Part shown: positions 1 through 64,000 of the stretch, one piece after another
Layout: every line of letters begins with the position of its first letter
How positions within the stretch are numbered: the first letter of the stretch is position 1
From: a virus
DNA: 64,000 nucleotides
Virus record (IMG/VR): IMGVR_UViG_3300035181_002522
Span: 100,332 to 164,331 of that record
Reading direction: 5' to 3' (one strand)
Translations under genes and position numbers: made by a program
The notes under the pieces: model-generated
The model's database searches: none
Told to the model about the DNA's origin: nothing
The model's input: the letters and a program-made list of their open reading frames with translations, nothing else

Positions 1-1
1 A

Positions 2-193
2 CTTGAATTTATTAAAGCTGATGGCCAGGTGAGGTTAATGACTTGCACCTTAAGACCAGAGCTCATAGAACTAGAGCCAACATCAGCAACGCCAAGAAGA
101 GTAAATGATGAGGTGATTAGGGTGTTTGACCTTGACCTTAAAGAATGGCGATCATTTAGGATTGATCGCTTAAAATCAACAAAATTACTATAA
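2..193 (+). CDS. 3' part of a WYL-like/SH3 beta-barrel phage protein (partial)
   Basis: Manual translation LEFIKADGQVRLMTCTL...VFDLDLKEWRSFRIDRL*, matching the FxKxDG...WRSF pattern. Confidence 0.7.
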   Translation, partial: LEFIKADGQVRLMTCTLRPELIELEPTSATPRRVNDEVIRVFDLDLKEWRSFRIDRLKSTKLL

Positions 194-199
194 AAAATC

Positions 200-680
200 A
201 AATTGTAGTTCATCATAAGTGAATTAACTTATAATAGATTATTATATAATTACATATTTGCTGTGAACGATGTATCAGAAAAACTGTTTGAAAAAGTAAT
301 AAATCAACATTATGCTCGTTGATATTTGAAATTTATTGAAAGTGTTAATGAGTCTGGTGGGAAGATAAAAACACCACATTCTACCAAAAGCTAAAGATAT
401 GTGGCCAGAGTTTAGTTCTTTAAAAGAACATAAATGGAATTAGTGCAATAAAATTAAATTGAATAAAATAGTAAGATTTATGAAAAGTTACACAATTAGC
501 AATTGAACGTATAGTTGCACAAAAATGATTTAAATTGGAAAGCTACAGTTGGAGTTGAAATGAGTAAAAAGATGTCAGAGAAAACAGTCCCCCGAATACA
601 AAATGTTATATCATCAAACATGTGAACGGTGTGGTAAAACATTAGATAAGTTAAATTTTAATAGATGGCATGGTAACAAA
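200..680 (+). pseudogene. Decayed HNH-type homing endonuclease remnant
   Basis: Broken frames with HIL/PKAKDMWPEFSSFKEHKWN-like fragments and multiple stops. Confidence 0.4.
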
Positions 681-702
681 CACAAATTAAATAGGAGAAA
701 TA

Positions 703-1080
703 ATGAAAAAAATACTATTGATATCAATGATCCCAATCTTAACGAACTGCAGTTCAATAATTTATGATGCATTGCAATACGACAGATTTATTACGCTCCA
801 AGAAAAATTAGAGCAGTTAAAACCTATTTGTGGTAAGGACGATGCATTAGCTAAAATTAAAGATTTGAAAGTTTATGTTGACCATATGGACCATTATGCA
901 TCACATCGTGTAAATGCTCCAGAAGTTGCCTCAGCTACTGCTTCAATAAATTCAATGGTGACAGAGTTAGCTTCTCAATATGATGCTAATAATAGTCCGA
1001 CTTTAGCATATTGTCAAGTAAAAGTTGATAATATTACGGCTGGAGTTGCCACAATAATCTCAGGTTTAGGAGCACAATAA
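703..1080 (+). CDS. Putative lipoprotein
   Basis: GGAGA RBS; signal peptide with lipobox-like LTNC. Confidence 0.6.
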   Translation: MKKILLISMIPILTNCSSIIYDALQYDRFITLQEKLEQLKPICGKDDALAKIKDLKVYVDHMDHYASHRVNAPEVASATASINSMVTELASQYDANNSPTLAYCQVKVDNITAGVATIISGLGAQ

Positions 1081-1081
1081 C

Positions 1082-1324
1082 ATGGAGTTAAATGACTTTT
1101 TATTATCGCCAATTCGTGAAGTTAAAGATTTGGCTGAATGCGCTCAGAATATTGAAAACCTTTATACCAAAGGTGAATTAACTAAAGAAGAAGCAGCTGA
1201 ACTTTTAGCTGACTTATTAAAGTTGAAAGACATTAACACTGAGATGGTTGACATCGAAACTCAACGCGAATTATGGCAGCTAGTTAAACTACTTCAAACT
1301 ATGAAGTTCTTCACAAGTCTCTAA
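1082..1324 (+). CDS. Hypothetical protein
   Basis: ORF directly following the previous gene. Confidence 0.65.
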   Translation: MELNDFLLSPIREVKDLAECAQNIENLYTKGELTKEEAAELLADLLKLKDINTEMVDIETQRELWQLVKLLQTMKFFTSL

Positions 1325-1573
1325 GCTAAAAGATGTTAATCTCCAAAGTTTGAATTTATAATTAAATTTTGAACTTTGGAGATACTACGATAACAGTTGT
1401 TTTTTCTCACTCTATCACTACTCACTACTCAATAATCAACTCAAGATGCAACTGTAAAGGCGCAATCTTTTGATACAGTTACAATTGGCTATATTGTCAT
1501 TTTAGTCGTTTATCTCATTGAGCGTTATCTTATTCACGATAATTCAAAGTAATTTTTTTGCATAATAATTCAT

Positions 1574-1819
1574 ATGCCATACATACCTATAATTTCAAAC
1601 CTACAACAAACAACAACACCTGTTGTTCAAGTCGACGATGGTCAGCAATGTTCAGCTGGTTCAATTGAATGTACTCCTTGCATGTTAGCTCCAATTTTAT
1701 TGGGCATTCTTGTTTTAGGAATTGTATTTTTAGTGTTAGCTAATTCACTTCAAGGCTTTACATTTAAACGTAAAGCTAAAAAATCTATTCAGAAGCCATT
1801 TGATTTGACAAAACATTAA
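1574..1819 (+). CDS. Hypothetical membrane protein
   Basis: One hydrophobic segment followed by a basic tail. Confidence 0.5.
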   Translation: MPYIPIISNLQQTTTPVVQVDDGQQCSAGSIECTPCMLAPILLGILVLGIVFLVLANSLQGFTFKRKAKKSIQKPFDLTKH

Positions 1820-1863
1820 TCACTTTCCAAAATAAATATCATTTTTTGCAATGGAGTAAAATA

Positions 1864-2244
1864 ATGAAAAAAATTGCTTTATTAATCATTACCTTAGTGA
1901 TGGTTGGTTGCGCACAAACCACAGGTTATCGTCCAACCATTGATGCTTATGGCGATCAACGTTATCAATATATCAATCAAGATGCTGCCGATTGTGAAGC
2001 AATAGCAGGTCAATCAAGCGTTGGTAAAGGTATTGCGACTGATGGCTTTGTTGGGGCTTTAGTTGGAGCGGCTGGTGGTGCGGCGTTAGGCGCAGTCATT
2101 GGCAATCCAGCTACTGGGGCGGCAATTGGCGCGGCGGCCGGTGGCATTGGTGGTGGTGCAAAAGGTGGTATTGAAGCAGACCAAACATACAAACGAATTT
2201 TTCGTAATTGCATGCAAAATAGGGGACATAGGACGTTAAACTAA
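1864..2244 (+). CDS. Glycine-zipper lipoprotein
   Basis: MKKIALL...MVGC lipobox; GALVGAAGGAALGAVIG repeats; C-terminal CMQNRG; GGAG RBS before 1864. Confidence 0.8.
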   Translation: MKKIALLIITLVMVGCAQTTGYRPTIDAYGDQRYQYINQDAADCEAIAGQSSVGKGIATDGFVGALVGAAGGAALGAVIGNPATGAAIGAAAGGIGGGAKGGIEADQTYKRIFRNCMQNRGHRTLN

Positions 2245-2313
2245 AACAAGTTGTTTACAATAAAGAGAAAAGGTGTTAAAATTTATCAACCTTCAAATAA
2301 ATCGCGAGGAAAA

Positions 2314-2754
2314 ATGTCTCTATTAGAACAAATTAGAGCAGCTTCATTGGCCGCTCGTAAAGCAAAGTCAGCTAACGCAAGCTTTTTAATTACCTTGTTG
2401 GGTGAGGCAACTCGTCCTGGTAAAGACAATGGTAATCGCGAGAGCACTGATGAAGAAGTGTTTAAGGTCATAAACAAATTTAAGGCCGGCCTTGATGAAA
2501 GCATTAAGGCAATGCAAGCTAGAAATGACGAAGCTGGCCTTCAAAAGTTAAATAATGAAATGGCCGCGTTAACTCCATTTTTGCCACAACTTTTAACAGA
2601 ATCAGAACTTCGTAACATTATTGAAGCGCTCATTTCTGGTTCACCAAGTCCTAGCATTGGTCAAATTTTTGGCGCTTTGAAAAAATCATATGGTGGCAAA
2701 TTTGATGGAGAAATGGCCTCAGCAATCATTAAAGAGACATTAAGTCATGGCTGA
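2314..2754 (+). CDS. GatB/YqeY domain protein
   Basis: MSLLEQIRAASLAARKAK...FLPQLLTESEL...GKFDG YqeY-like pattern; GAGG RBS. Confidence 0.8.
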   Translation: MSLLEQIRAASLAARKAKSANASFLITLLGEATRPGKDNGNRESTDEEVFKVINKFKAGLDESIKAMQARNDEAGLQKLNNEMAALTPFLPQLLTESELRNIIEALISGSPSPSIGQIFGALKKSYGGKFDGEMASAIIKETLSHG

Positions 2755-2956
2755 AAAACCAGATGGTAAGTTAGTCTTTATAGTTGCTCTTATCGGCGGC
2801 GTAATAATTGCAGGTGCATCATATCAGGTCATTCATTCGTTTAAACCTAACCCTGACCCACAGTGTCTTGCGGCTTTAGTCGTAACATCAGATAATTGGT
2901 GGGAGCAATCGCCTGAACCAGAATGTACGCCAAACTTTGTTGATAATAAACACTGA
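2747..2956 (+). CDS. Hypothetical membrane protein
   Basis: Overlaps previous stop; one TM segment. Confidence 0.55.
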   Translation: MAEKPDGKLVFIVALIGGVIIAGASYQVIHSFKPNPDPQCLAALVVTSDNWWEQSPEPECTPNFVDNKH

Positions 2957-3074
2957 CTTTGTAAGCTCATGGGTAGAGCTCCCATACGAGGGTAGGAGTT
3001 GGTTCAATTCCAATGAAAGAATGGTTCCCGTAAATCCGCAATGGGGAGAGTAGGTTCGAATCCTACCAAAGTCA
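2955..3074 (+). ncRNA. tRNA-like RNA with two T-arms
   Basis: Acceptor GACTTTG/CAAAGTC, D-arm GCTCATGGGTAGAGC, T-arms GTTGG-TTCAATT-CCAAT and GTAGG-TTCGAAT-CCTAC. Confidence 0.65.
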
Positions 3075-3096
3075 ACAATATTGAAGAGAAAGAAAT

Positions 3097-4502
3097 ATGC
3101 AAAATGCGTTAAATTATATCTACATGGGCATTATCGCGTCAATTATTCTTATTGTAATTGGCTTTTTTGGCTATAAGCTTTACGAACGAGATGAATTCTA
3201 TCGTAAATGCGAAGATAAAGATGGCACGGTAATTAAAAATGAACTTGACGAAAGTTTTTGCTTTAGGCCATCGCAAATAGGGGAACACACTTGATAAATC
3301 AATACTTTGATTTATGGCCTAATGAAACTGGTCTACCATTTCATATTTTTATTGGAGATATGAAATTAGTTGAAGGTAATCCACAGTTTTTAGCTCCAAC
3401 TGAAGAGCAGTTAGCTCAAGGCAGTTTCAATCTTAAAGATTGCCAAGTTGTTAAGTTAACCACTGGTATTGAATGTATTTCTACGACTCGCGATATGCAA
3501 TTACAATTTTTCTTAAATGAAAATTGCCAACAGCTTATGAAATATTGTACTGGTGAAATTTCGATTGTTGAATTAAAACAGACACTTTCTACGGAGTATG
3601 TTACATGGCTTTAGCAGATTTAAATACACCAGCAGTTCAAAAAATCCCACTTGACCAGCGCAAAGAAATTTGGCTCAAAATTTGGGCAGCTTTAGTTACA
3701 ACTGACGGTCTATCTTCACCAATCTTCATTTCGGAATGGGCAGATGAATGTTTAGCTCATTATGCCGAACGTTTTTATGCTACTGATGAAGGCGTTCAGA
3801 ATTTATTCGAAGAAATTGATGAAGCTAAAAATGTCTAAATACGTCATCTTTGGAGTTATCATTGGAACCATCATCGGTGTTTCTCTGGGATTAAATCATT
3901 ATCAGTTCAAGCTACAAGCTGATAAATTTACCAAAGAATGCCATGCTCAAAAGGGTGTCGTTATAGAAGAATATGACACTGGTAATTTACTCTGTTTTCC
4001 GGCCGATGCGTAATTTATATAAATTAGTTAAAGTGCTTGCATTCATCGCGGCATTTATTGTGTTTACGTTTATCATTGGCATGGTTAAATATCAATACGA
4101 TGTAGCTGAATATCGAGATAAAATTAATTGTTCAGCTGCTGGTGGTGCCTTTAAGCTTAATGAGCAGACAGGTGAAAAAAAATGTGTAGTTTCTACAGGA
4201 GAGTTACAATGGAAAAAATGATGTTGGTTTTATTGCTAGCTTTTCCAATGCTAGCCCAAGCGAGTTCGCCGAGCTTTTATATTCAAGCCCCAGGTTTTTC
4301 CTTTGGCTATTCTCAACCAAGTTGGTATCCAGTTCAACCATACCCATACGCCGTTGTGCCACGATATCCATATCCACAGCAATATAACATTGTAGTTCCG
4401 CCAAGGTTTGAATACCACGAATATCGTCAATGGCAAGATCGACACGATGATTATTACGAGCACGGTCATCACTTTGGTCATAGAGATCGCGACTGGCGTT
4501 AA
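3097..4502 (+). CDS. Run of six small hypothetical genes (3097-3294, 3291-3614, 3605-3838, 3831-4013, 4006-4221, 4209-4502), several membrane or secreted
   Basis: Abutting or overlapping ORFs; TM segments with paired Cys; last has a signal peptide and a Pro/Tyr/His-rich tail. Confidence 0.6.
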
Positions 4503-4509
4503 AGAATAC

Positions 4510-4583
4510 TGGCCTATAGCTCGAAGGTCGAACAGGCGGTTCATAACTGCTCGGTCCTGGTCCAATTCCATGCAGGCCCACCA
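4510..4583 (+). tRNA. tRNA-CAT (Ile2/Met), partly degenerate
   Basis: Anticodon arm GCGG-TTCATAA-CTGC; GGCCT/AGGCC acceptor; ACCA end. Confidence 0.75.
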
Positions 4584-4592
4584 ACTATAAAC

Positions 4593-4648
4593 CCATACAG
4601 TTTTACTTTTTATCATAAATACAAATTTAATAAAGTAAAACTGTATGG
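4593..4648 (+). promoter_or_regulatory. Late promoter inside a start-codon-sequestering hairpin
   Basis: Perfect 17-bp IR CCATACAGTTTTACTTT/AAAGTAAAACTGTATGG covering ATG 4645; TAAATA in the loop. Confidence 0.7.
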
Positions 4649-5505
4649 ATTATCAGAAGCATTATTCCGCTCTTATTGAACGGGCCAAAAATAGAATTAT
4701 TGATGGGTATACTGAACAACATCACATTATTCCAAATTGCTTTTTCAAAAACTCTTCTAGACGGAATACAAAACATTCGTCATTTGCTGGTTGGTTAGAT
4801 GGTAATCGGGATGATAAATCGAATTTAGTAAATTTGACACCAGAAGAACATTATGTTGCTCATCAATTATTAGTTAAAATATATCCGAATAATTTAGCAC
4901 TGTTATTTGCTGCTAATATGATGGGCAATACTAGAAAGGGAAATAAATGTTATGGTTGGTTAAAAAGAAAGCATTCTGATCGAATGAAAAATTTACCAAT
5001 TGAAATTAGATTAAAAATTTCAAAAGCTTTAAAAGGAAGAAAAGTTTCACCAGAAACACGTCAAAAAATTAGTAAATCTAAAAAGATCAATAATGCGATT
5101 AGAAAAAAATTGATATCAGAAGGCGTATTAGAAAAGCCTACACGCAAAACTTTCACACATTCTGAAGCCACAAAACTTAAATTTTCTAAAAATGCTAAAC
5201 AGTTACATCCAAATGGGCCCTTTTTTGGAAAAACTCATACTGAAGAAACAAAGCAAAAAATAAAACAAAGTAATACTAATTTTGTTCATACTGAAGAAAC
5301 AAAAGCTTATCTTTCTGAAATTAGAAAAGGTGAAAATAACCCAATGTTTGGCTCTATTGGGACGATGGCAGGAAGAACAGGAAGTTCACACCCAGCGTTT
5401 GGATCAAAATGGTATGTTAATACTATTACTGGAGAAATTAAAAAATTTCGACCTGAAGAAATAAATACTTTGTGTATAACATGGAAACCAGGAAGAAAAT
5501 TATGA
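4645..5505 (+). CDS. HNH homing endonuclease with NUMOD3 repeats
   Basis: YTEQHHIIP...NLVNLTPEEHYVAHQLL; HTEETKQKI and GENNPMFG motifs. Confidence 0.9.
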   Translation: MDYQKHYSALIERAKNRIIDGYTEQHHIIPNCFFKNSSRRNTKHSSFAGWLDGNRDDKSNLVNLTPEEHYVAHQLLVKIYPNNLALLFAANMMGNTRKGNKCYGWLKRKHSDRMKNLPIEIRLKISKALKGRKVSPETRQKISKSKKINNAIRKKLISEGVLEKPTRKTFTHSEATKLKFSKNAKQLHPNGPFFGKTHTEETKQKIKQSNTNFVHTEETKAYLSEIRKGENNPMFGSIGTMAGRTGSSHPAFGSKWYVNTITGEIKKFRPEEINTLCITWKPGRKL

Positions 5506-5777
5506 AACAACAATCTCCAACGTCTAAAGACGATAAATCACAAAATAACGTAAAACTCCAAGATGATATGGGAATTTTAGCTGATGGAAAAATAGATGCC
5601 GCTGATGTGAAACATATATTATCTTCAAAAACAGTTTGGGTAAATGTACTTGCATTTGTTGCATTTTTCTTGCAATCAAAATGGGGTTACGTTATGGATG
5701 AGGCTACTCAAGCTCAAGTATTAACAGTTGTTAATATTGGCTTGCGTTATGTTACACATGAACCTGTACGCTGGTAA
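5502..5777 (+). CDS. Small membrane protein, holin-like
   Basis: SKTVWVNVLAFVA...VNIGLRYVT two-TM pattern. Confidence 0.55.
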   Translation: MKQQSPTSKDDKSQNNVKLQDDMGILADGKIDAADVKHILSSKTVWVNVLAFVAFFLQSKWGYVMDEATQAQVLTVVNIGLRYVTHEPVRW

Positions 5778-6137
5778 TGATACCAAATCTAGATCAAAAG
5801 GTTCAATTCTTAGATAAAGTCAATAACATCCGAGATGGATTGTTATTGACTGAGCCTTTATCTAAATAAGAGCTTGCTCAGTTAATCACAAATACATCAT
5901 CAATTTTCCCAATCATAATAACATTCAACAAAAAATACTCAACCAACATTATTCAAAATGAACCAGAATCTCCAATTGATAGCATTGCTTTTAAACGATA
6001 TCTTACTGGGAAAGATTGGACATATTCTACTACTCTGAATACAGCAATAGAATACGATGGTTGGACCTACGATCTACCTCGGGATTGGTCCAAAATCAAA
6101 AAAATTAAATTTGGACAATTAGGTCAACTATAAACAT

Positions 6138-6323
6138 ATGAAATTTACAGAACTGTTTGAAACATACCTCACCAATTCCAGTGTTAGCGAACACCAAGCT
6201 AAATTTATTTGGAACCATGCAATTGAAGAAGCACATAAGCTGCTTCAAGATCAAGCCTCTAAAAAGAAACCATTCATACTTCACGTATTAAAGCAACCTA
6301 TCGATCTTGATAGTTATTTCTGA
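6138..6323 (+). CDS. Hypothetical protein
   Basis: Short ORF starting MKFTELFE. Confidence 0.5.
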   Translation: MKFTELFETYLTNSSVSEHQAKFIWNHAIEEAHKLLQDQASKKKPFILHVLKQPIDLDSYF

Positions 6324-6397
6324 TACGTTCTTCACACTTTTAATTTTCTTCTTTAATTAGATTGTGTTATAATTTTTCCTATCATTTAGGAGGAATT

Positions 6398-6450
6398 ACG
6401 CCAAAGATCTATACTGTAGGTGGTTGGGTTAGAGATACCTTGTTGAATGC
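6398..6450 (+). pseudogene. N-terminal remnant of a CCA-adding enzyme / tRNA nucleotidyltransferase
   Basis: GGAGG RBS, ACG in place of ATG, then PKIYTVGGWVRDTLL (class II NTase motif); similarity ends after about 16 codons. Confidence 0.6.
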
Positions 6451-6585
6451 AGTAAATGCGGTGACTGAACAATTTACACATGGTACTGGTCGTCATCAAC
6501 CTTTACATCAATTTTGGGACAGCTACTTCGGTGCCCAAGATCAAAACAAAAGCTTTATCAAAAGCACTGGAAATGGTAGCTTAAA

Positions 6586-7590
6586 ATGCTCATAGCAATA
6601 ACTGGTCGAATGGCGATTGGAAAATCAACCATTATTCAAAATATGTCACTGTCAGTACCGCACGTGAAATTTGACCTTGATAAAGCCGCGCACAAATATA
6701 GTCAAAGTGCTGATATTCAAGAATTTATTGAAAGCAATCGAAGTACTGTTGATCAGACAACCAAAGACATTTGTTGGAAAAATATTTTTAGTGAATCAAA
6801 CAAATATCGGCAGTTTTGCGCGTTATATGAACCATACCTAATAAAGGAAGTTCAGGAAATAATTCATTTTTATCAATTCAGTGACGCCATAAAGATTGTT
6901 GAAGCTTCAGCACTGTACGCATATCCAAAATTACGACAGCTGTTTGATGCTGTTATTGAACTTGGCACTACCGCAGAATCACGAGAAGAAAATATTGAAA
7001 GTCGAGCTGATTTAGCTAATGAACGGTTTAAAGTTGAAATTGCTGACGCGCTGTACGTCTCTTGTGGCACTGACTTTCTTAATATTGGGCTCGGAAAAAA
7101 TCCAAGTATGATTCTGAGTAAGCTAATCACAAAACTCTACAGAAGATTAAATGGACAACATGTTTCTAGAGCGTATTTTTGCGGCTCATTTGAACCAATG
7201 ACTATCGGCCATTATGATATTTACGAGCGGGCCTGTGAAATGTTCGATGAGGTTATCTTTGTAAAAGCTAAGAACCCCAGCAAGTCAGACACTCTCAGAG
7301 AATCGCCTAAATACTTACAGTTAGTTACTACAACCTATATTCCAACGTTGCTCAGAGGTGAGTCTGGTGTCACTAATCTAATACGTGGTGTAAGGACGGA
7401 AAAAGATTATGTCGAAGCGATAGAATGGTTTCGTTCAATTGAAATCATTGTTGGTAGTGGTAAAGTGGAATTGATATTGTTGCCTGCTTCTAAAGAGCTT
7501 GAAAATGTAAGTTCGACCTTTGTTAGAGCTCTTGAAAAATTATCTGAAAACGATGCGAAACGGTTTATTGTGCCTAATCATTTTGCCTAA
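6586..7590 (+). CDS. Dephospho-CoA kinase (CoaE-like) fused to phosphopantetheine adenylyltransferase (CoaD-like)
   Basis: N-terminal IAITGRMAIGKST P-loop; C-terminal YFCGSFEPMTIGH, LIRGVR and VSSTFVR motifs. Confidence 0.8.
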   Translation: MLIAITGRMAIGKSTIIQNMSLSVPHVKFDLDKAAHKYSQSADIQEFIESNRSTVDQTTKDICWKNIFSESNKYRQFCALYEPYLIKEVQEIIHFYQFSDAIKIVEASALYAYPKLRQLFDAVIELGTTAESREENIESRADLANERFKVEIADALYVSCGTDFLNIGLGKNPSMILSKLITKLYRRLNGQHVSRAYFCGSFEPMTIGHYDIYERACEMFDEVIFVKAKNPSKSDTLRESPKYLQLVTTTYIPTLLRGESGVTNLIRGVRTEKDYVEAIEWFRSIEIIVGSGKVELILLPASKELENVSSTFVRALEKLSENDAKRFIVPNHFA

Positions 7591-8028
7591 AGACCGAAAA
7601 GAGATATAGAAATCTCTAAATGTTATTTTGCTTCTTAGCAGTCTTTAGGTATTATGATTGTTCATGTTAAATTTCTCGGGGGGAGAAGAATTATGGGAAC
7701 TAAAGAATCATTTAAAAAATATAGTGGTTTTACAGAATTGGCATTATTAATAAATCTGTTCCCAGCGCTGATGACATTTTTCCTGTCGGCGATGTATAAT
7801 GAATCAGCAAAAGAACGTAAAATAATGTACATTATGAAAAAATAGTGTATAATATCTTTCGTGCTGAAGCGGTAAGGAATTCAAGATGAAAGAAAATATG
7901 TTTATTCATATAGCAAAGTTGATTATGTTAATCCAATTAAAGCGCAAAGCTATGCGGTTGTAGATATATCCATAGGATTCGTCGTTGTTATTGCTTTATT
8001 TGCAATTATAGCTACGAGGACTTGAAAA

Positions 8029-8244
8029 ATGAGTGACAGTATTTTAATGATGTTTGCTATGTTGTTAGCAATTACTTTTATTGCTAACATTGTTTTTTGT
8101 ATAATTGAGCTTCATAATCTATTGAAAGCCAAAGTTCAAAAAGCACGGTTGGAAGTCGATGAACTCTTACATTGTAAAAATAGAGAATTGGGAAAAATAT
8201 TCCTAACTTTTTGGGTCCGGTACGCGAATTGGTTCAGCGGGTAA
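8029..8244 (+). CDS. Hypothetical membrane protein (3' end runs into tRNA-like RNA)
   Basis: GAGG RBS; N-terminal TM segment. Confidence 0.45.
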   Translation: MSDSILMMFAMLLAITFIANIVFCIIELHNLLKAKVQKARLEVDELLHCKNRELGKIFLTFWVRYANWFSG

Positions 8245-8343
8245 AAACGTGGTTTGCATTTTTTGTCAGTAATGACCGCTCGTAAATCGTTATCGTGTCC
8301 GTAAAACACCTGTATGTGGGTTCGAGTCCCACCCGGCCCACCA
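8213..8343 (+). ncRNA. tRNA-ended RNA with conserved ~52-nt insert, copy A
   Basis: Acceptor GGGTCCGG/CCGGCCC-ACCA, D-arm, T-arm GTGGG-TTCGAGT-CCCAC, insert 8243-8294. Confidence 0.8.
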
Positions 8344-8349
8344 AATTAT

Positions 8350-8478
8350 GACACTATAGCTCAGTTGGTAGAGCACCTAAACATCGTTTTCAATTTTTTG
8401 CTAGAAATAGCCGACTAGAAAATGGTTATCGTCATTTGGAGACACTGTATGTGGGTTCGAGTCCCACCTGCCTTCTCA
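8350..8478 (+). ncRNA. tRNA-like RNA with conserved insert, copy B (chimeric acceptor)
   Basis: Canonical D-arm TAGCTCAGTTGGTAGAGC, insert 8379-8430, T-arm identical to copy A; acceptor strands do not pair. Confidence 0.7.
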
Positions 8479-8492
8479 ACTTTATTAAGCAT

Positions 8493-8831
8493 ATGCTAAT
8501 TACTGTTTTAAAATCAAAGCTACATCATGTTACCGTCACTGAAGCTGATATTAATTATGTTGGTTCATGTGCAATTGATGTAGAATTATTAGAAGCTGCT
8601 GAAATTCAAGAAAATGAGCAAATTCACATCTATAATGTGAATAATGGCGAACGTTTTACCACGTATGCCATCGCTTCTGCAATTCCTGGAATTATCTCAG
8701 TTAGGGGTTCCGCCACTAGAAAAGTAGTGGTTGGAGATACCTTGATAATTACCGCTTTTGGCCAAATTACCAAAGGCGAAATTTATAGACCAAATATCGT
8801 TTTTGTTAATAGTAAAAATCTCATAACATAA
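8493..8831 (+). CDS. panD: Aspartate 1-decarboxylase
   Basis: LKSKLHHVTVTEADINYVGSCAID (G-S cleavage site) and NGERFTTYAI; start at ATG 8493. Confidence 0.92.
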   Translation: MLITVLKSKLHHVTVTEADINYVGSCAIDVELLEAAEIQENEQIHIYNVNNGERFTTYAIASAIPGIISVRGSATRKVVVGDTLIITAFGQITKGEIYRPNIVFVNSKNLIT

Positions 8832-8844
8832 AAGAGGAATAGAA

Positions 8845-9609
8845 ATGCCTAAACTACATGAAGTGCTCGCAGTTGAAAAAACTCGTGCAAATGCAGCAAC
8901 AAAATTGCTCGACGAAACTGCAACAAAATTTCGTAAAGAACATTTTTTTGCTGGCCACATCAAAACTTTGAGAATGCTGGCTGATAGCCCTGCGAATGCT
9001 GCTATTGAAGCTGCATCTCGCGACGACAAAGCTTTGCCAACAACCGTTCCAGAAACTCTAGAATACGCTCTGAAATTCTGGGCAGATGCTGAAGACGTTA
9101 CATTCGCAAAAAATCGCACAAATCAAATCGCTAATGCTGATCTTCTGTTTCATGGCGCCGTTTTAGTTCCTAATGTTCCGGTTGACGAGTTGCTCGGCCT
9201 GGAAGTTCGTTTGGAAAAGTTGCGTCATGTTATCGATGCAATGCCAATCTTGGATGCTTCTAGAGAGTGGTCTCTTTCAAGCTCTGGTCGTAAAGGCGAA
9301 TATGTTTCAGTTACTTCCGAAGTAACCTCAAAAACTGAAAAAGTTTCTACTCCGGTTATCTTGTACGAAGCAACCGATCATCATCCCGCGCAAATCCAAG
9401 TTGTTAATACCGACAAAGTCGTTGGTACCTTTACCAAACTGTTAATCTCTGGTGCTGCATCTTCAAAACAAAAAGCAGATGCGATTTCCACCATTGACGA
9501 ATTGCTGGTAGAAGTAAAACAAGCACGTCAGCGTGCTAACAGCGTTGAAATCATCAACGAAAAAATCGGTTCAACCATCACCGATCTAATTTTGGCAGCG
9601 TTTAAATAA
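8845..9609 (+). CDS. Uncharacterised helical protein of a widespread family
   Basis: KLHEVLAVEK...VPVDELLGLE...LYEATDHHPAQI...VKQARQRAN pattern; GAGG RBS; codon usage of a highly expressed gene. Confidence 0.8.
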   Translation: MPKLHEVLAVEKTRANAATKLLDETATKFRKEHFFAGHIKTLRMLADSPANAAIEAASRDDKALPTTVPETLEYALKFWADAEDVTFAKNRTNQIANADLLFHGAVLVPNVPVDELLGLEVRLEKLRHVIDAMPILDASREWSLSSSGRKGEYVSVTSEVTSKTEKVSTPVILYEATDHHPAQIQVVNTDKVVGTFTKLLISGAASSKQKADAISTIDELLVEVKQARQRANSVEIINEKIGSTITDLILAAFK

Positions 9610-9830
9610 TGAAAGAGCTATCGTTACCGCAAGGAACTAAAATTCTCTGCGGTAACGGGCATTTAGTTGCTGTATTGAATAGGTCTCTTTATCGAGGAGA
9701 CACTGATTACAGTGATGCTTTTGATTATGCTGAAGGTCAAATGCTTCCAACAAAAGGTCAATTATGTCCACTTCATTGTCATTGTGGAAGTGTATGGCTT
9801 GACAAATTTAAATGCGTTAAAATTGAATAA
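9609..9830 (+). CDS. Small Cys-rich protein
   Basis: CGNGH...CHCGS possible metal ligands; start overlaps previous stop. Confidence 0.6.
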   Translation: MKELSLPQGTKILCGNGHLVAVLNRSLYRGDTDYSDAFDYAEGQMLPTKGQLCPLHCHCGSVWLDKFKCVKIE

Positions 9831-9880
9831 AACAGTTTCTTTTTGAATGCTATTGTGATAATATAGCTTCAAGTTAAAAG

Positions 9881-10083
9881 TTTGAGCCATCCTTATAATT
9901 ATTTTTATTTTGAAATTGCGTTAAATTGCCTGCTGGTTCGAGTCCAGCTCCACATACAGAGAGCTTAATAAGTTTTCTGTATGTGGATAGGAGAATTGGT
10001 ATATCCCAAGATCTTTAAGAACTCATATGGAGTCGATCTTGTGTAATTTAAAGTGAGCCTTTTTAATCTTCGTATCGCTCAAC
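9881..10083 (+). ncRNA. Circularly permuted tRNA-mimic RNA 1 (YrlA-like architecture)
   Basis: T-arm 9932-9948, 18-bp closed acceptor-like hairpin 9949-9987, then D-arm; termini TTGAGC/GCTCAA pair. Confidence 0.75.
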
Positions 10084-10101
10084 ATACGTAGACTAGAAGT
10101 A

Positions 10102-10281
10102 AAGTTTTAACAACAAATACGGTCTTCTCATTCATTAAATGAGAACTGGAAGTCGCGGGTTCAAATCCCGTCCCGACGGCAATTGATTTTAGAAATAGAG
10201 TTAATTGCCGTCGGGTAGCTCAGTGGTTAGAGTGCCAGTAAAATAACATCGTCATCATCGTAGGTTGTTTGATTAAAACTT
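10102..10281 (+). ncRNA. Circularly permuted tRNA-mimic RNA 2 (YrlA-like architecture)
   Basis: T-arm 10155-10171, 20-bp acceptor-like hairpin closed by GAAA 10172-10215, D-arm TAGCTCAGTGGTTAGAGT; ACTGG/CCAGT helix; termini AAGTTTTAA/TTAAAACTT pair. Confidence 0.82.
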
Positions 10282-10513
10282 GAAAGAATATCATTCTTAA
10301 TGCCCGCCTAGAATATAGGAAATTTGGACTTTGCGGGCATTCTATAAAAGAGCTTTTAACTGAAAGTTTTTTTATAGAATGATAACATTAAGGATATAAT
10401 ATGTCAATATTACGAATTGCTACAGCACTTATATAAGTGCTGTATGGTTTGATGGCATACATTTTTAATATTGACGTTAAGAAACAAGCTGAAAAAGAAG
10501 AGAAAAAATAATT

Positions 10514-10639
10514 GCCGGTATAGTTTAATGGTAGAACTGCCAAAAAACATCGTTTACATTTTTTGTTAGCAATAACCGCTAGTAAATGGTTATCCATTCC
10601 AAGGGGAAGATCGTGGTTCGATTCCACGTGCCGGCTCCA
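10514..10639 (+). ncRNA. tRNA-ended RNA with conserved insert, copy C (Gly-like)
   Basis: Acceptor GCCGGTA/TGCCGGC-TCCA; insert 10542-10594; ATTCCAA loop; T-arm CGTGG-TTCGATT-CCACG. Confidence 0.82.
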
Positions 10640-10662
10640 CTTTTTAAGATGAGAGAATTATT

Positions 10663-10920
10663 ATGAACATTGACAGCCATATGGCATATGATAGAAAAAT
10701 ATTCATTCAGCACTCTGTTGCTGAAATAGCAAAACAAGATAAAGCAGCACAAAGCGTCTTTTTGCAGCGCCTTAAAAATCTACGAATGTTTAATGATTTG
10801 TTCAATGATAATCTCCCTAAAAACAATTGGGATTTACGTTATACTGCAATGAGATGTAAGTCAACAAGGTTCATTAAGATGGATCTTGTTCTAATGCAAA
10901 TTAGATACCTAATGTGTTAG
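10663..10920 (+). CDS. Hypothetical protein
   Basis: ORF with purine-rich RBS. Confidence 0.5.
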   Translation: MNIDSHMAYDRKIFIQHSVAEIAKQDKAAQSVFLQRLKNLRMFNDLFNDNLPKNNWDLRYTAMRCKSTRFIKMDLVLMQIRYLMC

Positions 10921-11093
10921 GCGGTAAAAGTGCGAATTATTAAAATTGTGAATGAAACAAATTTTTTTGGTTTACTTTATAATGGTACTATTGTACTATG
11001 TACAAAAGTTGAAGCTGATTATTGTGCAACAGTTAGATTTGGAAAAGCTGGGCGAATGTCGGTATTTGCAATGAGAACTAATTAGGAGCTGTT

Positions 11094-11291
11094 ATGACAT
11101 TTTTGTGGTTGCTTTTCACGACAACTATTGGTGCTATTGCCGGTGGAATGGTTTATGCTTCGCCATGGATTGGCAGTGCAATAGGATTTGTTGTTGGGTT
11201 CATTCTTAATATGATAATAAAAAGTGCTACCGGCAATTTTGGTTTTTTTGGGGAAGACCCTTTCAATTTTGATGGTGGTTATGGAGACTAA
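11094..11291 (+). CDS. Small membrane protein
   Basis: AGGAG RBS; two TM segments. Confidence 0.6.
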   Translation: MTFLWLLFTTTIGAIAGGMVYASPWIGSAIGFVVGFILNMIIKSATGNFGFFGEDPFNFDGGYGD

Positions 11292-11293
11292 AT

Positions 11294-11740
11294 GTGGAAA
11301 TCATAATTCTAAGGTTGCCTTTTGGCTCAACTGTTAGAGATCTTGAAATCTTTATTGAACCCGCTCTAAAGGTATGCTGGTTCATCAATAAACGATCTCT
11401 GATCGACAGATTAAAGATCAAGGTTTATATTGATCGAAAAGTCGACGGCATCGAACTGCATGGTCATATCTTTACTAAAGATGAACATCTTGGCAGACAG
11501 CTGTGTAAGAAGCTAAATGGAAAATACTTCAAAAATGAAAAACCAGTCGCGGTCAGAGAATATCAAATCCGTAGTTGGCAAAATGATCGTCGTAGACCAA
11601 CTCTTGAAAAAGTTGATGTACTTGGCACTGGTTCAAGACAAGGAGAACGCCGTCGTGGAAAACAACTCGATGAGATAACCGATGCTAACGCCAACGTGCT
11701 TTTCATTGGTGTTAAAAATTTTAATCGGAAACAATTTTAA
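11294..11740 (+). CDS. RRM-fold-like RNA-binding protein
   Basis: IIILRLP...HGHI...KKLNGKYF..PVAVREYQIRSWQNDRR pattern recalled from Methylococcales RNA-binding proteins. Confidence 0.55.
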   Translation: MEIIILRLPFGSTVRDLEIFIEPALKVCWFINKRSLIDRLKIKVYIDRKVDGIELHGHIFTKDEHLGRQLCKKLNGKYFKNEKPVAVREYQIRSWQNDRRRPTLEKVDVLGTGSRQGERRRGKQLDEITDANANVLFIGVKNFNRKQF

Positions 11741-11972
11741 TAGTTTACAAATCGAGAGTTTATATTATAATAACTCTCGTATTTTTATTATAAATGAAAT
11801 TTTATTTGTATTAAATTGAAAATTTACTTAATAAAAATGAGAAAAACAGATAGTTAATAGCATATTTGTTAATAGTGAAAATACCTATAATTTAATGATA
11901 GATGGCATTTTAATAATTGTAAATTTAAAATGCAAATTTAAGGGATGTTGAAAATCTACTAAATAAAATATC

Positions 11973-12090
11973 GGGATAGTGACGGAATTGGTATACGTAC
12001 AAGACTTTTTCAAGAACTTGAAACTATTCAAGTTCTTCTGAAAATCTTGCGGCTTCGGCCATGTGGGTTCGAGTCCCACCTATCCCACCA
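11973..12090 (+). tRNA. tRNA-Leu with 33-nt hairpin insertion in the anticodon loop
   Basis: Acceptor GGGATAG/CTATCCC-ACCA, Leu-type D-loop and variable arm GGCTTCGGCC; 40 nt between CAAGA and TCTTG. Confidence 0.85.
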
Positions 12091-12647
12091 AATTTATAAT
12101 GCATTTACGACAAAACCAAACATTTTAGAGTTAATAAACTCTAACAGAGATCATTTACGTCAATTAGAAAAGTTTTCTATTGGCGTTTCTGTTGTTATAA
12201 TTGTCAGTGAAGATGAATACACTCCATCTATTCGTACTGCTATTGGTCATGTTATCGGATTTGCTCCAGGTCGATTGACCATTGGAGATGACATTAGAGT
12301 AATTGTTCAAACTGCAGCTGGTAGTAAACGTTCAATAACTCCAGAAAATTTAATGTTGCTGAGTGAAACATGAACATTATTCCACAACCACCACTCACGA
12401 GAATAATTAGAGAAGGTAGCACTAGGTTTTGTCCTTTTTTGCGGAAGTAGCTTAGTGATAAATGTTCTTGGAAAATCACAAGGATGTTTATAACCAGAGT
12501 GTCATAACTTCCACCAATTGTCTGGTAGAGCAGTTGAGGCATTAAGTACTATTGAACAAGTTAAGCAGATTAAAGCAGATTATGATGTTAGTCTTAATGA
12601 AGCTAAGCGTATTTTTGCATGCCTTATTGAATATGTTGTTCAGAAAT

Positions 12648-12718
12648 GACCTCTAATTGGTTTACATTGAGATTCTAAAACTCATTGTGTCAGAGTTCAA
12701 CTCTCTGAGACGTCACCA
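12648..12718 (+). tRNA. Degenerate tRNA with CTA (amber) anticodon
   Basis: TGAGA-TTCTAAA-ACTCA arm, T-arm CAGAG-TTCAACT-CTCTG, ACCA end; D-arm partly deleted. Confidence 0.5.
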
Positions 12719-13101
12719 AAATGTCACAATCAAAACAAGAATTAATTAGCCAGCTTCAACAACTTATTGATAGTTGGACTGCGGAATTAGAATCGTTAGA
12801 TGATGGCGGCAAAAGTAAAGAATTTGAACGCTTAAGAGAATTGTTAAATGCAAATTACGACAATAAAAGCTAAATCTCGTAAACTAGCTTGCAGATTGGA
12901 CTATTGAATTAATTGAACAAGTTCTTGAACAAGAATTGCTAGTGGAAAGTGAATTAAGAGAGAACCTTGCTGAGGAAATTAAACAAGAAATTGATAATCA
13001 CATTATTGACACTATCATTTTACGAGCTGAATATGAAAGAGTTAAACATCTTACTAAAGATTGTGATAATATAAAATCTTCTTAAATTATTCGAGAATCA
13101 A

Positions 13102-13410
13102 ATGATAAACGCGAATATTATTGATGTTGGCCCTGATGTTGACAGAACTCCATCTGAACATGTTCAATCAGTGTTAGCTGCCCTTAGCCAAGGCACTCGA
13201 TTTAAAAATACGGTTGAACTTATTGGCTGCATAACTTCATCGATTGGGCAAATTGTTGAAAGTTTTGCAGTTGGTTGTGAATTTGTCTTCTTGGCATTTC
13301 ATAACAGCGATATCGTATTTGTTCGCACTGATAACCAACTATACCATCGTATAGTTTGGTATGCCAACGAGTTAGATACTGCCGAAAAAATTGAGATAGT
13401 CATTGACTAA
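13102..13410 (+). CDS. Hypothetical protein
   Basis: 102-aa ORF. Confidence 0.55.
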   Translation: MINANIIDVGPDVDRTPSEHVQSVLAALSQGTRFKNTVELIGCITSSIGQIVESFAVGCEFVFLAFHNSDIVFVRTDNQLYHRIVWYANELDTAEKIEIVID

Positions 13411-13719
13411 TGCTGAAGTGTTTGAGGCGTCTTTTAAGTGGCCGAAGAATTACTTTCATCTACCTTCAAAAGTATAGTGGCAAATTGATGCAAATCTTTG
13501 GCATTTTGGATTGGGAAGGCGAGGCTTTAATGGCTGAGGAATTAAAAAGATTTAAGGAGCATTATCATGAAAATAACAGGTAAAGTGAGTTAAGAAATTG
13601 ATGTACATCCGGCAGAGTTGATTGAAGCAGTTTCCAGGTTATGTTACGACTAAAGCTGAAGCATTAACTTTTTTTACAGCTGCTTTACTTGCTGATAATA
13701 GTAAAGTTACTGACTTAAC

Positions 13720-14194
13720 GTAACAAACCAGAATTGTTGTTGCTAAACCAAAGGAAATTCTTGCTAAATGGCGTTGGTTTATTGTTGGTGGTAAAGTAAT
13801 CTCTGGTTCAATGTATCGCTTTAAAGGCGCAATACACCAAGAAGAAGAGTTAGATGCATGCGTTATCGCTGAAGCACAATGGTTAGCAGATGTATGGTTA
13901 CCATCTCAATGCTGCGTTATGGATACAGTGCTTGTCGGAAGTGACGTTAAAGTTGTAGAATTTAACTGCATCAACTGTTCAGGTTTTTATGACAGTGATG
14001 TTGATAAGATTTTTATGGCTCTTTGGGAATGGCAAACTTTGGGCAATGTTAAAATAACGGCAGAGCTTGAAGCCGATTTAAATGGAATGTTTCAGTTGGA
14101 TGCAGTTGCTGAACTAGAGCAGATTCGAAAAGACAAATACGAAGTTGATTTAGAAAATTTTAACTTCAAGTATGGATTAGTCAATTACCAGTGA
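13720..14194 (+). pseudogene. C-terminal fragment of an ATP-grasp (R2K-like) protein
   Basis: KPKEILAKWRWFIVGGKVISGSMY...VMD...KVVEFNCINCSGFY; N-terminal half missing. Confidence 0.65.
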
Positions 14195-14311
14195 GTAGTA
14201 GGATGTTACCGAATCCACCGGTACATAATAGTGGACCAATAATTCTACTATGATATAATTTTAGAATAATTGTATTGAAAATGTGATATAATTATATCAT
14301 AATAGAATTTT

Positions 14312-14369
14312 AGGACTATAACTCAGCTGGTTAGAGCACTCGCCTGATAAGTGGTGGGTCAGTGGTCCA
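14312..14369 (+). pseudogene. Truncated tRNA-Ile(GAT)
   Basis: D-arm and CTGATAA loop present; T-loop and 3' acceptor missing. Confidence 0.65.
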
Positions 14370-14435
14370 TTGTTTACAAAATTAGGTATTGATATTTTTA
14401 CTTTTTCAAACGGAAAAATATAAAGAGTCCAAAGT

Positions 14436-14508
14436 CGGGGTTTAGCTGAGCTTGGTTTAGCACACCATTTGGGGTGGTGAGACGTAGGTTCGAATCCTAC
14501 AATCCCGA
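14436..14508 (+). tRNA. tRNA-Pro(TGG), CCA not encoded
   Basis: CACCA-TTTGGGG-TGGTG arm; canonical T-arm. Confidence 0.9.
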
Positions 14509-14629
14509 CTTTGGGCTTTTAAAATTATTATACCTTTTCAAAAAATTAATATACAATTTCTCTAAGTTGAAACACTGGAGATAAGAAGATGAAAACGAAA
14601 GCTGAAAAAGAAGTACTTGGTTTGAAATA

Positions 14630-14706
14630 GTTCTCATTGTCTACGGTGGTCAGGACTCCGCCCTCTCAAGGCGGCAAATTGGGTTCGACCCCCAATGAGA
14701 ACACCA
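14630..14706 (+). tRNA. tRNA-Glu(CTC)
   Basis: CCGCC-CTCTCAA-GGCGG; acceptor GTTCTCA/TGAGAAC-ACCA. Confidence 0.9.
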
Positions 14707-14719
14707 ACTTTGAGCTGAT

Positions 14720-15359
14720 ATGTATCTAATAAAGTTAGAGAATACTGGATTTGAAGATAATGATGAAACCTTAGATGCTGAGTTTTTAAAATTGACTCAC
14801 CTTCTAGGGCTACAAGATTATGATTCAACCACGTTATGTCTGTATTCTGGAAATGCACATATGTATGAAGATTATAGTGATGAGTTTACTTGTTCTTCTT
14901 GTATAAGGATTGCTAAAGAGTTTTTTCACAAGTATAAAAAGAAAGATTTTAAAAACCTTTAGGATAATTATGGAATACGCAGTTTATCGAGCTAATTATA
15001 CTGATAAAGTTTTTCATGGAAGTCCTGAACAATTTTCGTTAGACCATAACATTCAAGTCAGTGCCGGGTATTCTAATTTTTGTAAGGCTGTTCAACAAAT
15101 ATTTGGACCAATCACTACTGTTGCTGTAACGTATAACAATGTTGGTCCAGAAAGTAAGGTTGGAGATAAATGTATGTTCATTTTTGCCAATGAACAACAA
15201 ATAAGATGGGGCAATTGTGATGATCCTAACGGAAGATTGGTTGAAAATGAGACATATGAAATTGTAGAAATTTTAGTATTTTCAATGCATACAAAAATAG
15301 TTTTAAAAGGTTTTGAAGATTATAAATTTCCAGCATCAGCTTTCATGGTACTGGATTAA
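14720..15359 (+). CDS. Two hypothetical proteins (14720-14962, 14970-15359)
   Basis: Consecutive ORFs; AGGA RBS before the second. Confidence 0.55.
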
Positions 15360-15368
15360 GGTTAATTT

Positions 15369-15457
15369 ATGTAGTCTGTCCTGACGGCGGAAGGGCAACT
15401 GGCTGTAATCCAGTCACACAGAAACACAGGGGGGTTCGAATCCCTCACTACTTACCA
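15369..15457 (+). tRNA. tRNA-Tyr(GTA), imperfect acceptor
   Basis: ACTGG-CTGTAAT-CCAGT, long variable region, TTCGAAT T-loop, ACCA end. Confidence 0.75.
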
Positions 15458-16100
15458 AATTTTAGGATAATGAATATTTACTTTTACGCTATAAAAATTC
15501 AAATGTAAATTTTGTGGAATATTGAGTATAGAACATAAAGCTGTTTATGTCAAATTAGTAAAAATGGCTACCGTAACAATTGTGTATAAGATAGTCGATG
15601 AATTTAAAGATGGTGAATTTAGGCAAGAAATTTTAGACATGTTTGATATGTCTTAATTGGACTATTGTTAATGGCTTCTAACCATGTTGATGAAAAGTTT
15701 GAAATTGGTGATTTGGATGATGAATATGCTGCTTACATAATGGAGCATGCCATTGGTGATAGGATTATTTGCAATGGACATACATTGCTAGCTGCAATGG
15801 AAGATGGTTATCTTTCTGAAGAATTTGAAGAAATTTACAAACATTGGTTAACTACTTGAAACTTGGTTTTGGGCAAGTGACTTGATTACGGCATGTAGAA
15901 CATCGTATGAGCAAAAGTAAGATACTGTTATTCGACGTTGAACTACGTCATTAATATCGCACAGTCCGTCAATTATCAGGTGCTCCTGAGGCTGAGGTGG
16001 TATTATAGTGCTAAGATAGAGAGGGATGCTACCGGAGTTGATCACCTGGAACGTTCTGAGAACTTGGTTGAAACGCTTACAATTCTACAAGATTTTTTAT

Positions 16101-16108
16101 TATAAATA
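16101..16108 (+). promoter_or_regulatory. T4-type late promoter TATAAATA
   Basis: Exact consensus just upstream of a tube-like gene; core TAAATA recurs before structural genes. Confidence 0.65.
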
Positions 16109-16131
16109 TTTTCTTTTATAGGAGATATCAT

Positions 16132-16551
16132 ATGAATACAAAAAGCAACATTGGTGTTGGTATTTTACATCCAATGATTTCAAACAGATTTTTTGTGACA
16201 TTTGATGAAATTGTTAATAGCACTTTATCAAATCAAATAGTAAAAGTTGAAGTAGATTTGCTGTCAAAGCAAATTTCATTTACAATTGAATTACCGCTAA
16301 ATTGTGAAAAATTGTTTAACGAGATTGACTTTATTAAAAATAGACAATTTAATTTAGTTGTTTCAATCTTAGAAGGGGATAAATCACTTAGCCCCGTTTT
16401 TGGTTTAACGAATACTGAAGTAAAAGCTGCTTCGTTCGATTTAGATTATTCTAAAAATGAAACAGCAAAAATAAAAATGATATGCTCATTTGAAAAAATT
16501 TCATCAGCTACAAATATTAAAATAGTAAATGAAAAAGTACGAGCTGCTTAA
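16132..16551 (+). CDS. Divergent tail-tube-like paralogue
   Basis: GVGILHPMISNRF and DLDYS match GNGILHPKHKNRF and DLDYS of 57828-58454. Confidence 0.7.
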   Translation: MNTKSNIGVGILHPMISNRFFVTFDEIVNSTLSNQIVKVEVDLLSKQISFTIELPLNCEKLFNEIDFIKNRQFNLVVSILEGDKSLSPVFGLTNTEVKAASFDLDYSKNETAKIKMICSFEKISSATNIKIVNEKVRAA

Positions 16552-16628
16552 CCAGTGGTTAAGAGGTACTACCTGCAATCGAGATAAGATTAATGTGAAG
16601 TAGCTGATTTAGCAGCTGGAGAAAGTAT

Positions 16629-17114
16629 TTGATATTTCGATCAGCAATCGTAAAAAGGGTAAAAGAGCAATTTGCTCTCAATCTTTACGGAATTCATGGT
16701 TTACCTCATTGGTCTAGGGTGTTAAACCACGGGTTGATGCTTGGCAAAGCTGAAGGCGGAGATTTAGAAGTCATTACGTTATTTGCATTGCTTCATGATG
16801 CAAAACGAGTTATTGACGGCTTCGATCCAGAGCATGGTGATCGAGCGGCAGATTTAGCTGTGGTGTTCAGAAGTGATTTATTTCACGTGTCTGATAAACA
16901 AATGGACCTATTGACTACCGCATTAAAGTTGCACAGCGATGGTCTGACTAACTCAGACATAACTGTTATGTGTTGTTGGGATGCTGATAGATTAGACCTT
17001 GGTAGATGTGGAACAGTTCCAAGTCCTGAGTACTTGTGTACTGCTACAGCTAAACAACCAGCAATTATAAATCAAGCTGTTTTTTGGGCAACGTTTGGAA
17101 GAAAACGTTGGTAA
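16629..17114 (+). CDS. HD-domain phosphohydrolase
   Basis: HGLPHWSRV...LLHD...HG...H...WDADRLDLGR. Confidence 0.85.
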   Translation: MIFRSAIVKRVKEQFALNLYGIHGLPHWSRVLNHGLMLGKAEGGDLEVITLFALLHDAKRVIDGFDPEHGDRAADLAVVFRSDLFHVSDKQMDLLTTALKLHSDGLTNSDITVMCCWDADRLDLGRCGTVPSPEYLCTATAKQPAIINQAVFWATFGRKRW

Positions 17115-17468
17115 AAATGATAAGTCAATCAAAAATAAAGATGCACTTATCTTAAAAATAGAGTATAATCTCTCTAAGTTGAAAAGATTGATGGAGAATA
17201 AGATGATTGGTTTAGACACACTAGCAAGTTTAGTAATGAAAATGTACAGGGTTTTATTTGATGATTCTCCTGACGGTTTGAAAAAAAGTGCTTTGGCGAA
17301 TGAGCCGCGATAATAAATCAGTTGCATTGCAAATTGCGACAAAATATTGTTCAAATTACAACGGCTTTGATGCTGTTTCAGCTGAAGAATTTGAAGAAAT
17401 TTTTGATATGGCTTGTGCAGCCATGAATAATGGTATTGAAGTAGAGTGGTTGAGTTAAGAGGTGGGTT

Positions 17469-17684
17469 ATGGACATTGTAAGTATTTCAGTTGCAGAGTA
17501 TGATGACAAGTTTGTATCAGCAACATTGTTTACTAATTTGCCTGATCCAACATATCCGTCGTTAGATTTGTTATTACAAATTACTTTACCAAAAAATACC
17601 GCCGCTGTTTATTTGAGGGATAATTTCCCTGATGTGGAAGTTGAATATTTAGTTGATTTACCAAATATGGGGTTAGAAGATTAA
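17469..17684 (+). CDS. Hypothetical protein
   Basis: GAGGTGG RBS. Confidence 0.55.
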   Translation: MDIVSISVAEYDDKFVSATLFTNLPDPTYPSLDLLLQITLPKNTAAVYLRDNFPDVEVEYLVDLPNMGLED

Positions 17685-18210
17685 GTCTTATTAGTTCTGG
17701 TATGGACAAAACGAAAACCGAAAGGCTTTATTGATCACTTAGCTGAGTAGGATGCAGATAGCCTAGTTGAAAATTTAATAATCGTGAGTGTTAAATTAGT
17801 AAGTTAGATTTATCTCGAAAATGTCTCCCTCTGTGGCAGAGGGAGAGTGCTCAGGTGAGTTAGTGGAACTAATAAGATTTGGACAGTTAAAATGGGTAAA
17901 AAACTGTTGCCGTTTTAAATGCTCGGGAATGGTTATAAATTTGCAAATTAGATGTTTGCTTCGTCGCAAAAAGCTTCGAAATGGAGCTAATAAATAAATG
18001 TATAAATACATCATATTGATGTATAATAGTTTAAAAGTAAAAACCGCTGTTAATGGGTTATCATGATTAGATATAAACCCCATAAACCTTTTTTGTTTTT
18101 ACTTTAACAAGTTTTGAAGAACCATTCAATCTTGGTTATCCGATATAAAATCAGACTAATTCCAAGATTATCATTTTGTTTTACAATTATTTCCTATGGG
18201 GAATATTAAG

Positions 18211-18408
18211 ATGACATTTAAAATTTTAGTAACAGATGTTATTTCTTCTGACGGTGGCAATGGTTCTGCAATTTCACAAGTCGTTATTGACTTTGAACGA
18301 TTGGTTGATGCTCAAGCTGCTTATGATAAGCTTAAAGATAGCACATATCAGTTAGACGCTCCAGGTCATAATATGACAATGGGTCGAACGGTTACAAAAT
18401 TGTTTTAA
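18211..18408 (+). CDS. Hypothetical protein
   Basis: Short ORF with GGGG RBS. Confidence 0.5.
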   Translation: MTFKILVTDVISSDGGNGSAISQVVIDFERLVDAQAAYDKLKDSTYQLDAPGHNMTMGRTVTKLF

Positions 18409-18545
18409 GATTAAGTCATAATGCCATAAAGCTAGCTAAATTTAGCCAGCTTATATCGGTTTTATGCACAGGTTTGACAAACTGCTTGAAGTTGATTATC
18501 TTTTATGGAAAAAGAGTCGTGGGTTCAACTCCCACCTTGAATCCA
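18409..18545 (+). ncRNA. Degenerate tRNA-like RNA with large internal domain
   Basis: T-arm GTGGG-TTCAACT-CCCAC, CCA end, GATTAAG/CTTGAATC pairing, internal hairpins. Confidence 0.4.
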
Positions 18546-18838
18546 TAATGGAACTTTAACTCAACTTTGTTTTTTGTTTGTCTCTCACTTTGGAGCACCT
18601 CCTTGTCGGCGCTTATATCAAATAGACAAGGGACTAATTATGAATGAATGTCGTCAAAAATTCTGCTTAGGAAAACAAAAAGAATTTAAACGCCAAGGTG
18701 GATGGATGAGTGGATACGTTCTTCCTGTTGGAAGAACGTGGAAATGAATGGCCAACAAAAAGGTTCGACATTCAGCTGTTGCTTCCGGTGGAGCATATAA
18801 AAAGAGTTGGGAATTTTTTGAATGGTGTTAAAATATTA

Positions 18839-18913
18839 GCCTGCGTAGCTCAATGGTAGAGCGCTGTACTGTCACTGCAGAGGCCACGGGATCGTTCCCC
18901 GTCGTCGTCGCCA
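18839..18913 (+). tRNA. tRNA-Asp(GTC), mismatched acceptor
   Basis: CTGTA-CTGTCAC-TGCAG; D-arm; GCCA end. Confidence 0.75.
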
Positions 18914-18932
18914 AATTTACGAATATTGAACC

Positions 18933-19553
18933 ATGAAAATAAAAGAAGTTACGTTAGAAATGGTTCAACGAATTCCAGCAGTTAAGTTGCAACTTGAAGA
19001 TGTCGCTAAAAATAAAAAAGTCTTTAAGAAAATAACTCAGTTTACGTCAAAAGCTAAATTGGTTCAACATTTTGATACTGGAATTAAATTATTCCAATTA
19101 GATAAAGGTAAAGAAACTGAGTTTTTTGGAGTAGATGAAGAGCAAGAACTTATTGCGTATTATTTACGATATGAAATTCAAGATGTTGATTTTTTAGATA
19201 CGAGTTGGGTTACGCAAGTTATGGTTTGGCGAGGTCATTTATCCTCAAATAAATCAGAGGGAATTGCTAAGCGTATTTTTTACGATTTCGTTTTGGCGAA
19301 ATTTGGAACTGCTATAACTGATGGTGAACAAACTGCTGATGGCGAACGATTTTGGAAACAGCGAATTATTGAAGCTTTTTCTAATGAAAAATTGAAAGTT
19401 TACATTTTAGATTTTCATCAAAAACAATGTAAGCGTTTACTAAAAGACCAGTATATTAAGTTGCTTAATACTAAAAATGATCCTTGGGGAAATAGTGCTT
19501 GGCATAAAGGAATTAGATTAGCAATCTCTGATTTTGATTTAGTTCAAGAATGA
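18933..19553 (+). CDS. Phage protein of unknown function (paralogue of 26504-27150)
   Basis: QVMVWR...AITDGEQTADGERFW shared with QSLVWR...IITDSKQTWNGRSFW. Confidence 0.7.
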   Translation: MKIKEVTLEMVQRIPAVKLQLEDVAKNKKVFKKITQFTSKAKLVQHFDTGIKLFQLDKGKETEFFGVDEEQELIAYYLRYEIQDVDFLDTSWVTQVMVWRGHLSSNKSEGIAKRIFYDFVLAKFGTAITDGEQTADGERFWKQRIIEAFSNEKLKVYILDFHQKQCKRLLKDQYIKLLNTKNDPWGNSAWHKGIRLAISDFDLVQE

Positions 19554-19559
19554 TAAATG

Positions 19560-19765
19560 ATTGTCGGAAGATTACTGTAATCGAAGGTGCGAACGGTCAA
19601 TAATATGTGGCATTTAGCAGGAATAGTAAATTATGCTACTTGCATAGGTCAGGTTCAGTCACAAGAAGAAAAACGAAAAAGAAAAGATACTTTAGCGGCC
19701 ATTGGACATCAACAAGGTGAAAATATTCCAGACGGATGGATAAAAGGTCGAAAAATGAAAAATAA
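19560..19765 (+). pseudogene. Homing endonuclease C-terminal remnant
   Basis: GHQQGENIPDGWIKGRKM tail typical of such endonucleases; no intact N-terminus. Confidence 0.5.
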
Positions 19766-19766
19766 T

Positions 19767-19840
19767 GCGGGTTTGGTCTAGTGTCTGGGCCCCAGCCTTC
19801 CAAGCTGGAGAGGCGGGATAGTTCCCCGCAACCCGCTCCA
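19767..19840 (+). tRNA. tRNA-Gly(TCC)
   Basis: GCGGGTT/AACCCGC-TCCA; CCAGC-CTTCCAA-GCTGG; atypical T-loop. Confidence 0.85.
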
Positions 19841-19848
19841 ATTTTAAT

Positions 19849-19926
19849 TCTCTGACCTTAGCTACGGGGCGAGGTGACTGGCCGGCCAGCTAAAAAAGGG
19901 AAGTTCGATTCTTCCTCAGAGAGCCA
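19849..19926 (+). ncRNA. tRNA-like RNA with palindromic middle arm, copy 1
   Basis: TCTCTGA/TCAGAGA-GCCA, T-arm GGAAG-TTCGATT-CTTCC, palindrome CTGGCCGGCCAG. Confidence 0.65.
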
Positions 19927-20586
19927 AACATTCAGGTGAGATACTTCGTGGAGATTTTGTAATTTTATTACAGGTTTTTCTATACGAGTCACACTCTTTC
20001 AAATTGTACAAGAAATGTGTTCAGCTCCGATATTGTTATTGTGGTGGCTTAAAAATATTCCTGAAGAAAAGCAAGAAGAAGTAGCTGATAAGTTACGAGC
20101 ATGGTTAAAGACCGCGCCAAACCGATTAGATATGGTGCATTGTGGCGATTGACAAAATAAAAGAGGTTTCATTCGAAACTCTTACACAATAGAAGGGTTA
20201 GCCCTTACTCCAGAAAAAGCATAGAGCTTTACAACTTTCTCAATAAACCAGTTATCATAGTAGAGCATTTTGCCTATCTAATAAGTGGCTCATTTATGCG
20301 TGAAACAAATTGTCTAGACACTTCTACATATAATATAGAAAAAGTAGAATGAAACTAACTTGCAGTCACTGCGGAACTGATTATGATGGTATTGATAACC
20401 ACTGTGAAAGTGGTATAGGTCACTGGGAATATGTAGACACTGCTGACGGCATTTGGGAGATTTGGTATTGTTGCTAATAATGAACCCCGCAAGACATTTT
20501 TCTCCGCTGAGCTAAAACTTTTATTGTTCAATTAATGAATTGGTGATATAATAATTTTTTTATTGTAGTCACTGAGGAGTTGAAAA

Positions 20587-21231
20587 ATGTCTGAACTTAA
20601 TGTTAAAGAAACTATTCATAACGCTGCAGAAATCAGAATTGGAATAAGGGCAACATACAAAAAATATCGAAACCTTCAAAAGGTTTTCAATATCATCTTT
20701 ACCGATGAAGTTTCAGTGCTTAAGTCTTTGATCGATGGTATCTACTACTTAGGTGGTGGTTATCCTGCTGAAAATAGTCCTGGTCGATTCGAATTTGCTA
20801 TCGAGAAAGCAGCAAAGTATGCAAGGTATTACTCATTTATTGGAAAGCAGGATTTAATAATTTCCGAATTCAAAAAGTATGGTATTACCATAAGCATTGA
20901 CAATGAACTACAAGATACCCTTCTTTCTACAAACGAGTTGCAACTCATTAAAGAAGTATTGCCAAATGAACAGTTGATGTCTCGTCGCGACCTTTTGAAC
21001 CGATTGATTGAAATTGGTTGCGATTATCAGCGATCCATCTGCAAAAACGCCGACATCATTAAGTTAGACTTGAAACCACGAGTCTTAGAGTCTAGTGGTA
21101 TGCACGTTCATGAATTTAGCAAGGCTTTAGAATTGGAAATTGATTCTGTCAACACGAAATCATCAAAATTCACTAAAAAGAAGCAGACTTTTATGAAAAG
21201 TATCTTAAATTTCCAACAGTTGGTGAAATAA
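20587..21231 (+). CDS. Hypothetical protein
   Basis: 214-aa ORF; GAGGAG RBS. Confidence 0.75.
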   Translation: MSELNVKETIHNAAEIRIGIRATYKKYRNLQKVFNIIFTDEVSVLKSLIDGIYYLGGGYPAENSPGRFEFAIEKAAKYARYYSFIGKQDLIISEFKKYGITISIDNELQDTLLSTNELQLIKEVLPNEQLMSRRDLLNRLIEIGCDYQRSICKNADIIKLDLKPRVLESSGMHVHEFSKALELEIDSVNTKSSKFTKKKQTFMKSILNFQQLVK

Positions 21232-21287
21232 AACTTAAAACCAGTGCAAAAATGTTAACTCGTTAACAAAAATTTAAGCTTGAACCA

Positions 21288-21316
21288 TTTACACATAGTT
21301 AAAAAAAGAGTATTAT
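21288..21316 (+). promoter_or_regulatory. Sigma70-like early promoter
   Basis: TTTACA-17 bp-TATTAT with AT-rich upstream sequence. Confidence 0.6.
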
Positions 21317-21379
21317 TATCTCACATTCGGAAAACACCGAATCGAAGTTGAAAATCTTACTTTAATTACCTATGAGGAA

Positions 21380-21853
21380 ATGACCATGAGAACTACTACT
21401 TATGCAGAAAAATTCAATGCCAAAACCATAGCTTACAATGCCTTGGTCAAATTGAACGCTGAACTGGAAGTTGCTCGTAAAGCAAAACGCGATGCAAAAG
21501 CGAATGGCGAAACCGAAGGTGCGGTATTTACCACTTACACTGTTGTTAAAGATGCTCAAAAAGCAGCTTACGGCCAACTGGTCGACTTGAACGCTGAATT
21601 GAAAGCAATGCGTACCAGTGGCACAGCCTTTGAAAAGGGTGAATCAAAACAGCGCGGTCGTAAACCAGCAAAACCTGTTGAACCACATAACTTGGCCGAA
21701 TTGAAAGCAATCCTGGAAACCTCCGGCATTGAATTCAAAAATAAAGGTATCATGTTGGACATTGCCGGTAAACATGTAACATTTGCGGCTGGCCGTTTCG
21801 TAGTTGACAAAGTCAAATTTGGTCCTGCTGAAATCATGGGTGCTCTGAAATAA
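21380..21853 (+). CDS. Basic hypothetical protein, probably highly expressed
   Basis: GAGG RBS; host-like codon choice; Lys/Ala rich with a RGRKP motif. Confidence 0.75.
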   Translation: MTMRTTTYAEKFNAKTIAYNALVKLNAELEVARKAKRDAKANGETEGAVFTTYTVVKDAQKAAYGQLVDLNAELKAMRTSGTAFEKGESKQRGRKPAKPVEPHNLAELKAILETSGIEFKNKGIMLDIAGKHVTFAAGRFVVDKVKFGPAEIMGALK

Positions 21854-21871
21854 GGGCACCCACCCTTTACC

Positions 21872-21954
21872 CCCACGACCATTAAGGTGATATGGTGATA
21901 AGCTAGTTGGCCAACTAGCTTAAAAACGGAAGTTCAACTCTTTCTCGTGGGCCA
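21872..21954 (+). ncRNA. tRNA-like RNA with palindromic middle arm, copy 2
   Basis: CCCACGA/TCGTGGG-CCA, T-arm GGAAG-TTCAACT-CTTTC, 24-nt palindrome 21899-21922. Confidence 0.7.
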
Positions 21955-21976
21955 ACTTTCAACTAGCTATAAAATT

Positions 21977-22207
21977 ATGTCTTATTCATTAAAATTTACT
22001 GGATTTAAAACTCAAGCAGAAGCAGAAACTTTCGCTAAGTGGTATGAAGGACAAGGCGAACAAGATGCTGCAGTGTGGTTTGAGTGTTGTAAAGATGATG
22101 GCATAATTAATACCGATTTTATGCCAGTTGATGTGCATACCCCATTTGAATGGGACGATGACACTCTAGTTGTTAAGTTGGATATATCACACGAAGATGA
22201 TGAATGA
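21977..22207 (+). CDS. Small acidic phage protein
   Basis: GFKTQAEAETFAKWYEGQGEQD motif. Confidence 0.6.
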   Translation: MSYSLKFTGFKTQAEAETFAKWYEGQGEQDAAVWFECCKDDGIINTDFMPVDVHTPFEWDDDTLVVKLDISHEDDE

Positions 22208-22571
22208 TTTGTTGTGTTTGTAATAACATTTCAGATCGACAGATTATCAGTGCCATTAACGCTGGGTATAATAAAAAACAGATAGTTAATGAATTTCGTA
22301 TTGGTAAAAAATGTGGAAAATGTGTTTTATACACTAAACAGCTAATTAAAAAAACTCAAGAGGATAAAAATGGTTAGCATATTCACTATTGTCGCTGGGC
22401 TATTAATTGTTTATGGTTTGTATCGACTTTTTAAAGGCGCTTATCGTGAAGGTGCAACTGAGATTATTATCGGTATCGCTGAGTTGATTGGACAACTGTT
22501 GGTCACTCTGCTGTAAATGTATCTACTGGTTCAAATAAATACATTTTTAAATTCGCATTTGGGGTATTCAA

Positions 22572-23174
22572 ATGATATTGGTTGAACTATTAAGCATTAT
22601 GGAAGCTCGTAAAGCTGAGCTTTCTTATGAAGAGAAAAAAGTAAAAGGTGCATTAGATCGTGTTATCTTGTCATTGCAAGGTAATCAATCAGGTAAGTTC
22701 ACCAAGCTAATCTCTAATTACAAAAAAATTCAAAAAGCAGTTGAAGCTCTTGCCAAAAAACAAGGCGAGCTTAATGCCCATTTGAAAGAAGAAGTTGAAG
22801 ATCTATTTGATGCCGAAGATGAAGTTTACACGCGTGTAGTTGATACCATTTCAGCGACACTGACTTTGTCTAAAAAACAAAGTGTAACTACGACTAAAAT
22901 TGATTATGAAGCCATTTTGGCTAAAATCACAGAGTTGCAGCCAGAGCTTGAAGAAAAAATTAAAGAGTTGACTACTGAATTTACAAAGGTGACAACTGCT
23001 GAAAAATCTCCAGCTCTTCGTACAATGATTAAAGAAGCTGAAAGTTTGGAAGAAGGCTTAAAAGAACTTGCTAAATATGTTAAAGATATTGCAAAAGCTG
23101 CCTTGTCTGCAATTAAAGGTTGGGGCAAATCTTATGACAAAAAACTTGAAAAGATTGTAGCAGAGCTAAAATAA
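22572..23174 (+). CDS. Coiled-coil late protein, possible virion component
   Basis: TAAATA at 22536; IME/IKE/LEE candidate prohead-protease sites. Confidence 0.65.
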   Translation: MILVELLSIMEARKAELSYEEKKVKGALDRVILSLQGNQSGKFTKLISNYKKIQKAVEALAKKQGELNAHLKEEVEDLFDAEDEVYTRVVDTISATLTLSKKQSVTTTKIDYEAILAKITELQPELEEKIKELTTEFTKVTTAEKSPALRTMIKEAESLEEGLKELAKYVKDIAKAALSAIKGWGKSYDKKLEKIVAELK

Positions 23175-23186
23175 CTTTTAAAACTG

Positions 23187-23687
23187 GTGATAGCATTGGA
23201 ACTTCCAAATATTAAACGGGCTTTTGATAAAGCTCGTTCTCGCAACTGGGCCTTAATGTACTGGGCCATCGACATTCATGAAACAATTTTAAGACCGACG
23301 TATTCTACGGAGTGGAGTACTGAGTTCTATCCAAATGCGAAGAAAGCGTTGCAGCTGCTGTCTAAACGTCGAGATTGTAAGTTGATTCTTTGGTCATCAA
23401 TGACTAACTCTCAAATTCCGGATTATCTTCAATTCTTCGAAGATAACAAAATCATATTTGACCATGTCAATGGTAACTGTGATGTACGTGATACCAAATA
23501 TGCAAGCTTTAAAGAAAAATTCTACTTTAATGTCTTGATAGACAATAAAGCTGGATTTGATGCTGAGACACAATGGAATGATGTTATATATTCTTTGAAA
23601 CTTCAGCCAGAATTGTGTTATAATAAGAACTTTAAAGCTGAGACAACTAATGAAAACGATAATTGCTGGCGGCCGAACTGTCACTAA
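23187..23687 (+). CDS. HAD-superfamily protein
   Basis: AIDIHETI, LILWSS, KFYFNVLIDNKAGF. Confidence 0.75.
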   Translation: MIALELPNIKRAFDKARSRNWALMYWAIDIHETILRPTYSTEWSTEFYPNAKKALQLLSKRRDCKLILWSSMTNSQIPDYLQFFEDNKIIFDHVNGNCDVRDTKYASFKEKFYFNVLIDNKAGFDAETQWNDVIYSLKLQPELCYNKNFKAETTNENDNCWRPNCH

Positions 23688-23991
23688 TCCAATTCTTCTT
23701 TTAGAAGCTGTTAATATTGCTGGATTTACAATAACTGAAGTTGTCTGTGGTAAAGCATGTGGTGCTGATACTCTTGGCGAAGAATGGGCTAAAGAAAGAA
23801 ATATCCCTATCACATATTTTCCAGCTGATTGGGCAAAGCATGGTAAGTCCGCTGGATTTATTAGAAATGCTCAAATGGCGGATCACGCAGAAGCTTTAAT
23901 AGCTCTTTGGGACGGTTCTTCTAAAGGCACTGGCAATATGATTGAGCTAGCAAAGAAAAAGGGCTTAAAAATTTACATTCACTACATTTAA
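23650..23991 (+). CDS. SLOG/YspA-like nucleotide-binding protein
   Basis: IIAGGR...GADTLGEEWA...FPADW..HGKSAGFIRNAQM...WDGSSKGT. Confidence 0.88.
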   Translation: MKTIIAGGRTVTNPILLLEAVNIAGFTITEVVCGKACGADTLGEEWAKERNIPITYFPADWAKHGKSAGFIRNAQMADHAEALIALWDGSSKGTGNMIELAKKKGLKIYIHYI

Positions 23992-23992
23992 A

Positions 23993-24822
23993 ATGAAACC
24001 AATCTTTTCGCCAACAGATTTTGTCAAAGCGACTGTCATAAAGCATCCATCATTATATGCTTCAGCGAACTTTGAGACAACACAGTTTAAAGTGTTTGAC
24101 CATGTGTTTAATACTATTGGGAATGGGATAAGAGGTCAACGTGGCTTTAATGAAAAACTTGCTATTTTGCGAGGAGTTGATGACTGGAAGCTATTGTCAA
24201 TATCATACGATTGGAAAGCCGCAACGCATTCAAAATTGGAATGTGTATGTCGCAATCGGTTTAAACGATTCATCGACGAAGAAAAGAGAGATTTATTCTT
24301 GAAATGATATGCGATTGTTAGCGAAGCCGCTACGGTTCATATTTACATTTAAGGTGAAATGATGGAACTAATTGTATATGTCAATCGATATAGTTACTGG
24401 AATATGTATTTTGGAATGACATTTGTTCCATCAATTAATGGACGTTCATTGTCAGATGAATTCATTAACATTTTCTTTTTAGATAATGACCCTAATCGAA
24501 TTAAAGAGTTTTGGGATCTTCCAGAAGAAGTTATTGAGTCATATGTTGAAAAAACTTTGCAATGGACTCCTAGGCCTGAAAAATCATTTAACGAAGAAGG
24601 CTTTGAATTTACCGCGTTTAGTAAAATATTATGAATAAATTGCTTGCCCAATTAATAAATTGCCGAAGCGAAATAGATCAGCTAATAGCAAAACGAGATT
24701 TTTTAAAAATGAATAATGTGGCTGGTTCTTTTACGTCACTCATTTCAAATTATGACTTTTCAATTATGGTAAATAAACAGAGAGAACAATCAATAGTGAG
24801 GTTCTTGAATTTTTTATCATAG
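23993..24822 (+). CDS. Three hypothetical proteins (23993-24307, 24359-24634, 24631-24822)
   Basis: Consecutive + strand ORFs. Confidence 0.5.
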
Positions 24823-24831
24823 GAGGAAAGC

Positions 24832-25011
24832 ATGATTTCAACAGGAAGTGTAGTACAACTTTTAACCGGCGGTTCTAAAATGACAGTACAACAGGTTAAT
24901 GGTTCAATTGTAACAACTCAGTGGTTTGAAGGAGACCAGTTGAAAACTCAACAGTTCCAGCTTAAATCACTAAAAGAAGCTCAATTAACCGAGCAAATTT
25001 TATTTGGCTAA
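24832..25011 (+). CDS. YodC-like small protein (not in ORF track)
   Basis: AGGAGG RBS; GSVVQLLTGGSKMTV...TQWFEG. Confidence 0.7.
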   Translation: MISTGSVVQLLTGGSKMTVQQVNGSIVTTQWFEGDQLKTQQFQLKSLKEAQLTEQILFG

Positions 25012-25026
25012 ACATAAGGGGAAAAC

Positions 25027-25607
25027 ATGGCAGCAAAAAAACCAGTGGTACAACAAGAAAAAGTTCGTAAATCTCATGGTCGTAGTACCGTAAAGATTCC
25101 AAAGCAAGTGACTTCTTCTCCAGATAAAATCTGGCGCCGTGCAATGATCGCTGCAATTCATGAGCGAGCAGCTCGAGCGAGACATTCAAATGTCTTGTTG
25201 GACAAAGACAAAGAATAATGGCTTATCACGGTTTAAATTCACCATTAGATTATGAGGAAAATACGATGATGGTAAAACCATTTTCACCAGATGAAGCAGC
25301 AAAAGCTGCTCTTGGGCAAATCCCAGGATTTGTGATTGAAGCAGTTAATGAGTTAATTGTTGAAAACTTTGGCACTGGCAACAATATTATTGTTCTGCAA
25401 GACGACATCAAAGCTAGAGCAACTAAAAAAATGCTAGTCGAAGTGCATCATACTGATGGTGACCATCCCGTTCCAGAACCTGAATTCAATATGCAATGGC
25501 TTAATTTTGAGTCATTGTACATTGCTCAAGGCTGGCAAGTTTGGTACGAAAAGAAGCGTATTGGAGATACCTTCGACAGTCACTTTGTGTTTTCAATTAG
25601 GGGATAA
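25027..25607 (+). CDS. Two hypothetical proteins (25027-25218, 25218-25607)
   Basis: Coupled ORFs; the first is very basic. Confidence 0.65.
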
Positions 25608-25979
25608 ATGAAAGACGGTCATTATTCTAAGCTGCAGGTTTTAAAATCTGCAGCTGGTTTTTACGTTGGAAGATTGTTTAGATACTTAAATGGAGATGAA
25701 ACTCCAGGTTCTCGTGATTCAGAGTATTTTAGCACTAAAGAAGAAGCTGAAGAAGCTTTAGCTGAAATGCAAGGATTTAGACAATTGTGTACTGGTGTAG
25801 ATGAAGTTAAAATAGCTGAACTTATTGCTGAAATATTAGAAGATGAACCAGAAATGGTTCATGATACTAAAGCTATCATTAGACAAGTGATGGCAACTAC
25901 ACGAGGAAGATGGAATCCAGTGGCGATTACGCAGATTGTCGAAGATTACATCGAAATGCTAAAGTTTCAAAAGCTATAA
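25608..25979 (+). CDS. Phage protein fused to a GatB C-terminal-like domain
   Basis: LKSAAGFYVG...SRDSEYF N-terminus; IIRQVMATTRGRWNP resembles GatB GQVMKxxxGxANP. Confidence 0.6.
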   Translation: MKDGHYSKLQVLKSAAGFYVGRLFRYLNGDETPGSRDSEYFSTKEEAEEALAEMQGFRQLCTGVDEVKIAELIAEILEDEPEMVHDTKAIIRQVMATTRGRWNPVAITQIVEDYIEMLKFQKL

Positions 25980-26041
25980 ATAAAGATGTACTTTTTGAAA
26001 AAAGGTGATAGAATAATTCTTTGATTTAAAGTATTATTTGC

Positions 26042-26113
26042 TCCGCGCAATGCACAAGGTGTGCAGCCGGACTGTTAATCCGTGTGAGCGGGGTTCGATT
26101 CCCTGGGGCGGAG
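26042..26113 (+). tRNA. tRNA-Asn(GTT), CCA not encoded
   Basis: CGGA-CTGTTAA-TCCG; D-arm and T-arm present. Confidence 0.85.
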
Positions 26114-26160
26114 CAAATAATATTTGAAAAATTATTTTAACAATTCTTTGAGTAGTAGAA

Positions 26161-26532
26161 ATGAAAACTTCAGGTTTTGACGAATTGATAACTAAGCTTG
26201 ATGTCGAAGCTGAGAGAGATCCTGAAGTTAAAGCTTCTTTAGAAGAAGGCAGAGCTTGGGCAAAGCAAGTTGTTGATAATTTGTTGAAAGATTTAGTAAA
26301 AAGACATCGAAGCTTTAGACGAAGATATGCGATGCAAATTGCAGATAGGTCTTTAAAACTGTTTAAGAGCAATTTAACTAGAATACCTAAACCTAAATTT
26401 TGGTATCCAGTCGAAAAATCTTCTTATTCAAAAAGCTTAAGTCGATATCCTCGATATGATAAGTTGATAGGTTGGCATAAGCAATGTATTAAGACTTGTA
26501 GAATTGGTGTTTGGTTATATACTAAACGCTAG
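26161..26532 (+). CDS. Hypothetical basic protein
   Basis: 123-aa ORF. Confidence 0.5.
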   Translation: MKTSGFDELITKLDVEAERDPEVKASLEEGRAWAKQVVDNLLKDLVKRHRSFRRRYAMQIADRSLKLFKSNLTRIPKPKFWYPVEKSSYSKSLSRYPRYDKLIGWHKQCIKTCRIGVWLYTKR

Positions 26533-27150
26533 GAACAATAGTGAAATTAGAAGATCTTTTCGAAATGTTGCCAAAAAAAATGAACCATTAGATTGGTTTG
26601 AATTGAATGATCCAGAGCAAAATCGAAAAGAATATACTAAAAGATTGCGTGGAAATTTTAGATATAAAAAGATTATATTAAAAATCTCTGAAACTGCTGC
26701 AATTTATAAACATGGCAGTGAATTTTTTTTGTATGGATGCAAAATTACAACGCATCACATACTATATGTCTTATGAAGTTGCACGACATAAAACTATTGG
26801 TGATTATGTTTGGCAAAGTTTAGTTTGGAGATATCAACCTTTAGCTAGAGAGTATTTAGAAAAAATTCCAGCAAAAATATTTTGGGAACAATTATTTCCT
26901 AAATTTAGCACTATTATTACTGATAGTAAGCAAACTTGGAATGGTAGAAGCTTTTGGGAATTATTGATAGCAGAAGCTCTCAAAAAGAACTCAATGCTTA
27001 TTATTTTGATTTTGCAAAAAATCAACTAGAAAAGCTGAAAGATTTGATGAATTAAGAATTTTTCAATAGAAGTACAATATTTGTGGAGATCAAAATGCAA
27101 ATGCGTTAAGACGAATGTTGATTACTTCAAAAGATTTAAAAACGTATAAA
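26504..27150 (+). pseudogene. Frameshifted paralogue of 18933-19553
   Basis: Similarity spread across at least three frames; the shift near 26723-26730 falls in a T run. Confidence 0.65.
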
Positions 27151-27367
27151 TAAAGTTGTACAAATTAAAAACGATAGAACAATTATATTCTATCATTTAA
27201 ACAAATTTCATCTAACACTAACGGACAAAGAAAATGAAGCATTTTACAAAGCGACATCGATTTTGGCAAGTTCAAAGGAGCTTGGTAAAACGTTAGTGTC
27301 ATCTTAAACTCCGTTCAAGTTGGTTTAAGGTGGCACGGTAAATCACCTTAAACTTGAAAACATGAAT

Positions 27368-27442
27368 GGAGCTGTCGTACAAAGGTTAGTATACCGGATT
27401 TTTAATCCGGGTATCTAGGTTTGAATCCCAGCCGCTCCACCA
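27368..27442 (+). tRNA. tRNA-Lys(TTT)
   Basis: CCGGA-TTTTTAA-TCCGG; ACCA end. Confidence 0.85.
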
Positions 27443-27466
27443 AATAATTACCAAGTGATAATTGGT

Positions 27467-27543
27467 GTGAAGGTAGCTTAACTAGGTAAAGTTCTTAGCT
27501 GTGAACTAAGAGGATGCGAGTTCAAATCTCGTTCTTCACCCCA
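27467..27543 (+). tRNA. tRNA-His(GTG)
   Basis: CTTAG-CTGTGAA-CTAAG; CCCA end. Confidence 0.88.
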
Positions 27544-27569
27544 ATTATCATTTAAACAAAATAAAATTA

Positions 27570-27645
27570 GGGTCTCTGGCAGTGATGGTTCATGCGCCGG
27601 ACTGAAAATCCGAGGATACTGGTTCGATCCCAGTGGGGCCCACCA
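27570..27645 (+). tRNA. tRNA-Phe(GAA)
   Basis: CGGA-CTGAAAA-TCCG; ACCA end. Confidence 0.9.
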
Positions 27646-27655
27646 AATATAAAAT

Positions 27656-27730
27656 AGGTCTCAAGTGTTGTTGGTGGCACGACGGTCTCCAAAACCGCCG
27701 GGTGGAGTTCGAATCTCCAGAGGCCTGCCA
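27656..27730 (+). tRNA. tRNA-Trp(CCA)
   Basis: CGGT-CTCCAAA-ACCG; AGGTCTC/GAGGCCT-GCCA. Confidence 0.9.
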
Positions 27731-28299
27731 TTTTTGACAAAGGTACAAATATGAAAGCTGAAAACTTGAAAGAAGAATTGACATAATTTAGTACTTTGAT
27801 GATTGGAAGGTTGTTAGAGCTGTTGCGTACTTTACCAGTGGATAAATTGTGTTGTGGATTCGGTGAACTGCATGCTTATTGTGGTTATCACAATCAAGTT
27901 TCATTTCAGTTTGCGTATAACAAAACAGTTGCTCAATTAATTTAGCATGTATTGGAAGCACTTGACCATGCATTCGAAGGATGGAAAGGTGGTGATAAGG
28001 TTAGGACGTATCGATTTCAAGATGATAAAGTATTTAATCGTGAGACAAATAAGGCTACTCAGTGTAGTAAGGTACTTAGAGGGCATTTTGATTTATTTTG
28101 GAAAGAATGATAAAATGTTTAACATTGTGATATAATGTTTTCGGTACCTTTGTTAGGTATGTGGAGATTTCAAGTGGAGAATAACAAATGGGTGTTACTA
28201 ACATTATAGTGGCGCGAATTACTAAAACTGTTAACTAGTTATAAAATTCGGTGAATTAATTTGATATGATAGTTAGTATCAATTTTTAAAGAGGTTCTT

Positions 28300-29199
28300 A
28301 TGCAGACACAGTTTAGTTTTCCCCAAGGGTTGGGCAGTTTGCATTTTAATGTATTTGAACGAATTTTTGATTGCTTAGAAGGGTTAATGATTACGGACAT
28401 TGATGGTAATATCATCCGTGTCAATAAGTCATTTTCAAGCATTACTGGATATTCACCGGCTGAGGTGTTAGGTAAAAAACCTAACATCTTATCCTCTGGG
28501 CAGCACACTAAAGAATTCTACCAGCACATGTGGTCAGAGCTAAAGGAAACTGGCAAATGGACGGGTGAGATATGGAATCGTCGAAAGGATGGAAGTATCT
28601 ATCCACAGTGGTCCTTTTTGTCAGCGGTTAAAAATGATGATGGACATACGATAAATTATGTTGCTATGATATTGGATATTTCAGCTGAAAAAGCTCAAGA
28701 AGAACAACTTAAGGAAATGTCGTATAAAGACCCTTTAACTGGGTTAATAAATCGAAGAAAATTGATTGAAAATTTAAAGCTTGCACATTCAAGCTATGTT
28801 CGAGCTCAAACTAATTTTGTGGTATTGTTTTTAGATTTAAATGGTTTTAAGAAAGTTAATGACGAGTTTGGTCATAACATTGGTGATGAAGTATTGAAGA
28901 CTGTAGCAAATCGATTAAAAGATTTGACTCGTGGCTCTGATTATGTTTCTCGGCTTGGTGGTGATGAATTTGTGGTCGTTTTAAATAATCTTCCGCATAA
29001 TCGAGTTGCGGCAAAAAGAAGCGCTCAATTAGTATCACGTAAGATTGAACTTGCGATTAAAAAACCAATGGTTATTGGAACGCATAACATTGAAATTGGA
29101 ACCAGTATTGGAATTTATGTTTCGTGTGAACGTGTAACTGTTGACCAAATTTTAGAAAAAGCTGATGCGGCAATGTACCAACATAAGCGAAAGCATTAA
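28300..29199 (+). CDS. PAS-GGDEF diguanylate cyclase
   Basis: PAS/PAC domain (VNKSFSSITGYS...WTGEIWNRRKDG); DPLTGLINR; DLNGFKKVNDEFGH; RGSD I-site; GGDEF. Confidence 0.93.
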   Translation: MQTQFSFPQGLGSLHFNVFERIFDCLEGLMITDIDGNIIRVNKSFSSITGYSPAEVLGKKPNILSSGQHTKEFYQHMWSELKETGKWTGEIWNRRKDGSIYPQWSFLSAVKNDDGHTINYVAMILDISAEKAQEEQLKEMSYKDPLTGLINRRKLIENLKLAHSSYVRAQTNFVVLFLDLNGFKKVNDEFGHNIGDEVLKTVANRLKDLTRGSDYVSRLGGDEFVVVLNNLPHNRVAAKRSAQLVSRKIELAIKKPMVIGTHNIEIGTSIGIYVSCERVTVDQILEKADAAMYQHKRKH

Positions 29200-29304
29200 A
29201 CAAAATTAGTTATGCTGTGTTAGTTAAGCACTGTGAAGAATTAATGTCTAAAGAAATTGAAAATGGTATTTCATTTGAAATTTCAGTTGAAATGGTAGAA
29301 CTAA

Positions 29305-29462
29305 TTTAGTTCTTTCAGGGAGGTTTGCCGGTGATCGAGTCCGGCTTATCGATAATGTGGGCGAAGTGATGGTTCTCTTTACTAGCATATTCGGGATTAT
29401 AATATACAGAAACTGACCAACTGTTGCTGGTGTAAACCCAGTGCCTCCCTGAAAGAGTTAAA
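29305..29462 (+). ncRNA. Structured tRNA-like RNA with ~20-bp terminal stem
   Basis: TCTTTCAGGGAGGT/GCCTCCCTGAAAGA stem; GCCGG..CCGGC hairpin; T-arm-like GCTGG-TGTAAAC-CCAGT next to the 3' strand. Confidence 0.6.
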
Positions 29463-29660
29463 TAATTAAAAGGAATTGGAAATAATAACAGCAAAAGAAG
29501 CAAGTTTTCTTGCTGAAGAAAGTGATGTAGCAATACAAGCGGGCTTAAAAATAATTAGCGATGAAGTTAAATTGGTGGCTGGCATGAGGTTCGGCCCCTC
29601 GTAGGGGTACCTTTTTTGTAGATTTTTTCATAAATATTTCTTTTAAATGAAGGAAGTGTT

Positions 29661-29909
29661 ATGAAAATACATGAATTATTTGAACCAAGCCAGATACTCG
29701 AACGTGCTCCAGAAGATAATGAGTATGCATGGCACCAAGAAGTATCGGATAGAGTTGCTAATTCAGCGCAACAGAAAGTTTGGCGAGTAGTTGATGCAAA
29801 GGGCAGAGAGATATTTCACCAACTTGATTTAGCTACAGCGAAAAAAGCAGCAATGAATCCAAACTTTATTAAAAAGTTTGGTAAATTAAAAGTCGAAAAA
29901 ATGAAATAA
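29661..29909 (+). CDS. Small late protein (MKIHELFE N-terminus)
   Basis: TAAATA at 29631 and RBS hairpin. Confidence 0.65.
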   Translation: MKIHELFEPSQILERAPEDNEYAWHQEVSDRVANSAQQKVWRVVDAKGREIFHQLDLATAKKAAMNPNFIKKFGKLKVEKMK

Positions 29910-30594
29910 TGAAAGATTTTTAAACAGATGTAAGAAAGCTCTCATAGAGGATATAATTGTTGTTATTGGTAGTATTGCAATTTATTTTATTGCACAAGCT
30001 TTATCCTCATAAGAGGAAGTAAAAATGTCTGATTTTCTTTTATCATATTTGATTTGTCTAGTATATTGCTGGATAGAATTCATTTATGTATATCGGTATG
30101 ATATTCATAAAGGTTATACAACAAAACTTGCTGATGCTGGTCCTTTTATTTTTGCTTTAGTTCCATTTGTCAATGTTGCAAAAACTTAATGACTCAAGTT
30201 TCAAATGGATTTACGGTCCCTCCAGTAAAAGATAAAAGATAAAAGATGGCATGGTTTTCAAAAGTTAAAAACATTTTTTAAAACTAAATATGAACCTGGA
30301 GAAGTAAAGAGGCAAATATTTGCTTCATTACACGCTGATTTAAATATTGATAACTTTATTGACTCGTATGATTAGATAAAATGAGGTCATTTCAAAATAA
30401 AAACTATTTACCGAGGAAAATATGACTATACAATTAAATTGTGAAAAAACGATGTTTATCGCTGACCTTGTTAAGCTGGCAAAAGAGTACGGTCGGTATG
30501 GCGATTACGTGGAAGTTCGTGAATTTGTTAGCTATGTGATTGAAGAGCAAGGCTTTAATTATGATGATTTCGATTTAGAATCGAGCAATTAATT

Positions 30595-30942
30595 ATGCTG
30601 CCACCATCAAAAGAACAAATTGAGCGTCTATGTTTGCTTAATGCTGAGTTAAGAGCATTTGAAAATCCAAAGTTAGACCCATTAACTCCAGAGCTATTAG
30701 CAGCGTTGATAAGAAATGTCAATAGTAATTGGCAATTCATAAAGCACTATAGTGGTCCGCAGCAAAAGCCGACATTTGAAGAAACTTTATTTCGCCAAAG
30801 TATTAGCAGCTTTTGCGGGTGTATTGGTCCTATAGATGGCGACCCATATTGTGGCTGTCTTATGTCGCAATACCGATACGAATATCGATATGAGATTGCT
30901 CTCTCATTAATTGAGCAGAATTTTGCTCCTATAGTTCAGTAG
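30595..30942 (+). CDS. Hypothetical protein with Cys motif
   Basis: CGCIGPIDGDPYCGC. Confidence 0.6.
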   Translation: MLPPSKEQIERLCLLNAELRAFENPKLDPLTPELLAALIRNVNSNWQFIKHYSGPQQKPTFEETLFRQSISSFCGCIGPIDGDPYCGCLMSQYRYEYRYEIALSLIEQNFAPIVQ

Positions 30943-31000
30943 GTAGAGTACTTCCTTGGTAAGGAAGTGGTCACGTGTTCGATTCACATTAGGAGCTTCA
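30925..31000 (+). tRNA. tRNA-Thr(GGT)
   Basis: GCTCCTA/TAGGAGC; CTTCC-TTGGTAA-GGAAG; ends TTCA. Confidence 0.85.
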
Positions 31001-31015
31001 AATTAAGGGACTATA

Positions 31016-31433
31016 ATGAATATGATAGAATTAAGTGAAAAATCAATAACAGTTCTAGACAAACTAGAACTGGATGAAAATAAAATTTTAGTTGTATCGG
31101 TTGATGTCGGAACATTTCCAAAGGAAAAAGCAAAGCAATTTATGGCAGCCGTTGGGAATGCTTTTGAAAAACAACTAAACTGCCATACAATAGTGATGCC
31201 ATCTTCTATTAAACTTTCAGTTATCGATAAACAAAATGAACCTGAATAAAAAGTTTGATGACCTAAAAGAACCACAGCGGTTTTTAGTATTCATCACAGT
31301 ATTCACTACAATTATGTTGTTATTAAATGTCGGTTTCACATTTTCACAGCTATGGTTAAGTGGTATAATGTTAATTCTCATTGGTGTAATTGGCATATCA
31401 AGAGTGTGCTATATGTCTCATTTGGAGAAGTAA
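31016..31433 (+). CDS. Two small proteins (31016-31249; 31236-31433 membrane)
   Basis: Overlapping ORFs; VDVGTFPKEKAKQFM recalls a T4 portal segment. Confidence 0.55.
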
Positions 31434-31499
31434 CTTAACTGGTAGAGCAAGTCCTTCATATGGACAAGGTCAAGGGTTTGAGTCCCTTTTTCTCCACCA
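31424..31499 (+). tRNA. tRNA-CAT (Met/Ile)
   Basis: GGAGAAG/TTTCTCC-ACCA; GTCC-TTCATAT-GGAC. Confidence 0.8.
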
Positions 31500-31513
31500 A
31501 ACATTTTATTTTT

Positions 31514-31747
31514 ATGGACCTACTTTTAACAATTTATGTAGTAAGCACTATTTTGGTTTTCGCTATTGGGTTTTGCGCACTTTTGCTGGACATGTGGAAT
31601 GGTTATAGCTTTAGAGAAGTTTTCTGTCTAGAAAATCTTTATTACTTAGCGGTAATGTCATTTATGCCAATCCTGAATACTTGGATTTGCTGTTCAGTAA
31701 TCGTTGTCGGTATTGTTTATTTGGGCCAGTTAATTTTTTGTAAATAA
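31514..31747 (+). CDS. Small membrane protein
   Basis: Two hydrophobic segments. Confidence 0.55.
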   Translation: MDLLLTIYVVSTILVFAIGFCALLLDMWNGYSFREVFCLENLYYLAVMSFMPILNTWICCSVIVVGIVYLGQLIFCK

Positions 31748-32127
31748 AAGTTTTACTTTTTCGTAAAATTTGATATGATTACTCCTTGAATTTAGTGGAG
31801 ACATAAAGATGAAAGCCTTACAGTCATAATGAAGTGGTTGGCTTGCATAGTGTAGATGATATCTACTCTGATAAAGTTGATTTGATTTTTTTGGGTGATG
31901 CACTTGCTAATAGAAGTAAATGTATGACATGTCATTTGCAATGCAAAACGAACCATTAGAAGAGAGATTGACGATGACTAAGCCAATAACCAAATTGAAA
32001 AATGCCTATAAAAATAGGCTTTTAAAGTTTCATTTTGAAAATCAAAAGTTTTCAATTTGAATTTTGCTCAATAACAAATTGAGCAAAACATTGTGAAGTT
32101 GTATTTTAATTAAACTGGGGGGATATA

Positions 32128-32871
32128 ATGAAGAAATTCATGATTGTGCTGTTGTGTGGCGCGCTTAGCTTAGTATCAGTTAGTGCAAGTGCATCTGTTT
32201 TTGACATCTTAACAGCGCATGCTGGAGATTTTTCATTTACTGGGACTACTTATGTCAATACTGGAACGGGAGCTGTTGGTTCAACTCAGCGTGGAATTGG
32301 AGTGATCACTTCTATTTCTGATAGTGCTGGTAATATTATCTGGAGTTCTGGTGATGTTGGGTCTTATTTGTATTATGTTTTTGATGACTACAAAATAACA
32401 TCTGCAATAACGCTTGGAACAAAAACTTTGTTTTCAGATACTGGTGGTAAAGTAGATTTTTACTTTAATCCAAGTAGTATTTTTACTCCGACTGGTAAAT
32501 TTGAAAAAGATGCATTGACGATAACTGATAATCCACAGTCAGAGTTATTCTTAAAAACTGTGGCTGTAGCTGATGCTAATGGAGTTACCGTAGAAGGCAT
32601 TAAATCTTCATCTGGGACTGGACCATTTAGTGTTTCTGGTGGATTGCTAAATGTAGTTGGTGGAATCTATGCCTATCTGTTTAATACAAATGGAATCTTC
32701 GGCGCAGATATGACCTTTGATATTTCAGGTAATACTGTAAATACTGCAGGCTATACTTCTAGAGGAAGTGTTAGTGGCGCTGGTTTAACAACTATACCAT
32801 TGGTAGAATCATCATGGTTAATGCTAAGTGGCTTTTTAGTTTTGCTTTTTAGTTTAAGACGTAAAACATAA
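32128..32871 (+). CDS. PEP-CTERM/VPLPA-CTERM-like exported protein
   Basis: Signal peptide; Gly/Ser/Thr-rich body; C-terminal TIPLVESSWLMLSGFLVLLFSLRRK sorting-like tail. Confidence 0.75.
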   Translation: MKKFMIVLLCGALSLVSVSASASVFDILTAHAGDFSFTGTTYVNTGTGAVGSTQRGIGVITSISDSAGNIIWSSGDVGSYLYYVFDDYKITSAITLGTKTLFSDTGGKVDFYFNPSSIFTPTGKFEKDALTITDNPQSELFLKTVAVADANGVTVEGIKSSSGTGPFSVSGGLLNVVGGIYAYLFNTNGIFGADMTFDISGNTVNTAGYTSRGSVSGAGLTTIPLVESSWLMLSGFLVLLFSLRRKT

Positions 32872-32951
32872 GTTATGTTAAATGAACTGCTAATTTAATT
32901 AGTAGTTCATTTAAAAACAATGCACAAAATTAATAGAATAATTTAAATTTT

Positions 32952-33023
32952 GTCATCGTGGCCTAATGGTAGGGCAAAGGTCTGCAAAACCTTAGATTGC
33001 TGGTTCAAGTCCAGTCGATGACT
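32952..33023 (+). tRNA. tRNA-Cys(GCA), CCA not encoded
   Basis: GTCATCG/CGATGAC; AAGGT-CTGCAAA-ACCTT. Confidence 0.88.
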
Positions 33024-33084
33024 CATTTGTCATTTTTGTACTTTTTTGATAACTAGATTAAATTCTTTTTTAGAAAAATACAAA

Positions 33085-33300
33085 AGTGCGGAAACAAAAG
33101 AAATACCATTACATCTACAAAACAACTAATCTTATCAAGGGATATTCCTACTTAGGAATGCATTCAACTGATAATTTAGAAGATGGTTATATTGGTAATG
33201 GTAGGTGATTAAGATATTCCATACAAAAATATGGTATAGAAAATCACCTAGAAGGTAAAACATTTCAGATTGCAGGTTTAGTGGGTGAAGCAGATAGGCA
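33085..33300 (+). pseudogene. GIY-YIG homing endonuclease remnant
   Basis: YHYIYKTTNL...GMHSTDNLEDGYIGNG fragments across frames. Confidence 0.65.
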
Positions 33301-33433
33301 ATGGGTACTTGCTCTGTTTCATCGCCCTCCTGTCTATTTGGATGGAAGAAGCTCTTTAAGCGATATTAGTTTTTGTTTTACTAGAAAAGAATTAATAGAG
33401 CTTAAAGAAATTAAAACTTAAATTAGAGATAAT

Positions 33434-33697
33434 ATGAAATTTGTAGCATTATTTTTTATAGTATTTTTAACTAGTTGTGCATCAGTTACTAATATTGATC
33501 GTGTAGAAAGACAGGTAGATGCTCTCCAGTTTAGAGTTTCTAAGTTAGAAACTCAAATTAGTGATACAAATCATATCGCAAAAGAAGCTTTAGTACAAGC
33601 AGAATTCGCAAGACTTGCTGCAGATAAAGCAGCTCAAACTGCTGAAGATACTAATAAGAAAGTCGATAAGTTATTCGAGCTTTTTCAAAAGAAATAG
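33434..33697 (+). CDS. Lpp/OprI-like alanine-zipper lipoprotein
   Basis: LTSC lipobox; coiled coil; AADKAAQTAEDTNKKVDKLF; terminal Lys. Confidence 0.75.
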   Translation: MKFVALFFIVFLTSCASVTNIDRVERQVDALQFRVSKLETQISDTNHIAKEALVQAEFARLAADKAAQTAEDTNKKVDKLFELFQKK

Positions 33698-33702
33698 TTT
33701 AT

Positions 33703-33780
33703 TGCAATGTAGCTCAGTTGGTAGAGCAGCAGGTTTTGATCTTATGCGTCGTAGGGGGCCGAATCCCTGCACTATTGCCA
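33703..33780 (+). pseudogene. Degenerate tRNA (Gln TTG-like)
   Basis: Canonical D-arm, TTTTGAT loop, broken T-arm, GCCA end. Confidence 0.55.
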
Positions 33781-33945
33781 ATTTTTGATATAATGAATAT
33801 TGCTGATTCAGAAGGATTTTGACAAAGCGAAGATGGCGAGATCATTGAAGTATATGATCTCGAACAAGTTGGAGTTTTGGGCATATGTTTCTTTATCAAG
33901 ATAGATATGGACGAAAATTTCTAATTTAATTATCTGAGGACTACA

Positions 33946-34596
33946 ATGTTTGCAATTGAGCACTTATTATCAATCATCGATTTACTCTTTTTCTCTGGGG
34001 TATGGTCAACAGTTTTATCGGTCAGCTTTATCGTTTTATCATTAATTTTGGTTTCATATGAAAAGTATGGAATTGAATATTTTCTGTTAGCCATTGCAAC
34101 TCTCGGCCTTCAATATTTCACTGAAGTTCAACCAATTACATTTATTTGGAATCATCCTGTTGAAGCTCTAACATATGGTGGTAGCTATCTTGCAATCGGT
34201 GGTATCTACTCTATCATTAAGTATTGGACTTTCGTAAGAGAGGTTTTAAAGGAAGTGCAAGAGCTTAAAGTTAAATTTATTGCACATTATGATTTGCCGA
34301 TTACGGTGACTGATGAAATTCCAGAAGATTGCAAGTCAGAATGGAAGTGGAAGCTTAAAGTTGAAATGACAAGTATCAATGGTTGTGAATTTATCAATGG
34401 TGGTATTAGCCCAGCTAATCAAAAGGCCAGATTGACTAATTGGATAGCTTTTTGGCCTTTCTCCGCAATTGGTTTGTTCTTAGCCGACCCAATCAAACAT
34501 GGCATAATTTTAATTCGCAAATTGTTAACTGAAATATACGAATTGACATTTACTCGATTGGTCAAACGATATATTCACCCATCAGACATCAGTTAG
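33946..34596 (+). CDS. Multi-pass membrane protein
   Basis: Several TM segments; NWIAFWPFS motif. Confidence 0.75.
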   Translation: MFAIEHLLSIIDLLFFSGVWSTVLSVSFIVLSLILVSYEKYGIEYFLLAIATLGLQYFTEVQPITFIWNHPVEALTYGGSYLAIGGIYSIIKYWTFVREVLKEVQELKVKFIAHYDLPITVTDEIPEDCKSEWKWKLKVEMTSINGCEFINGGISPANQKARLTNWIAFWPFSAIGLFLADPIKHGIILIRKLLTEIYELTFTRLVKRYIHPSDIS

Positions 34597-34639
34597 TCAA
34601 TGATAAATATCTCCTTTATAATACATAAAGGAGATAATC

Positions 34640-34783
34640 GTGGGTGTTAGAATTGAAAAACACGGGAAAACAGTTGCAAGTTTTTCAACTGAAAATTTGA
34701 AAAAGCAGTTGGGTAGCAACAAAAAGAAAAATGCAAAAATCAAGAAAGAATTAACACGACGTGGAGTTTTGTTAGAAGATTAA
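34640..34783 (+). CDS. 47-aa basic late peptide (not in ORF track)
   Basis: TAAATA at 34604; AAGGAG RBS inside a 12-bp hairpin; GTG start; followed by a terminator. Confidence 0.6.
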   Translation: MGVRIEKHGKTVASFSTENLKKQLGSNKKKNAKIKKELTRRGVLLED

Positions 34784-34801
34784 TAGCTGATAATGCTAAA
34801 G

Positions 34802-34829
34802 AAAAAGGAGGTTTAATGCCTCCTTTTTT
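34802..34829. terminator. Rho-independent terminator
   Basis: AAAAAGGAGG-TTTAATG-CCTCCTTTTT. Confidence 0.75.
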
Positions 34830-34878
34830 GTGTACGAAGCATGGGCTGTTTGATATAATTTATCAATCGGAGGTTCAT

Positions 34879-35124
34879 ATGACATTTTTTATTAGAGATA
34901 AAAACACAGTATATGCTGGTTTAACTGGACATTGGTCAGCACCGGTAATTGATACTGACGAAATCACTCCAACTACTTCAGACGTAAAAGTAGTGGCTTT
35001 TACCACCCGCCATGCTGCGCAAATGCAGATATACAACATTAGCGCGATTGATACTGAAAATCGACAATGGACAACTTCAAATAATCTAGACTTTATTTCA
35101 TTACCAAATGAAACAATAAAGTGA
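34879..35124 (+). CDS. Hypothetical protein
   Basis: GGAGG RBS before MTFFIRD. Confidence 0.6.
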   Translation: MTFFIRDKNTVYAGLTGHWSAPVIDTDEITPTTSDVKVVAFTTRHAAQMQIYNISAIDTENRQWTTSNNLDFISLPNETIK

Positions 35125-35380
35125 GTGTTTATTTAGACATCTGTAAAAAAGCTGAAAAAGAAGAAACTTCTTATAAGCATGGCGCTTTTGGTAAATGTGA
35201 AGTATATGTTGACAGAGTAACCAGCACATATGATGTCTATAGAGAAACGGTTCTTGAATCTCTGAACATATTAAATTGAAGCAGATAATAAGTTCAATCA
35301 TCAATGAAGCTAAACATCGCTTAGTTAAACATTTTGACATAGCACTTTAATTTTTAGGGATTATTTTTAGGAATAAAAAC

Positions 35381-35893
35381 GTGACAAAGATAATTAATCT
35401 CTTCGGGGCACCTTGCTCTGGTAAATCTACACATCGTGCTCGCATATTTGCAGAGATGAAGATTGCAGGCTATCATGTAGAAGAAGTTACAGAATATGCA
35501 AAAGACATCATTTGGGAAGATAGAGAGAACTTGTTTGAAGACCAGCTCTATATCTTAGCAAAACAAAATCGACGTATCTCAAGGTTAATTGATAAGGTTG
35601 ATTACGTGGTGACTGATAGTCCGTTGTTAATGAATGTGGTATATGCAAATCCACAGACGCCATATCGTGAAGCGCTAAAAAGCTTGACTATTGAAATTGC
35701 TGGACATTACAACAACATCAATTTCTTCTTGAACCGAACTCACGAATTTCAGCAATATGGTCGAGTTCATGGTGAAGAGCACTCTAATGATTTAGCTGAA
35801 CAGATTAAATGTGCACTTCATAATAATGGTGTAATATTTCATGAGTATAATTCAAATGAATTTGATTTTAATCAGTTGAAACAATTTTTATGA
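35381..35893 (+). CDS. NadR-like P-loop nucleoside/nucleotide kinase
   Basis: IINLFGAPCSGKST, EYAKD, VVTDSPL. Confidence 0.8.
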   Translation: MTKIINLFGAPCSGKSTHRARIFAEMKIAGYHVEEVTEYAKDIIWEDRENLFEDQLYILAKQNRRISRLIDKVDYVVTDSPLLMNVVYANPQTPYREALKSLTIEIAGHYNNINFFLNRTHEFQQYGRVHGEEHSNDLAEQIKCALHNNGVIFHEYNSNEFDFNQLKQFL

Positions 35894-36357
35894 TAGTTGA
35901 AGTTTGGCTTGACCTTGAAGAAACGATAATTGACAATTGGCATGATGGTCAGTTTAAATATTGCAACATTGTCAAGATTAAAAGCTTTTTAGCAAATTTA
36001 CCAAAACAGCCAGAGCACTTAAACATTTGGTCTCATGCGATATATGATGAAGCTGATAAACAGCACTTTGATAAGTATATGCGCGAATCACTTGAGCGTG
36101 AGCTTGGTTATTTGATAAAAGAGTTCCCAAGTGTCAAAGAGCAAATGCAAATTGCTAAAGAGTTTGAAAATTTCAAATATGACGATATGCATGAATTTAT
36201 GCAATTTAATGGCAAGAATTTATCATTCATGAAGATGGGGTTTTTGAAAAAAGACACTACACTTTATTTGATTGATGATTCCGCAATGTCAATTTCAATT
36301 CACGTCCATAAAAATAATGTTATAATGAATTTGCTCAATATCGATACTGATTTTTAA
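35890..36357 (+). CDS. HAD-like protein
   Basis: WLDLEETI...IWS...LIDD. Confidence 0.6.
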   Translation: MIVEVWLDLEETIIDNWHDGQFKYCNIVKIKSFLANLPKQPEHLNIWSHAIYDEADKQHFDKYMRESLERELGYLIKEFPSVKEQMQIAKEFENFKYDDMHEFMQFNGKNLSFMKMGFLKKDTTLYLIDDSAMSISIHVHKNNVIMNLLNIDTDF

Positions 36358-36591
36358 TAACAAGGACACTTGATGGAAAAATAAATTTCATCATAATTGC
36401 AGTTATACTTTTTTCTTTGCTTAACTTTGGCGTTCATTTTTGTTAGAATAACTGAACAAAACAAAAAGTTTGTTGAAAGCCGGTTTACAAGATTGCTCTT
36501 TTACTTTACCTGGGCATGCTGGTGTTCAAACAAACTGGCAAAAAGATTGTCAACCACAACCTAACTAATTTTTAAACCAATAGGAAAACAA

Positions 36592-37263
36592 ATGAAGAAA
36601 ATTGTCTTTATGATACCATTGTTACTTGCGCTGGTTGGCTGCAATCATTCGTATGATGCAAATACTGTGGCTGCAGTTCAACCTTGCATGGCCCAAGGCT
36701 ACAATATCGATCAGTGCGTTGCTACATATCATCAGTTTGGTCAAAGCTATGCCAACAATAATGAATGGATAAATTATGCCGCGGCATTTGCAGCCGGTGC
36801 GGCGGCAAATCATTTCTGGAACAGAAATCAATACACGTACAATCCCAACTATTGGGACACTCATCCACGAGTAATGTATAACAATACCACTATTTACCAA
36901 GGAGCTCCTGCTCAGCAATCAGCTCCACAACAAAGACAATCTATTGGATACGTTCAACCAGCTCAAGCTGAAAAAACTCTGGTCATAAATAAACAAGAGT
37001 TGATATCAAATCAAAAAGTTCAACCATTGTTTAAGCCTAATGTAATTGCACCAAATTTGGCGACGCAACCTGCTCAACAGGCGGCAAATCCAGCTTTTCA
37101 GCCGATTCAAGTGCAGGCCCCGAAAGCTCAAACTAGTGGGTTTGCACCAATTCAGGTACAAACACCGAAAGTATCAACTCCAGCGTTTCAGCCGGCTAAA
37201 TCCGCTCCAGTAGCAAAAGCGCCGGCTTTTAAACCAGTTCAAGTAGCTAAACCAAAAAAATAA
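36592..37263 (+). CDS. Lipoprotein with low-complexity Pro/Ala/Gln tail
   Basis: LVGC lipobox; repeated PAFQP/FAPIQVQ units. Confidence 0.75.
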   Translation: MKKIVFMIPLLLALVGCNHSYDANTVAAVQPCMAQGYNIDQCVATYHQFGQSYANNNEWINYAAAFAAGAAANHFWNRNQYTYNPNYWDTHPRVMYNNTTIYQGAPAQQSAPQQRQSIGYVQPAQAEKTLVINKQELISNQKVQPLFKPNVIAPNLATQPAQQAANPAFQPIQVQAPKAQTSGFAPIQVQTPKVSTPAFQPAKSAPVAKAPAFKPVQVAKPKK

Positions 37264-37503
37264 ATGCAAGAATCTTTGAATTACTTAACGAAAGGCAAAC
37301 TTAATAGACTAAATGATACTTGTCTAAAGTACACTAACTTTACAACTTTTGAAGAGTTATTGACTACTACGAACTATAGACCAGTTCTTTATTATGACCA
37401 ATCGTTGAGTAATTCAGTTCGTCGAGATTTAAATGAATTAGCTGATGCGTATGATGATTATATGCAACGTCAGGATGATGTAAGAAGAGTTTATCGTCAA
37501 TGA
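37264..37503 (+). CDS. Hypothetical protein
   Basis: Abutting ORF. Confidence 0.55.
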   Translation: MQESLNYLTKGKLNRLNDTCLKYTNFTTFEELLTTTNYRPVLYYDQSLSNSVRRDLNELADAYDDYMQRQDDVRRVYRQ

Positions 37504-38198
37504 AAAATTTGTTTTTATTTGCCCTAGTTTTATTTTGCTCAGCAGTTGAAGCTAAAGGAGTAGGTCATGGCAGAGTCAATATGTCTAAGCTGTTCAAAAG
37601 CTTAGATGATCATTATCATAACCAGCTTGGCTTAACATCCGAGCTGGATGTGTATAGAGCCACTGGCTATATCACCCCAATTTTTTCAATTACAACTCCA
37701 TCAAAATTTAATGCTTTTGTGAGTTCACAAAATTTATTAGCTTGGGGTCAAAGCGCTCAAAACTATGAAGGTGATACTTTTATTGGTGCCTCAAAATTTT
37801 TTACACTTAATAATTATTTTGCCTTAATTGCTGGCGTGCAAGCTGGCTATTCTTTGATTAGTGGGACAAAATATTTTCAGACATTTGATTATCTCGATCT
37901 CAGAATAAGGCCGCTTAAATGGTTAATTTTTCATGGTGGTCCTTATTATGTCAACCAAGCATTAAGTACAACATACAGTTATGTTGGTGTTCAAACTGGA
38001 GTTGAATTTAATTTTCCAATGTATAAGTTAAATTTTGATTATATTGGTGGGCATTCGAATGTATCTGGCGCGACAGCAACATTAACAAATAAGTGGTCTC
38101 AATATTTTAACTCTTACCTAGGAGTTGGTGTTCCAGAGACAAAGTCTGGAAATGAATTTTATGGGATTATCGGAATAAACTTCAATATGGATATTTGA
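37500..38198 (+). CDS. Putative outer-membrane beta-barrel protein
   Basis: Signal peptide; amphipathic beta strands; C-terminal YGIIGINF. Confidence 0.6.
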   Translation: MKNLFLFALVLFCSAVEAKGVGHGRVNMSKLFKSLDDHYHNQLGLTSELDVYRATGYITPIFSITTPSKFNAFVSSQNLLAWGQSAQNYEGDTFIGASKFFTLNNYFALIAGVQAGYSLISGTKYFQTFDYLDLRIRPLKWLIFHGGPYYVNQALSTTYSYVGVQTGVEFNFPMYKLNFDYIGGHSNVSGATATLTNKWSQYFNSYLGVGVPETKSGNEFYGIIGINFNMDI

Positions 38199-38199
38199 T

Positions 38200-38517
38200 A
38201 TGCGAAATGAACATAAGACTTTAATGCTGCTTCAAGAAGAAGCAGCAGAGCTAATTGAGCAACTCATCCTAGTTAGAGCCGCTCGAACTATTCAACTTGC
38301 ATCCAAATCTTTACGGTTTGGACCACATAGTAAAAACCCATATGAGCCTCATTCGCTATCTAATAAAGACGCACTCACTATGGAGCTTGGTGATTTTTTA
38401 GCGTTAATTGAGGTGCTTACGCTAGAAACTTCTTATCCAATAACCATGGAAGAAATTTTATTAGCTAAAGAACGAAAGTTTAAAAAACTGGAAACTTGGT
38501 TTCCACGTGAGCCATAA
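38200..38517 (+). CDS. MazG-like NTP pyrophosphohydrolase
   Basis: LQEEAAELI...SKSLRFG...ELGDFL. Confidence 0.75.
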   Translation: MRNEHKTLMLLQEEAAELIEQLILVRAARTIQLASKSLRFGPHSKNPYEPHSLSNKDALTMELGDFLALIEVLTLETSYPITMEEILLAKERKFKKLETWFPREP

Positions 38518-38732
38518 TGCTATCATGTGACCACCCTATAATCCATTTGATAACTGATTAACAGTTTGAGTAATTGTGGATGTTATTTTCTACAAAAAGG
38601 ATTACTATATCTACCAAGTTAAGCTACTTTATAACTTAACTTGCAAACTTTTCAAACATTGCTAGAATAAGTTGGAAACGATTAGTTTGCTTATCTAGCT
38701 TAAAATATGAGGTGATTGTCATGTTAAAAAGT

Positions 38733-40070
38733 AAAAAAATGGTATTTGCGGCCACAATTGCAACAATGTTTACCACGGCCTCAGTAGCAGCTGATTTTAC
38801 TGGCACCGCTGAAAAGGTTGTTGACGGTAAGGTGATTTGGTCGATTCACACCTATCAAGTTGGTAAAACTTTTAGCCCAATATCTCATACGAGTGAACCT
38901 ATTCCGGCTGAATATGCTGACTTATATTCTAGCGGGATATCAACTGTCAATTTAGACTCAGCGATTTTATTTGCATTGCCAATCGGTGAATTAGCAAACA
39001 TTAGCCTATTCGATCGTCACTTTGCATTGGTGCATGAAAGAGACATTTCACATTCAAATGGCGATAAAACATGGATTGGCTCCGTTGATGGTGATGGACG
39101 CGCCATTATTACCTTCGGTAAAGATGGTTCAGCGTTTGGTACAATCACTGAAGCTGATGGTAGATCATATTCTATTGAAACAGCAAATAATGGTTCATCA
39201 ATTGCAATTGACAACGAATCAGCAGGCCGCATCATGCCTTCTCTTGAACATGACATGCTTAGTGGTGACAGCCATGCAATGTTAAACGCGGCAGCAAATC
39301 AAGCGGCTAGCATTGCTACAACAATTTCAAATACCGCTCTTGCAGCAGGCATAACAACTACTCCAAAAACCGTAATTGATTTGCTGATTGTTTACAGTTC
39401 AACTTTGCCAAACGCGGCTACGCGCATCAATCAGCTTGTTGCAACCACTAATCAAGCTTATGCCGATAGTGGTTTGACCGATATTTCAGTTAGAGTGGTG
39501 TATTCTTACAGCATTACTTATGCTGATGCAAATGCGAACTCTTCAGCTTTAACATTATTTGCCACAAACTCCGGCGTCTTCAAAGATGTAAATTCTACAA
39601 AAGCGAAATATGGTGCAGACGTTGCAATTTACCTGAGACCGCTGAAGGCTGTTGCACAGGGTTCTTGTGGTGTTTCATATGCTAATGGTGCTAATGGTAC
39701 TTTGCTGCAAGCTTCTAAAGGTTATGCTGTCGTAAGTGATGGAACCGATGGCTCTTATTATTGCTATAACACAACATTGGCACATGAAATTGGCCATGTT
39801 CTTGGCGCTGTACATGATGTTGAACACTCAGGCGGGGTAAAAGGTGCATTCCCATATGCATTTGGTTATGGCATCAATAATGCTTATGGCGATATCATGA
39901 GCTATTACAATCCACAAATTGCCAAGTTCGCAACACCAACATTAGTAGCCATGACTAATGCAAAAGGTGTAAAATATTACCTTGGCGCTGATGGCACTGC
40001 TGATATAGTTAGAACATTTAAACAAACCGCTCCAATAGTTGCCGCATTTGCACCTTCAATCACAAAATAA
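38733..40070 (+). CDS. Secreted reprolysin-like (M12) zinc metalloprotease
   Basis: Signal peptide, prodomain, LAHEIGHVLGAVHD zinc motif, DIMSY Met-turn. Confidence 0.88.
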   Translation, partial: KKMVFAATIATMFTTASVAADFTGTAEKVVDGKVIWSIHTYQVGKTFSPISHTSEPIPAEYADLYSSGISTVNLDSAILFALPIGELANISLFDRHFALVHERDISHSNGDKTWIGSVDGDGRAIITFGKDGSAFGTITEADGRSYSIETANNGSSIAIDNESAGRIMPSLEHDMLSGDSHAMLNAAANQAASIATTISNTALAAGITTTPKTVIDLLIVYSSTLPNAATRINQLVATTNQAYADSGLTDISVRVVYSYSITYADANANSSALTLFATNSGVFKDVNSTKAKYGADVAIYLRPLKAVAQGSCGVSYANGANGTLLQASKGYAVVSDGTDGSYYCYNTTLAHEIGHVLGAVHDVEHSGGVKGAFPYAFGYGINNAYGDIMSYYNPQIAKFATPTLVAMTNAKGVKYYLGADGTADIVRTFKQTAPIVAAFAPSITK

Positions 40071-40088
40071 ACAACTTCACTCTAATAC

Positions 40089-40112
40089 AAGGGAGCTTCG
40101 GCTCCCTTTTTT
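40089..40112 (+). terminator. Rho-independent terminator
   Basis: AAGGGAGC-TTCG-GCTCCCTT followed by a T run. Confidence 0.85.
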
Positions 40113-40129
40113 ATTTTAAGGAAATAAAA

Positions 40130-40492
40130 ATGAGATTTTACTTTTTTGTTAATGGGTATCAGACACCCTCTGAGAACCTTCACGCAGTAGCCAATATGAT
40201 TCAATATGCTGAGAGTTCAAATGTCCCAGAAGTGACCTCGTGGGCAAAATGGTTTAAAACTATACGAATTTACGATGGTGGTAGCCCAGCTATCTTAACT
40301 AAGCTGTATTCTACAGTTGAAAAGCTGAATGTTGGAATTATCAAAACTAAATTCTGTGATACTGGTGGTGTGATTCAGGCTTTTGGGATATTGCTATCAA
40401 AAAATGAATATGACATATCATTACAACCAACTGGGGACTTGATAACCCTTCATAAAATTTTGAATACTTTTGAATCTTTTTTGGACCAATGA
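40130..40492 (+). CDS. Possible PTH2-fold (peptidyl-tRNA hydrolase-like) phage protein, degenerate
   Basis: MRFYFFVN.Y...HA...WA...KTI...GG pattern. Confidence 0.45.
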   Translation: MRFYFFVNGYQTPSENLHAVANMIQYAESSNVPEVTSWAKWFKTIRIYDGGSPAILTKLYSTVEKLNVGIIKTKFCDTGGVIQAFGILLSKNEYDISLQPTGDLITLHKILNTFESFLDQ

Positions 40493-40829
40493 ACTACTAT
40501 GAAAACTGACAGACTAAGGGTCTTGTCTCTGTCTCTGCGCATTTCTCTCAGTTTTTCTAAAACGTAGCGTTTTTGAAAATCACTTCTATGCAATTTTAAA
40601 ATTCAGCAAATAGGTTCATTTATAATTTCAATTAAAATTGCACAGAAGTGACCTGCGTCATTCAGATGAACTGAATTTCTTTTTTCTATTTTAACTTGTC
40701 TCTGCGCATTTCTCTCAGCTTTTTAAAAACGTAGTGTTTTTTGTATCAATGAACTACTACGAAAACTGACAGACTAAGGGTCTTGTCTGCGTCTCGCAAT
40801 ATTTTTTCTCGTCTTTTTGAAAACGTAGC
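40487..40829. repeat. Non-coding repeat cluster: 42-bp direct repeat x2, ~45-bp repeat x3, 20-bp inverted repeat
   Basis: 40487-40528 matches 40747-40788 with one mismatch; 40530, 40697 and 40790 units similar; IR 40580-40599/40632-40651. Confidence 0.9.
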
Positions 40830-40835
40830 ACTCAT

Positions 40836-40864
40836 AAAAAAGGAGGCAATTAAGCCTCCTTTTT
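40836..40864. terminator. Bidirectional terminator downstream of the sheath gene
   Basis: AAAAAGGAGGC-AATTAA-GCCTCCTTTTT. Confidence 0.8.
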
Positions 40865-40879
40865 CTTTTTGACTAATAT

Positions 40880-42775
40880 TTAATTAGTTCCCATCTTTGC
40901 ACCAGTGCTTAAAACTCTTATTGCGATATACATAAACTCAACTGCTTTTACAGGTTTCAATGCGACATCTAACCACATTTCATTTCTATCAATTCGAGTT
41001 GGAGTGTTATTTGAGCTGTCGCAAAGAGTTACGAAGTCATACAATCCACGACGAAGCATGATATCTCCTAAGAAACCATCGGCCATCGATTTCAAATCGT
41101 CACGAGTGATTTGATCGTTTGGTTCAAAAATAAATGGGAAAGAAGCTTTACGTAAAGACCTACGAATGTAGCAAAGCAAACGTTCTACATTAATACGATC
41201 ACGAGCTGAAGCAGCCGGTGAAGCGGTTTTTTGTCCCCAAATGATTAAACCACGACCTGGGAAATAAACAATCGGGTTAATGTTTTTGTAGAACTCATAC
41301 AAATTATCACGTTGAGGTTGACTCAAATTAACTAACTTATAGGTTGTTGGCAAACCTAACGTGCCAGTCACATAACCAACAGATGAAACACCAGTAACAA
41401 CCCCACGACGAGCACCTGCAGGTGCTTTCCAAAGTTCACCAGCATTATCAGAATAAGCATAGGTTCTCAATGCAATACCTGAAGGTGCAACCAAAACATC
41501 TTTACCGTCAAGGTTAGATGCTAAACCCCATGGATAATAGTAAGCTACATCAACATGACTAAAATGTTCATTTGAGGTTGCCCAATTTGCCGCCTGTTCA
41601 GGACTCTTGGTAGCTGGAACATCCCCGATAACAAAAGCTTCATTACCAATACCATCAGAAAGAGCTAACATCTCATCGACAACTTCATGGTAGCCAGGAG
41701 CCAAAATCAAATTGTATTCATAAGCTTCTGAACGAACATCTTGGTTGCTATTAATCGAAGCTTGAAGAGCTGTCACGATTGCAGAGCGTTTTTGAGCATC
41801 ATTTGCTCCAAGAGCATTAAAGTTTTGAATTTGAACTAAGCTAAAGTCAAACTCATCACCAGCGACAAATGCTGTAGTTCCAGCAGTAATCAAAAATGAA
41901 ACTTTACCAGATACTTCATTAAACTGAGTTCCTACTGTACCAACTTGAGGTGGAGTAGTGACAGCAGCAGTGATTGGATTCGTGCCTGTGACCGTGAAAC
42001 TAGTAGCTGAAGTGAATACAACAGTGAAGTCTTCTTGAATTGCGGTTGTGCCAGGAACTAAATCAATTAGTGTACCATTACCAGTTCCGGTAAATGAAGT
42101 TGGAACATATGCAGTTGCAAATTCAAAATAATCACCAGCTGAAAATTCAATTGAACCTTCAGTGATAGTTAAATGAATTGCATTATTAACAAATGCAGTA
42201 CCAGCTTTTGCTACGCCAACTAATCCAGATTTTGTACCGGTGATAGTAAAGGAGTTTACAGTTTCATTAGTTAATTTACCAATACAAACGACCGTAAATG
42301 CTTCTGGTTCTTTTAATTGAGATGGAACACTTATTGATGTTAATGTTCCATTACCAATACCAACATACTGATATGATGTACTATCATATTGCGGAATGCT
42401 AGCTGAATAGAAAGTTACTGGAGCATCAGTCAAATCAATATTCGCACGAACAACAAACGCACGATTACCAATTCCCAAAAATTGATTAAGAGCAAACAAA
42501 CCAGTCTCATTTCGACAATCGCCGTATTGTTGAGCGCCTGAGCCATCTTCCCAGAAATATGGGACACCATAAGTTTGAACTGATTGGCCAATAGAAGTAA
42601 TGGTACGAACAACTGAATGCTCATTTGTACCATCAGCTATGCTTACTCCATCAGGTTGAAACTTATGCGCACGGGTCGCAATAAAAAATAACGGAACGGT
42701 AGGTGCTGATGCCGGAATATAAAAAGATTCGTCAGTAACCGTTACGCTAACACCAGGTGAAACTAATGTTCCCAT
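40880..42775 (-). CDS. Tail sheath protein (T4 gp18-like)
   Basis: LVSPGVSVTVTDES; WKAPAG.RRG; INPI...IWGQKT; RINVERL; FEPND. Confidence 0.95.
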   Translation of the reverse strand: MGTLVSPGVSVTVTDESFYIPASAPTVPLFFIATRAHKFQPDGVSIADGTNEHSVVRTITSIGQSVQTYGVPYFWEDGSGAQQYGDCRNETGLFALNQFLGIGNRAFVVRANIDLTDAPVTFYSASIPQYDSTSYQYVGIGNGTLTSISVPSQLKEPEAFTVVCIGKLTNETVNSFTITGTKSGLVGVAKAGTAFVNNAIHLTITEGSIEFSAGDYFEFATAYVPTSFTGTGNGTLIDLVPGTTAIQEDFTVVFTSATSFTVTGTNPITAAVTTPPQVGTVGTQFNEVSGKVSFLITAGTTAFVAGDEFDFSLVQIQNFNALGANDAQKRSAIVTALQASINSNQDVRSEAYEYNLILAPGYHEVVDEMLALSDGIGNEAFVIGDVPATKSPEQAANWATSNEHFSHVDVAYYYPWGLASNLDGKDVLVAPSGIALRTYAYSDNAGELWKAPAGARRGVVTGVSSVGYVTGTLGLPTTYKLVNLSQPQRDNLYEFYKNINPIVYFPGRGLIIWGQKTASPAASARDRINVERLLCYIRRSLRKASFPFIFEPNDQITRDDLKSMADGFLGDIMLRRGLYDFVTLCDSSNNTPTRIDRNEMWLDVALKPVKAVEFMYIAIRVLSTGAKMGTN

Positions 42776-42930
42776 GGGAACCTCCTTTACGCAAATTAAA
42801 TAACAAGTTATCGTTACTGATATTTATGAGGCAAGGCGGTTTTCAGAACCATTTCTATCACACTTTCCCTTAAGAAGCATTCAAAATAAATACACATTAG
42901 TGCATTAGATTACCCACAAAAAGGATAAAA

Positions 42931-43767
42931 ATGAAATTAGAAGATTTATTAGAAGCTCCAATAAAAAAGAGCTCTCAAAAGAATAGTTCAGTGAAAACTG
43001 AGGTTCAATCCTATATGTTTCAGACTAAAGAAGAGATTGAAGCATGGATGAAACAGCATTATATTAAGGGAATGGTTAGCAGAGAGTTAACCATCCATGT
43101 GACAGATACGCGGGTAACAATCTCTAGATTTGGAGTTAAAAAAGAAGACATTTTAATTCAGCATAATGGTAAGTGGGTTTTACCTGTTCAATTCTATATA
43201 GTGAGTAAATTTGACATTAGTGGTTTAAGTGTTGGTAGCTTTATTGGTTTTCCATATGTTATCAGCGAGGAATTAAAGATAGCCGATAGTGTAATCTCTG
43301 ATTTTACTGGCGTCCCAAAGGTCTGCCCAAAGATTGATGGTGATTCTCTAGAAAGAATGACTAGCTTTAGCGGATTAGAAGAAACTAATTGCAAATCACT
43401 TTACTGGAACTGCAAATCTGGAATAGACAATCTGCAAGGTTTACCTGAAACCCTACAAGAACTTTACCTAGGCATCAATAATTCTACAGTTGACATTGCT
43501 GAAATATTAGCTCAATGCCCAAAGCTCTATCAACTTAAAATTGCCGCTATGGAAGGTTCAAAGATTAAAAATGGACTTTCTTCAATCTTCAAGCACGAGC
43601 CTTTTAAAAATCCAAACACTGATATTTGGTTGAGGTCTGACCATTATACAAATGCTCAAAATAAAGAAGCAAATGAAATAATTAATGGTCATCTCCATGG
43701 CGATCACAATATGTCAAAATGTCAAACTGACTTATTTAAAGCGGGCTTTAAAGAACTTTGCCGTTAA
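42931..43767 (+). CDS. LRR-like array paralogue 1
   Basis: Degenerate LRRs; C-terminus CQTDLFKAGFKELCR; TAAATA upstream. Confidence 0.85.
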   Translation: MKLEDLLEAPIKKSSQKNSSVKTEVQSYMFQTKEEIEAWMKQHYIKGMVSRELTIHVTDTRVTISRFGVKKEDILIQHNGKWVLPVQFYIVSKFDISGLSVGSFIGFPYVISEELKIADSVISDFTGVPKVCPKIDGDSLERMTSFSGLEETNCKSLYWNCKSGIDNLQGLPETLQELYLGINNSTVDIAEILAQCPKLYQLKIAAMEGSKIKNGLSSIFKHEPFKNPNTDIWLRSDHYTNAQNKEANEIINGHLHGDHNMSKCQTDLFKAGFKELCR

Positions 43768-44513
43768 CCATTTACTGTTGTAGTACTATACACATCGGTG
43801 AATGGTGATAATGTTCCATCAGCTCCAACTTCATATGTTCCAAAATTGTCTAAACTACCAAGTCGAATATTGATTTGTTCGACGTAGTTCTTTTTTAGGT
43901 CCATTGGTGGAGTTAGATAAATTGGCATTACAAAATTTAATGACCAAACTAGAATTCTTTTATCCTGGCCAATCGGATAATTTTCTTCATTGTTGATTCC
44001 AGTTAGTTCAATATGAGTAATTTTAGTCCAATCAAATGGCGCATCAGATATTTGAATTTGAAGTACTGGGTCAAAGATTAACAATATCTGTTCTAATATC
44101 TGGTGTAGTTGGTCAGTGTTGCTTGCATAAATTGAAAGTTCAAAATTGGCATTATACGGAATTGGCATAATACGATATACGACTGACAAATCATCAGGAA
44201 ATACCCCATTGGTTGGAAAGTATGTTTTGCGATCAATAACTCCAATACCTTTTCTTCTTTCTGGCGCAAGTTCAATTCCTTGCAAATTTGCTGACATTGA
44301 TGGAAGAGCAATTGGTGAATTTTGAGTATTTCCTTGAATAAGAGCTGAAACAACTCTATCTCTATTACCAACTAAACATGGCACTGGCTGAGCGATTATA
44401 TTTCCATCTTCTCCTTTGCCAGTTCTAACTTGCATACCCGCAAATACAGAAACAAACTGCAAAATATAAGCTCTGAGCTGGCGGTCATAAAAATATTCTC
44501 CTGTAAATGCCAT
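43764..44513 (-). CDS. Tail sheath stabiliser / terminator (T4 gp15-like)
   Basis: YFYDRQLR...MPIPYNANFEL...QILEQILLIFDP. Confidence 0.85.
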   Translation of the reverse strand: MAFTGEYFYDRQLRAYILQFVSVFAGMQVRTGKGEDGNIIAQPVPCLVGNRDRVVSALIQGNTQNSPIALPSMSANLQGIELAPERRKGIGVIDRKTYFPTNGVFPDDLSVVYRIMPIPYNANFELSIYASNTDQLHQILEQILLIFDPVLQIQISDAPFDWTKITHIELTGINNEENYPIGQDKRILVWSLNFVMPIYLTPPMDLKKNYVEQINIRLGSLDNFGTYEVGADGTLSPFTDVYSTTTVNG

Positions 44514-44562
44514 ATTTCGATTTTCCTTTACAAATAATTGGAAATTATTAGAAAAAAGACTA

Positions 44563-46341
44563 TCATAAGTCCGATTTCAATGATTTACTTGTTAAACTTT
44601 GAAGTGCGTTTCTTAATGAAGGTTTCAAAGAACTATATTGTTGACGACGATCACTTTCAATGTAAATCCATTTACCTTTCAGCAAGCTAAATTTATATAA
44701 TCGTGGTGCAATTTTTGTAGAATCTGGATAATACAGCCTGAAATAATCACCATCATTTGCCGTTAACGCATCTGGTAATTTATATCCTTCTCCATAAGGT
44801 AATCCATTCGGCGGCATACCATCTTCAACATAGGCTTGCCCAATAAAATTGTTTCCAACTGCTGGCGCCTGTGGAACTTCTTGCGCTATCTCACTTACAT
44901 CACTCCCAGTTTCAGTTACTGCATCTTGAGCTTCAACTTTATTTTTCTCAGTTATAGTGATTGGGCTAGTTGGAACCTGGTTATTAAACTTGCTAAAGAA
45001 ATCACCATCTGAAACCGTCTGAAGCTCTTCTACTGGAGTTTTAATGATGTCTCTTGTTTCAGTCGATGGAATAAGTTGTGAACCTTGGAATCTATATAGC
45101 GTAGGCGTCCACTGTGGAGTAAAACCTTCAGCTGACCAACCACAATCGATAACTTCAACAAATTTTTTCACTGGTAATAAATTTCTGTCATACATCATTT
45201 CCGGAGTTACCTCTAAGATATCTCCAACTACAATAGGTCTTCCAAGAAGTTCAACCATTCGCGCAAATGAACAAGTAAAAACATACTGATCCATAACTGA
45301 AAAACCAAACTTACCAGCATCACCAATTGAATCAAATGGCTGATATGAACATTTCAAGGTGATAGAACTCGATGCATAATCTCTATCTCTATTTTCTAAA
45401 AATAAAGTATCCTGAATATTGTCTAAACTCGTTGCTTCATAATCCATTAATTCAAGTTTGACTACTTCCCATGGTTCATTTGCGGCAACACCATTAAACA
45501 AAATTGGAATTATACGCCAATATGCGGCCGGCGCCGAAGGTGTAACTGAAACTGTCTCTAAATTACCAGTATCTGGTAAATTAACAACAGCCGACCTTTT
45601 CCAAATTAAAGAAGTGCTTATTGTAAAGGTATCGCCAACTGAAAATGAAATTGAGCCAGTATCAATTGAGAATTTCATATCTTCATCTGCAAAAGCTTGG
45701 CCGACCGTCAAATTAGGACGTGGCCCAAGGCGTTCGTTTAAGACGGCGAATGAAGTAGCAGATACAGCAATCAAATGAATTGTTGTCTCATGTGGGTCGT
45801 AGCCAGGCTGTAAATTAATAATTTTCCCATTCCCACTACCAACAAATATTGGTTCATTAGCAATCAATTCACCAGAAGCTCTTTCGATTCGTGCTTGAAT
45901 TGCTCTTCGCAATGGATTTGCCGATTGTTGAATCTTTATGGTGGTTATATGTTTTGAAACATACTCTTGTTTACCATACTTATTTGTTCCAAATGAAGTT
46001 TTTTTATAGCCAAAGTTATAGCCAAGATATGAACCATTGACTACAGCGACTCCAAGCTGAACTGAAATCCAACTTGACGGAGATATATCAAAGGCATTAG
46101 TCGCATCAGAGCCAGCTCCAGCTCCACTGTGATAAGGAGTTCCATTACCAGTAAGGTCAGTTAAAAGTCCTTGTTCATGAACGCCAAGTAGTTTAAATAC
46201 GTTGATTTTTGCTCCACTGATTTCAATACTTTCCGCGATATAATTTTGAATCGTTGTTGAATCAGCGTTTTCAGTGCACTCATTTTGAATGGTCCAATCG
46301 CCAATGCAAACTTGTGGTGCTGTATATTTTAAATCAGCCAT
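44563..46341 (-). CDS. Neck / head-closure protein (T4 gp14-like) with inserted domains
   Basis: NIQDTLFLENRDRDY, KFG, GRPIVVGDILE motifs; position next to gp15-like gene. Confidence 0.75.
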   Translation of the reverse strand: MADLKYTAPQVCIGDWTIQNECTENADSTTIQNYIAESIEISGAKINVFKLLGVHEQGLLTDLTGNGTPYHSGAGAGSDATNAFDISPSSWISVQLGVAVVNGSYLGYNFGYKKTSFGTNKYGKQEYVSKHITTIKIQQSANPLRRAIQARIERASGELIANEPIFVGSGNGKIINLQPGYDPHETTIHLIAVSATSFAVLNERLGPRPNLTVGQAFADEDMKFSIDTGSISFSVGDTFTISTSLIWKRSAVVNLPDTGNLETVSVTPSAPAAYWRIIPILFNGVAANEPWEVVKLELMDYEATSLDNIQDTLFLENRDRDYASSSITLKCSYQPFDSIGDAGKFGFSVMDQYVFTCSFARMVELLGRPIVVGDILEVTPEMMYDRNLLPVKKFVEVIDCGWSAEGFTPQWTPTLYRFQGSQLIPSTETRDIIKTPVEELQTVSDGDFFSKFNNQVPTSPITITEKNKVEAQDAVTETGSDVSEIAQEVPQAPAVGNNFIGQAYVEDGMPPNGLPYGEGYKLPDALTANDGDYFRLYYPDSTKIAPRLYKFSLLKGKWIYIESDRRQQYSSLKPSLRNALQSLTSKSLKSDL

Positions 46342-46343
46342 TA

Positions 46344-47002
46344 TTAATTCTCATTGTTAATTTCATAAAAACATTTCCAATTTTTATGATGGTTGCGTTT
46401 GCCGTTAGCTACGGCACACATTGCACTTGTATTTAATTTTTCTTTTTTACAAAAATCAGAAATACCTTTTATAATAAATTCAGCACCATTTAGATCAATA
46501 ATTTTATAAGTTTTTTGAAGACTTTGTTTATGTTTTAATCTATTGTCCGGAGAATTAAATTTAGAATTTGGATCATTCCAGTAACTTTTTATCATATTTT
46601 TCCAATTTTCTTGGTATTCACTAGAATTATAAATTGATTGATCATTTTCCCAATGAAGTTTCATTGCCTCTGACAATTTGGCTTTTACATCTAAGGTCAT
46701 GCTTTCTTGAATAGTCTTTTTTAACTTTGTTCTATACTCTTCGGAATTATAAGCATGATCTTTATTTTCTCGATGTTTTTGTTTATATTCAGCAGATTGA
46801 TATTTGGTATTTTAAAGTGATGTTGTGTCCAAGCTCTTTTGCCATGACCTTTACCAATATAGTAAGGAGTTCCAGCTTTTGCTGTATTACTATCGTTTTG
46901 GCGAACATACGCATAAATATAAAAAATAGGCTGTCCATTATCGTGCTTTTGATTCTTAAAGCAAAGACCAAGAGCTTGATAAATACTTGATGACGCCGTC
47001 AT
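46344..47002 (-). pseudogene. Disrupted GIY-YIG homing endonuclease
   Basis: FYIYAYVR...PYYIGKG in one frame; NUMOD1-like tail (FCKKEKLNTSAM...HKNWKC) in another. Confidence 0.7.
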
Positions 47003-47054
47003 TATTATCACTTTGAAAATATAATAATGATATTTATTGATTACCTGTAAGGAA

Positions 47055-47768
47055 ATGAAATTGTATGAGGTGCTTGACCAGTCCCATGATGTTAATAGGT
47101 GATTAGCACGATATGAAAGAAAAATACATAATTTAACATCTGAAACTTTTGAGCCAGGAGTATTCAATGTCAATGAAGTCTCATTTACTAACATTGCAGT
47201 ATTCAAAAAACCAATTCCAGTTCATTTTCGTACTGTTAAAATTTATTCAGTTCGTGAATGTCCAAACGTTACTAGTCTAACCCAACTGAATGTAGAAAAA
47301 ACAGATTCATTAAGTGTGCAAAATTCTGGCATTACTGATTGTGAAGGTTGTCCGGAAGCTAATATCTTAAGTTTAGATTATAATTTTAAGTTAAATTCTC
47401 TAAAAGGAATAACTCCAACTGTGACAACTTTGAATTTATTGAACTGTACTGCATTACATACGATCGACGCCGATTTGCCAAATTGTACAACTCTTAGGCT
47501 ATCTTTTTCTGGTATTGAAACGCTTTCAGGAATTCATAAACATTGTCCTAAGCTTGAATCAATCAATTTAACTTGGTATGATAATCTTAAAGCTGGATTG
47601 CTTGGATTACTAAGAATTCCAAGTTTAAAATTAGTTGAAGCAAGTACTGGCCCTGATGAGCTACTTATTGCAGTTGGACTTATCAATAAACACTTAAAAG
47701 ATAAAAATATTGGTGCGTGTCAAACAGATTTATTTAAAAGCGGATTAAAAGAATATGCTAAGCTTTAA
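47055..47768 (+). pseudogene. LRR array paralogue 2 with in-frame TGA at codon 16
   Basis: AAGGA RBS, ATG 47055, TGA 47100-47102, then open frame aligning with paralogue 3; C-terminus CQTDLFKSGLKEYAKL. Confidence 0.75.
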
Positions 47769-48516
47769 AGAGTATTTAAAAGAGGCAGAATTGACAAGAG
47801 ATGAAGTCTTACAATGGGCTCATGAAAATGATAATAAATTTCCACAGTCTATTATTACTGACGTTAATGTTGGGAAGGAACCACCTTTTTTAATTAGTGT
47901 TCACACAGTAAATTTTAATAATTTAAAAATATTCAAAAAGCCATTACCAGTTCAATTTGGTTACATTAAATTCTATTTGGCTAATGAGTGCGAATATCTA
48001 ACTGATTTAAGTCAATTGAGAGTACAAACGGCTGATTCACTTCAAATAAATGGAACTGCCATAACATCATTCAAAAATTGCCCAGAGATATTTGCCTTAA
48101 GAGCTCAAAAACTAAGAAAATTAACTACATTAGAAGGTATTTCTAAAGAAGTTAATAAAGTTGAATTAATTGGCGCTGAAAACTTAACATCAATTGATGA
48201 TGAAATGCCAAATGTAACAAGCTTTTTAGCTCCAGTCTGTGGGATTACTTCGCTAAAAGACATTCATAAGTATTTGCCAAAATTAGAAGTATTACAAATA
48301 AATTCTAATCCAATTGTTGCATCTATTTTGGGGTTATTGAAATTACAAAATCTACGAATGATGATATTTGAAAATTCTCCCAATTCACCAGCACCAAATG
48401 ATTTTATTGCGGCAATGAGAATAGTTAATGAATTTGTTATGGCTAAAAATTACAATATCTCAGAATGTCAAACCCGCTTGTTTAAGGCAGGTTTGAAAGA
48501 CTTTGCAAAACTTTAA
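47755..48516 (+). CDS. LRR array paralogue 3
   Basis: MLSFKEYLKE start; LRRs; C-terminus CQTRLFKAGLKDFAKL. Confidence 0.88.
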   Translation: MLSFKEYLKEAELTRDEVLQWAHENDNKFPQSIITDVNVGKEPPFLISVHTVNFNNLKIFKKPLPVQFGYIKFYLANECEYLTDLSQLRVQTADSLQINGTAITSFKNCPEIFALRAQKLRKLTTLEGISKEVNKVELIGAENLTSIDDEMPNVTSFLAPVCGITSLKDIHKYLPKLEVLQINSNPIVASILGLLKLQNLRMMIFENSPNSPAPNDFIAAMRIVNEFVMAKNYNISECQTRLFKAGLKDFAKL

Positions 48517-50060
48517 CCCATTAAGAAACACACATTACCTACTGGGTTTAGGTTACCTGCCTCAAAATCATTAATTTGTCGTTGCAGTTCAGTAAACATT
48601 GTTTCGGCCTTAGTAATGAGCATATCGCCATTTAGAGCTAAACCACCATTTGCGCCAGGCAAGTTAGCGTATTTGCTTCTTATCATACCCGTCATCTCTA
48701 AGCATTTTGCAAATGCCCAATCCCTTATCCATGGCTCACACCATCTATCAGTAAGCAACTCTTGTTCAGTTCGCTCCATATAGCACTCTAAAACTACACG
48801 TTCATCTTTATACAACTTTCTTAACATCTTTAATTCTCGTTTTGCTTCATCCCATTCAAATACCAATGTGCCAGCAAAGATTTTTTCAAACTCTTCAGCC
48901 ATTGAGTTAGCTAAATGAATTGACAAAATATCAATCATTGAGCCATAAAAGAATTGATTATAGAATATTTGAGCATATACTCCATTATCACCACCAAGTA
49001 CATTCATACCAATCGTACTAACACGATGAATCTTTTGAATGTCGACAATCTTATCAGTTCCAGACACTGGGTCATTAAGAAAGTAAGTCGACTGACCTGC
49101 TTTTAAAGTAAACAAAATATGACGACGATTATAAGCGCTATCTGAACGCCTTCTAAATTCGGCTAAAGCAATATTAATTGCAGTTTCAAAATTTTCTTCT
49201 TTTAACTCTGTACAAACCGCAGGATAGCCAAGTTGCGCCTTAATTGAATTTACTAGCTTGGCCCTAGAATCTAAATCACCAGTTGTTCCAACACCAATTT
49301 TTTCATAGGTTGGTGTTCCAACTTCTTCAGTATTTGCCGTCTTCCATTGAGTTCCAGTCCAAATATATAGAATATGAATATCAGTTCGATAGAAAAAATC
49401 ACCTGGATTTGGAGTTGTTGGGAATACTTTACCAGAGATTATTGTGTTGCCTGCCGCTCCATCTAATGTAGCTGAACTTGAAACATTTTGAGTAGCATTT
49501 GCTGGAATCCAAATTGCTCCATTCCACATTTGAATTGAATTTGTGGTTGGATTATAATAAACATAACCAACAGCTGGATTAGTCGGAGGAGTTGAATTTC
49601 TTGGAATATTGCCTGTATACCCTTGAACTTCAACGGATAATGGTGCTGCTTCTAAAGCATATGATTTGCAACCATATTGATAATACTGCAGTACGTTAGA
49701 GCAAGGATGTAAACTAGCATAATAAATTAGGTTTGGGTCGGCACCTGTCACTAAAACTGAGGTTGCGGTTAATGAATCTCCGAACGCCCCATATACTGCA
49801 TTGACAACCTGGGCTCCTCCAATAGTATCAGCTGGAGCTGTTAAATCGGTAGAAGCAGTATAACGAACTGAATCGACCGGTTGATGGTCAGCGGTAAGTT
49901 GCTTGGCTGCTACGACAATAACATGCCCATTATATGCCGCTGGAGTCGCTGGTAAATTCCAAGTTAGGGTAAATGAAGTTGGACTTGTTCTAACAAGCGA
50001 AAGTTGAATTGTTTGTGCTTCAGCCCAAAGGTTGGCCGTAGTGATTGGTAAATCGGTCAT
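48513..50060 (-). CDS. Neck protein (T4 gp13-like) with N-terminal extension
   Basis: IKAQLGYPAVCTEL...WIRDWAFAKC...GMIRSKY..LPGANGGLALNG. Confidence 0.85.
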   Translation of the reverse strand: MTDLPITTANLWAEAQTIQLSLVRTSPTSFTLTWNLPATPAAYNGHVIVVAAKQLTADHQPVDSVRYTASTDLTAPADTIGGAQVVNAVYGAFGDSLTATSVLVTGADPNLIYYASLHPCSNVLQYYQYGCKSYALEAAPLSVEVQGYTGNIPRNSTPPTNPAVGYVYYNPTTNSIQMWNGAIWIPANATQNVSSSATLDGAAGNTIISGKVFPTTPNPGDFFYRTDIHILYIWTGTQWKTANTEEVGTPTYEKIGVGTTGDLDSRAKLVNSIKAQLGYPAVCTELKEENFETAINIALAEFRRRSDSAYNRRHILFTLKAGQSTYFLNDPVSGTDKIVDIQKIHRVSTIGMNVLGGDNGVYAQIFYNQFFYGSMIDILSIHLANSMAEEFEKIFAGTLVFEWDEAKRELKMLRKLYKDERVVLECYMERTEQELLTDRWCEPWIRDWAFAKCLEMTGMIRSKYANLPGANGGLALNGDMLITKAETMFTELQRQINDFEAGNLNPVGNVCFLMG

Positions 50061-50153
50061 AATATAACCCTTAAAACATTAATTAATAGAGTTATTTATG
50101 AGGCCAAAATAAATAACTGTAGTTAACTCACACGCAGTATAGGACTCCTAACA

Positions 50154-51311
50154 ATGAAAATAGCAGAATTATTCGAAAATTATGAAACTGAAACCTTAGA
50201 AGAACACCTTGGCAACTTAGCCGTTGTTGATAAAAAATTCTTAAAGCTTTTAAAAACAGCGGTTGAATATAAGTACAATGGCAATAATGCACAAATGCAA
50301 AGCAAGTATGTCCAGCGTATGCCAGTTTACTTAGGTTCAAAATCAAAAGTCGATTCATACGAAACGAAATCTGGAGCTGAAGCTTATCGTCAATTAGTTG
50401 AAGATGATACCGCAAAAGCTATCGTCATCAACCATGATACTGAACAGGTTTTTGTGGCATTCAAAATTCCAGCTGACAATAGTAGAGAAAATTTTGCTTA
50501 TCTTTGGACTGCCGACATTGTTCATTTGCTTGGTCACTCAGAGCATAATGAACAATTTGAAGAAGCTAAAGCCAAGCTAGAAAAAGCAAAAATTAAAGCT
50601 TATGATAGTCCAACTGATGGTATAGTTCGTGGGAATGCTAAAGAGCTCTACGCAGCATTGACAACAATTTTTAAACTTTCTAAAGAGCTTGGACATAAGA
50701 CCGTTGATTTACATGTTATCCATGTTGATGAAGAAAGAGCTGCTACTAAAATACAGCGAGCTGCACGTAAGAAAACCCCAAACTGGTTTGAGCAAATTCC
50801 AGCTGAAATTCCAGTAAGATTAAAAAAAGATAAAGAGTTTTGGAGCAAATATGCTAAAGATGCTTTACAGTCTCGTTTGATTGATTTTAAGACGAACAAT
50901 GCTAAGGAAGCAAATACCCCAGAAGAAATGTTTAAATTGATACAAAACCATGGGTTTTTGGATAGAATAAAAGTGAATGGTTTTGTGTACAGGGTTGATT
51001 CAAGTAATTTACAATTTGACAGATTGATTAAAGCAGCTCGTGGAACAGCGGAAGAAAAAAGCCGTTATAAAGATGATAATTATATCGAATATGGTATGGA
51101 TTATCTTAATTCTGAAAATGACATAAAACAAGCTAAAATTAAAAAGCAGCTTGAAATAATGACAAAAGGTGATAAAGACCGTATGAAACAGCTTGCTAGT
51201 CAATATTTACCACCTTACAAAATTAAAGTTTATTTAAAATTAGATAAAGCTTCTATCGTTGTTGACCATGTAGATGCTGATAAGTGGATTCGCAAATTAA
51301 ATATCAAATAA
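50154..51311 (+). CDS. Late protein, possible internal head protein
   Basis: TAAATA at 50110; MKIAELFE...TLEE propeptide-like N-terminus. Confidence 0.7.
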   Translation: MKIAELFENYETETLEEHLGNLAVVDKKFLKLLKTAVEYKYNGNNAQMQSKYVQRMPVYLGSKSKVDSYETKSGAEAYRQLVEDDTAKAIVINHDTEQVFVAFKIPADNSRENFAYLWTADIVHLLGHSEHNEQFEEAKAKLEKAKIKAYDSPTDGIVRGNAKELYAALTTIFKLSKELGHKTVDLHVIHVDEERAATKIQRAARKKTPNWFEQIPAEIPVRLKKDKEFWSKYAKDALQSRLIDFKTNNAKEANTPEEMFKLIQNHGFLDRIKVNGFVYRVDSSNLQFDRLIKAARGTAEEKSRYKDDNYIEYGMDYLNSENDIKQAKIKKQLEIMTKGDKDRMKQLASQYLPPYKIKVYLKLDKASIVVDHVDADKWIRKLNIK

Positions 51312-51890
51312 TAAATTTAAACAAAAACCTTTATATCTAAATTTCCATGCTTAAGAATTGTTCAGCAAACAGATTTTTCTTGGGAGTTAAGTACACTTAT
51401 TGTCGCCGATAAAGTATTAAAAGACTATTTCGGCGACAATATTGAAATCATAATTAATGATGAAATGACTTACATTTACGTAGATTATTTCTTTGATGAA
51501 TTTAACTGTTCGTCAAAGAAATTAATCTCCATTGAAATACAGGTACAAGAATTATTGAGATTGAACAACTGTTCATCTTCTATTATTTTCAATGGCATGC
51601 CGGCTGAAAAGTTTAAATTGGATTCTTGTCGAATGCTTTCTATACACATACCGGATGAGCCAACGTCAATTAGTAAATTGAACGAATGTAACGTACTAAC
51701 CATTATTAATGCTCATCAGATATTAGGTGGTGTTTTAAGCATCTTGAAGATTAAAAATTTAGTCTCATTTACTGGTAATCGAACTGATTTTCCATGGATT
51801 GAAATTATTCAGCAATATGATTCATCAACAATTTCACAAGCGTAAACTGCTCTCTTTAATACTAGGTTTGGAAAGTTAATAACTCTATGA
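51310..51890 (+). pseudogene. Array paralogue 4 with nonsense codon in the C-terminal tag
   Basis: GGVLSILKIKNL motif; ISQA*TALFNTRFGKLITL* with TAA at the conserved Gln; start lost. Confidence 0.7.
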
Positions 51891-52084
51891 CTATAACCTA
51901 TGTCCCGTTCTGTTTCATGCCAGGGCATACAATTAATGCAATTGTAAGGGCAAAGAACTTTTATGTTGAAGGTGAGAAACTTGAAGAGCTAATCCAATTG
52001 TTTAATGAAGCAAATGATTTTGAAGTTCCTAAATTAGGTAAAAGTTACTTGGTGCCAGTAGATGACGACCTTAAACCAACTTAG
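51887..52084 (+). CDS. Small LysM-like protein
   Basis: PGHTINAIV...N...PKLGKSYLVP. Confidence 0.45.
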   Translation: MTITYVPFCFMPGHTINAIVRAKNFYVEGEKLEELIQLFNEANDFEVPKLGKSYLVPVDDDLKPT

Positions 52085-52736
52085 TCATGTAGATTATCCG
52101 TGTCTTAATATTATTTTTTCGTTGACTGAACGAAATTGTATATCTTATACTATGCAACCGTTGGGCGCAATCATTAAATTGATTGATGAAACTCTAAAAA
52201 AAGAAATTCCTAACTATAAATTCTCCGTTGGATTTGATGGTTTAGATAATTTAAGAGTTTTATATCATTTGACTCGTGAAAATGAGTGTGATTCTATCAA
52301 TTTGACTGATGTGCGAGCTGAACTTGTCAATGTGATTTATAAATTAATGGAAACATTATTTGTTGATGTAGCTGATTTTACGATTAAAGATACTTACATT
52401 TCTATGTTTTCTATTGTTCAATATAAAATTAACTATGAAAAAATAGTTTTCTTTGCTTGTGGTATGCACGGAATTTCACTTTCTGGTTTGCATAATTTTA
52501 TCGACTGCACCGTGCTTAAAATAATAACTCCTGGTAATGTCACTGGCGGAGTTTTATCGTTGTTGAAAATACCAAGCCTTCAAGCAATGTCTTTCGACAT
52601 CTTCAATTATGATGATAATCCCGAACTTATGCAGTGGACTTCTATCATTTCTTCAGAGCTTGCAGGAGAAAAAAATGTGGCAAGAGCTCAAACTCAATTG
52701 CTACGCGCTGGTCTAAAAAAGTTCGCTACTCTATAA
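52062..52736 (+). CDS. Array paralogue 5
   Basis: ISLSGLH, GGVLSLLKI, C-terminus AQTQLLRAGLKKFATL. Confidence 0.85.
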   Translation: MTTLNQLSHVDYPCLNIIFSLTERNCISYTMQPLGAIIKLIDETLKKEIPNYKFSVGFDGLDNLRVLYHLTRENECDSINLTDVRAELVNVIYKLMETLFVDVADFTIKDTYISMFSIVQYKINYEKIVFFACGMHGISLSGLHNFIDCTVLKIITPGNVTGGVLSLLKIPSLQAMSFDIFNYDDNPELMQWTSIISSELAGEKNVARAQTQLLRAGLKKFATL

Positions 52737-52793
52737 CAATTCGTTAATTTCTATTAAATATTCAATTAGCAATACACACAAGTCTAATTGGAT

Positions 52794-53450
52794 ATGTCAA
52801 TCTCATTCAAACAATTTTTAACTGAAGCTGGCGAGCCAGAGGTATCTTTAACAATACATTTTGCTCCAGGCGAATCAAAATTCAAAATACTAACAACAGA
52901 AAAAGATGAGCGTAGAGATGAACTTGAAGCTGCCATTAGTCAACTCGGCTTTAAAGTTGATGTCAACTATTTTGGTGCTGACGCTATTGAATTAAGTGTA
53001 TTAATGCTTAAAGAAGAATTTTATACTGATCCAGTTAAAATACAAGCCTTCATTAATGAAATAAAACAATATTGCGAATTGCATTTTGGCTCATCAAAAA
53101 GACCTATCATTAATGATGAATCTTCTTGGTCAATTTTAAAATTTACGACACTTCCTTCTAAATTAGTCGTCTGGGATTATATTGAAGTTGCTCCACACAT
53201 CACTAAATCAATATCTTTGTCTGGTATATATAAAGTACTTCAACCAAAAGAAACACTACTTATTGCACATTTACATGCAATTGATGATTCTATATTAGGA
53301 CTGTTTAAATTTGATAAAGAAATTGACATTTATCTAAATGGTAATAGTACCTGGTCTACAATAGTTAGAAAATATCTAAAAACTCGAGATATTACAAAAT
53401 GTCAAACCGAACTCATGAAAAATGGACTTAAACAATATGCAAAACTTTAG
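52794..53450 (+). CDS. Array paralogue 6
   Basis: MSISFKQFLTE; C-terminus CQTELMKNGLKQYAKL. Confidence 0.88.
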   Translation: MSISFKQFLTEAGEPEVSLTIHFAPGESKFKILTTEKDERRDELEAAISQLGFKVDVNYFGADAIELSVLMLKEEFYTDPVKIQAFINEIKQYCELHFGSSKRPIINDESSWSILKFTTLPSKLVVWDYIEVAPHITKSISLSGIYKVLQPKETLLIAHLHAIDDSILGLFKFDKEIDIYLNGNSTWSTIVRKYLKTRDITKCQTELMKNGLKQYAKL

Positions 53451-54123
53451 GGAATATTACGAATCAGAAGTAGAATATGGAAAGCTCTTTTATAGCATCC
53501 AATTCTTTGTTAATGTCAAATTACAATCTTTAACTGCTGCTGCCGGACAACGTGAAAATTTAGCAGTAATAAGAAACCAAATTAAAAATGCCCTTAAAGA
53601 GGTTGGTTTAGCAAGAGATACTTTTAGCTCGAATGATACTAATAAGCAATCTTTTTTTACACTAGATGTAAAGTTAGAAAATAAAAAATGGTCAAAGGCT
53701 GAATTACTAGCAGTTAAAGAGAAAACAATTAAGGCAATAAAATCTGTTCCGCAATTCAAAGACAAAGAATTTGAATTTGATAGCGACTGTATAGTTGTCA
53801 CTGGGACTTTGCATCCTAGTTCTAGTATTGAATGGGATAATGTTGATTTGGTTTATACTACTAATGAAATTTCTTTAGTTAATATTGACAAACAACTTAA
53901 AAATGTCAAACACTTGAAGATATTTTTATCATCATCTGTTTCCGTATTAGAAGGTGGTTTAGGTATCTTAAAGATGACATCTTTAAAGAGCTTCATTATT
54001 GAACTGCCAAGACCACCAGAATGGTTGAAAATAATAAAAGCACATTTTGACGCTGATAAAAATATTAGTAAAGCGCAAACTGAATTATTTAAAAACGGAT
54101 TTAAAGAATATGCAAAGCTTTAA
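53437..54123 (+). CDS. Array paralogue 7
   Basis: MQNFREYYESE; C-terminus AQTELFKNGFKEYAKL; 14-nt overlap with previous gene. Confidence 0.88.
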   Translation: MQNFREYYESEVEYGKLFYSIQFFVNVKLQSLTAAAGQRENLAVIRNQIKNALKEVGLARDTFSSNDTNKQSFFTLDVKLENKKWSKAELLAVKEKTIKAIKSVPQFKDKEFEFDSDCIVVTGTLHPSSSIEWDNVDLVYTTNEISLVNIDKQLKNVKHLKIFLSSSVSVLEGGLGILKMTSLKSFIIELPRPPEWLKIIKAHFDADKNISKAQTELFKNGFKEYAKL

Positions 54124-54751
54124 GCAATTCCTACAAGAAGAAATGAAACCAAGTGTCGTATTATTTTTAGAGCTAAGTATTAATCTTGCACTCTCAGAAA
54201 ATGCTAGTAAGTGGGAAAAAATGATTAAGACTTTATTGACTCCCAAATTCAAAGTTCAAAAAGTAACACTAACTGGTCAAAATAATAGTGTGGTGGTGCT
54301 CTTAGATGAAAGCAATAAGCATTTTACATCAGCAGAAGTTTATAAAATAGCAAAAGAAGTAAAAGAAGAATTAATTTATGATGCATCTATTGGCAGTAAA
54401 TTTCCAGAAGCTCCACTCTCTGAAATTAAACTAATAGTCAAAAATACTTTACCAAAAAATGTGACGTTAGAATTTAATACAATCTTATTGAATTTTCATG
54501 AAGCAACAAATGTTTCGTTATTGGGAATTCATGATCAATTAAAAACTGACAATGTTCACATAATTGATGTATCATCTGTTACTTCAGGTGGTTTAGGCTT
54601 AATGAAATTTAAAAAGCTGACGATTAACACATCTGGAAAGCAACCTAGTTGGGTTACCATTATAGAAAACTGCCATAAAGAAGGCAAATCGATTGCAGCG
54701 TGTCAAACAGAATTAATGAAAAATGGATTTAAAGAATATGCAAAGCTTTAA
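54110..54751 (+). CDS. Array paralogue 8
   Basis: MQSFKQFLQEE; C-terminus CQTELMKNGFKEYAKL; 14-nt overlap. Confidence 0.88.
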   Translation: MQSFKQFLQEEMKPSVVLFLELSINLALSENASKWEKMIKTLLTPKFKVQKVTLTGQNNSVVVLLDESNKHFTSAEVYKIAKEVKEELIYDASIGSKFPEAPLSEIKLIVKNTLPKNVTLEFNTILLNFHEATNVSLLGIHDQLKTDNVHIIDVSSVTSGGLGLMKFKKLTINTSGKQPSWVTIIENCHKEGKSIAACQTELMKNGFKEYAKL

Positions 54752-55499
54752 GCAATTTCTTGTAGAAAATAAAATGCCAGTTAATTCAGCGCCTTGGCAT
54801 TTAAAAACTGAAGAAGAAGTTGCTAAATTTGTCATTGATAGAAATTTACATGAAGATGGTTTCCATTCTACTTTTATTCGAAATGAAGATGGCTCATATG
54901 ACATAAAGCAATCTATAACTTTAATGCTCAATGATAATTATTTTGTAGACATTCCAGGTGGTGGGAAAGGTTTACCTTTCCCTTTTCATAGATGTCGCGA
55001 TTTTTATATTGGTGGCAATATCACAGATTTGACTGGTTTCCCTCAACACTTAGATAAAATCACCACGGTACTAATCAATGCGCCAAAGTTGAAATCATTA
55101 AAGCCTGTCCAAATTAAAACTCCAATTAACAGCATATCATTTAACTGCAATCACCTTGAAGAGTTTGGCGCATCAATTGCTATGGTTGACAGTGTTTATT
55201 TTACTGCAAATTTGATACAATTAGCTACAATGGATATTATAAAAGGTTTTACTTGCATAAATAAATCAGTTACGTTTAGCAATGAACCAGCATTCGAATC
55301 ATTTATTAAACATACTCTTACTTGGTGTAAATTAAAAGACTCGTCTGGTCATCGACCAGCATTTCATACTCTTGGCATTGCTGGCTCTACAGATGCATTT
55401 AGTGCACTTGATGTTATTAATGCGAATAGAGATAAAAACATTTCACAGCTTCAAACTTTCTTATTAAAAAACGGTCTTAAAGAATATACAAACTTATAA
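54738..55499 (+). CDS. Array paralogue 9
   Basis: MQSFKQFLVE; C-terminus LQTFLLKNGLKEYTNL; 14-nt overlap. Confidence 0.88.
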   Translation: MQSFKQFLVENKMPVNSAPWHLKTEEEVAKFVIDRNLHEDGFHSTFIRNEDGSYDIKQSITLMLNDNYFVDIPGGGKGLPFPFHRCRDFYIGGNITDLTGFPQHLDKITTVLINAPKLKSLKPVQIKTPINSISFNCNHLEEFGASIAMVDSVYFTANLIQLATMDIIKGFTCINKSVTFSNEPAFESFIKHTLTWCKLKDSSGHRPAFHTLGIAGSTDAFSALDVINANRDKNISQLQTFLLKNGLKEYTNL

Positions 55500-55718
55500 T
55501 GTTGACAAATAAAGATGAGATAAAGCAGTACTTAACCCTCCTAAAGGCTGGTCATTAGGTTTTCTTCGAATCGAAGGTACCTTTCTTCTCAAAAAGACTT
55601 CATCTAAAGCAAGTGTCGATCTGCAAAGAGCAACGATCATTTAATATGTGGACGTAATGTTGGTAAATGTCAATTAGACCTTTTTAAAAATGGCTTGAAA
55701 CAATTCGCTTCATTATAA
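55500..55718 (+). pseudogene. Array paralogue 10 remnant
   Basis: Manual translation ends RNVGKCQLDLFKNGLKQFASL*. Confidence 0.7.
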
Positions 55719-55757
55719 ATATCTTCATCCAAGCTTAACTCTATTGAAGAATATTAC

Positions 55758-57479
55758 ATGGAACTGAATCAATTAAGACAAATCACCGGCGTATCTTTCG
55801 CCCCAACCGTTCAACAACCAATCATTGTATTTGAAGACATTGAGCTGCCAACTGATTTAGTTGAAGTTCTCAGCGACTTTGCAATTGAGCTCCAAGCTAT
55901 TAGCATGTTAACTGAAGATATTCAATTAAGTTATAAGCAGATTGACCAGTTATTTCAAGATATCGAAAGTTATTTAAATAGTGATGATACCCGCGTTTCA
56001 AATAAAACTTTTTGGGGTCGTGGCATTGAAGCAATTAAGCGCAAGTTAAAGACTTTATTCGATTTAAAAGACAAAGCTAAAGTTGGACCAGTTAAAAATT
56101 ATGATAAAGTTAAAGTTGAAGCTGATAGTAAGATTGAAAAAGCTAATTTGCCACAAGAACAGCAAAATATGGCTCTTAAAACAATAGACACTCTTTATAA
56201 AGCTGGAAAACTTCACCCGTTTGCTCAAAAGTTTACAACTCAGCTCATTGGTGGTTTAGTAGCTTCTACGACATCGACAAATGCAGTAAGAAAGATTGTT
56301 ATTCCTGCCATTACTAATCAAACAAGAAAATTATTAAATGATGAATCTGGTTTAAATGGTTTAATTGAGCTTTTATTTACCGAAGCTGAAGGTCAATTGT
56401 CTGATACTTTGACAACTTTTGATGAAGTACACGCTAAATCAACAATAAAAGAAGCATTTGAAGATAACACACAATTAGCAAAAGCGATTCATAAGTATTC
56501 TAAGAAAATTGCTATTGCAACTGAAAAAGTAAAAGATAAAGTCGTTATTTCATCAATCTTTGCCTATCAGTCAGGTGATAAAATGTGGGAAGCAGCTAGA
56601 AAGAAAGCAGAACGTTCTGATAATAAGTTCTTTGTTTGGAAAAATGGCGTCTATTACGCAGGTGATGTGCAAGACATTATGGAATTAACCTTTGAACAGG
56701 TTGCTGAAAAGGTTAAAGGAATGACTGGTTCAATTTCAGAATCAATTGAACTAAATGAAAACTTTATCACGGACTTCTTTGGAAAGCTTAAAGATAAAGT
56801 TAAAAGTTGGCAAGCTAAAAAAGGTGATACCAACAATTTTTCTAGCATCATTACGTATGATAAGATTGAAAGAGCTTGGGTTAAAGCAGGTAAACCTCGT
56901 GACCTGACTGAATTACAAGATTTTTTAAGTGGTTATTTGACTAAAGCTTACGGGTCAAGTCATCATCTTGCAATTCATACAATGTTAGATAATTTCTTTG
57001 AGGAACTCCGAGATAAACTTGATGGAAAACAGCCTAATAAAGCTAATGCTGAAGAATCAAGTACAACTGATAAAGAAACTGATTCAACTGATAGTGAGCA
57101 AGAGACAACATCTACTCCGGCTGGCGCAAGCAAAGAGTTTCACCCAAGTGAAAATGATGAGGCAACTGATTCTTCCGCAACAGAAGAACCGGCTGACGTA
57201 GAATTGTCTAATGATGAAAAATCAATCTTAAAGCAGCTTTTTTATGCAATTAAGAAAGGTGCGGTTGATAAAACTTTAGCTCAAAATCCTCACAAACAAA
57301 AAGTGCTTATGAAAGCTTTACCTAAACTTTACGCAAAGCATGGAGTAGAGCTAAAAGAAGATATAAGTCAATTCAGCAAAACAATGATATTAGAGACAAT
57401 AAGAACTAAAGCTGGGTTACCAAGTACCGAACATTCTAAGCTGTTAGCAATCTTAGAAAGAGAAGTAAAATTCTTTTAG
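55758..57479 (+). CDS. Large late protein, possible internal head protein
   Basis: TATAAATA at 55714; several L/I-x-E sites (LTE, IKE, LNE, LKE); acidic linker. Confidence 0.7.
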   Translation: MELNQLRQITGVSFAPTVQQPIIVFEDIELPTDLVEVLSDFAIELQAISMLTEDIQLSYKQIDQLFQDIESYLNSDDTRVSNKTFWGRGIEAIKRKLKTLFDLKDKAKVGPVKNYDKVKVEADSKIEKANLPQEQQNMALKTIDTLYKAGKLHPFAQKFTTQLIGGLVASTTSTNAVRKIVIPAITNQTRKLLNDESGLNGLIELLFTEAEGQLSDTLTTFDEVHAKSTIKEAFEDNTQLAKAIHKYSKKIAIATEKVKDKVVISSIFAYQSGDKMWEAARKKAERSDNKFFVWKNGVYYAGDVQDIMELTFEQVAEKVKGMTGSISESIELNENFITDFFGKLKDKVKSWQAKKGDTNNFSSIITYDKIERAWVKAGKPRDLTELQDFLSGYLTKAYGSSHHLAIHTMLDNFFEELRDKLDGKQPNKANAEESSTTDKETDSTDSEQETTSTPAGASKEFHPSENDEATDSSATEEPADVELSNDEKSILKQLFYAIKKGAVDKTLAQNPHKQKVLMKALPKLYAKHGVELKEDISQFSKTMILETIRTKAGLPSTEHSKLLAILEREVKFF

Positions 57480-57802
57480 CCTTTAGCTATATCATTTAAG
57501 AAATCAATTTCAACTTGTACTTTATTTCTTTCGAGTACAAGTTGATTTACGATTTGGTCGGTCATTAGCGGACCAAAAATCCTCGCGTAATAATTAAATT
57601 TCTCTCTGACATATCCTAGTTTTTCGCTTAAGTATTCATACTCAGCGATTGCTGCCATCAAACGTTCTTCAGTGTTCAAAATTTCCAAATTATCTCTCCT
57701 TGACAAAATGTCTCTATTTATTTGAAAAATTAGTTTTTTAAAACTCACTTTTATTGATATTTGGGTAATTAATGCTAAATAGCTATGACTAATTTTTAAC
57801 AT
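57476..57802 (-). CDS. Hypothetical protein (start uncertain)
   Basis: Stop overlaps the convergent gene; helical C-terminal half. Confidence 0.4.
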   Translation of the reverse strand: MLKISHSYLALITQISIKVSFKKLIFQINRDILSRRDNLEILNTEERLMAAIAEYEYLSEKLGYVREKFNYYARIFGPLMTDQIVNQLVLERNKVQVEIDFLNDIAKG

Positions 57803-57827
57803 TATATCACAATTTAAGGAGAAAAAT

Positions 57828-58454
57828 ATGGCTACTCTTAGTCAAGTGGGCATTCCAGGTTCTGGTAATGGCATTTTGCATCCCAAACATAAAAATCGCT
57901 TTCAATTGGTATTCCAAGGATTATCTACTGCTGGCACAAACTTAACCGCCCAGGTTGTTTCAACTAACCGTCCGCAATTAGAGTTTGAAGAAATTCAATT
58001 ACATCGTTATAACTCAGTTGCGTTTGTTGCTGGTAAACACCAATTCTCAGACTTGCAGATTACCATTGAAGATGATTTGACTGGCTTGGCTTCAATCGTT
58101 GTTCAACAACAATTAGAAAGACAACAACGTTTAATCGGTTCAGATAATGCAAATGGTAATTGGTTGAATGCAGCAGCTACCGCCTCAGCTTACAAATTTT
58201 CAGCTCGTTTAGAGATGTTAGATGGTAATGAAGTGGTTACTGAAAGCTGGCAATTAGAAGGTTGCTGGATTAAATCAGTTGAATACGGTGACCTTGATTA
58301 CTCAGCATCAGAAGCGGTCACAATATCACTGACTGTTCGTTATGACCATGCTTGGCAAATTCTTAACTCTGCCGCTAATGGTTCAGCTGGTAAACAAGCT
58401 ATTGCTGGTTTCCAAAGTTCAGCTCCAGATTTTTCAGCAACATCAGCTGGTTAA
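57828..58454 (+). CDS. Tail tube protein (T4 gp19-like)
   Basis: HPKHKNRFQLVF; RP...YNS...AGKH; W.LEGCWI..V.YGDLDY; LTVRYD. Confidence 0.9.
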   Translation: MATLSQVGIPGSGNGILHPKHKNRFQLVFQGLSTAGTNLTAQVVSTNRPQLEFEEIQLHRYNSVAFVAGKHQFSDLQITIEDDLTGLASIVVQQQLERQQRLIGSDNANGNWLNAAATASAYKFSARLEMLDGNEVVTESWQLEGCWIKSVEYGDLDYSASEAVTISLTVRYDHAWQILNSAANGSAGKQAIAGFQSSAPDFSATSAG

Positions 58455-58464
58455 ATTTGATAAT

Positions 58465-58488
58465 AAAGGCCCTTCATTGGGCCTTTAT
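58465..58488. terminator. Terminator hairpin
   Basis: TAAAGGCCC-TTCATT-GGGCCTTTA. Confidence 0.65.
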
Positions 58489-58534
58489 AGTATTCAAAGC
58501 ACGATGCATAAATAAACTAAAATAGGAGTTTTTT

Positions 58535-59686
58535 ATGACAGCAGTCGATTTTGGCAGCATTTTAAGTGGAGCAGGCGTTAACGCTCAGCAGCAGGTGTTT
58601 GATTCATTTGGGTTGGCAGTTGATCAATTCACTAATCGGTCTTTATCTGATTTTGTTGGTGGAGTGTCTGGTTCAAATGAAGGAGCCAACCCGTATATAC
58701 CTGGCGAATGGAATGGAACTAATTATGCTGAAGATTTAATCAAATATCAGCCGAAACATCACTTTATGTTTCGTGTTCTATTTGATGTTGACCCAGAATT
58801 TTCAAATTTGGTTCAAGGTCGTAAAGATGTTTTTCAATATGTCATTAAAAAAATTGGAAGACCAAAAATTAGCTTTGAGTATGAGCCTGTAAATTATTAC
58901 AATTTTAAAACACAGGTATTAAAGACAATTGATTTCGATCCAATCGATATTACCATGATTGATGATATTCAAGACACCTTTCATAACTTTGTAAGAACTT
59001 TCTTGATGTCACATTCGCCTATCGCAAGGTCTTGGAATAATAGTCAAAGTGTTAGCCAATTAGAAGAAGGTGGTTTCAATTTTTCAGATGCACCAAATGC
59101 TGGGCAAGATAGTGCTCTAAGAGGTGTGTTAGCTGGTGGTAAAATTAATCCGCTAAAATCAATTAGGTTGATTCAATATTTTGGACATGGTTCAGCTCAA
59201 AATACATTTGTATTTGTTAATCCAAAGATTTTAGACATCTCATACGATGAGGTTCACCATGAAAATGGTGAGCCAAACCATGCTTCAATTAGGTTTGATT
59301 ATGATGCTCTTTATATCGAAAATGCTGAACAAGCATATGGGAGATCACCATATGCTGTACCTGGTAGAGATATGTTCACTGGTATTACAAATGATTATAT
59401 TAGCAATGGAGACCCTTATTTTGATGGTTCATTAGGAGGGGGGTTAAGCTCGCTGTTTGGTGGCTTAAGAAGTTTAGGCGGTAATATTGCATCAACGATA
59501 TCGTCTCAAGCATTAAGTGGAGTATCAAACCCATATTTAAATAGAGCTTTAGGAAATATAAGCAGAAATACAATTTATAGCACAACGACATCATCAAGAA
59601 ATACTCTGTTTAGTACAATTAGCGGACCTGGTGTCAACTATAATGTCATCAATTCTAACAGCAATCCAATAACAATAGAGAATTAA
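58535..59686 (+). CDS. Tube-fold baseplate protein (gp48/gp54-like)
   Basis: PKHHFMFRVLF, RPKISFE...YYN, FVNPKI, IRFDYD; follows the tube gene. Confidence 0.7.
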   Translation: MTAVDFGSILSGAGVNAQQQVFDSFGLAVDQFTNRSLSDFVGGVSGSNEGANPYIPGEWNGTNYAEDLIKYQPKHHFMFRVLFDVDPEFSNLVQGRKDVFQYVIKKIGRPKISFEYEPVNYYNFKTQVLKTIDFDPIDITMIDDIQDTFHNFVRTFLMSHSPIARSWNNSQSVSQLEEGGFNFSDAPNAGQDSALRGVLAGGKINPLKSIRLIQYFGHGSAQNTFVFVNPKILDISYDEVHHENGEPNHASIRFDYDALYIENAEQAYGRSPYAVPGRDMFTGITNDYISNGDPYFDGSLGGGLSSLFGGLRSLGGNIASTISSQALSGVSNPYLNRALGNISRNTIYSTTTSSRNTLFSTISGPGVNYNVINSNSNPITIEN

Positions 59687-59687
59687 G

Positions 59688-60224
59688 ATGGCAAAAGGAA
59701 GATTTGTCCCAAAACACCCAGAAAAATATTTGGGAAATCCAAACAATATCATATTCAGAAGCTCTTGGGAGCTCTCATGTTGTAAATTTTTTGATAGCTC
59801 GAACGCCGTAACTCGTTGGGCTTCTGAAGAAATTGCGATACCATATGTCAGTCCGTTAGATGCCAGAATACATCGCTACTTTCCAGATTTTATCGCTAAG
59901 ATAACCGATTCTAGTGGAACGACCGACACTTGGTTAATTGAGGTTAAACCACTTCATCAAACTGATATGAAATATGCTAAAAATGTTCAACAAAAGATGG
60001 AGGTGGCAAAAAATGAAGCAAAGTGGAAAGCAGCAACAAACTTTGCTGCTTTAAATAATATGAAATTTAAAGTGCTTACTGAATTAGACATTTACGCTTT
60101 AGACCCTGATAGAGGAAAAGTAAAGCGAGCAAAACCTAGTAATGCGGCAAAAATTAAAGCTAGGAAGCCAAGAGCTAAAACGATAAAATCAACTACGGTT
60201 AGACCCAAGGAGAGTAAAAAATGA
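59688..60224 (+). CDS. Head completion nuclease (T4 gp4 / TnsA-like)
   Basis: GRFVPKHPEKYLG..IIFRSSWE; WASEEIAIPY; YFPDF; IEVKP; NEAKWKAA. Confidence 0.93.
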   Translation: MAKGRFVPKHPEKYLGNPNNIIFRSSWELSCCKFFDSSNAVTRWASEEIAIPYVSPLDARIHRYFPDFIAKITDSSGTTDTWLIEVKPLHQTDMKYAKNVQQKMEVAKNEAKWKAATNFAALNNMKFKVLTELDIYALDPDRGKVKRAKPSNAAKIKARKPRAKTIKSTTVRPKESKK

Positions 60225-60682
60225 CAACACTGACACACCCATTAGAAACTGTGTTTAATATAGCGCCAGGTTCAACAAAAAATTTACCTGCAGAGTATGA
60301 ATCCCAAAATCTTGCAGAATATACTGAGATTCCTGCTGAGGTAGTTGCCCAGGACCATAAGGATGACGCTGAGGACATTGATATTAATGATAAGATAGAA
60401 ACCATTTATGAATTTGCATTGACTGCCTATGAGAACCAGACCGCCTTTGCCGAGATAGCAGAACCACGCTATGCTGCTCGTAATGCTGAAGTAGCAGCTC
60501 AATACTTAAATGCAGCGTTAAGTGCGGTGGCATTGAAGTCAAGAAACAAGAGTGATAAGCGTAAAAGCAAGCAGTTTATTCCGTTTAACACGAACATCTC
60601 AAATAGCAATGTAGTTGTTACTGATCGAAACAGTATCATGCAAATGATCGCTGAAAAGAAAAAAATGCAAGAAGGTTCATAA
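60221..60682 (+). CDS. Probable terminase small subunit (T4 gp16-like)
   Basis: EPRYAARNAEVAAQYLNAA and NSNVVVTDRNSI; position after gp4. Confidence 0.55.
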   Translation: MTTLTHPLETVFNIAPGSTKNLPAEYESQNLAEYTEIPAEVVAQDHKDDAEDIDINDKIETIYEFALTAYENQTAFAEIAEPRYAARNAEVAAQYLNAALSAVALKSRNKSDKRKSKQFIPFNTNISNSNVVVTDRNSIMQMIAEKKKMQEGS

Positions 60683-61710
60683 TGATAAGCTTTAAACAAT
60701 TTTTAAATGGGGTTAAAGAACAAATGAAGATATGTAATTTATTTGAACAGGAAATAGTTTATCATAATGATATTACGGTTCCAAAGTCATGTAAGTCGTT
60801 GTTCGAGTTAGTAAATTTGTTTCCTGGCTATCAGCCCGGCTGCAAAGTTAGTGGTAACTTTTCTTGTCATGGCTGTACATCTTTGACATCTCTAGAAGGA
60901 GCACCTAGTTCAGTTGGCGGTAACTTTTCTTGTTGGGATTGTACATCTCTGACATCTCTAGAAGGAGCTCCTAGCTCAGTTGGCGGTAACTTTTATTGCC
61001 ATCGCTGTACATCTCTGACATCTCTAGAAGGAGCACCTAGTTCAGTTAGTGGTGACTTTTTTTGTGGTGATTGTTCATCTTTGACATCTCTAAAAGGAGC
61101 TCCTAGTTCAGTTGGCGGTGACTTTTTTTGTGGTGATTGTTCATCTTTGACATCTCTAAAAGGAGCTCCTAGCTCAGTTGGCGGTAACTTTTCTTGCGCT
61201 GACTGTACATCTTTGACATCTCTAGAAGGAGCACCTAGTTCGATTAGTGGTGACTTTTCTTGTTATGGCTGTACATCTTTGACTTCTCTAGAAGGAGCTC
61301 CTAGTTCAGTTAGTGGTAACTTTTTTTGTTATGGCTGTAGATCTCTGACATCTCTAAAAGGAGCTCCTAGTTCAGTTAGTGGTAACTTTTCTTGTGCTAA
61401 CTGTACATCTTTGATATCTCTAGAAGGAGCACCTAGTTCAGTTGGCGGTAACTTTTCTTGTCACGGCTGTAGATCTCTGACATCTCTAGAAGGAGCTCCT
61501 AGTTCGATTGGCGGTGACTTTTCTTGTTATGGCTGTACATCTTTGAGAAAGCCAATCTTAAGTTTACTCAAAATAAAAAAATTAAAAAAAATAATCTACG
61601 ACAATGCGGATGTGCAAGCTATAGTAAATGGGCATATGCAAGACAAAAATATCGCAGCGTGTCAAACTGAATTAATGAAGAACGGATTTAAGGAATATGC
61701 AAAATTATGA
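60682..61710 (+). CDS. Tandem 22-aa LRR protein, copy 1 (11 CxxC units)
   Basis: GNFSCxxCTSLTSLEGAPSSVG repeats; MISFKQFL start; array C-terminal tag. Confidence 0.92.
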   Translation: MISFKQFLNGVKEQMKICNLFEQEIVYHNDITVPKSCKSLFELVNLFPGYQPGCKVSGNFSCHGCTSLTSLEGAPSSVGGNFSCWDCTSLTSLEGAPSSVGGNFYCHRCTSLTSLEGAPSSVSGDFFCGDCSSLTSLKGAPSSVGGDFFCGDCSSLTSLKGAPSSVGGNFSCADCTSLTSLEGAPSSISGDFSCYGCTSLTSLEGAPSSVSGNFFCYGCRSLTSLKGAPSSVSGNFSCANCTSLISLEGAPSSVGGNFSCHGCRSLTSLEGAPSSIGGDFSCYGCTSLRKPILSLLKIKKLKKIIYDNADVQAIVNGHMQDKNIAACQTELMKNGFKEYAKL

Positions 61711-62064
61711 TGAATACCAAAGCTGATATGACACATGATGAATATTTCACATTACCCGTTAGTAATCATTGTTGGTAATTTTGATAACAGCAACATGGTA
61801 GAAGCTGAAGAAGTGTATATCTCTAAAATAAAAATTAATTTACAAGGAATACAAAAGATGTTAAGATGTTCTAAGATTAAAATTTTGGACGCAAGAACAA
61901 TTGAAGCTGGAGCTCTATCGCTTCTAAAAATTCAAGGTTCACAACATATTTCATTTGGTGGAAGTACAAATAATAGACCAGAATGAACTAAGATTATTAT
62001 GAATCACTTGAATGTAGTGGTATGTCAAATTGAATTACTAAAAATGGGGTTAAAGAACAAATGA
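61707..62064 (+). pseudogene. Decayed array paralogue, spacer copy 1
   Basis: INLQGIQK, AGALSLLKI and CQIELLKMGLK fragments with frameshift and stops. Confidence 0.7.
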
Positions 62065-63518
62065 AGATATGTAATTTATTTGAACAGGAAATAGTTTATC
62101 ATAATGATATTACGGTTCCAAAGTTATGTAAGTCATTGTTCGAGTTAGTAAATTTGTTTCCTGGCTATCAGCCCGGCTGCAAAGTTAGTGGTAACTTTTC
62201 TTGTTATAACTGTACATCTTTGACATCTCTAGAAGGAGCTCCTAGTTCAGTTGGTGGTAACTTTTCTTGTTGGGATTGTACATCTCTGACATCTCTAGAA
62301 GGAGCACCTAGTTCAGTTGGCGGTAACTTTTCTTGTTATAACTGTACATCTTTAACATCTCTAGAAGGAGCTCCTAGTTCGATTAGTGGTAACTTTTCTT
62401 GTTATAACTGTACATCTTTAACATCTCTAGAAGGAGCTCCTAGTTCGATTAGTGGTAACTTTTCTTGTTGGGATTGTACATCTCTGACATCTCTAGAAGG
62501 AGCACCTAGTTCAGTTAGTGGTAACTTTTCTTGTGCTAACTGTACATCTCTGACATCTCTAGAAGGAGCACCTAGTTCAGTTAGTGGTGACTTTTTTTGT
62601 TATGGCTGTACATCTTTAACATCTCTAGAAGGAGCACCTAGTTCAGTTGGCGGTAACTTTTCTTGTTATAACTGTACATCTTTAACATCTCTAGAAGGAG
62701 CTCCTAGCTCAGTTGGCGGTAACTTTTCTTGTTATAACTGTACATCTTTAACATCTCTAGAAGGAGCTCCTAGTTCGATTAGTGGTAACTTTTCTTGTTG
62801 GGATTGTACATCTCTGACATCTCTAGAAGGAGCACCTAGCTCAGTTGGTGGTAACTTTTCTTGTTATGACTGTAGATCTCTGACATCTCTAGAAGGAGCT
62901 CCTAGTTCAGTTGGTGGTAACTTTTTTTGTTATGGCTGTACATCTTTAACATCTCTAGAAGGAGCACCTAGCTCAGTTAGTGGTAACTTTTCTTGTGCTA
63001 ACTGTACATCTTTGACATCTCTAGAAGGAGCACCTAGTTCGATTAGTGGTAACTTTTCTTGTTGGGATTGTACATCTCTGACATCTCTGACATCTCTAGA
63101 AGGAGCACCTAGTTCGCTTGGTGGTGACTTTTCTTGTCATGGCTGTACATCTCTGACATCTCTAGAAGGAGCACCTAGCTTGGTTGGCGGTGACTTTTCT
63201 TGTCATGGCTGTACATCTTTGACATCTCTAGAAGGAGCACCTAGCTTGGTTGGCGGTGACTTTTCTTGTCATGGCTGTACATCTTTGACATCTCTAGAAG
63301 GAACTCCTAGTTCGATTGGTGGTGACTTTTCTTGTCATGGCTGTACATCTTTGAGAAAGCCAATCTTACGTTTACTCAAAATAAAAAAATTAAAAAAAAT
63401 AATCTACGACAATGCAGATGTGCAAGCTATAGTAAATAGGCATATGCAAGACAAAAATATCGCAGCGTGTCAAACTGAATTAATGAAGAACGGATTTAAG
63501 GAATATGCAAAATTATGA
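62061..63518 (+). CDS. Tandem 22-aa LRR protein, copy 2 (18 CxxC units)
   Basis: Caps nearly identical to copy 1; seven extra repeats plus a TSL duplication. Confidence 0.92.
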   Translation: MKICNLFEQEIVYHNDITVPKLCKSLFELVNLFPGYQPGCKVSGNFSCYNCTSLTSLEGAPSSVGGNFSCWDCTSLTSLEGAPSSVGGNFSCYNCTSLTSLEGAPSSISGNFSCYNCTSLTSLEGAPSSISGNFSCWDCTSLTSLEGAPSSVSGNFSCANCTSLTSLEGAPSSVSGDFFCYGCTSLTSLEGAPSSVGGNFSCYNCTSLTSLEGAPSSVGGNFSCYNCTSLTSLEGAPSSISGNFSCWDCTSLTSLEGAPSSVGGNFSCYDCRSLTSLEGAPSSVGGNFFCYGCTSLTSLEGAPSSVSGNFSCANCTSLTSLEGAPSSISGNFSCWDCTSLTSLTSLEGAPSSLGGDFSCHGCTSLTSLEGAPSLVGGDFSCHGCTSLTSLEGAPSLVGGDFSCHGCTSLTSLEGTPSSIGGDFSCHGCTSLRKPILRLLKIKKLKKIIYDNADVQAIVNRHMQDKNIAACQTELMKNGFKEYAKL

Positions 63519-63812
63519 TGAATACCAAAGCTGATATGACACATGATGAATATTTCACATTACCCGTTAGTAATCATTGTTGGTAATTTTGATAACAGCA
63601 ACATGGTAGAAGCTGAAGCTGAAGCTGAAGCTGAAGCTGAAGCTGGAGCTCTATCGCTTCTAAAAATTCAAGGTTCACCACATATTTCATTTGGTGGAAG
63701 TACAAATAATAGACCAGAATGAACTAAGATTATTATGAATCACTTGAATGGCAACAAGAATGTAGTGGTATGTCAAACTGAATTACTAAAAATGGGGTTA
63801 AAGAACAAATGA
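63515..63812 (+). pseudogene. Decayed array paralogue, spacer copy 2, with (GAAGCT)6
   Basis: Near-identical to 61707-62064 apart from an internal replacement and a 9-nt indel. Confidence 0.7.
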
Positions 63813-64000
63813 AGATATGTAATTTATTTGAACAGGAAATAGTTTATCATAATGATATTATTGTTCCAAAGTCATGTAAGTCATTGTTCGAGTTAGTAAA
63901 TTTGTTTCCTGGCTATCAGCCCGGCTGCAAAGTTAGTGGTAACTTTTCTTGTTATAACTGTACATCTTTGACATCTCTAGAAGGAGCTCCTAGTTCAGTT
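63809..64000 (+). CDS. Tandem LRR protein, copy 3 (partial)
   Basis: MKICNLFEQEIVYHNDII... runs off the window. Confidence 0.88.
   Translation, partial: MKICNLFEQEIVYHNDIIVPKSCKSLFELVNLFPGYQPGCKVSGNFSCYNCTSLTSLEGAPSSV

What the first reader, a model, noticed from the sequence alone, without database searches (positions are those of the whole stretch)
8213..10639. Candidate novel RNA system: one tRNA-mimic / Y-RNA-like fold in two circular permutations around an uncharacterised protein
Seen: three RNAs (8213, 8350, 10514) have tRNA order with open acceptor ends (CCA in two), a long inserted stem closed by a GNRA loop, and an anticodon-like hairpin. Two RNAs (9881, 10102) have T-arm, closed acceptor, D-arm order with the long stem open. 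RNA 10102 keeps the same junction elements: AACATCGT after the D-arm pairs with ACGGT, as ATCGT pairs with ATGGT in copy C, and a hairpin precedes the T-arm. It therefore reads as a permutation of the same fold. Established: bacterial YrlA Y RNAs are tRNA mimics with a closed acceptor stem that tether Ro60. Inference: a phage ribonucleoprotein system, perhaps decoys for anticodon nucleases or RNA repair/decay tethers, with the 254-aa protein as a likely partner.
Basis: partly seen in the sequence, partly recalled or inferred. Interest (0 to 1): 0.9.

Follow-up and report, generated by a model that had tools for sequence, protein, structure and literature searches.

The report
Two tRNA-mimic RNA systems in phage
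This stretch of a giant phage holds two separate sets of tRNA look-alike RNAs: three tRNA-shaped RNAs carrying what looks like the docking stem for the phage's own Ro60 protein, and one two-headed "inside-out tRNA" RNA that follows an unstudied protein gene (DUF7873) in many unrelated phages; I found neither form in the papers or RNA family library I could search.

Summary

They are not one system around one protein.

(1) A (8213-8342), B (8350-8475) and C (10514-10639) are tRNA bodies. Each has a ~52-nt arm inserted between the D arm and a short anticodon-like hairpin. This arm has the layout of the Ro60-binding basal stem of YrlA-type Y RNAs: P2, a CG-loop opposite a pyrimidine strand, P1, then UUAUC. 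Here it is closed by a GNRA loop. The same arm, open-ended, forms the base of the RNA next to this phage's own Ro60 gene. It also recurs in Y RNAs upstream of Ro60 in most of the other Ro60 loci fetched. So A-C are tRNA-order, un-permuted YrlA-like Y RNAs.

(2) D and E (about 9884-10290) are the two heads of one RNA. Each head runs T arm, closed acceptor, D arm. This RNA follows the DUF7873 gene in 10 of 11 loci from distant phages, and 8 of 9 complete genomes among them lack Ro60.

Function is inferred. There are no expression or binding data. Earlier follow-ups in this scan reported both classes on other DNA. I found neither in Rfam or in the searchable papers.

The parts
8213..8342 (+). RNA A: tRNA-order Y RNA. 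7-bp acceptor with one mismatch, D arm, Ro60-type arm 8241-8294 capped by GUAA, UUAUC, anticodon-like hairpin (loop CCGUAAA), T arm, encoded ACCA.
   Evidence: R1 74 bits
8350..8475 (+). RNA B: same build (arm 8376-8430, GAAA cap, loop AUUUGGA) but no acceptor pairing and no CCA. Its 3' half is a paralogue of A's.
   Evidence: (Rfam tRNA 22 bits, partial)
8493..8831 (+). Aspartate 1-decarboxylase (PanD) gene. Not part of the RNA systems.
   Evidence: PF02261, E 1e-38, residues 20-130 of ORF 8436-8831
8845..9609 (+). DUF7873 protein gene (254 aa), candidate partner of the D/E RNA.
   Evidence: (PF25283, 233 bits)
9884..10290 (+). Two-headed tRNA-mimic RNA. Conservation against L037 continues to about 10385. 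Ends are not mapped.
   Evidence: (z -7.8)
9932..10006 (+). Head D: T arm 9932-9948, closed acceptor hairpin 9949-9987, UA, D arm 9990-10006.
   Evidence: R2 57.8 bits
10076..10107 (+). Nearly invariant hairpin between the heads (CUUCGUAUCGCUCAACAUACGUAGACUAGAAG). Role unknown.
10155..10239 (+). Head E: T arm 10155-10171, closed acceptor 10172-10215, UA, D arm 10218-10233. The 5-bp anticodon-stem equivalent is CCAGU 10235-10239 paired with ACUGG upstream of the T arm.
   Evidence: (YrlA 29 bits, gathering score 69); R2 67.8 bits
10514..10639 (+). RNA C: tRNA-order Y RNA. Perfect 7-bp acceptor, D arm, arm 10540-10594 capped by GCAA, UUAUC, anticodon-like loop AUUCCAA (UCC), T arm, encoded UCCA.
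   Evidence: Rfam tRNA 40.6 bits with insertion; z -2.7
18034..18106 (+). Free-standing small Y-like RNA with the same arm in open form: 11-bp outer stem, CGCUG, P1, UUAUC, cargo, P1', CCUUUUUUG.
   Evidence: z -3.1
18455..18585 (+). Free-standing Y-like RNA with the open-form arm. Its cargo contains a T arm (YrlB-like).
   Evidence: z -2.7

Best explanation
The stretch holds two different tRNA-mimic RNA systems.

(i) A, B and C are tRNA-order Y RNAs. Each is a tRNA body whose 26/27 junction carries the Ro60 (Rsr) docking stem of YrlA-type Y RNAs, closed by a GNRA loop. The acceptor end is open, and CCA is encoded in A and C. Their inferred partner is the phage's own Ro60, encoded about 48 kb upstream. 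By analogy with known Y RNAs, the arm would hold Ro60 while the tRNA-shaped body engages a tRNA-binding factor.

(ii) D and E are the two heads of one RNA of roughly 400-500 nt. Each head is an inside-out tRNA (T arm, closed acceptor, D arm). This RNA is the conserved downstream neighbour, and probably the partner, of the DUF7873 protein, independently of Ro60.

Shown: the structures, their covariation, the homology of the arm, and the synteny.

Inferred: expression, binding and function.
For: Arm identity:
- The RNA directly upstream of this genome's Ro60 ORF begins ACAACUUAGA-UUG-CCGAUCG-AAAUUGG-UUAUC and ends CCGAUUUC-ACUACUUGCUG-UCUAAGUUGU. This is the same P2 / CG-loop / P1 / UUAUC / pyrimidine-strand layout as in A-C, opened at P2.
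- A descriptor scan placed this module on the Ro60 strand within about 1 kb upstream of the gene in 11 of the 14 Ro60 loci fetched from IMG/VR. Loops there read CGAAG, CGGAG or CGAUG, matching the published YrlA motif GNCGAAN0-1G (motif from PMC4201824).
- The YrlA of cultured Gordonia phage BearBQ shows the same layout.
- tRNA-embedded capped copies also lie directly upstream of Ro60 in L040, L054 and L061, and in two other contigs, L030 and L037.
- P1 and P2 covary.
- Ro60 is intact: TROVE plus vWA_Ro60 domains.

D/E system:
- A generic search for T arm plus a hairpin of at least 7 bp plus D arm found such units in the gap after DUF7873 in 10 of 11 loci. Hosts are Ralstonia, Klebsiella, Rhizobium, Arthrobacter, Vibrio, Gordonia (two lineages) and Pseudanabaena, plus this phage and a relative.
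- All 12 T-stem and acceptor pairs show changes on both sides across 17 units; covariation score 1.07 against 0.31 in shuffles.
- 8 of 9 complete DUF7873 phage genomes have no TROVE match.
Against: - No RNA-seq, end-mapping or binding data exist for any of these RNAs.
- In A-C the CG-loop is degenerate (CCGCUCG, CCGACUAG, CCGCUAG) compared with GNCGAAG.
- A-C lie 48 kb from Ro60, not beside it.
- B cannot form an acceptor stem.
- 7 of 10 tRNA-order copies keep anticodon-type loops (N-U-NNN-R-A). That would also fit tRNAs whose arm is removed.
- The units used for one search were chosen because they pair, so the 100% pairing is partly by construction.
- The DUF7873 link rests on synteny alone. 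The Microcoleus locus (L048) showed no unit.
- The DUF7873 model has no informative structural match.
- An earlier scan note (e1-2703945) reports that one pre-set co-occurrence test went against the pairing as a general rule. I did not test that here.
Confidence: 0.7

Rival explanations
1. A-C are ordinary decoding tRNA genes (Tyr-GUA-like, Gln-UUG, Gly-UCC) interrupted at position 26/27 by a new kind of small intron. The arm is excised and the halves ligated to give normal tRNAs.
For: - 7-bp acceptors and encoded CCA in A and C.
- Canonical D and T loops.
- 7-nt loops with U33 and R37 in B, C and most homologues.
- The Rfam tRNA model accepts C and the L037 copy when an insertion is allowed.
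Against: - The arm is homologous to free-standing Y-RNA stems that sit beside Ro60 genes and are not inside tRNAs.
- After removal, only a 2-4-bp anticodon stem would remain.
- A has C at position 33. B has no acceptor stem.
- The island already has canonical tRNA-Gly(UCC) and tRNA-Tyr(GUA).
- By inspection there is no bulge-helix-bulge geometry at the junctions.
- No RtcB in the fragment held, although it is only 46% complete.
Confidence: 0.12
2. One reading: all five RNAs are one fold in two permutations and work with the 254-aa DUF7873 protein as a single ribonucleoprotein system.
For: - The RNAs flank the gene.
- E shares AACAUCGU/ACGGU with the A-C junction.
- All are YrlA-like in overall wiring.
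Against: - D/E lack the CG-loop and pyrimidine strand. E has UUCUC where A-C have UUAUC.
- The shared pairing is not kept in the L037 homologue.
- DUF7873 with D/E occurs in 8 complete phage genomes without Ro60, and I saw no tRNA-embedded Ro60-type arm in the flanks I read.
- Capped-arm tRNAs occur beside Ro60 genes. I did not check those contigs for DUF7873.
Confidence: 0.1
3. The elements are decaying tRNA pseudogenes and dimeric-tRNA junctions that only look like structured RNAs.
For: - B lacks an acceptor stem.
- The R2 model also scores plain tRNA-tRNA junctions at 20-43 bits.
- Chen et al. warn about such false positives.
Against: - Compensatory changes in every tested helix.
- The arm is conserved across contigs with different GC content.
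- D/E are syntenic across phages of several bacterial phyla.
- D/E score 54-71 bits against at most 46 for anything else, although they are training sequences.
Confidence: 0.03

Closest known systems
YrlA (Y RNA-like A; Rfam RF02553; Chen et al. 2014, PMC4201824; structure in Wang et al. 2018, 10.1101/312249)
   Same: - A tRNA-like T arm/D arm core joined to a stem with the Ro60-contact motif GNCGAAN0-1G.
- Encoded in phages that carry Ro60.
- D/E share YrlA's T arm, closed acceptor, D arm order.
   Different: - A-C run in normal tRNA order: open acceptor, encoded CCA, an anticodon-like hairpin, and a basal stem capped by a tetraloop. [quoted passage not shown]
- D/E lack the Ro60 motif, come as two heads in one RNA, and travel with DUF7873 rather than Ro60.
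- All score below the Rfam gathering score: 22-38 bits against 69.
[quoted passage not shown] 2014, PMC4201824)
   Same: It ends up as a Y RNA with an opened acceptor stem and a CCA end.
   Different: There the open form arises by cutting a closed-acceptor transcript into two pieces. Here the open form is encoded directly as one chain with the other end capped.
Yrl1/Yrl2 of Thermus phage phiLo with phage Ro60 (PMC12135203)
   Same: Phage-encoded Y-like RNAs upstream of a phage Ro60, with a stem-bulge-stem carrying a CGAA motif. They were shown to bind phage Ro60 and host PNPase.
   Different: As far as the paper describes, those are simple stem-bulge-stem RNAs. No tRNA body in tRNA order was reported.
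Circularly permuted tRNA genes of red algae and archaea (cited in Wang et al. 2018) and two-piece tmRNA from permuted genes (my own knowledge)
   Same: 3'-half-before-5'-half gene order with a closed acceptor hairpin, as in D/E.
   Different: Those are processed at bulge-helix-bulge motifs into decoding tRNAs. D/E have no anticodon loop and no such motif.

Membership tests
YrlA-type Y RNA (RF02553) | Basal stem with an internal loop carrying the Ro60-contact motif GNCGAAN0-1G on the strand leading into the tRNA-like domain | tested here: inconclusive
   - A-C have the same P2 / CG-loop / P1 layout, but the motif is degenerate: CCGCUCG, CCGACUAG, CCGCUAG.
- The Ro60-adjacent RNA of this genome reads GCCGAUCG.
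- Homologous arms in other Ro60 loci read GCCGAAG exactly.
- D/E have no such loop.
YrlA-type Y RNA (RF02553) | tRNA-like domain with conserved T arm and D arm | tested here: met
   All five RNAs have a GGTTCRANTCC T loop and a GG-containing D loop.
YrlA-type Y RNA (RF02553) | Order T arm, closed acceptor hairpin, D arm; no free CCA end; no anticodon loop | tested here: not met
   - Not met by A-C: D arm before T arm, open acceptor, CCA in A and C, 7-nt anticodon-like loops.
- Met by D and E.
YrlA-type Y RNA (RF02553) | Reaches the Rfam gathering score (69 bits) | tested here: not met
   E scores 29 bits and the A/B junction 22 bits. D/E homologues score 32-37.6 bits.
YrlA-type Y RNA (RF02553) | Encoded with a Ro60/Rsr gene | tested here: met
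   - Ro60 (TROVE plus vWA_Ro60) is in the same genome, 48 kb upstream.
- tRNA-order homologues lie directly upstream of Ro60 in L040, L054 and L061.
- For D/E this is not met as a class: 8 of 9 complete DUF7873 phage genomes lack TROVE.
YrlA-type Y RNA (RF02553) | Physically bound by Ro60 | not testable with these tools
   Needs immunoprecipitation or gel-shift.
Canonical tRNA (RF00005) | Cloverleaf with a 7-bp acceptor and a 5-bp anticodon stem directly after position 26 | tested here: not met
   - A ~52-nt arm lies between position 26 and a 2-4-bp stub stem.
- B has no acceptor stem.
- ARAGORN calls none of the three.
- The Rfam tRNA model accepts C (40.6 bits) only with a 69-nt insertion. 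B scores 22 bits and A gives no hit.
Intron-bearing or permuted tRNA genes of the archaeal/algal type | Bulge-helix-bulge motif at the junctions, plus a splicing endonuclease and RtcB-type ligase | tested here: inconclusive
   By inspection there is no bulge-helix-bulge geometry at 26/27. RtcB (PF01139) was not found, but the record is only 46% complete. The endonuclease was not searched for.
DUF7873-associated two-headed tRNA-mimic RNA (seen repeatedly in this scan; not found in print) | Lies just downstream of a DUF7873 gene and carries T arm, closed acceptor, D arm heads without a Ro60 motif | tested here: met
   - D/E start about 275 nt after the DUF7873 stop codon.
- The same arrangement is present in 10 of 11 loci.
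- Covariation.

The most novel reading that the evidence does not exclude
A and C are chargeable, ribosome- or synthetase-competent tRNAs that stay fused to a Ro60 docking arm. They would let the phage bring Ro60, and through it an exonuclease such as PNPase, to the translation or tRNA-repair machinery, or act as Ro60-guarded decoys for host anticodon nucleases. In parallel, DUF7873 with its two-headed RNA would be a second, Ro60-independent tRNA-mimic particle.
Probability: 0.15. Interest if true: 0.85.

Novelty: new variant of a known kind. Interest (0 to 1): 0.62.

Why it matters
Published Y RNAs of bacteria and phages are described as circularly permuted tRNA mimics without a CCA end or anticodon loop. 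How they arose from tRNAs is debated: a dimeric-tRNA origin versus processing of permuted forms (Wang et al. 2018).

RNAs that keep the normal tRNA order, an open CCA end and an anticodon-type loop while carrying the Ro60 docking stem bear directly on that question. They also suggest that Ro60 can be tethered to something that recognises a complete tRNA.

The DUF7873 RNA would be a second tRNA-mimic particle that does not need Ro60. It is widespread in phage tRNA islands and has no assigned function. Cultured phages carry it (Rhizobium RHph_Y65, Gordonia, Klebsiella, Ralstonia phiRSL1), so it can be tested at the bench.

Tried and rejected
- Known ribozyme or riboswitch for the arm: no Rfam 15 family other than tRNA, YrlA and chance-level hits matched 7900-12300, even at E up to 10.
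- Near-identical phage in GenBank: none by megablast.
- An exact-pattern scan of IMG/VR for the AT-rich form of the arm gave 23 stretches, of which only one (L030) was real.
- My first loose descriptor scans of the AT-rich genome gave mostly false positives.
- The R1 model, built from 4 AT-rich copies, missed most GC-rich arms.
- Expression: no RNA holder is listed for this DNA. The 4 holders are sediment and microbial-mat DNA runs kept as contigs, so I did not lay reads.
- DUF7873 function: profile search against PDB sequences found nothing below E 0.03. Foldseek against PDB found nothing at E <= 0.001. VIA-align gave only helical-hairpin matches with Z below 8.
- RtcB was not found in the fragment.
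- The record behind L030 was not held, so I could not search it for Ro60. The L037 contig fragment (35% complete) showed no TROVE match.
- Burroughs and Aravind 2016 and the Wolin-lab reviews were not readable here.
- No complex prediction was run.
Full report
**Context.** The window is the last 64 kb of a 164-kb IMG/VR virus record that CheckV rates 46% complete, so this is a jumbo phage. The DNA is held only by sediment and microbial-mat metagenomes. Positions 2.9-33 kb form a tRNA island. It has 11 ARAGORN tRNAs, further Rfam-only tRNAs and several odd tRNA-like genes.

**Observation.** All five RNAs are real.

A (8213-8342) and C (10514-10639) have the following parts, in order:
- a 7-bp acceptor stem and a D arm;
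- a ~52-nt insert;
- the invariant UUAUC;
- a short hairpin with a 7-nt anticodon-type loop;
- a T arm and an encoded CCA.

B (8350-8475) has all of these except acceptor pairing and CCA.

The insert folds as P1 (9 bp), an asymmetric internal loop and P2 (4 bp) closed by GUAA, GAAA or GCAA. The internal loop has a pyrimidine strand (AUUUUUU-type) opposite CGCUNG.

I collected ten such RNAs from six contigs: this phage, L030 (three copies), L037, L040, L054 and L061. Across them P1 and P2 pair in 93% of cells, and 9 of 13 pairs change on both sides. The covariation score is 0.70 against 0.28 in shuffles (0 of 500 reach it), and slid registers score at most 0.14.

D and E run T arm, long closed acceptor hairpin, UA, D arm. 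The 9880-10300 stretch folds with z = -7.8, and the two ends of E form a long terminal stem.

**What the insert is.** I confirmed a 530-aa ORF with TROVE and Ro60-vWA domains at G000 C1 59069-60661 on the minus strand.

The ~320-nt RNA directly upstream of that ORF begins ACAACUUAGA-UUG-CCGAUCG-AAAUUGG-UUAUC and ends CCGAUUUC-ACUACUUGCUG-UCUAAGUUGU. This is the same outer stem, CG-loop, P1, UUAUC and pyrimidine strand as the insert, opened at P2 and closed at the other end by cargo.

I then fetched 14 Ro60 loci from IMG/VR. A descriptor scan found the module on the Ro60 strand within about 1 kb upstream of the gene in 11 of them. The scan also produced off-target hits elsewhere in these loci, so I read three loci by eye to confirm it. 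Three findings came out of this:
- L039 has at least ten copies within 2.3 kb.
- The loops read CGAAG, CGGAG or CGAUG, which is the published YrlA Rsr-contact motif GNCGAAN0-1G (PMC4201824).
- P1 differs in sequence in nearly every copy but always pairs.

The canonical YrlA and a small Y RNA of cultured Gordonia phage BearBQ have exactly this layout. It includes UUAUC after P1 and AAAC before P1'.

The insert therefore has the layout of the Ro60-binding basal stem of YrlA-type Y RNAs, capped by a tetraloop.

tRNA-embedded capped copies lie directly upstream of Ro60 in L040, L054 and L061, next to canonical YrlA-type and small Y RNAs. In the window itself, 18034-18106 and 18455-18585 are free-standing open-form copies. 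18107-18180 is a weaker candidate.

**Relation to the literature.** Wang et al. describe YrlA as lacking a free CCA end and an anticodon loop, and as resembling circularly permuted tRNAs. They speculate that some YrlA could be processed to resemble canonical tRNAs. A-C are that wiring encoded directly: YrlA with the acceptor opened and the basal stem closed. I found no description of this form in the searchable papers and no Rfam family for it. Earlier follow-ups in this scan reported the same class on other DNA, and my reading agrees with theirs.

**D/E and the 254-aa protein.** The protein is Pfam DUF7873 (233 bits). It has 375 relatives in metagenomes and occurs in 75 GenBank phage records. 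Hosts in those records include Vibrio, Rhizobium, Gordonia, Klebsiella, Serratia, Arthrobacter, Ralstonia and cyanobacteria.

In nine cultured phages plus L037, the gene is followed by an unannotated gap or by tiny dubious ORFs. A generic search for a T loop, a hairpin of at least 7 bp and a D arm found one or two such units in 10 of the 11 loci. The Microcoleus locus had none.

Across 17 units, all 12 T-stem and acceptor pairs change on both sides. The covariation score is 1.07 against 0.31 in shuffles. The units were chosen because they pair, so the 100% pairing is partly by construction.

Many acceptor hairpins are exactly 7 bp with an extra hairpin in the loop. The first head has a Leu-type UG-GCGGAAUUGGUAGACGC D arm in several phages.

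A model built from these units (R2) scores them at 54-71 bits. It scores canonical YrlA next to Ro60 at 30-46 bits and plain tRNA-tRNA junctions lower. The shared core is therefore real, but the families are separable. In this genome D and E are the only strong hits.

D/E lack the CG-loop and pyrimidine strand. E has UUCUC where the Ro60-type arm has UUAUC.

Eight of nine complete DUF7873 phage genomes have no TROVE match. Rhizobium RHph_Y65 has both.

The window-L037 alignment shows continuous conservation from about 9884 to about 10385, including an almost invariant hairpin at 10076-10107. This fits one RNA with two heads, as earlier follow-ups in the scan concluded.

The AlphaFold model of DUF7873 (pLDDT 86) has long helices plus a long beta-hairpin sheet. 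It has no informative match in the PDB.

**Mechanism.** The structures, the homology of the arm and the synteny are shown. The functions below are inferred.
- A-C: the arm would dock Ro60 while the tRNA body engages a tRNA-binding partner. This follows known Y RNAs that tether Ro60 to PNPase (PMC4201824, PMC12135203).
- D/E: a DUF7873 ribonucleoprotein of unknown activity.

The main rival for A-C is a tRNA gene with a removable arm. It is kept alive by the anticodon-type loops in 7 of 10 copies. It is weakened by four observations:
- the arm is homologous to free-standing Y RNAs;
- only a 2-4-bp anticodon stem would remain after removal;
- canonical tRNA-Gly(UCC) and tRNA-Tyr(GUA) are already present;
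- there is no bulge-helix-bulge geometry at the junctions.

**Verdict.** This is a new variant of a known kind (Y RNAs), in two separate systems. Nothing is known about expression: no RNA run holds this DNA.

Noticed in passing
window 11973-12090: A tRNA with a class-II variable arm and encoded CCA. Its anticodon loop is replaced by a 36-nt near-palindromic hairpin. Rfam tRNA 45.9 bits; fold z = -5.0.
   Followed up: partly
window 2955-3075; L037:7220-7344: A tRNA-like gene with a second, nested T-arm-like hairpin between the D arm and the real T arm. It is conserved in the related contig (Rfam tRNA 35.3 bits there).
   Followed up: partly
window 26040-26115: A tRNA-like gene with an odd long D region and loop CUGUUAA (Asn-type GUU). 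Neither ARAGORN nor the Rfam gathering search called it.
   Followed up: no
window 31424-31496: Rfam tRNA hit (52.9 bits) that ARAGORN did not report.
   Followed up: no
window 6586-7590 and 8493-8831: Phage-encoded coenzyme-A pathway genes inside the tRNA island: a CoaE-like/cytidylyltransferase-like fusion, and aspartate decarboxylase (PanD).
   Followed up: partly
window 4645-5505: Homing endonuclease with NUMOD3 motifs (phrog_655) at the edge of the tRNA island.
   Followed up: no
L039:700-2960: At least ten tandem small Y-RNA units upstream of one phage Ro60 gene. All share the outer stem GGGU/AUCC but have different P1 helices and cargo. This array is unusually large.
   Followed up: partly
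window 9609-9830: A 73-aa Cys-rich ORF that overlaps the DUF7873 stop codon. It has no family match and is not present at this position in L037. It may not be a real gene.
   Followed up: no
window 10340-10385; L037:11740-11790: A conserved A/U-rich inverted repeat (CAUUCUAUAAAA...UUUUUUAUAGAA) after the D/E RNA. It could be a terminator or a promoter element.
   Followed up: no
L030:600-1460 (minus strand): A GC-richer 180-kb phage contig has three to four tRNA-order Y RNAs among several Met/Ile-type tRNAs. One has anticodon UAU. In two of them the pyrimidine strand is CCACCUU- or CCCCUU-like.
   Followed up: partly

What the first reader, a model, noticed from the sequence alone, without database searches (positions are those of the whole stretch)
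8243..10594. Shared ~52-nt insert with compensatory changes and a Ro60-type bulged-C helix
Seen: hairpins GTCA-GTAA-TGAC, GCTA-GAAA-TAGC and GTTA-GCAA-TAAC, all GNRA-capped and covarying. Outer stems GGTTTGC/GTAAATC, CGTTTTC/GAAAATG and CGTTTAC/GTAAATG also covary; a T6 tract and terminal GTTATC are invariant. TTG-N...N'-CCGA/CCGC reproduces in permuted form the CCGA/UUG bulged-C helix that Ro60 binds in Y RNAs. No Ro60 gene is in this window, so binding is inference.
Basis: partly seen in the sequence, partly recalled or inferred. Interest (0 to 1): 0.8.

Follow-up and report, generated by a model that had tools for sequence, protein, structure and literature searches.

The report
tRNA-shaped Y RNAs carrying Ro60 arm
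Three tRNA-like genes in a giant phage each carry, inside the anticodon stem, a loop-closed copy of the helix that Y RNAs use to dock onto the Ro60 protein, which this phage also encodes; this wiring is the reverse of the bacterial Y RNAs described so far.

Summary
Three tRNA-like genes (window 8213-8343, 8350-8475, 10514-10639) carry the same 52-53-nt module in the 5' strand of the anticodon stem. It has an A-rich leader, a 7-bp stem, a U-run, a G.U pair, a bulged C, a 4-bp GNRA-capped helix and GTTATC.

Covariation is strong over 67 distinct homologues: 94.8% of cells pair and 10 of 12 pairs change on both sides. The bulged C is invariant.

The Ro60 reading is supported:
- The phage encodes an intact Ro60 about 48 kb upstream, outside the window.
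- The Y RNA beside that gene has the same elements in ordinary Y-RNA order, so the module is its circular permutation.
- A related phage contig has such a tRNA about 230 nt upstream of its Ro60 gene.
- In cyanobacteria, 21 of 23 hairpin-valid module loci lie directly upstream of Ro60.

Most likely these are tRNA-order Y RNAs with free acceptor ends, the reverse layout of YrlA. Binding itself remains inference, and excision as an intron is unlikely but not excluded. I found no such layout in Rfam or the papers searched.

This scan has noted the same layout before on other DNA. I reached the reading before seeing those notes.

The parts
8213..8343 (+). c1: tRNA-like gene with a 7-bp acceptor stem (one C-C mismatch), discriminator A and encoded CCA. 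Its anticodon-like loop reads CCGTAAA (GUA, but C at position 33) and it has no long variable arm.
   Evidence: Sequence read. With the module deleted in silico, ARAGORN calls it tRNA-Tyr(gta). It was not found by ARAGORN as it stands.
8243..8294 (+). c1 module: leader 8243-8250, outer stem 8251-8257 / 8282-8288, U-run 8259-8264, GNRA hairpin 8265-8276, bulged C 8277, G 8278, GTTATC 8289-8294.
   Evidence: Model R1 scores it 73.5 bits. The isolated module folds as drawn.
8350..8475 (+). c2: tRNA-like body with good D and T arms but no acceptor pairing. Its anticodon-like hairpin has a 3-bp stem and the loop ATTTGGA.
   Evidence: Rfam tRNA gives a partial match of 22 bits. ARAGORN never calls it a tRNA with the module removed.
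8378..8430 (+). c2 module: leader 8378-8384, outer stem 8385-8391 / 8418-8424, U-run 8394-8399, GNRA hairpin 8400-8411, bulged C 8412, GA 8413-8414, GTTATC 8425-8430. This is the copy closest to the phage's Ro60-adjacent Y RNA.
   Evidence: R1 scores it 70.8 bits. Compared with the Ro60-adjacent RNA.
10514..10639 (+). c3: tRNA-like gene with a perfect acceptor stem, discriminator U and encoded CCA. Its anticodon-like loop is ATTCCAA (UCC).
   Evidence: Rfam tRNA 40.6 bits, E 2e-06, with a 69-nt insertion in place of the anticodon arm. The whole gene folds with z = -3.0.
10542..10594 (+). c3 module: leader 10542-10550, outer stem 10551-10557 / 10582-10588, U-run 10559-10564, GNRA hairpin 10565-10576, bulged C 10577, G 10578, GTTATC 10589-10594.
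   Evidence: R1 scores it 75.5 bits.
18030..18114 (+). Small Y-RNA-like gene in ordinary order in the same window: an 11-bp terminal helix, bulged C, GC, a second stem and UUAUC. It shows that the CCGC variant of c1 and c3 is also used in an unpermuted Y-like RNA of this phage.
   Evidence: Pattern hit, sequence, fold z = -2.7.

Best explanation
c1, c2 and c3 are Y RNAs built in tRNA order.

Each is probably transcribed with the phage's tRNA cluster. c1 and c3 can be trimmed like tRNAs to a free acceptor end with encoded CCA, and they fold into the D/T elbow.

After the first 1-3 nt of the anticodon stem's 5' strand, a 52-53-nt arm leaves the stem. From the junction outwards it has an A-rich leader, a 7-bp stem, a U-rich asymmetric loop, a G.U pair next to an invariant bulged C, and a 4-bp helix closed by a GNRA loop. 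It returns through GUUAUC into the rest of the anticodon stem.

The arm is the Ro60-docking stem of the phage's own Y RNA, circularly permuted. The helix that normally holds the RNA ends is capped by a tetraloop, and the RNA ends sit at the acceptor stem instead.

The phage Ro60 ring binds this bulged helix. The tRNA body then serves as a nuclease-resistant scaffold and as a handle for a tRNA-recognising partner, by analogy with Y RNAs that tether Ro60 to PNPase.

Shown here: the anatomy, the covariation, the homology to Ro60-adjacent Y RNAs, and the genomic linkage to Ro60.
Inferred: Ro60 binding, retention of the arm in the mature RNA, and the identity of the partner.
For: 1. The phage encodes an intact Ro60.
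2. The RNA next to that gene has the same motif set in canonical order, with a compensated version of the same 7-bp stem and the same GUUAUC. A second canonical copy lies at window 18030-18114.
3. L276, a phage Ro60 locus, holds three canonical Y RNAs and one tRNA-Tyr-like gene with the module.
4. In a sample of 401 cyanobacterial genomes, arrays of up to 6 such tRNA-like genes occur. Of the hairpin-valid loci, 21 of 23 lie directly upstream of Ro60 on the same strand. None of the 7 chance hits does.
5. The bare hairpin also overlaps the Shine-Dalgarno sequence of the cyanobacterial Ro60 mRNA in 19 of 21 loci by eye, 11 by strict regex. This fits a Ro60 binding site used for autoregulation.
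6. Covariation is strong, and the bulged C and the G.U pair are invariant.
7. The motif fits GGUCCGA / GNCGAAN0-1G.
8. Evidence that the arm is not simply an intron in a decoding tRNA:
- c2 cannot form an acceptor stem yet keeps a fully compensated module.
- c1 has C33 and lacks the long variable arm of the phage's real tRNA-Tyr.
- In L116 the three tandem copies have 8-nt or 10-nt loops, or no anticodon loop at all.
- Some cyanobacterial copies have the module replacing the loop, or in another permutation.
- GUUAUC and the A-rich leader also flank the stem in canonical Y RNAs, so they are not splice signals.
- The phage already has canonical tRNA-Gly(UCC) and tRNA-Tyr(GUA).
Against: - No binding data exist.
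- c1 and c3 read CCGC, not the CGAA/CCGA of published motifs.
- The three genes lie 48 kb from Ro60, unlike classical Y RNA genes.
- In 28 of 54 homologues, joining the flanks gives a perfect 5-bp anticodon stem with a 7-nt loop, U33 and R37. The stems are compensated between species, CGC/GCG against CGA/TCG. That is also what an excisable intron would look like.
- An extra helix on the anticodon stem would probably stop ribosome use, so keeping anticodon-like loops needs another explanation.
- Rfam YrlA does not match these genes as units.
Confidence: 0.7

Rival explanations
1. The module is a new kind of small tRNA intron. It is cut out, perhaps with Ro60 as chaperone and an RNA ligase to rejoin, giving functional tRNA-Tyr-like and tRNA-Gly molecules.
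For: Removing the module restores or completes an anticodon stem in c1 (GGTGT/ACACC) and largely in c3. It restores it perfectly in L010, L143 (Ile UAU, Val UAC), L276 (Tyr) and many cyanobacterial copies; 28 of 54 are canonical after joining. ARAGORN calls c1 and c3 tRNAs once the module is deleted. Ro60 loci in some bacteria are linked to the RtcB ligase (PMC7790460, listed).
Against: - At 52 nt it is far too small for a group I intron.
- No bulge-helix-bulge is seen, and the junction shifts by 1-3 nt relative to the conserved GTTATC between copies.
- No RtcB or tRNA-splicing endonuclease was found in the held 164 kb, which is only about 46% of the genome.
- c2 and all three L116 copies would not give a usable tRNA.
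- The same element is a stable part of canonical Y RNAs.
- The control with an unrelated 5' flank still gave 12 of 54, so the joining statistic is weak.
Confidence: 0.13
2. The module is a docking arm for a protein other than Ro60, for example the neighbouring DUF7873 protein or a host factor. The likeness to the Ro60 helix would then be convergent.
For: The genes are 48 kb from Ro60 and flank a DUF7873 gene. c1 and c3 deviate from CGAA.
Against: No DUF7873, PanD or ORF73 homologue lies near any other module-bearing locus fetched. Ro60 does lie next to the module in 21 cyanobacterial loci and in L276. The module is sequence-homologous to the Ro60-adjacent Y RNA of the same phage.
Confidence: 0.08
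3. The three genes are decaying tRNA pseudogenes that picked up a repeated or mobile insert with no function.
For: c2 lacks an acceptor stem, and the region holds several odd or truncated tRNA-like pieces.
Against: There are compensatory changes in 10-11 of 12 pairs and invariant unpaired positions from phages to cyanobacteria. The record has only three copies and no target-site repeats. The three tRNA bodies are only 62-68% alike.
Confidence: 0.04

Closest known systems
YrlA (Y RNA-like A; Rfam RF02553; Chen et al. 2014, PMC4201824; structure preprint 10.1101/312249)
   Same: It joins a Ro60-binding bulged stem to a tRNA-like D/T elbow. It is encoded in genomes with Ro60, including phages. 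The anticodon-stem position is where the Ro60 stem is attached.
   Different: YrlA has its RNA ends in the Ro60 stem, a loop-closed acceptor stem, no free CCA and no anticodon loop. Here the ends are at an open acceptor stem with encoded CCA, the Ro60 helix is closed by a GNRA loop, and an anticodon-like hairpin is kept. RF02553 does not match c1-c3 as units. It gives only 22-29 bits, against a gathering score of 69, on other readings.
[quoted passage not shown] 2014)
   Same: The processed form is a Ro60-bound tRNA-like RNA with an open 7-bp acceptor stem and a CCA tail. That is the same final architecture as proposed here.
   Different: There it is two RNA pieces made by cleaving a closed acceptor loop. 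Here it is one chain, made directly by permuted gene order.
Deinococcus radiodurans Yrn1 and metazoan Y RNAs
   Same: Both strands of the bulged helix are kept (GGUCCGA-type strand plus a UUG strand). Yrn1 has its D, anticodon-like and T arms in tRNA order.
   Different: In Yrn1 the Ro60 stem takes the place of the acceptor stem and holds the RNA ends. Here it is an extra arm on the anticodon stem.
Thermus phage phiLo Ro60 with Yrl1/Yrl2 (PMC12135203)
   Same: A phage-encoded Ro60 with phage-encoded Y-like RNAs carrying a CGAA-type motif. Binding and a complex with host PNPase were shown there.
   Different: Those RNAs are simple stem-bulge-stem RNAs next to the gene, not tRNA-shaped and not permuted.
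tRNA introns (bacterial group I introns in anticodon loops; archaeal bulge-helix-bulge introns)
   Same: An insert interrupts the anticodon arm of a tRNA-like gene, and the flanks can complete the stem.
   Different: The size, the position inside the 5' strand of the stem, the lack of a group I core or bulge-helix-bulge, and the homology to a stable Ro60-binding stem all differ.

Membership tests
Y RNA (Ro60-bound noncoding RNA) | A Ro60/TROVE protein is encoded by the same genome | tested here: met
   A 530-aa ORF with TROVE (140 bits) and vWA_Ro60 (157.7 bits) at G000:C1:59069-60661, minus strand.
Y RNA (Ro60-bound noncoding RNA) | Conserved bulged helix with a GGUCCGA / GNCGAA-type strand opposite a UUG strand | tested here: met
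   The helix, bulged C and G.U pair are present in all three copies. c2 reads CCGA; c1 and c3 read CCGC. The bulged C is kept in 67 of 67 homologues and the U.G pair in 65 of 66. The motif is as quoted. The strand order is permuted.
Y RNA (Ro60-bound noncoding RNA) | Gene lies next to the Ro60 gene | tested here: not met
   c1-c3 lie about 48 kb from Ro60 in the tRNA cluster. Homologous modules are adjacent to Ro60 in L276 and in 21 of 23 cyanobacterial loci.
Y RNA (Ro60-bound noncoding RNA) | Physical binding to Ro60 | not testable with these tools
   Needs an EMSA or a pull-down.
YrlA (RF02553) | Scores at or above the Rfam gathering threshold (69 bits) | tested here: not met
   There is no gathering-level hit in the window. 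Weak hits of 29 and 22 bits fall on other readings, at 10147-10237 and 8299-8396.
YrlA (RF02553) | tRNA-like D and T arms | tested here: met
   c3 scores 40.6 bits on Rfam tRNA and c2 scores 22 bits. T-loop matches lie at 8319, 8454 and 10615.
YrlA (RF02553) | RNA ends in the Ro60 stem; acceptor stem closed by a loop; no CCA end; no anticodon loop | tested here: not met
   The topology is reversed: open acceptor stems with encoded CCA in c1 and c3, a Ro60 helix capped by GNRA, and an anticodon-like hairpin that is kept.
tRNA gene with group I intron | Intron of about 200 nt or more, with a catalytic core, in the anticodon loop | tested here: not met
   The insert is 52-53 nt, lies in the stem rather than the loop, and no intron family was hit in Rfam.
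tRNA gene with bulge-helix-bulge intron | Bulge-helix-bulge at the junctions and a splicing endonuclease | tested here: not met
   No such motif was seen by inspection. PF01974 and RtcB (PF01139) are absent from the held 164 kb. The record is only about 46% complete, so absence from the phage is not shown.
Decoding tRNA | Cloverleaf with a 7-nt anticodon loop, U33, and identity features that fit the anticodon | tested here: inconclusive
   c3 fits once the arm is ignored (UCC, discriminator U). c1 has C33 and no long variable arm. c2 has no acceptor stem.

The most novel reading that the evidence does not exclude
The Ro60 arm is a removable element. Ro60 would bind the arm in a precursor and hold the two tRNA halves while nucleases and an RNA ligase excise it, so that Ro60 controls when certain tRNAs become usable. 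That would be a protein-guided tRNA splicing pathway in phages and cyanobacteria, and would give the long-noted Ro60-RtcB link a substrate.
Probability: 0.1. Interest if true: 0.92.

Novelty: new variant of a known kind. Interest (0 to 1): 0.72.

Why it matters
Bacterial Y RNAs are known as tRNA mimics with closed acceptor stems, and their tRNA-like half has no known partner. A second wiring with a free CCA end and, often, a canonical anticodon loop widens what that partner could be: synthetases, EF-Tu, anticodon nucleases or repair enzymes.

Chen et al. 2014 found few YrlA RNAs in cyanobacteria. The arrays seen here, directly upstream of cyanobacterial Ro60 genes, are candidate Y RNAs for that group.

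A giant phage carrying Ro60, a large Y RNA, a small Y RNA and three tRNA-order Y RNAs inside its tRNA cluster points to a role for Ro60 particles in the contest over tRNAs during infection.

The invariant bulged C and G.U pair give a simple mutational test.

Tried and rejected
- BLAST of the region against 50,697 phage records found only a 63-nt tRNA-like match.
- Running the covariance model through the genome search on 7-10-Mb genomes scored only 150 of about 2,000 candidates and missed known copies. I used fetched loci instead.
- Folding energies of the modules and of c1 and c2 are no better than shuffles, so I do not use them as evidence.
- Deleting the module in silico and running ARAGORN accepts many different junctions, so it cannot define splice sites.
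- My test for completing the anticodon stem gave 28 of 54 against 12 of 54 with an unrelated 5' flank. That control is too lenient for a strong claim.
- Neighbouring genes (DUF7873, PanD, ORF73) do not travel with the module.
- RtcB and the tRNA-splicing endonuclease were not found in the held part of the genome.
- Weak model hits in L275 at 15.7-15.9 kb lie in coding sequence and were dropped.
- The review PMC10870794 is not held, so I could not check whether it mentions this layout.
- The records behind L021, L116 and L055 are not held, so I could not ask whether those phages encode Ro60.
Full report
WHAT IS THERE

The window is bases 100332-164331 of a 164-kb IMG/VR phage record. The record is 35.6% G+C and CheckV rates it about 46% complete. 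The stretch 8213-10639 holds three tRNA-like genes that ARAGORN misses.

- c1 (8213-8343) has a 7-bp acceptor stem with one mismatch, discriminator A and encoded CCA.
- c3 (10514-10639) has a perfect acceptor stem, discriminator U and CCA. It scores 40.6 bits on Rfam tRNA, with a 69-nt insertion where the anticodon arm should be.
- c2 (8350-8475) has good D and T arms, but its ends cannot pair.

Each gene carries the same module between the D arm and an anticodon-like hairpin. The module has an A-rich leader ending in AAC plus two bases, a 7-bp outer stem, a run of U, a 4-bp helix with a GNRA loop, an unpaired C, then G and two to four bases, then the return strand of the outer stem, then GTTATC.

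MORE THAN CHANCE

A pattern for the module matches twice in the window against 0.01 expected. c2 has one extra base. A regex scan finds exactly three copies in the 164 kb.

I built a covariance model (R1) from c1-c3 and three metagenomic homologues. It retrieved 25 and then 73 matches from fetched loci.

| Set | Cells paired | Shuffled | Slid partners | Pairs changed on both sides |
|---|---|---|---|---|
| 23 distinct sequences | 97.9% | 73% | 25-52% | 11 of 12 |
| 67 distinct sequences | 94.8% | 80% | 31-66% | 10 of 12 |

No shuffle reached the observed values. The alignments are fitted to the model, which inflates pairing somewhat.

The unpaired C is C in 67 of 67 rows. The neighbouring U.G pair is kept in 65 of 66. 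The GNRA positions and GTTATC are almost invariant. Folding energy alone is unremarkable.

WHERE THE MODULE SITS

In c3 the bases just after the D arm (GCC) and the two C that end and follow GTTATC can pair with GGGGA after the loop ATTCCAA. In c1, one or two G before the module plus GTGT after it pair with ACACC.

The same holds in homologues:
- L010: CCG + GC pairs with GCCGG (Tyr-like, with a long variable arm).
- L143/L021: TCT + GC pairs with GCGGA; CTG + GG pairs with CCCAG.
- L276: CG + GCA pairs with TGCCG.

So the arm leaves the 5' strand of the anticodon stem after 1-3 bases. The exact junction shifts by 1-3 nt relative to GTTATC from copy to copy.

LINK TO Ro60

1. The phage encodes an intact Ro60 of 530 aa, with TROVE and vWA_Ro60 domains. 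It lies about 48 kb upstream of c1, outside the window.

2. The RNA just upstream of that gene has the same elements in ordinary Y-RNA order. A terminal helix ends in GC, followed by an unpaired C, GA, one base, the stem GAAAUUG and GUUAUC. Far downstream come CGAUUUC, five bases and UU-GC, which close the helix. c2 reads CGUUUUC ... UU-GCUA-GAAA-UAGC-C-GA ... GAAAAUG-GUUAUC. The module is therefore that stem with its open end capped by a tetraloop and its far end opened. L116 even has the identical stem CGAUUUC/GAAAUUG.

3. A second, small Y-like RNA in ordinary order lies at window 18030-18114. It uses CCGC like c1 and c3.

4. L276 is a phage contig whose Ro60 is about 44% identical to this one. 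Within about 430 nt upstream of its Ro60 it has three canonical Y RNAs (GGGC-C-GA ... GGUUAUC ... UUGCCC) and one tRNA-Tyr-like gene with the permuted module.

5. Exact-pattern scans of metagenome and genome collections returned mostly chance hits. The ones with a complementary hairpin and a nearby T loop were phage-like contigs and three cyanobacteria. In those three cyanobacteria, arrays of three to four such tRNA-like genes lie immediately upstream of Ro60 on the same strand.

6. In a sample of 401 cyanobacterial genomes the pattern hit 31 genomes, against 6 for the reversed control. Arrays held up to six copies. Of 30 loci fetched, 23 had a complementary hairpin, and 21 of those have a Ro60 ORF starting roughly 80-800 nt downstream. 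None of the seven non-hairpin hits does. Among all other loci fetched by the pattern, Ro60 appears only beside true modules.

7. The bare hairpin also sits on the ribosome-binding site of the cyanobacterial Ro60 mRNA, with compensated stem changes. By eye this holds in 19 of 21 loci. That is what a Ro60 binding site used for self-control would look like.

8. Published work gives GGUCCGA as the strand contacted by frog Ro60 and GNCGAAN0-1G as the bacterial motif. A CGAA motif is also reported in Thermus phage Y-like RNAs that bind phage Ro60. The cyanobacterial modules read GCCGAAUG, L021 reads GGUCCGC, c2 reads AGCCGA, and c1 and c3 read ACCGC.

ARM OR INTRON

For excision:
- In 28 of 54 homologues the flanks give a perfect 5-bp stem, a 7-nt loop with U33 and R37, and a T arm at the right distance. 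An unrelated 5' flank still gave 12 of 54, so this is weak evidence.
- Stems are compensated between species.

Against excision:
- c2 cannot be a tRNA, yet it keeps a fully compensated module.
- c1 has C33 and lacks the long variable arm of the phage's real tRNA-Tyr.
- The three L116 copies have 8-nt or 10-nt loops, or none.
- In some cyanobacterial copies the module replaces the loop or is permuted again.
- GUUAUC and the A-rich leader are also parts of canonical Y RNAs.
- The insert is far too small for a group I intron, and no bulge-helix-bulge is seen.
- No RtcB or splicing endonuclease is present in the held part of the genome.
- The phage already has tRNA-Gly(UCC) and tRNA-Tyr(GUA).

I put a stable arm at about 0.7 and excision at about 0.13.

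COMPARISON WITH WHAT IS KNOWN

YrlA joins a Ro60 stem to a tRNA-like elbow. It has its ends in the Ro60 stem, a closed acceptor stem, no CCA and no anticodon loop. The RNAs here have the reverse topology.

Chen et al. found few YrlA RNAs in cyanobacteria and discarded hits over annotated tandem tRNA genes. That may be why such arrays were not reported.

Rfam has no family that matches these genes other than tRNA. Three literature searches found no description of this layout. One review could not be read.

EARLIER NOTES OF THIS SCAN

After reaching this reading I looked up earlier notes. Other agents had reported the same layout in other phages and in cyanobacteria, and an oversized Y RNA next to this phage's Ro60. 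These notes agree with my results, but they are not independent evidence.

VERDICT

This is a new variant of a known kind: Y RNAs in tRNA order. What remains untested is Ro60 binding, the fate of the arm and the partner of the tRNA body.

Noticed in passing
window 18030-18114 (+): A small Y-RNA-like gene in ordinary order: an 11-bp terminal helix, bulged C, a second stem and UUAUC. A TATAAT-like box lies just upstream. Fold z = -2.7.
   Followed up: partly
window 9930-10030 and 10147-10260 (+): Two circularly permuted tRNA mimics (T arm, long closed acceptor stem, D arm). The second scores 29 bits on Rfam YrlA (gathering score 69). Its 3' tail begins with the same A-rich ...AACATCG leader as the modules, but no Ro60 helix is evident.
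   Followed up: partly
window 11973-12087 (+): A tRNA-like gene (Rfam tRNA 45.9 bits, missed by ARAGORN) with a different insert: a perfect 11-bp hairpin inside the anticodon loop, plus a long variable arm.
   Followed up: no
window 12640-12720 and 14310-14370 (+): Further odd tRNA-like pieces. One has no D arm and a loop containing CUA. The other is a tRNA-Ile(GAU)-like 5' part with a degenerate T arm.
   Followed up: no
window 6586-7590, 8493-8831, 8845-9609 (+): Phage-encoded coenzyme A pathway genes: a CoaE plus cytidylyltransferase-like protein, and aspartate decarboxylase PanD (132.8 bits). A DUF7873 protein (233 bits) lies between c2 and c3.
   Followed up: partly
L277-L306 and L150/L152/L177 (cyanobacterial Ro60 loci), the 70 nt before the Ro60 start codon: The bare module hairpin (U-run, helix, GNRA, helix, C, then GGGAG) overlaps the Shine-Dalgarno sequence of the Ro60 mRNA in most loci, with compensated stem changes. 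This points to autoregulation of Ro60 translation.
   Followed up: partly
L276 6912-7318 and L275 9620-9960: Phage Ro60 genes preceded by arrays of three to four canonical Y RNAs. All share GGUUAUC (or AUUAUC) right after the second stem, and some carry a T-loop-like GGTTCGACTCC.
   Followed up: partly
window 8029-8244 (+): A 71-aa ORF with a hydrophobic N-terminus runs into the 5' half of c1 and stops in the module leader. The overlap may be accidental.
   Followed up: no

Follow-up and report, generated by a model that had tools for sequence, protein, structure and literature searches.

A 64,000-nucleotide stretch of jumbo-phage DNA (the window; positions 100,332 to 164,331 of IMG/VR record IMGVR_UViG_3300035181_002522) encodes two tRNA-shaped RNAs, RNA1 and RNA2, that have no anticodon loop. 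Because a related phage keeps their fold by matching mutations, these appear to be functional non-decoding RNAs; the substitutions indicate that the fold is under selection and that the RNAs work as RNAs but cannot read codons. We hold with moderate confidence that RNA1 and RNA2 belong to a small phage family of non-decoding tRNA-shaped RNAs that are excised from polycistronic RNAs by tRNA-processing enzymes and carry a partner-binding tip.

Layout of RNA1 and RNA2

The first-pass annotation had described two RNAs of one layout, and every part that it listed is present where it was placed (Table 1). The tRNA features found are a 7-bp acceptor stem, a 5-bp T stem with a UUCRANY loop, GG in the D loop and a 3' CCA. 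The D stem has 4 bp, pair 3:70 is U-A, C-G or U-G, and the discriminator is G. The GCCA ending that had been assigned to both RNAs holds for RNA1; in RNA2, however, the 7-bp acceptor stem passes straight into CCA with no discriminator base, and reading a GCCA end there leaves only 6 acceptor pairs. The RNA2 orthologue in phage contig L039 has one extra G and reads normally at its 3' end, and the RNA1 orthologue there ends in GCCCA. Such 1-nt indels at the 3' ends are odd, as they sit badly with a critical role for the CCA end.

Table 1. Coordinates of RNA1, RNA2 and neighbouring features, numbered from the first nucleotide of the window.
Feature	Position	Strand	Basis or remark
tRNA-Gly(UCC)	19767..19840	+	ARAGORN; Rfam 44.7 bits
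RNA1, tRNA-shaped RNA without anticodon loop	19849..19926	+	Sequence, covariance-model match, L039 orthologue
RNA1 acceptor stem, 7 bp	19849-19855 with 19916-19922	+	Sequence
RNA1 D-type CC..GG hairpin, directly abutting the acceptor stem	19856..19874	+	Sequence; layout common to RNA2, L039 and L192
RNA1 UGA linker	19875-19877	+	Sequence
RNA1 12-nt palindrome (arm of the first-pass annotation)	19878-19889	+	Sequence; A-run next
RNA1 arm, favoured register	19878..19893	+	4-5 bp stem, 6-nt loop
RNA1 T arm, 5 bp and 7-nt UUCGAUU loop	19899..19915	+	Sequence; L039 covariation
Promoter-like site before the 157-aa gene preceding RNA2	21288..21316	+	10/12 consensus matches
157-aa gene, no family match	21380..21853	+	RNA2 lies in its 3' untranslated region; homologues P0001, P0002
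Stable 10-bp hairpin that includes the stop codon, 9 nt before RNA2	21837..21862	+	Folding
RNA2, tRNA-shaped RNA without anticodon loop	21872..21954	+	Sequence, fold z-score -3.2, L039 orthologue
RNA2 acceptor stem	21872-21878 with 21945-21951	+	Sequence
RNA2 CC..GG hairpin	21879-21895	+	Sequence; UGA next
RNA2 arm, 24-nt perfect palindrome	21899..21922	+	As RNA: 9-10 bp stem with (U)GGCC(A) cap
RNA2 T arm	21928-21944	+	Sequence; AAAAC linker before, CCA end after

No member of the family has a canonical 5-bp anticodon stem and 7-nt loop with U33 and purine 37; the only 7-nt loop, that of RNA2 in L039, has A where U33 would be. Neither RNA was called by a default ARAGORN run, and over 2.3 kb the Rfam tRNA model RF00005 (family threshold 29 bits) matched neither at a cut-off as loose as E<=10. 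The copies in the other three phages (L039, L192 and L056) were likewise not called as tRNA. ARAGORN found no tmRNA, and there were no Y-RNA families among the Rfam matches. The suggestion that the RNAs might be acylatable decoys finds no support: they show no G3:U70, long variable arm or anticodon, and no known aminoacylation identity set was recognised. Three other readings were rejected, namely a 9-bp acceptor stem or shifted acceptor register (no pairing), an attP site (a complete 5' acceptor strand is present) and a hammerhead-like motif, which follows RNA1 in L039 but is not kept in this phage.

Homologues in other phages

Orthologues of both RNAs are present in L039, where a flanking protein is 82% identical, at 9154-9232 (RNA1) and 10489-10573 (RNA2). 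Covariance-model searches found homologues beyond this pair. Model R2 found a further member at 41 bits in a 314-kb relative (L192:9344-9428), and another lies in an unrelated, complete 116-kb phage (L056:2774-2848). Model R1, built from RNA2 alone, recovered RNA1 (39.8 bits, E 1.6e-9) as well as the L056 RNA (E 3e-6). Together with IMG/VR DNA-pattern scans and a metagenome scan, the latter among the matches listed, this gives six sequences from four phages, and the layout recurs in three paralogue types and the unrelated phage. RNA1 and RNA2 thus appear to be part of a small family of tRNA-shaped RNAs that has no Rfam match and occurs in a handful of large phages.

The region had no match among GenBank phages by megablast, and IMG/VR neighbour-protein scans with the 157-aa and 214-aa proteins gave no relatives. 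L056 excepted, the IMG/VR DNA-pattern scans yielded only coding DNA and ordinary tRNAs, and there was no convincing member among the metagenome matches listed. In the tRNA clusters of the more distant relatives G001-G004, an acceptor/T-arm script and models R1 and R2 found no orthologue; a GGCC-plus-T-loop match at 155.7 kb of G001 was rejected as coding sequence. Contigs with further homologues of a 206-aa protein held normal tRNAs only.

Covariation in the stems

In an alignment of five members (A5, which excludes L192), 98.2% of cells are paired, in an alignment fitted to a model that already held three helices and the outer arm pairs. Both sides changed in 15 of the 25 pairs, a level of covariation that 0 of 500 shuffles reached and that is drawn from few lineages (six sequences, four phages); slid controls were 39-52% paired. 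The D-type hairpin, helix 2 of the alignment, is 100% paired.

Comparison with L039 gave the same picture at the level of single positions. In RNA1, both sides changed in 2 of the 5 T-stem pairs and one acceptor pair became U-G. In its arm, U→C at 19879 together with A→G at 19892 retains a pair, and A→G at 19893 gains one; the other changes are confined to loops. The RNA2 arm, read by eye, has two pairs with both-sided changes and two more that became G-U, where the alignment-bound count gives one both-sided change; one T-stem G-U became A-U and one acceptor C-G became U-G. All stem substitutions between the two phages retain pairing except one pair at the arm tip. The proposal that these are non-decoding tRNA mimics of conserved structure is therefore supported, with all four helices kept by compensatory changes in orthologues and paralogues.

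The arm and its self-complementary tip

The first-pass annotation had placed a loop-less palindrome where tRNA has its anticodon arm. Both perfect palindromes exist in this phage; a loop-less palindrome cannot fold on itself, however, and as RNA each forms a hairpin with a self-complementary 4-nt loop. For RNA1 we computed energies for three competing models of the arm, and the minimum free energy fold has a different arm from the palindrome reading. In the register that we favour over the 12-nt palindrome, 19878/19879-19882 pairs with 19889-19892/19893 around a loop (19883-19888) that contains GGCC, because the compensatory change in L039 supports it. The minimum free energy fold of the L039 copy adopts this same register, and the fold z-score of RNA1 is weak (-1.4 in this phage, -0.05 in L039).

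Perfect 12-nt palindromes occur in this genome at chance frequency (82 observed, 52-96 in 20 Markov simulations), so that of RNA1 is not significant by itself; the 24-nt palindrome of RNA2 is one of ten that reach 20 nt or more in the 164 kb. The L056 and L192 RNAs keep a perfect palindrome (16 nt and 10 nt, respectively), but both palindromes are broken in L039, where the arm of RNA2 has 9 bp and GGCC persists within a loop of 7 nt. What recurs in all six members is a self-complementary arm tip, GGCC in five (RNA1, RNA2, both L039 copies and L056) and CAUG in L192, on arms of 4-10 bp with loops of 4-7 nt. As read from these sequences, the conserved feature is this tetranucleotide and not a perfect palindrome. 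RNA2 and the L056 RNA are identical over the central 10 nt of the arm and differ in the remainder, and in L039 GGCC is kept though flanking arm positions change. Recurrence in an unrelated phage and survival of flanking change suggest that the arm tip matters.

A self-complementary tip could let the RNAs form homodimers, by a kissing loop or an extended duplex. The result would be a tRNA mimic with two heads and two CCA ends, which would sequester or connect factors that bind tRNA and might itself be aminoacylated. A short G+C-rich, A-flanked self-complementary loop, as in HIV-1 DIS and phi29 pRNA, could mediate RNA-RNA pairing. The family shares with HIV-1 DIS a self-complementary loop sequence conserved among homologues; in contrast to DIS and pRNA, conservation here is limited to 4 nt in a loop of 4-7 nt, and dimers are a prediction from sequence. 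The self-complementary tip of all six members and the palindromes of L056 and L192 speak for dimers, as do the weakness of the L192 arm as a hairpin (-3.1 kcal/mol) and arm-only cofolding, which favours the duplex by 11-21 kcal/mol. However, long palindromes are lost in L039, and the gains in whole-molecule cofolding (-10 to -21 kcal/mol) overlap those of the window's real tRNAs (-3 to -18 kcal/mol). The calculation thus allows self-dimerisation of RNA1 and RNA2 but does not set them apart from real tRNAs. Perfect palindromes also make up 12 of the 55 long tetraloop hairpins in this genome against about 7% expected, so that such tips in part reflect a tendency of the whole genome and are not specific to these RNAs. 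With no known aminoacylation identity set recognised either, we regard homodimerisation as unlikely. Less likely again is a symmetric particle formed by tip-to-tip pairing, of one RNA with itself or of RNA1 with RNA2. With a pair of tRNA 'upper halves', each bearing a CCA end, it would let the phage capture or link host factors whose substrates are the ends of tRNAs. If it did form, its targets might include defence toxins by which the CCA end is modified or cleaved.

Genomic setting

RNA1 starts 8 nt past the end of tRNA-Gly(UCC), and this pairing of genes is also present in L039. Since the two are so close, they are probably co-transcribed. By eye, a sequence similar to the promoter-like site upstream of the 157-aa gene occupies the corresponding position in both L039 and L192. 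The hairpin upstream of RNA2 has a predicted energy of -18.3 kcal/mol here and -18.0 kcal/mol in L039, with no U-run after it. A search of the + strand found no terminator-like site in 18700-22700, which includes the stretch from the 157-aa gene to RNA2. L192 has a terminator hairpin after its homologue of the 157-aa gene and another after tRNA-Gly, where this phage carries RNA2 and RNA1, respectively. RNA2 thus seems to stand in place of a terminator. A NUMOD3 homing-endonuclease gene lies nearby, at 4645-5505.

The absence of RNA1 and RNA2 from the syntenic sites of L192 (a 69%-level relative) and the lost discriminator base of RNA2 could mark both as decaying tRNA genes that have lost their anticodon loops and are functionless. 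Decaying genes would not be expected to look as these do, however: stem substitutions retain pairing with the one exception at the arm tip, the unusual layout is repeated in three paralogue types and an unrelated phage, and the tip sequence is kept across unrelated phages. We therefore consider decay decidedly improbable.

Relation to known RNAs

In mascRNA-type elements (MALAT1/MEN-beta) and in mitochondrial tRNA punctuation, a tRNA shape whose anticodon is meaningless stands at the 3' end of a longer transcript, and the RNA upstream of it gets its 3' end, shielded by a stable structure, through RNase P cutting. RNA2 is likewise preceded by a hairpin of -18 kcal/mol, its own processing being predicted. 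The known systems differ in being eukaryotic or organellar, and they have no counterpart of the self-complementary tip. The tRNA-like domain of tmRNA, including the tag-less phage mini-tmRNAs, shares the acceptor stem, T arm, CCA and a long helix at the site of the anticodon arm. In contrast to RNA1 and RNA2, which have G73, a 4-bp D stem and other 3:70 pairs, tmRNA combines G3:U70 and A73 (alanine identity), lacks a D stem and in most cases carries a tag frame.

RNAC and RNAD of phage T4 are longer than RNA1 and RNA2 and, compared by description alone, resemble them as small RNAs of a phage tRNA region. These species 1 and 2 RNAs are small stable RNAs from the tRNA gene region whose function is still unknown (PMC3014915, PMC9697503).

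The YrlA/Yrn1 Y RNAs combine a T arm, a D arm and acceptor-like elements and are recognised by RNase P, the CCA-adding enzyme and tRNA-modifying enzymes, and the 'anticodon arm' of Yrn1 pairs over 5 bp below a 6-nt loop (PMC4201824). RNA1 and RNA2 resemble them as non-coding tRNA-like elements, and this phage also encodes Ro60/TROVE, as a 554-aa protein on the contig. With tRNA-like domains known in bacterial and phage Y RNAs (PMC4201824, PMC7824862), RNA1 and RNA2 might be Y-RNA-like tRNA mimics that partner this protein. Against this, the TROVE gene is about 60 kb distant, whereas Y RNA genes adjoin rsr, and the RNA family does not co-occur with TROVE: L056, a complete phage, carries a member but lacks TROVE, and G001 has TROVE with no member found. 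There is no YrlA match in Rfam, and the termini are a plain 7-bp acceptor stem and CCA, not a long Ro-binding stem. A partnership with TROVE is accordingly very improbable.

Two readings concern the palindromes as DNA and the arm as a decoding loop. The tips are typical type II restriction words and there are homing-endonuclease genes in the neighbourhood, so the palindromes might serve as the site of a dimeric protein or as a nuclease target. However, the compensatory changes retain RNA pairing including G-U, which is meaningless in DNA, and the genome shows neither a deficit nor an excess of GGCC (observed/expected 1.01), which leaves a role at the DNA level extremely improbable. The 8-nt word around GGCC has 9 copies against about 1.7 expected, an estimate from base composition only. 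Decoding of a four-base codon, with UUGGCCAA as an 8-nt anticodon loop and GGCC as anticodon, is disfavoured to the point of being scarcely credible. The tips of RNA2 and L056 could open to such a loop, with U at the U33 position, A at position 37 and a likeness to the tRNA-Gly(GCC) loop plus one extra G, but the loop is 7 nt without U33 in the L039 RNA2 and 6 nt in RNA1, arms vary from 4 to 10 bp and the L192 tip is CAUG.

Proposed role

We favour a role as processed, tRNA-shaped RNAs. RNA1 and RNA2 retain the parts by which tRNA-maturation enzymes recognise their substrates, that is, an acceptor stem stacked on a T arm, a GG D-type loop for the elbow and a G-CCA end, with the anticodon arm swapped for a hairpin of variable length (4-10 bp) that has no anticodon loop. 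Both would be transcribed inside polycistronic RNAs, RNA1 after tRNA-Gly and RNA2 after a protein gene, and excised by host RNase P and 3'-end trimming enzymes. Excision would cut the transcript, leave the upstream mRNA with a protective 3' hairpin and release a presumably stable small RNA. The smallest substrate of RNase P is a minihelix of acceptor stem and T arm. A 45-nt element made up of just these two parts comes after the family member of the L056 phage, which by analogy may count for processing. A pure processing signal needs no conserved tip or maintained arm, which implies a trans-acting role as well. The released RNA would show its self-complementary tip, usually GGCC, and probably binds a partner, either another copy of the RNA or a protein.

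Why large phages carry many tRNA genes is still debated. Selection on a tRNA body without a decoding loop suggests that part of the phage tRNA repertoire serves non-translational roles, for which transcript processing, decoy functions and scaffolding are candidates. Annotation pipelines overlook such genes entirely, and the 'intergenic' regions of phages are thus under-annotated. With short RNAs, predictable ends and a mutable 4-nt motif, the present case is tractable by experiment.

Members and layout of the family

Both tRNA-shaped elements, RNA1 and RNA2, were found with the layout described in the first-pass annotation. RNA1 begins 8 nt past tRNA-Gly(UCC), and RNA2 begins 18 nt past the stop codon of a gene for a 157-aa protein. 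Each has a perfectly paired 7-bp acceptor stem abutted by a 4-bp D-type hairpin that starts with CC, ends with GG and contains GG in its loop; positions 8-9 have no bases. A UGA linker, the palindrome, an A-rich linker, a canonical T arm and the CCA end then follow. Neither RNA was called by ARAGORN or matched, at E≤10, by the tRNA model of Rfam. The CCA of RNA2 directly follows the acceptor stem, and the discriminator base is absent because the G-run before the CCA (21945-21954) is one G shorter than in its orthologue (L039:10564-10573). The same 3' end occurs in four independent assemblies, so the G was not lost through misassembly.

On a syntenic 53-kb Logan contig (L039), which carries orthologues of both RNAs, the 157-aa protein is matched by a relative at 82% identity. 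Four JGI contigs with 99% protein identity add nothing, because their copies of both RNAs are identical or nearly so. A DNA pattern drawn from shared features recovered a member in an unrelated, complete 116-kb phage that has terminal repeats and a single ordinary tRNA (G006, contigs L056 and L191), and a covariance-model search with the family model R2 recovered another on a 314-kb ENA phage contig (L192), where the neighbouring protein is 69% identical. Among the matches listed, other pattern scans gave only ordinary tRNAs or coding DNA, and the tRNA clusters of four relatives at greater distance, traced by their tail sheath (G001-G004), contain no orthologue. The family is real but rare.

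Coordinates of family members and of other features discussed in the text
Feature	Location	Genome	Strand	Remark
RNA1	19849-19926	window
RNA2	21872-21954	window
RNA1 orthologue	L039:9154-9232
RNA2 orthologue	L039:10489-10573
Family member	L056:2774-2848 (= L191:7545-7619)	G006
Family member	L192:9344-9428
Non-coding module chain, ~550 nt	L191:7370-7920	G006		upstream of only tRNA (Ala)
45-nt element, acceptor stem and T arm only	L191:7622-7666	G006		after family member
tRNA-Arg(ACG)-like gene, 68 nt, decoding-type	L029:16219-16286	G001	minus
Odd tRNA-shaped genes with G+C-rich palindromes in inserts	L031:6205-6302, L030:19658-19771	G001	minus
tRNA bodies with ~50-nt insert	L031:10275-10584, L031:536-659, L032:8217-8354, L032:3566-3676	G001, G002
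Ro60/TROVE match, 554-aa open frame	G000:C1:59582-60577 (L240)	G000	minus	~40 kb upstream of window

Selection on structure

RNA1 differs from its L039 orthologue at 11 positions; four of these changes form two compensatory T-stem pairs, one converts an acceptor U-A to U-G, three lie in loops and three in the arm. For RNA2, pairs were counted by eye with a 1-nt gap placed in the loop: in the arm the outer four pairs are the same, two become G-U, two are changed on both sides, and the sole pair lost on this reading is at the tip, while the gap placement of MAFFT gives one arm pair changed on both sides. Elsewhere in RNA2, a G-U pair of the T stem becomes A-U and a C-G pair of the acceptor becomes U-G. 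In a five-sequence alignment (L192 left out), fitted to a model in which three helices and the outer, but not the inner, arm pairs were already present, 98.2% of cells are standard pairs and 15 of the 25 pairs are changed on both sides. None of 500 shuffles reached any of five measures, and 39-52% were paired when partners were slid.

The compensatory changes and the pairing across the alignment bear out the claim that structure is conserved while sequence varies. The description of the RNAs as non-decoding also stands, no member having a canonical anticodon loop and none being called as a tRNA. A four-base decoder was rejected because loop size, the position of U33 and arm length vary. RNA1 and RNA2 belong to a family of few members, tRNA-shaped RNAs that are under selection, do not decode and have no Rfam match.

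The arm and its self-complementary tip

The proposal that perfect palindromes replace the anticodon arm held only in part. In L039 the RNA2 arm forms 9 bp around a 7-nt loop, and a U-to-C change breaks the 12-nt palindrome of RNA1, but a self-complementary tetranucleotide at the tip is kept in all six RNAs (GGCC in RNA1, RNA2, both L039 copies and L056; CAUG in L192). Perfect 12-nt palindromes occur in the genome at chance level (82 seen vs 52-96 in Markov simulations). The U-to-C change is matched 13 nt downstream by an A-to-G in L039, which keeps the pair in another register, a 4-5 bp stem (19878/19879-19882 with 19889-19892/19893) closing a 6-nt loop (19883-19888); the L039 copy takes this register in its minimum-free-energy fold. 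The minimum-free-energy fold of RNA1 itself pairs a different arm, and RNAalifold favours the register of that first fold, which the same L039 changes keep through G-U. Because the three candidate registers differ by a few kcal/mol only and RNAalifold has this other preference, the register of the RNA1 arm is uncertain.

RNA2 shares ten central arm nucleotides with the L056 RNA, which is otherwise unlike it, and this argues for a functional tip. Over-reading of the motif is countered by a genome-wide excess of palindromic tetraloops: 12 of 55 perfect hairpins in the whole contig, G000 (at least 7 bp, 4-nt loop), have a self-complementary loop and are spacer-less palindromes, roughly three times the expected share of ~7%. 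Its 164 kb include ten palindromes of 20 nt or longer. Bidirectional terminators or template-switch correction may lie behind the excess. An 8-nt word, GGCC with UU and AA flanks, has 9 copies in G000 vs ~1.7 expected from base composition only, one of them inside a second 20-nt perfect palindrome (G000:13471-13490) in apparently coding DNA.

Self-dimerisation of RNA1 and RNA2 through the palindromes is a minority possibility; the gains computed from dimer cofolding overlap the values for real tRNAs of the window. A role as acylatable decoys is unsupported, no aminoacylation identity set being recognised. A tmRNA domain (no G3:U70 with A73; D stem present) and a recognisable Y RNA (no Rfam match; no TROVE in the complete L056 phage) were rejected.

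Phage setting and possible lineage

The 164-kb IMG/VR contig, of which the window forms the final 64 kb, has an estimated completeness of ~46%; G+C content is 35%. The window carries contractile tail genes (sheath and tube), 11 tRNA genes by ARAGORN and 2 more by Rfam, and genes for two YqeY-domain proteins, one NUMOD3 endonuclease and one GGDEF protein. TROVE is present in G001 as well as in G000, and no Rfam Y RNA was found within 6 kb of the G000 gene. On the 3' side of RNA1, window 19927-20587 shows homology to a 123-aa gene in L039 (9285-9656) and is interrupted by an in-frame stop, so this gene looks split or dead here.

The nearest published parallels are tRNA-like Y RNAs and RNAC/RNAD of T4, the latter of unknown function (PMC3014915, PMC9697503). 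The tRNA-Arg(ACG)-like gene of G001, missed by ARAGORN and by Rfam, has a D arm abutting the acceptor stem as in RNA1 and RNA2, with positions 8-9 empty and a 3-nt linker, together with a normal 5-bp anticodon stem and 7-nt loop. Since a decoding-type gene shares this abutting D arm, an unusual tRNA lineage in these phages may be the source of the family scaffold. Of the two odd G001 genes, one has a 12-nt palindrome within a nested-T-arm RNA and the other a 10-nt palindrome in a ~40-nt insert in the tRNA anticodon region. The ~50-nt inserts end in a conserved GTTATC-like word and form a family conserved across this phage group.

Genomic placement and predicted maturation

In L192, one terminator hairpin follows tRNA-Gly and another follows the 157-aa gene homologue, at the sites of RNA1 and RNA2 here. 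A promoter-like site lies upstream of the 157-aa gene. From that gene to RNA2, no terminator-like site was found on the plus strand. A 10-bp hairpin (-18 kcal/mol) that lies 9 nt upstream of RNA2 surrounds the stop codon, as it does in L039. The G006 member sits among consecutive folded modules that precede the single tRNA; more T-arm-like hairpins come after the 45-nt element, and a short A-rich motif is repeated at module borders. The terminators in L192, the lack of one here, the hairpin and the minihelix of the L056 phage fit excision by tRNA-processing enzymes.

Such enzymes would cut RNA1 and RNA2 out of longer transcripts and leave the upstream mRNA with a protective hairpin as its end, and the conserved self-complementary tip would engage a partner. 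In mascRNA/MALAT1 processing and in mitochondrial tRNA punctuation, longer transcripts undergo tRNA-like excision, which the proposed excision with its protected upstream end would resemble by analogy. Maturation by tRNA-processing enzymes, with a partner-engaging tip, is the most likely mechanism predicted for these phage RNAs.

What the first reader, a model, noticed from the sequence alone, without database searches (positions are those of the whole stretch)
42931..64000. Candidate novel system: diversified array of LRR proteins with capsid-targeting-like N-termini and a common C-terminal tag
Seen: about 15 genes or relics, all on the + strand among tail and neck genes. They have divergent bodies but end in (N/D/S)I..CQT(E/D)L.K.G(F/L)K(E/Q)(Y/F)AKL, preceded by a GG.L.LLKI-type motif (the last copy runs off the window). 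N-termini are MxSFK(Q/E)(F/Y)LxE or MK(I/L)xxL(F/L)E, and several blocks follow TAAATA. Established: T4 internal proteins use an N-terminal capsid-targeting sequence (MKTYQEFIAE type), are cleaved after Glu and injected; IPI* blocks GmrSD. Inference: a head-packaged repertoire of variable binders, possibly anti-defence, with the tag serving as docking signal or LRR cap.
Basis: partly seen in the sequence, partly recalled or inferred. Interest (0 to 1): 0.9.

Follow-up and report, generated by a model that had tools for sequence, protein, structure and literature searches.

The report
Head-targeted LRR protein family in jumbo phage
A giant T4-related phage carries about 15 copies of a previously undescribed gene family whose proteins start with the same short signal that phage T4 uses to load proteins into its head, so they are probably packaged and injected with the DNA; what they do in the host is unknown.

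Summary
The window is the last 64 kb of a 164-kb fragment of a roughly 350-kb T4-core jumbo myovirus whose nearest isolate is Ralstonia phage RsoM2USA. Ten + strand ORFs end in the ...NI..CQTEL.K.G(F/L)KEYAKL module. There are also four relics and one copy cut by the contig end.

The N-termini match the T4 capsid-targeting signals read from the T4 genome (IPII/III MKTYQEFIAE, IPI MKTFKEF, Alt MELITELFDE). They keep the residues shown experimentally to matter: aromatic at 4 and 7, L at 8, E at 10.

- The contig encodes a gp21-type prohead protease, a scaffold and a gp23 capsid protein.
- The same N-termini sit on unrelated untagged proteins, so the signal is portable.
- In RsoM2USA, a tagged member (ORF89) and an untagged protein with the same N-terminus (ORF132) are among the ten major virion bands in published work.
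- Folds show an LRR solenoid (Z about 16 to internalin, YopM and IpaH) ending in a three-helix C-terminal module.
- The tag matches 1079 metagenomic clusters and no Pfam, PHROG or NCBIfam family.
- Tags are uniform within a genome but differ between orthologues (net basic here, strongly acidic in a syntenic relative).

Head packaging is well supported but not shown for this phage. An anti-defence role is untested.

The parts
42931..43767 (+). Member A (278 aa): MKL-type N-terminus, LRR body, degenerate tag. Transcribed divergently from the sheath gene.
   Evidence: HMM E 8e-22. AATAAATA lies 46 nt upstream. Its orthologue in the syntenic relative L009 shares 52% identity in the body.
47103..47768 (+). 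Member B: a paralogue of C whose 5' end and targeting signal were lost. The only possible start is GTG at 47316.
   Evidence: The open frame from 47103 aligns with the body of C but has no ATG or signal. The GIY-YIG gene on the - strand overlaps it.
47755..48516 (+). Member C (253 aa): IP-type signal MLSFKEYLKE, LRR solenoid, three-helix C-terminal module.
   Evidence: AF2 pLDDT 93. VIA Z 14-16 to internalins, YopM, IpaH and SDS22. Relatives P0001-P0004.
50154..51311 (+). 385-aa basic protein with an MKI-type N-terminus and no tag. Conserved in the same slot in the relative.
   Evidence: 39% identity to the 441-aa protein of L009. AATAAATA upstream.
51465..51845 (+). Relic member: keeps the GG.L.LLKI segment and lacks the last helices.
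   Evidence: HMM E 1.7e-4; translation.
52062..52736 (+). Member D (224 aa): has the tag but no recognisable N-terminal signal.
52794..53450 (+). Member E (218 aa), N-terminus MSISFKQFLTE.
   Evidence: ATTAAATA upstream.
53437..54123 (+). Member F (228 aa). Its ATG lies inside the YAKL codons of E.
54110..54751 (+). Member G (213 aa): flexible signal, ferredoxin-like domain, three-turn LRR-like segment, three-helix module.
   Evidence: AF2 pLDDT 83.6, above 95 for the C-terminal 80 residues. Fold searches.
54738..55499 (+). Member H (253 aa), N-terminus MQSFKQFLVE.
   Evidence: Its orthologue in L009 shares 28% identity in the body.
55608..55715 (+). Relic consisting of the tag only.
   Evidence: HMM E 3e-9.
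60682..61710 (+). Member I (342 aa): an IP-type signal fused in front of an MKI-type signal, 11 units of a 22-aa Cys-containing LRR, then the tag.
61735..62061 (+). Frameshifted remnant of a member (83-aa ORF plus a tag relic). The relic runs in frame into J.
   Evidence: HMM hits at 61732-61983 and 61987-62061; sequence.
62061..63518 (+). Member J (485 aa), 18 LRR units, MKI-type signal.
   Evidence: LRR_5 hit below the Pfam cut-off.
63543..63809 (+). Second copy of the remnant plus tag relic.
63809..64000 (+). Member K, cut by the contig end.
   Evidence: The window ends where the contig ends.

Best explanation
These genes form a multigene family of late-expressed proteins that are loaded into the prohead of a T4-core jumbo myovirus. 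Each protein has four modules: (1) a roughly 10-residue N-terminal capsid-targeting signal of the T4 internal-protein type (M-x-S-F-K-Q-F-L-x-E) or the T4 Alt type (M-K-I-x-E-L-F-E), ending in the L/I-x-E site of the gp21-type prohead protease; (2) a highly variable body, either a small alpha/beta domain or a long LRR solenoid; (3) a last LRR turn (GG.L.LLKI); and (4) a conserved three-helix C-terminal module, the 'tag'. Inferred mechanism: the signal binds the scaffolding core during prohead assembly, the protease removes it, and the mature protein stays in the head with the DNA and enters the cell at infection. There the variable LRR or body surface would bind a host or phage target. The C-terminal module at least caps the solenoid. 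Because it is uniform within a genome and differs between genomes, it probably also contacts one common partner, which has not been identified. Shown here: the sequence architecture, the LRR fold, the match to the T4 signals, the presence of the protease, scaffold and capsid genes, and the late-gene context. Taken from the literature: virion presence of a homologue. Inferred: packaging, cleavage and injection in this phage, and any function in the host.
For: 1. The signal matches T4. The T4 record gives IPII/IPIII MKTYQEFIAE, IPI MKTFKEF and Alt MELITELFDE. The review PMC9026906 reports that the first 10 residues of IPIII suffice for packaging, that residues 4 and 7 govern targeting and 8 and 10 govern processing, and that gp21 cuts after L/I-x-E. 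Among 127 full-length representatives of the family, 48 are IP-type (F at position 4 in 46/48, F/Y at 7 in 48/48, L at 8 in 44/48, E at 10 in 38/48) and 57 are MKI-type (E at 5 in 50/57, L at 6 in 44/57, E at 8 in 42/57).
2. The machinery is present. Peptidase_S77 (gp21) scores 71.8 bits and Gp23 scores 312 bits, and a gp22-like acidic scaffold and a portal are on the same contig.
3. The signal is portable. On this contig it also heads a GNAT acetyltransferase and several other untagged proteins. In RsoM2USA it heads about 25 ORFs.
4. Virion evidence exists for a relative. RsoM2USA ORF89 (28.56 kDa, tagged, MKTFKQFLSE) and ORF132 (76.62 kDa, MKTFKQFLNT, untagged) are two of the ten major virion bands identified by SDS-PAGE and LC-MS/MS in PMC8504454. 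The hypergeometric P for at least 2 of 10 is about 0.03.
5. The context is late. The same [A/C/T]ATAAATA motif at the same spacing precedes the sheath, gp13 and tube2 genes, member A and the 385-aa gene. The motif is depleted genome-wide. Members I-K follow the tube, gp4-like and TerS-like genes with overlapping stop and start codons.
6. The folds agree. C is an LRR solenoid (pLDDT 93; Z 14-16 to InlA/B, YopM, IpaH/SspH1 and SDS22). The first 10 residues are low-confidence in both models.
7. Evolution is fast. Orthologue bodies are 28-52% identical to the syntenic relative, against 72-82% for the neighbouring structural proteins. SNPs against 99.7%-identical contigs are 8 non-synonymous to 6 synonymous in family genes and 0 to 12 in structural genes (Fisher P 0.002).
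8. The tag is not homogenised at the DNA level. Only 58% of codons are identical where the residue is identical. Yet tags are genome-specific: net +1 to +3 here and -2 to -6 in L009, including in positional orthologues.
Against: There is no proteomic or N-terminal sequencing evidence for this phage. The RsoM2USA work identified bands cut from a gel, did not separate heads from tails and did not report processed N-termini. With only 10 bands the enrichment is modest (P 0.03-0.09, depending on which N-termini are counted). In tandem genes part of the N-terminal motif (M-Q-S-F-K) is encoded by the same bases as the YAKL-stop of the upstream gene, so some conservation there is forced. The motif does also occur where no tag lies upstream (E, I, and the untagged genes). 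About 15% of representatives, together with members B and D and several genes in L022, lack the signal. The mature proteins are mostly not small and basic like the T4 IPs (pI 4.6-8.9). The XacN1, PA5oct, CM1 and Turkey5 genomes gave no family hit, so the family is not a general feature of this phage group.
Confidence: 0.65

Rival explanations
1. The proteins are virion-associated but external. In this reading they are LRR adhesins or accessory fibres attached to the neck, tail or capsid surface, the C-terminal module is the anchor to a structural protein, and the N-terminal motif is unrelated to head targeting.
For: The genes lie among the sheath, gp15, gp13, tube and terminase genes. The best structural matches are bacterial surface or effector LRRs such as internalins. 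A common anchor would explain the genome-specific tag. The RsoM2USA proteomics did not distinguish head from tail.
Against: The N-termini reproduce the T4 head-targeting residues and protease site. They also occur on enzymes such as a GNAT, which are unlikely to be fibres. No fibre-like or trimeric coiled-coil features appear in the models.
Confidence: 0.13
2. The proteins are late, non-virion cytoplasmic proteins, for example assembly chaperones or host-takeover binders. The tag is only a solenoid cap, and the N-terminal similarity to the T4 signals is convergent or reflects the translation-initiation region.
For: The three helices follow directly on the last LRR turn and are modelled with pLDDT above 95 in the monomer, as expected of a cap. 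Part of the N-terminal motif is constrained by gene overlap. Some members lack the signal.
Against: A tagged homologue is an abundant virion protein. The motif is conserved at the protein level across more than 100 clusters below 50% identity, including genes with no overlap. Orthologue tags change in step with their genome rather than with their own body, which a purely structural cap does not require.
Confidence: 0.12
3. The array is mostly decaying duplicated DNA. In this reading the cassettes spread by recombination at their conserved junctions, sometimes alongside homing endonucleases, and contribute little to phage fitness.
For: There are four or five relics, one 5'-truncated copy and one copy without a signal. 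Near-identical junction repeats of about 40 nt flank gene G. Non-synonymous polymorphism is in excess. The contig breaks inside a recent tandem duplication.
Against: Positional orthologues are retained in a relative whose structural proteins are only 72-82% identical. The tag is held by purifying selection despite synonymous divergence. The family has 1079 clusters, and one member is an abundant virion protein.
Confidence: 0.05

Closest known systems
[quoted passage not shown]
   Same: The 10-residue N-terminal signal has an aromatic residue at 4 and 7, L/I at 8 and E at 10. The bodies are diverse and fast-evolving. A gp21-type protease is encoded in the genome. The genes sit in plastic loci and are expressed late.
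   Different: There is no body homology. The proteins are 210-485 aa, not 8-20 kDa, and mostly not basic. They carry LRR solenoids and a conserved C-terminal module that the T4 IPs lack. There are 10-15 copies per genome rather than three. Packaging has not been shown here.
T4 Alt (a head-packaged ADP-ribosyltransferase processed at both termini)
   Same: The MKI-type N-terminus (M-K-I-x-E-L-F-E) resembles Alt's MELITELFDE, including the I-x-E and L-F-(D)-E elements. Alt shows that a C-terminus can also be recognised by the head machinery.
   Different: There is no ADP-ribosyltransferase domain. L-x-E within the tag is not conserved across members, so C-terminal cleavage is not predicted.
Inner-body and ejection-protein paralogue families of phiKZ, 201phi2-1 and SPN3US
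   Same: These are also jumbo phages with many paralogous head-internal proteins that are processed by a gp21-related protease after Glu and ejected into the host.
   Different: They belong to a different phage lineage (chimallin or nucleus-forming versus T4-core). Their cleavage motif differs and they lack the T4-like 10-residue signal, LRRs and this C-terminal module.
Bacterial LRR effectors and adhesins (YopM, IpaH/SspH1 LRR domains, internalins)
   Same: They are the best structural matches (Z 14-16): short 20-22-residue bacterial-type LRRs used as protein-binding surfaces on delivered or surface proteins.
   Different: Pfam LRR hits fall below the cut-offs. The delivery signal and C-terminal module are different. 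The genes are phage-encoded.
Ralstonia phage RsoM2USA ORF88-90, ORF81-82 and an array at 189-214 kb (annotated as hypothetical proteins)
   Same: These are true family members, with the same N-termini, the same C-terminal module and a tandem arrangement. ORF89 is a published major virion protein.
   Different: They have their own tag flavour (...ELIDAGYE..AQL / F.LQ..LI.NGFE.Y.). They are not located in the neck and tail module. The family was not recognised as such in the paper.

Membership tests
T4-type capsid-targeted internal or ejected head proteins | An N-terminal signal of about 10 residues with the residues needed for targeting (4 and 7) and processing (8 and 10, L/I-x-E) | tested here: met
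   T4 sequences read from NC_000866. Functional residues taken from PMC9026906. Family profile; window genes.
T4-type capsid-targeted internal or ejected head proteins | The genome encodes a gp21-family prohead protease, a scaffolding core protein and a gp23-type capsid protein | tested here: met
   PF03420 at 71.8 bits and PF07068 at 312 bits; the head module was read in L014.
T4-type capsid-targeted internal or ejected head proteins | The protein is physically inside the mature head, its N-terminus is cleaved after Glu, and it is ejected with the DNA | not testable with these tools
   Only indirect evidence exists: RsoM2USA ORF89 and ORF132 are major virion bands. Head versus tail location and processing were not reported.
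T4-type capsid-targeted internal or ejected head proteins | Sequence homology of the mature part to IPI, IPII, IPIII or Alt | tested here: not met
   No Pfam, PHROG or NCBIfam hit. tblastn against 50,697 phage records found only RsoM2USA.
Leucine-rich repeat proteins | A right-handed solenoid of 20-24-residue repeats with an LxxLxL-type strand | tested here: met
   Member C has pLDDT 93 and Z 14-16 over 156-207 aligned residues to InlA/B, YopM, IpaH and SDS22. I and J have 11 and 18 regular 22-residue units. Pfam LRR_4 and LRR_5 hits fall below their cut-offs. D-H contain only about three LRR-like turns.
Known LRR C-terminal caps (LRRCT, SDS22-type LRRcap) | The C-terminal module is superimposable on, or homologous to, a described cap | tested here: inconclusive
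   No Pfam hit. The best LRR alignments mostly end at residues 215-233, before the last two helices, although a few extend to 246-253. The module was not folded on its own.
Diversified LRR receptor repertoires (VLR-like) | Variation concentrated on the concave face, generated by a dedicated diversification mechanism | not tested
   Only the variable C-x-x-C positions in the units of I and J were noted. No diversification machinery was sought.

The most novel reading that the evidence does not exclude
The family could be a two-signal cargo system. The N-terminal T4-type signal would load proteins into the prohead. The genome-specific C-terminal three-helix module would dock every paralogue to one phage-encoded (or host-encoded) partner, for example for ordered ejection or for delivery to a common site in the cell. 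The variable LRR or alpha/beta bodies would then form an injected repertoire of binders that neutralise host defence or takeover targets before any phage gene is expressed.
Probability: 0.2. Interest if true: 0.85.

Novelty: new variant of a known kind. Interest (0 to 1): 0.62.

Why it matters
T4's capsid-targeting sequence is the textbook way for a phage to pre-load proteins that act at the moment of infection. Known cargo is limited to a few small T-even proteins. This family would extend the principle to jumbo phages and to more than a thousand uncharacterised metagenomic protein clusters. It would add a new cargo architecture: an LRR binder plus a conserved C-terminal module. It also points to a tractable test system, because RsoM2USA is cultured and already has one member among its major virion proteins. 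If the cargo proves to be anti-defence binders, the family would be a large source of such proteins. The genome-specific tag would define a second recognition interface, which could matter both for phage biology and for engineering protein delivery by phages.

Tried and rejected
- **DNA and protein searches against isolated phages.** Megablast of 12.6 kb found nothing and tblastn of member F found nothing. Only a consensus-like representative reached RsoM2USA.
- **Family libraries.** Pfam, PHROGs and NCBIfam have no family for the tag, for the 385-aa protein or for the 573-aa protein.
- **Sigma-70 promoter and terminator scan.** Counts equalled those of shuffled sequence, so the scan was uninformative.
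- **Fold searches with model G.** These gave only generic ferredoxin/RRM-like matches (Foldseek E above 0.07, VIA Z 6.2 or below) and one 88-aa viral cluster matching the C-terminal module. The ESM Atlas feature search gave no usable hit.
- **Complex prediction.** Two copies of the C-terminal module (residues 120-213 of G) returned 'no answer' (score 0.02 against a mark of 0.42). This is not evidence either way.
- **Search for a charge-compensating partner.** Among the six proteins shared with the relative's 20-kb locus, only one 20-residue stretch of the 573-aa protein shifts by -6. Shifts of +7 also occur in the same protein, so this is not significant. The rest of the relative's genome could not be fetched.
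- **A universal neighbour.** The 573-aa and 385-aa proteins are absent from the RsoM2USA and L022 arrays at tblastn level.
- **Recent gene conversion as the cause of tag uniformity.** Rejected for all pairs except I/J, because the tags differ at synonymous sites.
- **A conserved cleavage site inside the tag.** L-K-E is present in some tags but missing in D, E and C and in RsoM2USA, so no C-terminal processing is predicted.
Full report
**Setting.** The window is the last 64 kb of a 164,331-bp IMG/VR virus contig that CheckV rates 46% complete, which implies a genome of about 350 kb. The tail sheath is closest to the jumbo myoviruses RsoM2USA (50% aa), CM1/RAS14, XacN1 and PA5oct. The flagged region holds T4-type late genes: sheath, gp15-like, a 592-aa virion protein, gp13-like adaptor, tube, a second tube-like protein, a gp4/TnsA-like head-completion protein and a small-terminase-like protein. 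Elsewhere the contig encodes a portal, a Peptidase_S77 (gp21) prohead protease, an acidic gp22-like scaffold and a Gp23 capsid protein.

**Observation.** A regex scan and a six-frame HMM scan of the whole contig find the C-terminal module only between window 42.9 and 64.0 kb, always on the + strand. Ten ORFs carry it (E 1e-20 to 1e-29). There are four relics and one copy cut by the contig end. Coordinates are in the parts list. Bodies D to H show no detectable similarity to one another (blastp E above 1e-3), whereas I and J are recent duplicates.

Several details were added here:
- Member B is a paralogue of C that lost its 5' end where a GIY-YIG/HNH endonuclease pair sits on the other strand.
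- D has no signal.
- In tandem pairs the next gene's ATG lies inside the upstream Y-A codons, so YAKL-stop and M-Q-S-F-K share bases.
- Junctions F/G and G/H are nearly identical for about 40 nt.
- Member I carries an IP-type signal joined, through a tag-like NGVKEQ stretch, to the MKI-type signal. The same DNA upstream of J and K is a tag relic in frame with the gene, which indicates recombination at the junctions.

**The N-terminus matches the T4 head-targeting signals.** I read the T4 proteins from NC_000866: IPII and IPIII begin MKTYQEFIAE, IPI begins MKTFKEF, and Alt begins MELITELFDE. The review PMC9026906 gives the experimental basis. The first 10 residues of IPIII suffice for packaging, residues 4 and 7 control targeting, residues 8 and 10 control processing, and gp21 cuts after L/I-x-E. 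Alt loses a short N-terminal propeptide and is also processed at its C-terminus.

A profile of the tag was searched against 1.84 billion representative proteins. It found 1079 clusters at E of 1e-3 or below and 73 at 1e-10 or below. In all but a couple of the 150 listed hits the match runs to within a residue of the C-terminus. Among the 127 listed representatives that are full length:
- 48 have the IP-type N-terminus (F at 4 in 46/48, F/Y at 7 in 48/48, L at 8 in 44/48, E at 10 in 38/48).
- 57 have the MKI-type (E at 5 in 50/57, L at 6 in 44/57, E at 8 in 42/57).
- 22 matched neither pattern, though three of these (P0009, P0021, P0044) carry the IP-type motif in a shifted register.

All four experimentally important positions of the T4 signal are therefore kept across sequences that share less than 50% identity.

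**The signal is portable.** On this contig it also heads four tandem untagged genes at contig 29561-32512 (one is a GNAT acetyltransferase), an 82-aa ORF, and the 385-aa protein at 50154. A scan of the complete RsoM2USA genome finds about 25 ORFs with one or the other N-terminus. These include a second, more divergent tagged array at 189-214 kb.

**Virion evidence from a cultured relative.** A consensus-like representative hit RsoM2USA. Its ORF88-90 and ORF81-82 have the same N-termini and the module. The RsoM2USA paper (PMC8504454) excised the ten most abundant virion bands and identified them by LC-MS/MS. They include ORF89 (28.57 kDa) and ORF132 (76.64 kDa). ORF89 is the tagged member that starts MKTFKQFLSE (computed mass 28.56 kDa). 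RsoM2USA_132 starts MKTFKQFLNT (76.62 kDa) and has no tag. Two of ten bands carrying a signal found on 13 of 486 ORFs gives P of about 0.03. This is the strongest support for packaging. It does not separate head from tail and does not report cleavage.

**Expression context.** The octamer [T/A]ATAAATA is depleted on the contig (28 copies against about 80 expected). It lies 15-60 nt upstream of many ORFs. CATAAATA, AATAAATA or TATAAATA sits about 46 nt before the sheath, gp13, tube2 and 573-aa genes, member A, the 385-aa gene and the untagged signal-bearing cluster. T4 late promoters are TATAAATA (established knowledge), so these are likely late promoters. I, J and K follow late genes with overlapping stop and start codons. 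In the related contig L021 an I/J-like gene is followed by five more members and then the large terminase. The array at the end of this contig therefore probably lies between the two terminase genes and continues beyond the window.

**Structure.** Member C folds with pLDDT 93 and pTM 0.89 as an LRR solenoid followed by three helices. VIA-align gives Z 14-16 to internalins A and B, YopM, IpaH/SspH1 and SDS22. Foldseek also ranks only LRR proteins. The best BFVD hits are paralogues from a single phage. Member G (pLDDT 83.6) has a low-confidence N-terminus, a ferredoxin-like domain, about three LRR-like turns and the same three helices at pLDDT above 95. Its N-domain has only generic matches. An 88-aa viral cluster matches the C-terminal module alone. 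The 'tag' is therefore the last LRR turn plus a helical cap. Whether it equals a known cap type is unresolved.

**Evolution.** A 314-kb ENA contig is syntenic. It has the sheath, an A orthologue, gp15, a 591-aa protein, four members, gp13, a 441-aa orthologue of the 385-aa protein, four more members, and a 579-aa orthologue of the 573-aa protein. After removing the first 12 and last 45 residues, A, C and H have clear orthologues there (52%, 41% and 28% identity). The neighbouring structural proteins are 72-82% identical.

The tags group by genome, not by orthology:
- Here the tag is ...CQTELMKNGFKEYAKL, with net +1 to +3 over the last 13 residues.
- There it is ...CQKELYDNDLDEYAEL, with net -2 to -6.
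- Mean identity over the last 14 residues is 7.3 and 9.5 within the two genomes and 4.7 between them.

Other contigs have their own flavours. Within this genome the tags differ at synonymous sites (58% identical codons at identical residues), so recent gene conversion is not the cause, except for I/J. The simplest reading is that the tags co-evolve with one common partner, which could be phage-encoded or host-encoded. No partner was found.

Against two contigs that are 99.7% identical to the window, family genes carry 8 non-synonymous and 6 synonymous SNPs, while structural genes carry 0 and 12 (P 0.002). This indicates relaxed or diversifying selection. The counts are too small to tell which.

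**Comparison and novelty.** Functionally the closest system is the T4 internal-protein and Alt cargo system, and after that the ejection-protein families of phiKZ-like phages. Membership as 'capsid-targeted cargo' is met for the signal and the machinery. It is untestable here for physical packaging. It is not met for body homology. No curated family covers the module. Four related isolated jumbo phages gave no hit. I found no paper describing the family. I rate it a new variant of a known kind.

**Limits.** Packaging, cleavage and injection are inferred for this phage. The anti-defence idea has no support beyond analogy with IPI*.

Noticed in passing
window 46344-47206 (- strand): An HNH-like ORF (118 aa) and a GIY-YIG-like ORF (161 aa) sit between the 592-aa virion gene and member B. 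The insertion coincides with the loss of B's 5' end. The syntenic relative L009 has no endonuclease there and has four intact members.
   Followed up: partly
contig G000:C1:29561-32512 (- strand) = L013:1562-4513, upstream of the window: Four tandem genes (105, 355, 222 and 301 aa) begin MKITELFE, MISFKQFL, MTSFKEYL and MTTFKEYL but lack the tag. The 222-aa protein is a GNAT acetyltransferase. AATAAATA lies 39 nt upstream of the first gene. They are candidate head-packaged enzymes, analogous to T4 Alt.
   Followed up: partly
window 29661-29909 (+): An 82-aa ORF starts MKIHELFEPS (MKI-type signal) and has no tag.
   Followed up: no
window 60682-64000: The contig ends inside a recent tandem duplication of [member remnant + tag relic + LRR gene]. 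I and J have 11 and 18 near-identical 22-residue units that vary mainly at the two residues between the cysteines (C-x-x-C) and at a few flanking positions. This repeat probably broke the assembly.
   Followed up: partly
window 55758-57479 (+): A 573-aa acidic, helical protein of no known family closes the central array and has an exact TATAAATA 44 nt upstream. It is conserved in the syntenic relative (45% identity). One 20-residue stretch (VYYAGDVQDIMELTFEQVAE) is 6 charge units more negative than in the relative, which is the direction expected of a tag partner. Swings of similar size in the other direction occur in the same protein.
   Followed up: partly
RsoM2USA MG752970.1 189177-214702 (+): A second array of at least 10 paralogues, each about 195-255 aa, starts MKL.EI and ends F(D/E).Q..LI.NGF.E(Y/F)(V/I/L). 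This is a divergent flavour of the same module that the first profile missed.
   Followed up: partly
L009:2224-4479 (+), the syntenic ENA contig: The relative encodes a 751-aa GAF-PAS-GGDEF-EAL protein (cyclic-di-GMP signalling domains) next to its sheath gene.
   Followed up: no
L022:982-4048 (+): In another array-bearing contig, two ATP-grasp proteins that match the PHROG for RimK-like ribosomal protein S6 modification (509 and 283 aa) lie just upstream of the members. Several members there lack the N-terminal signal.
   Followed up: no
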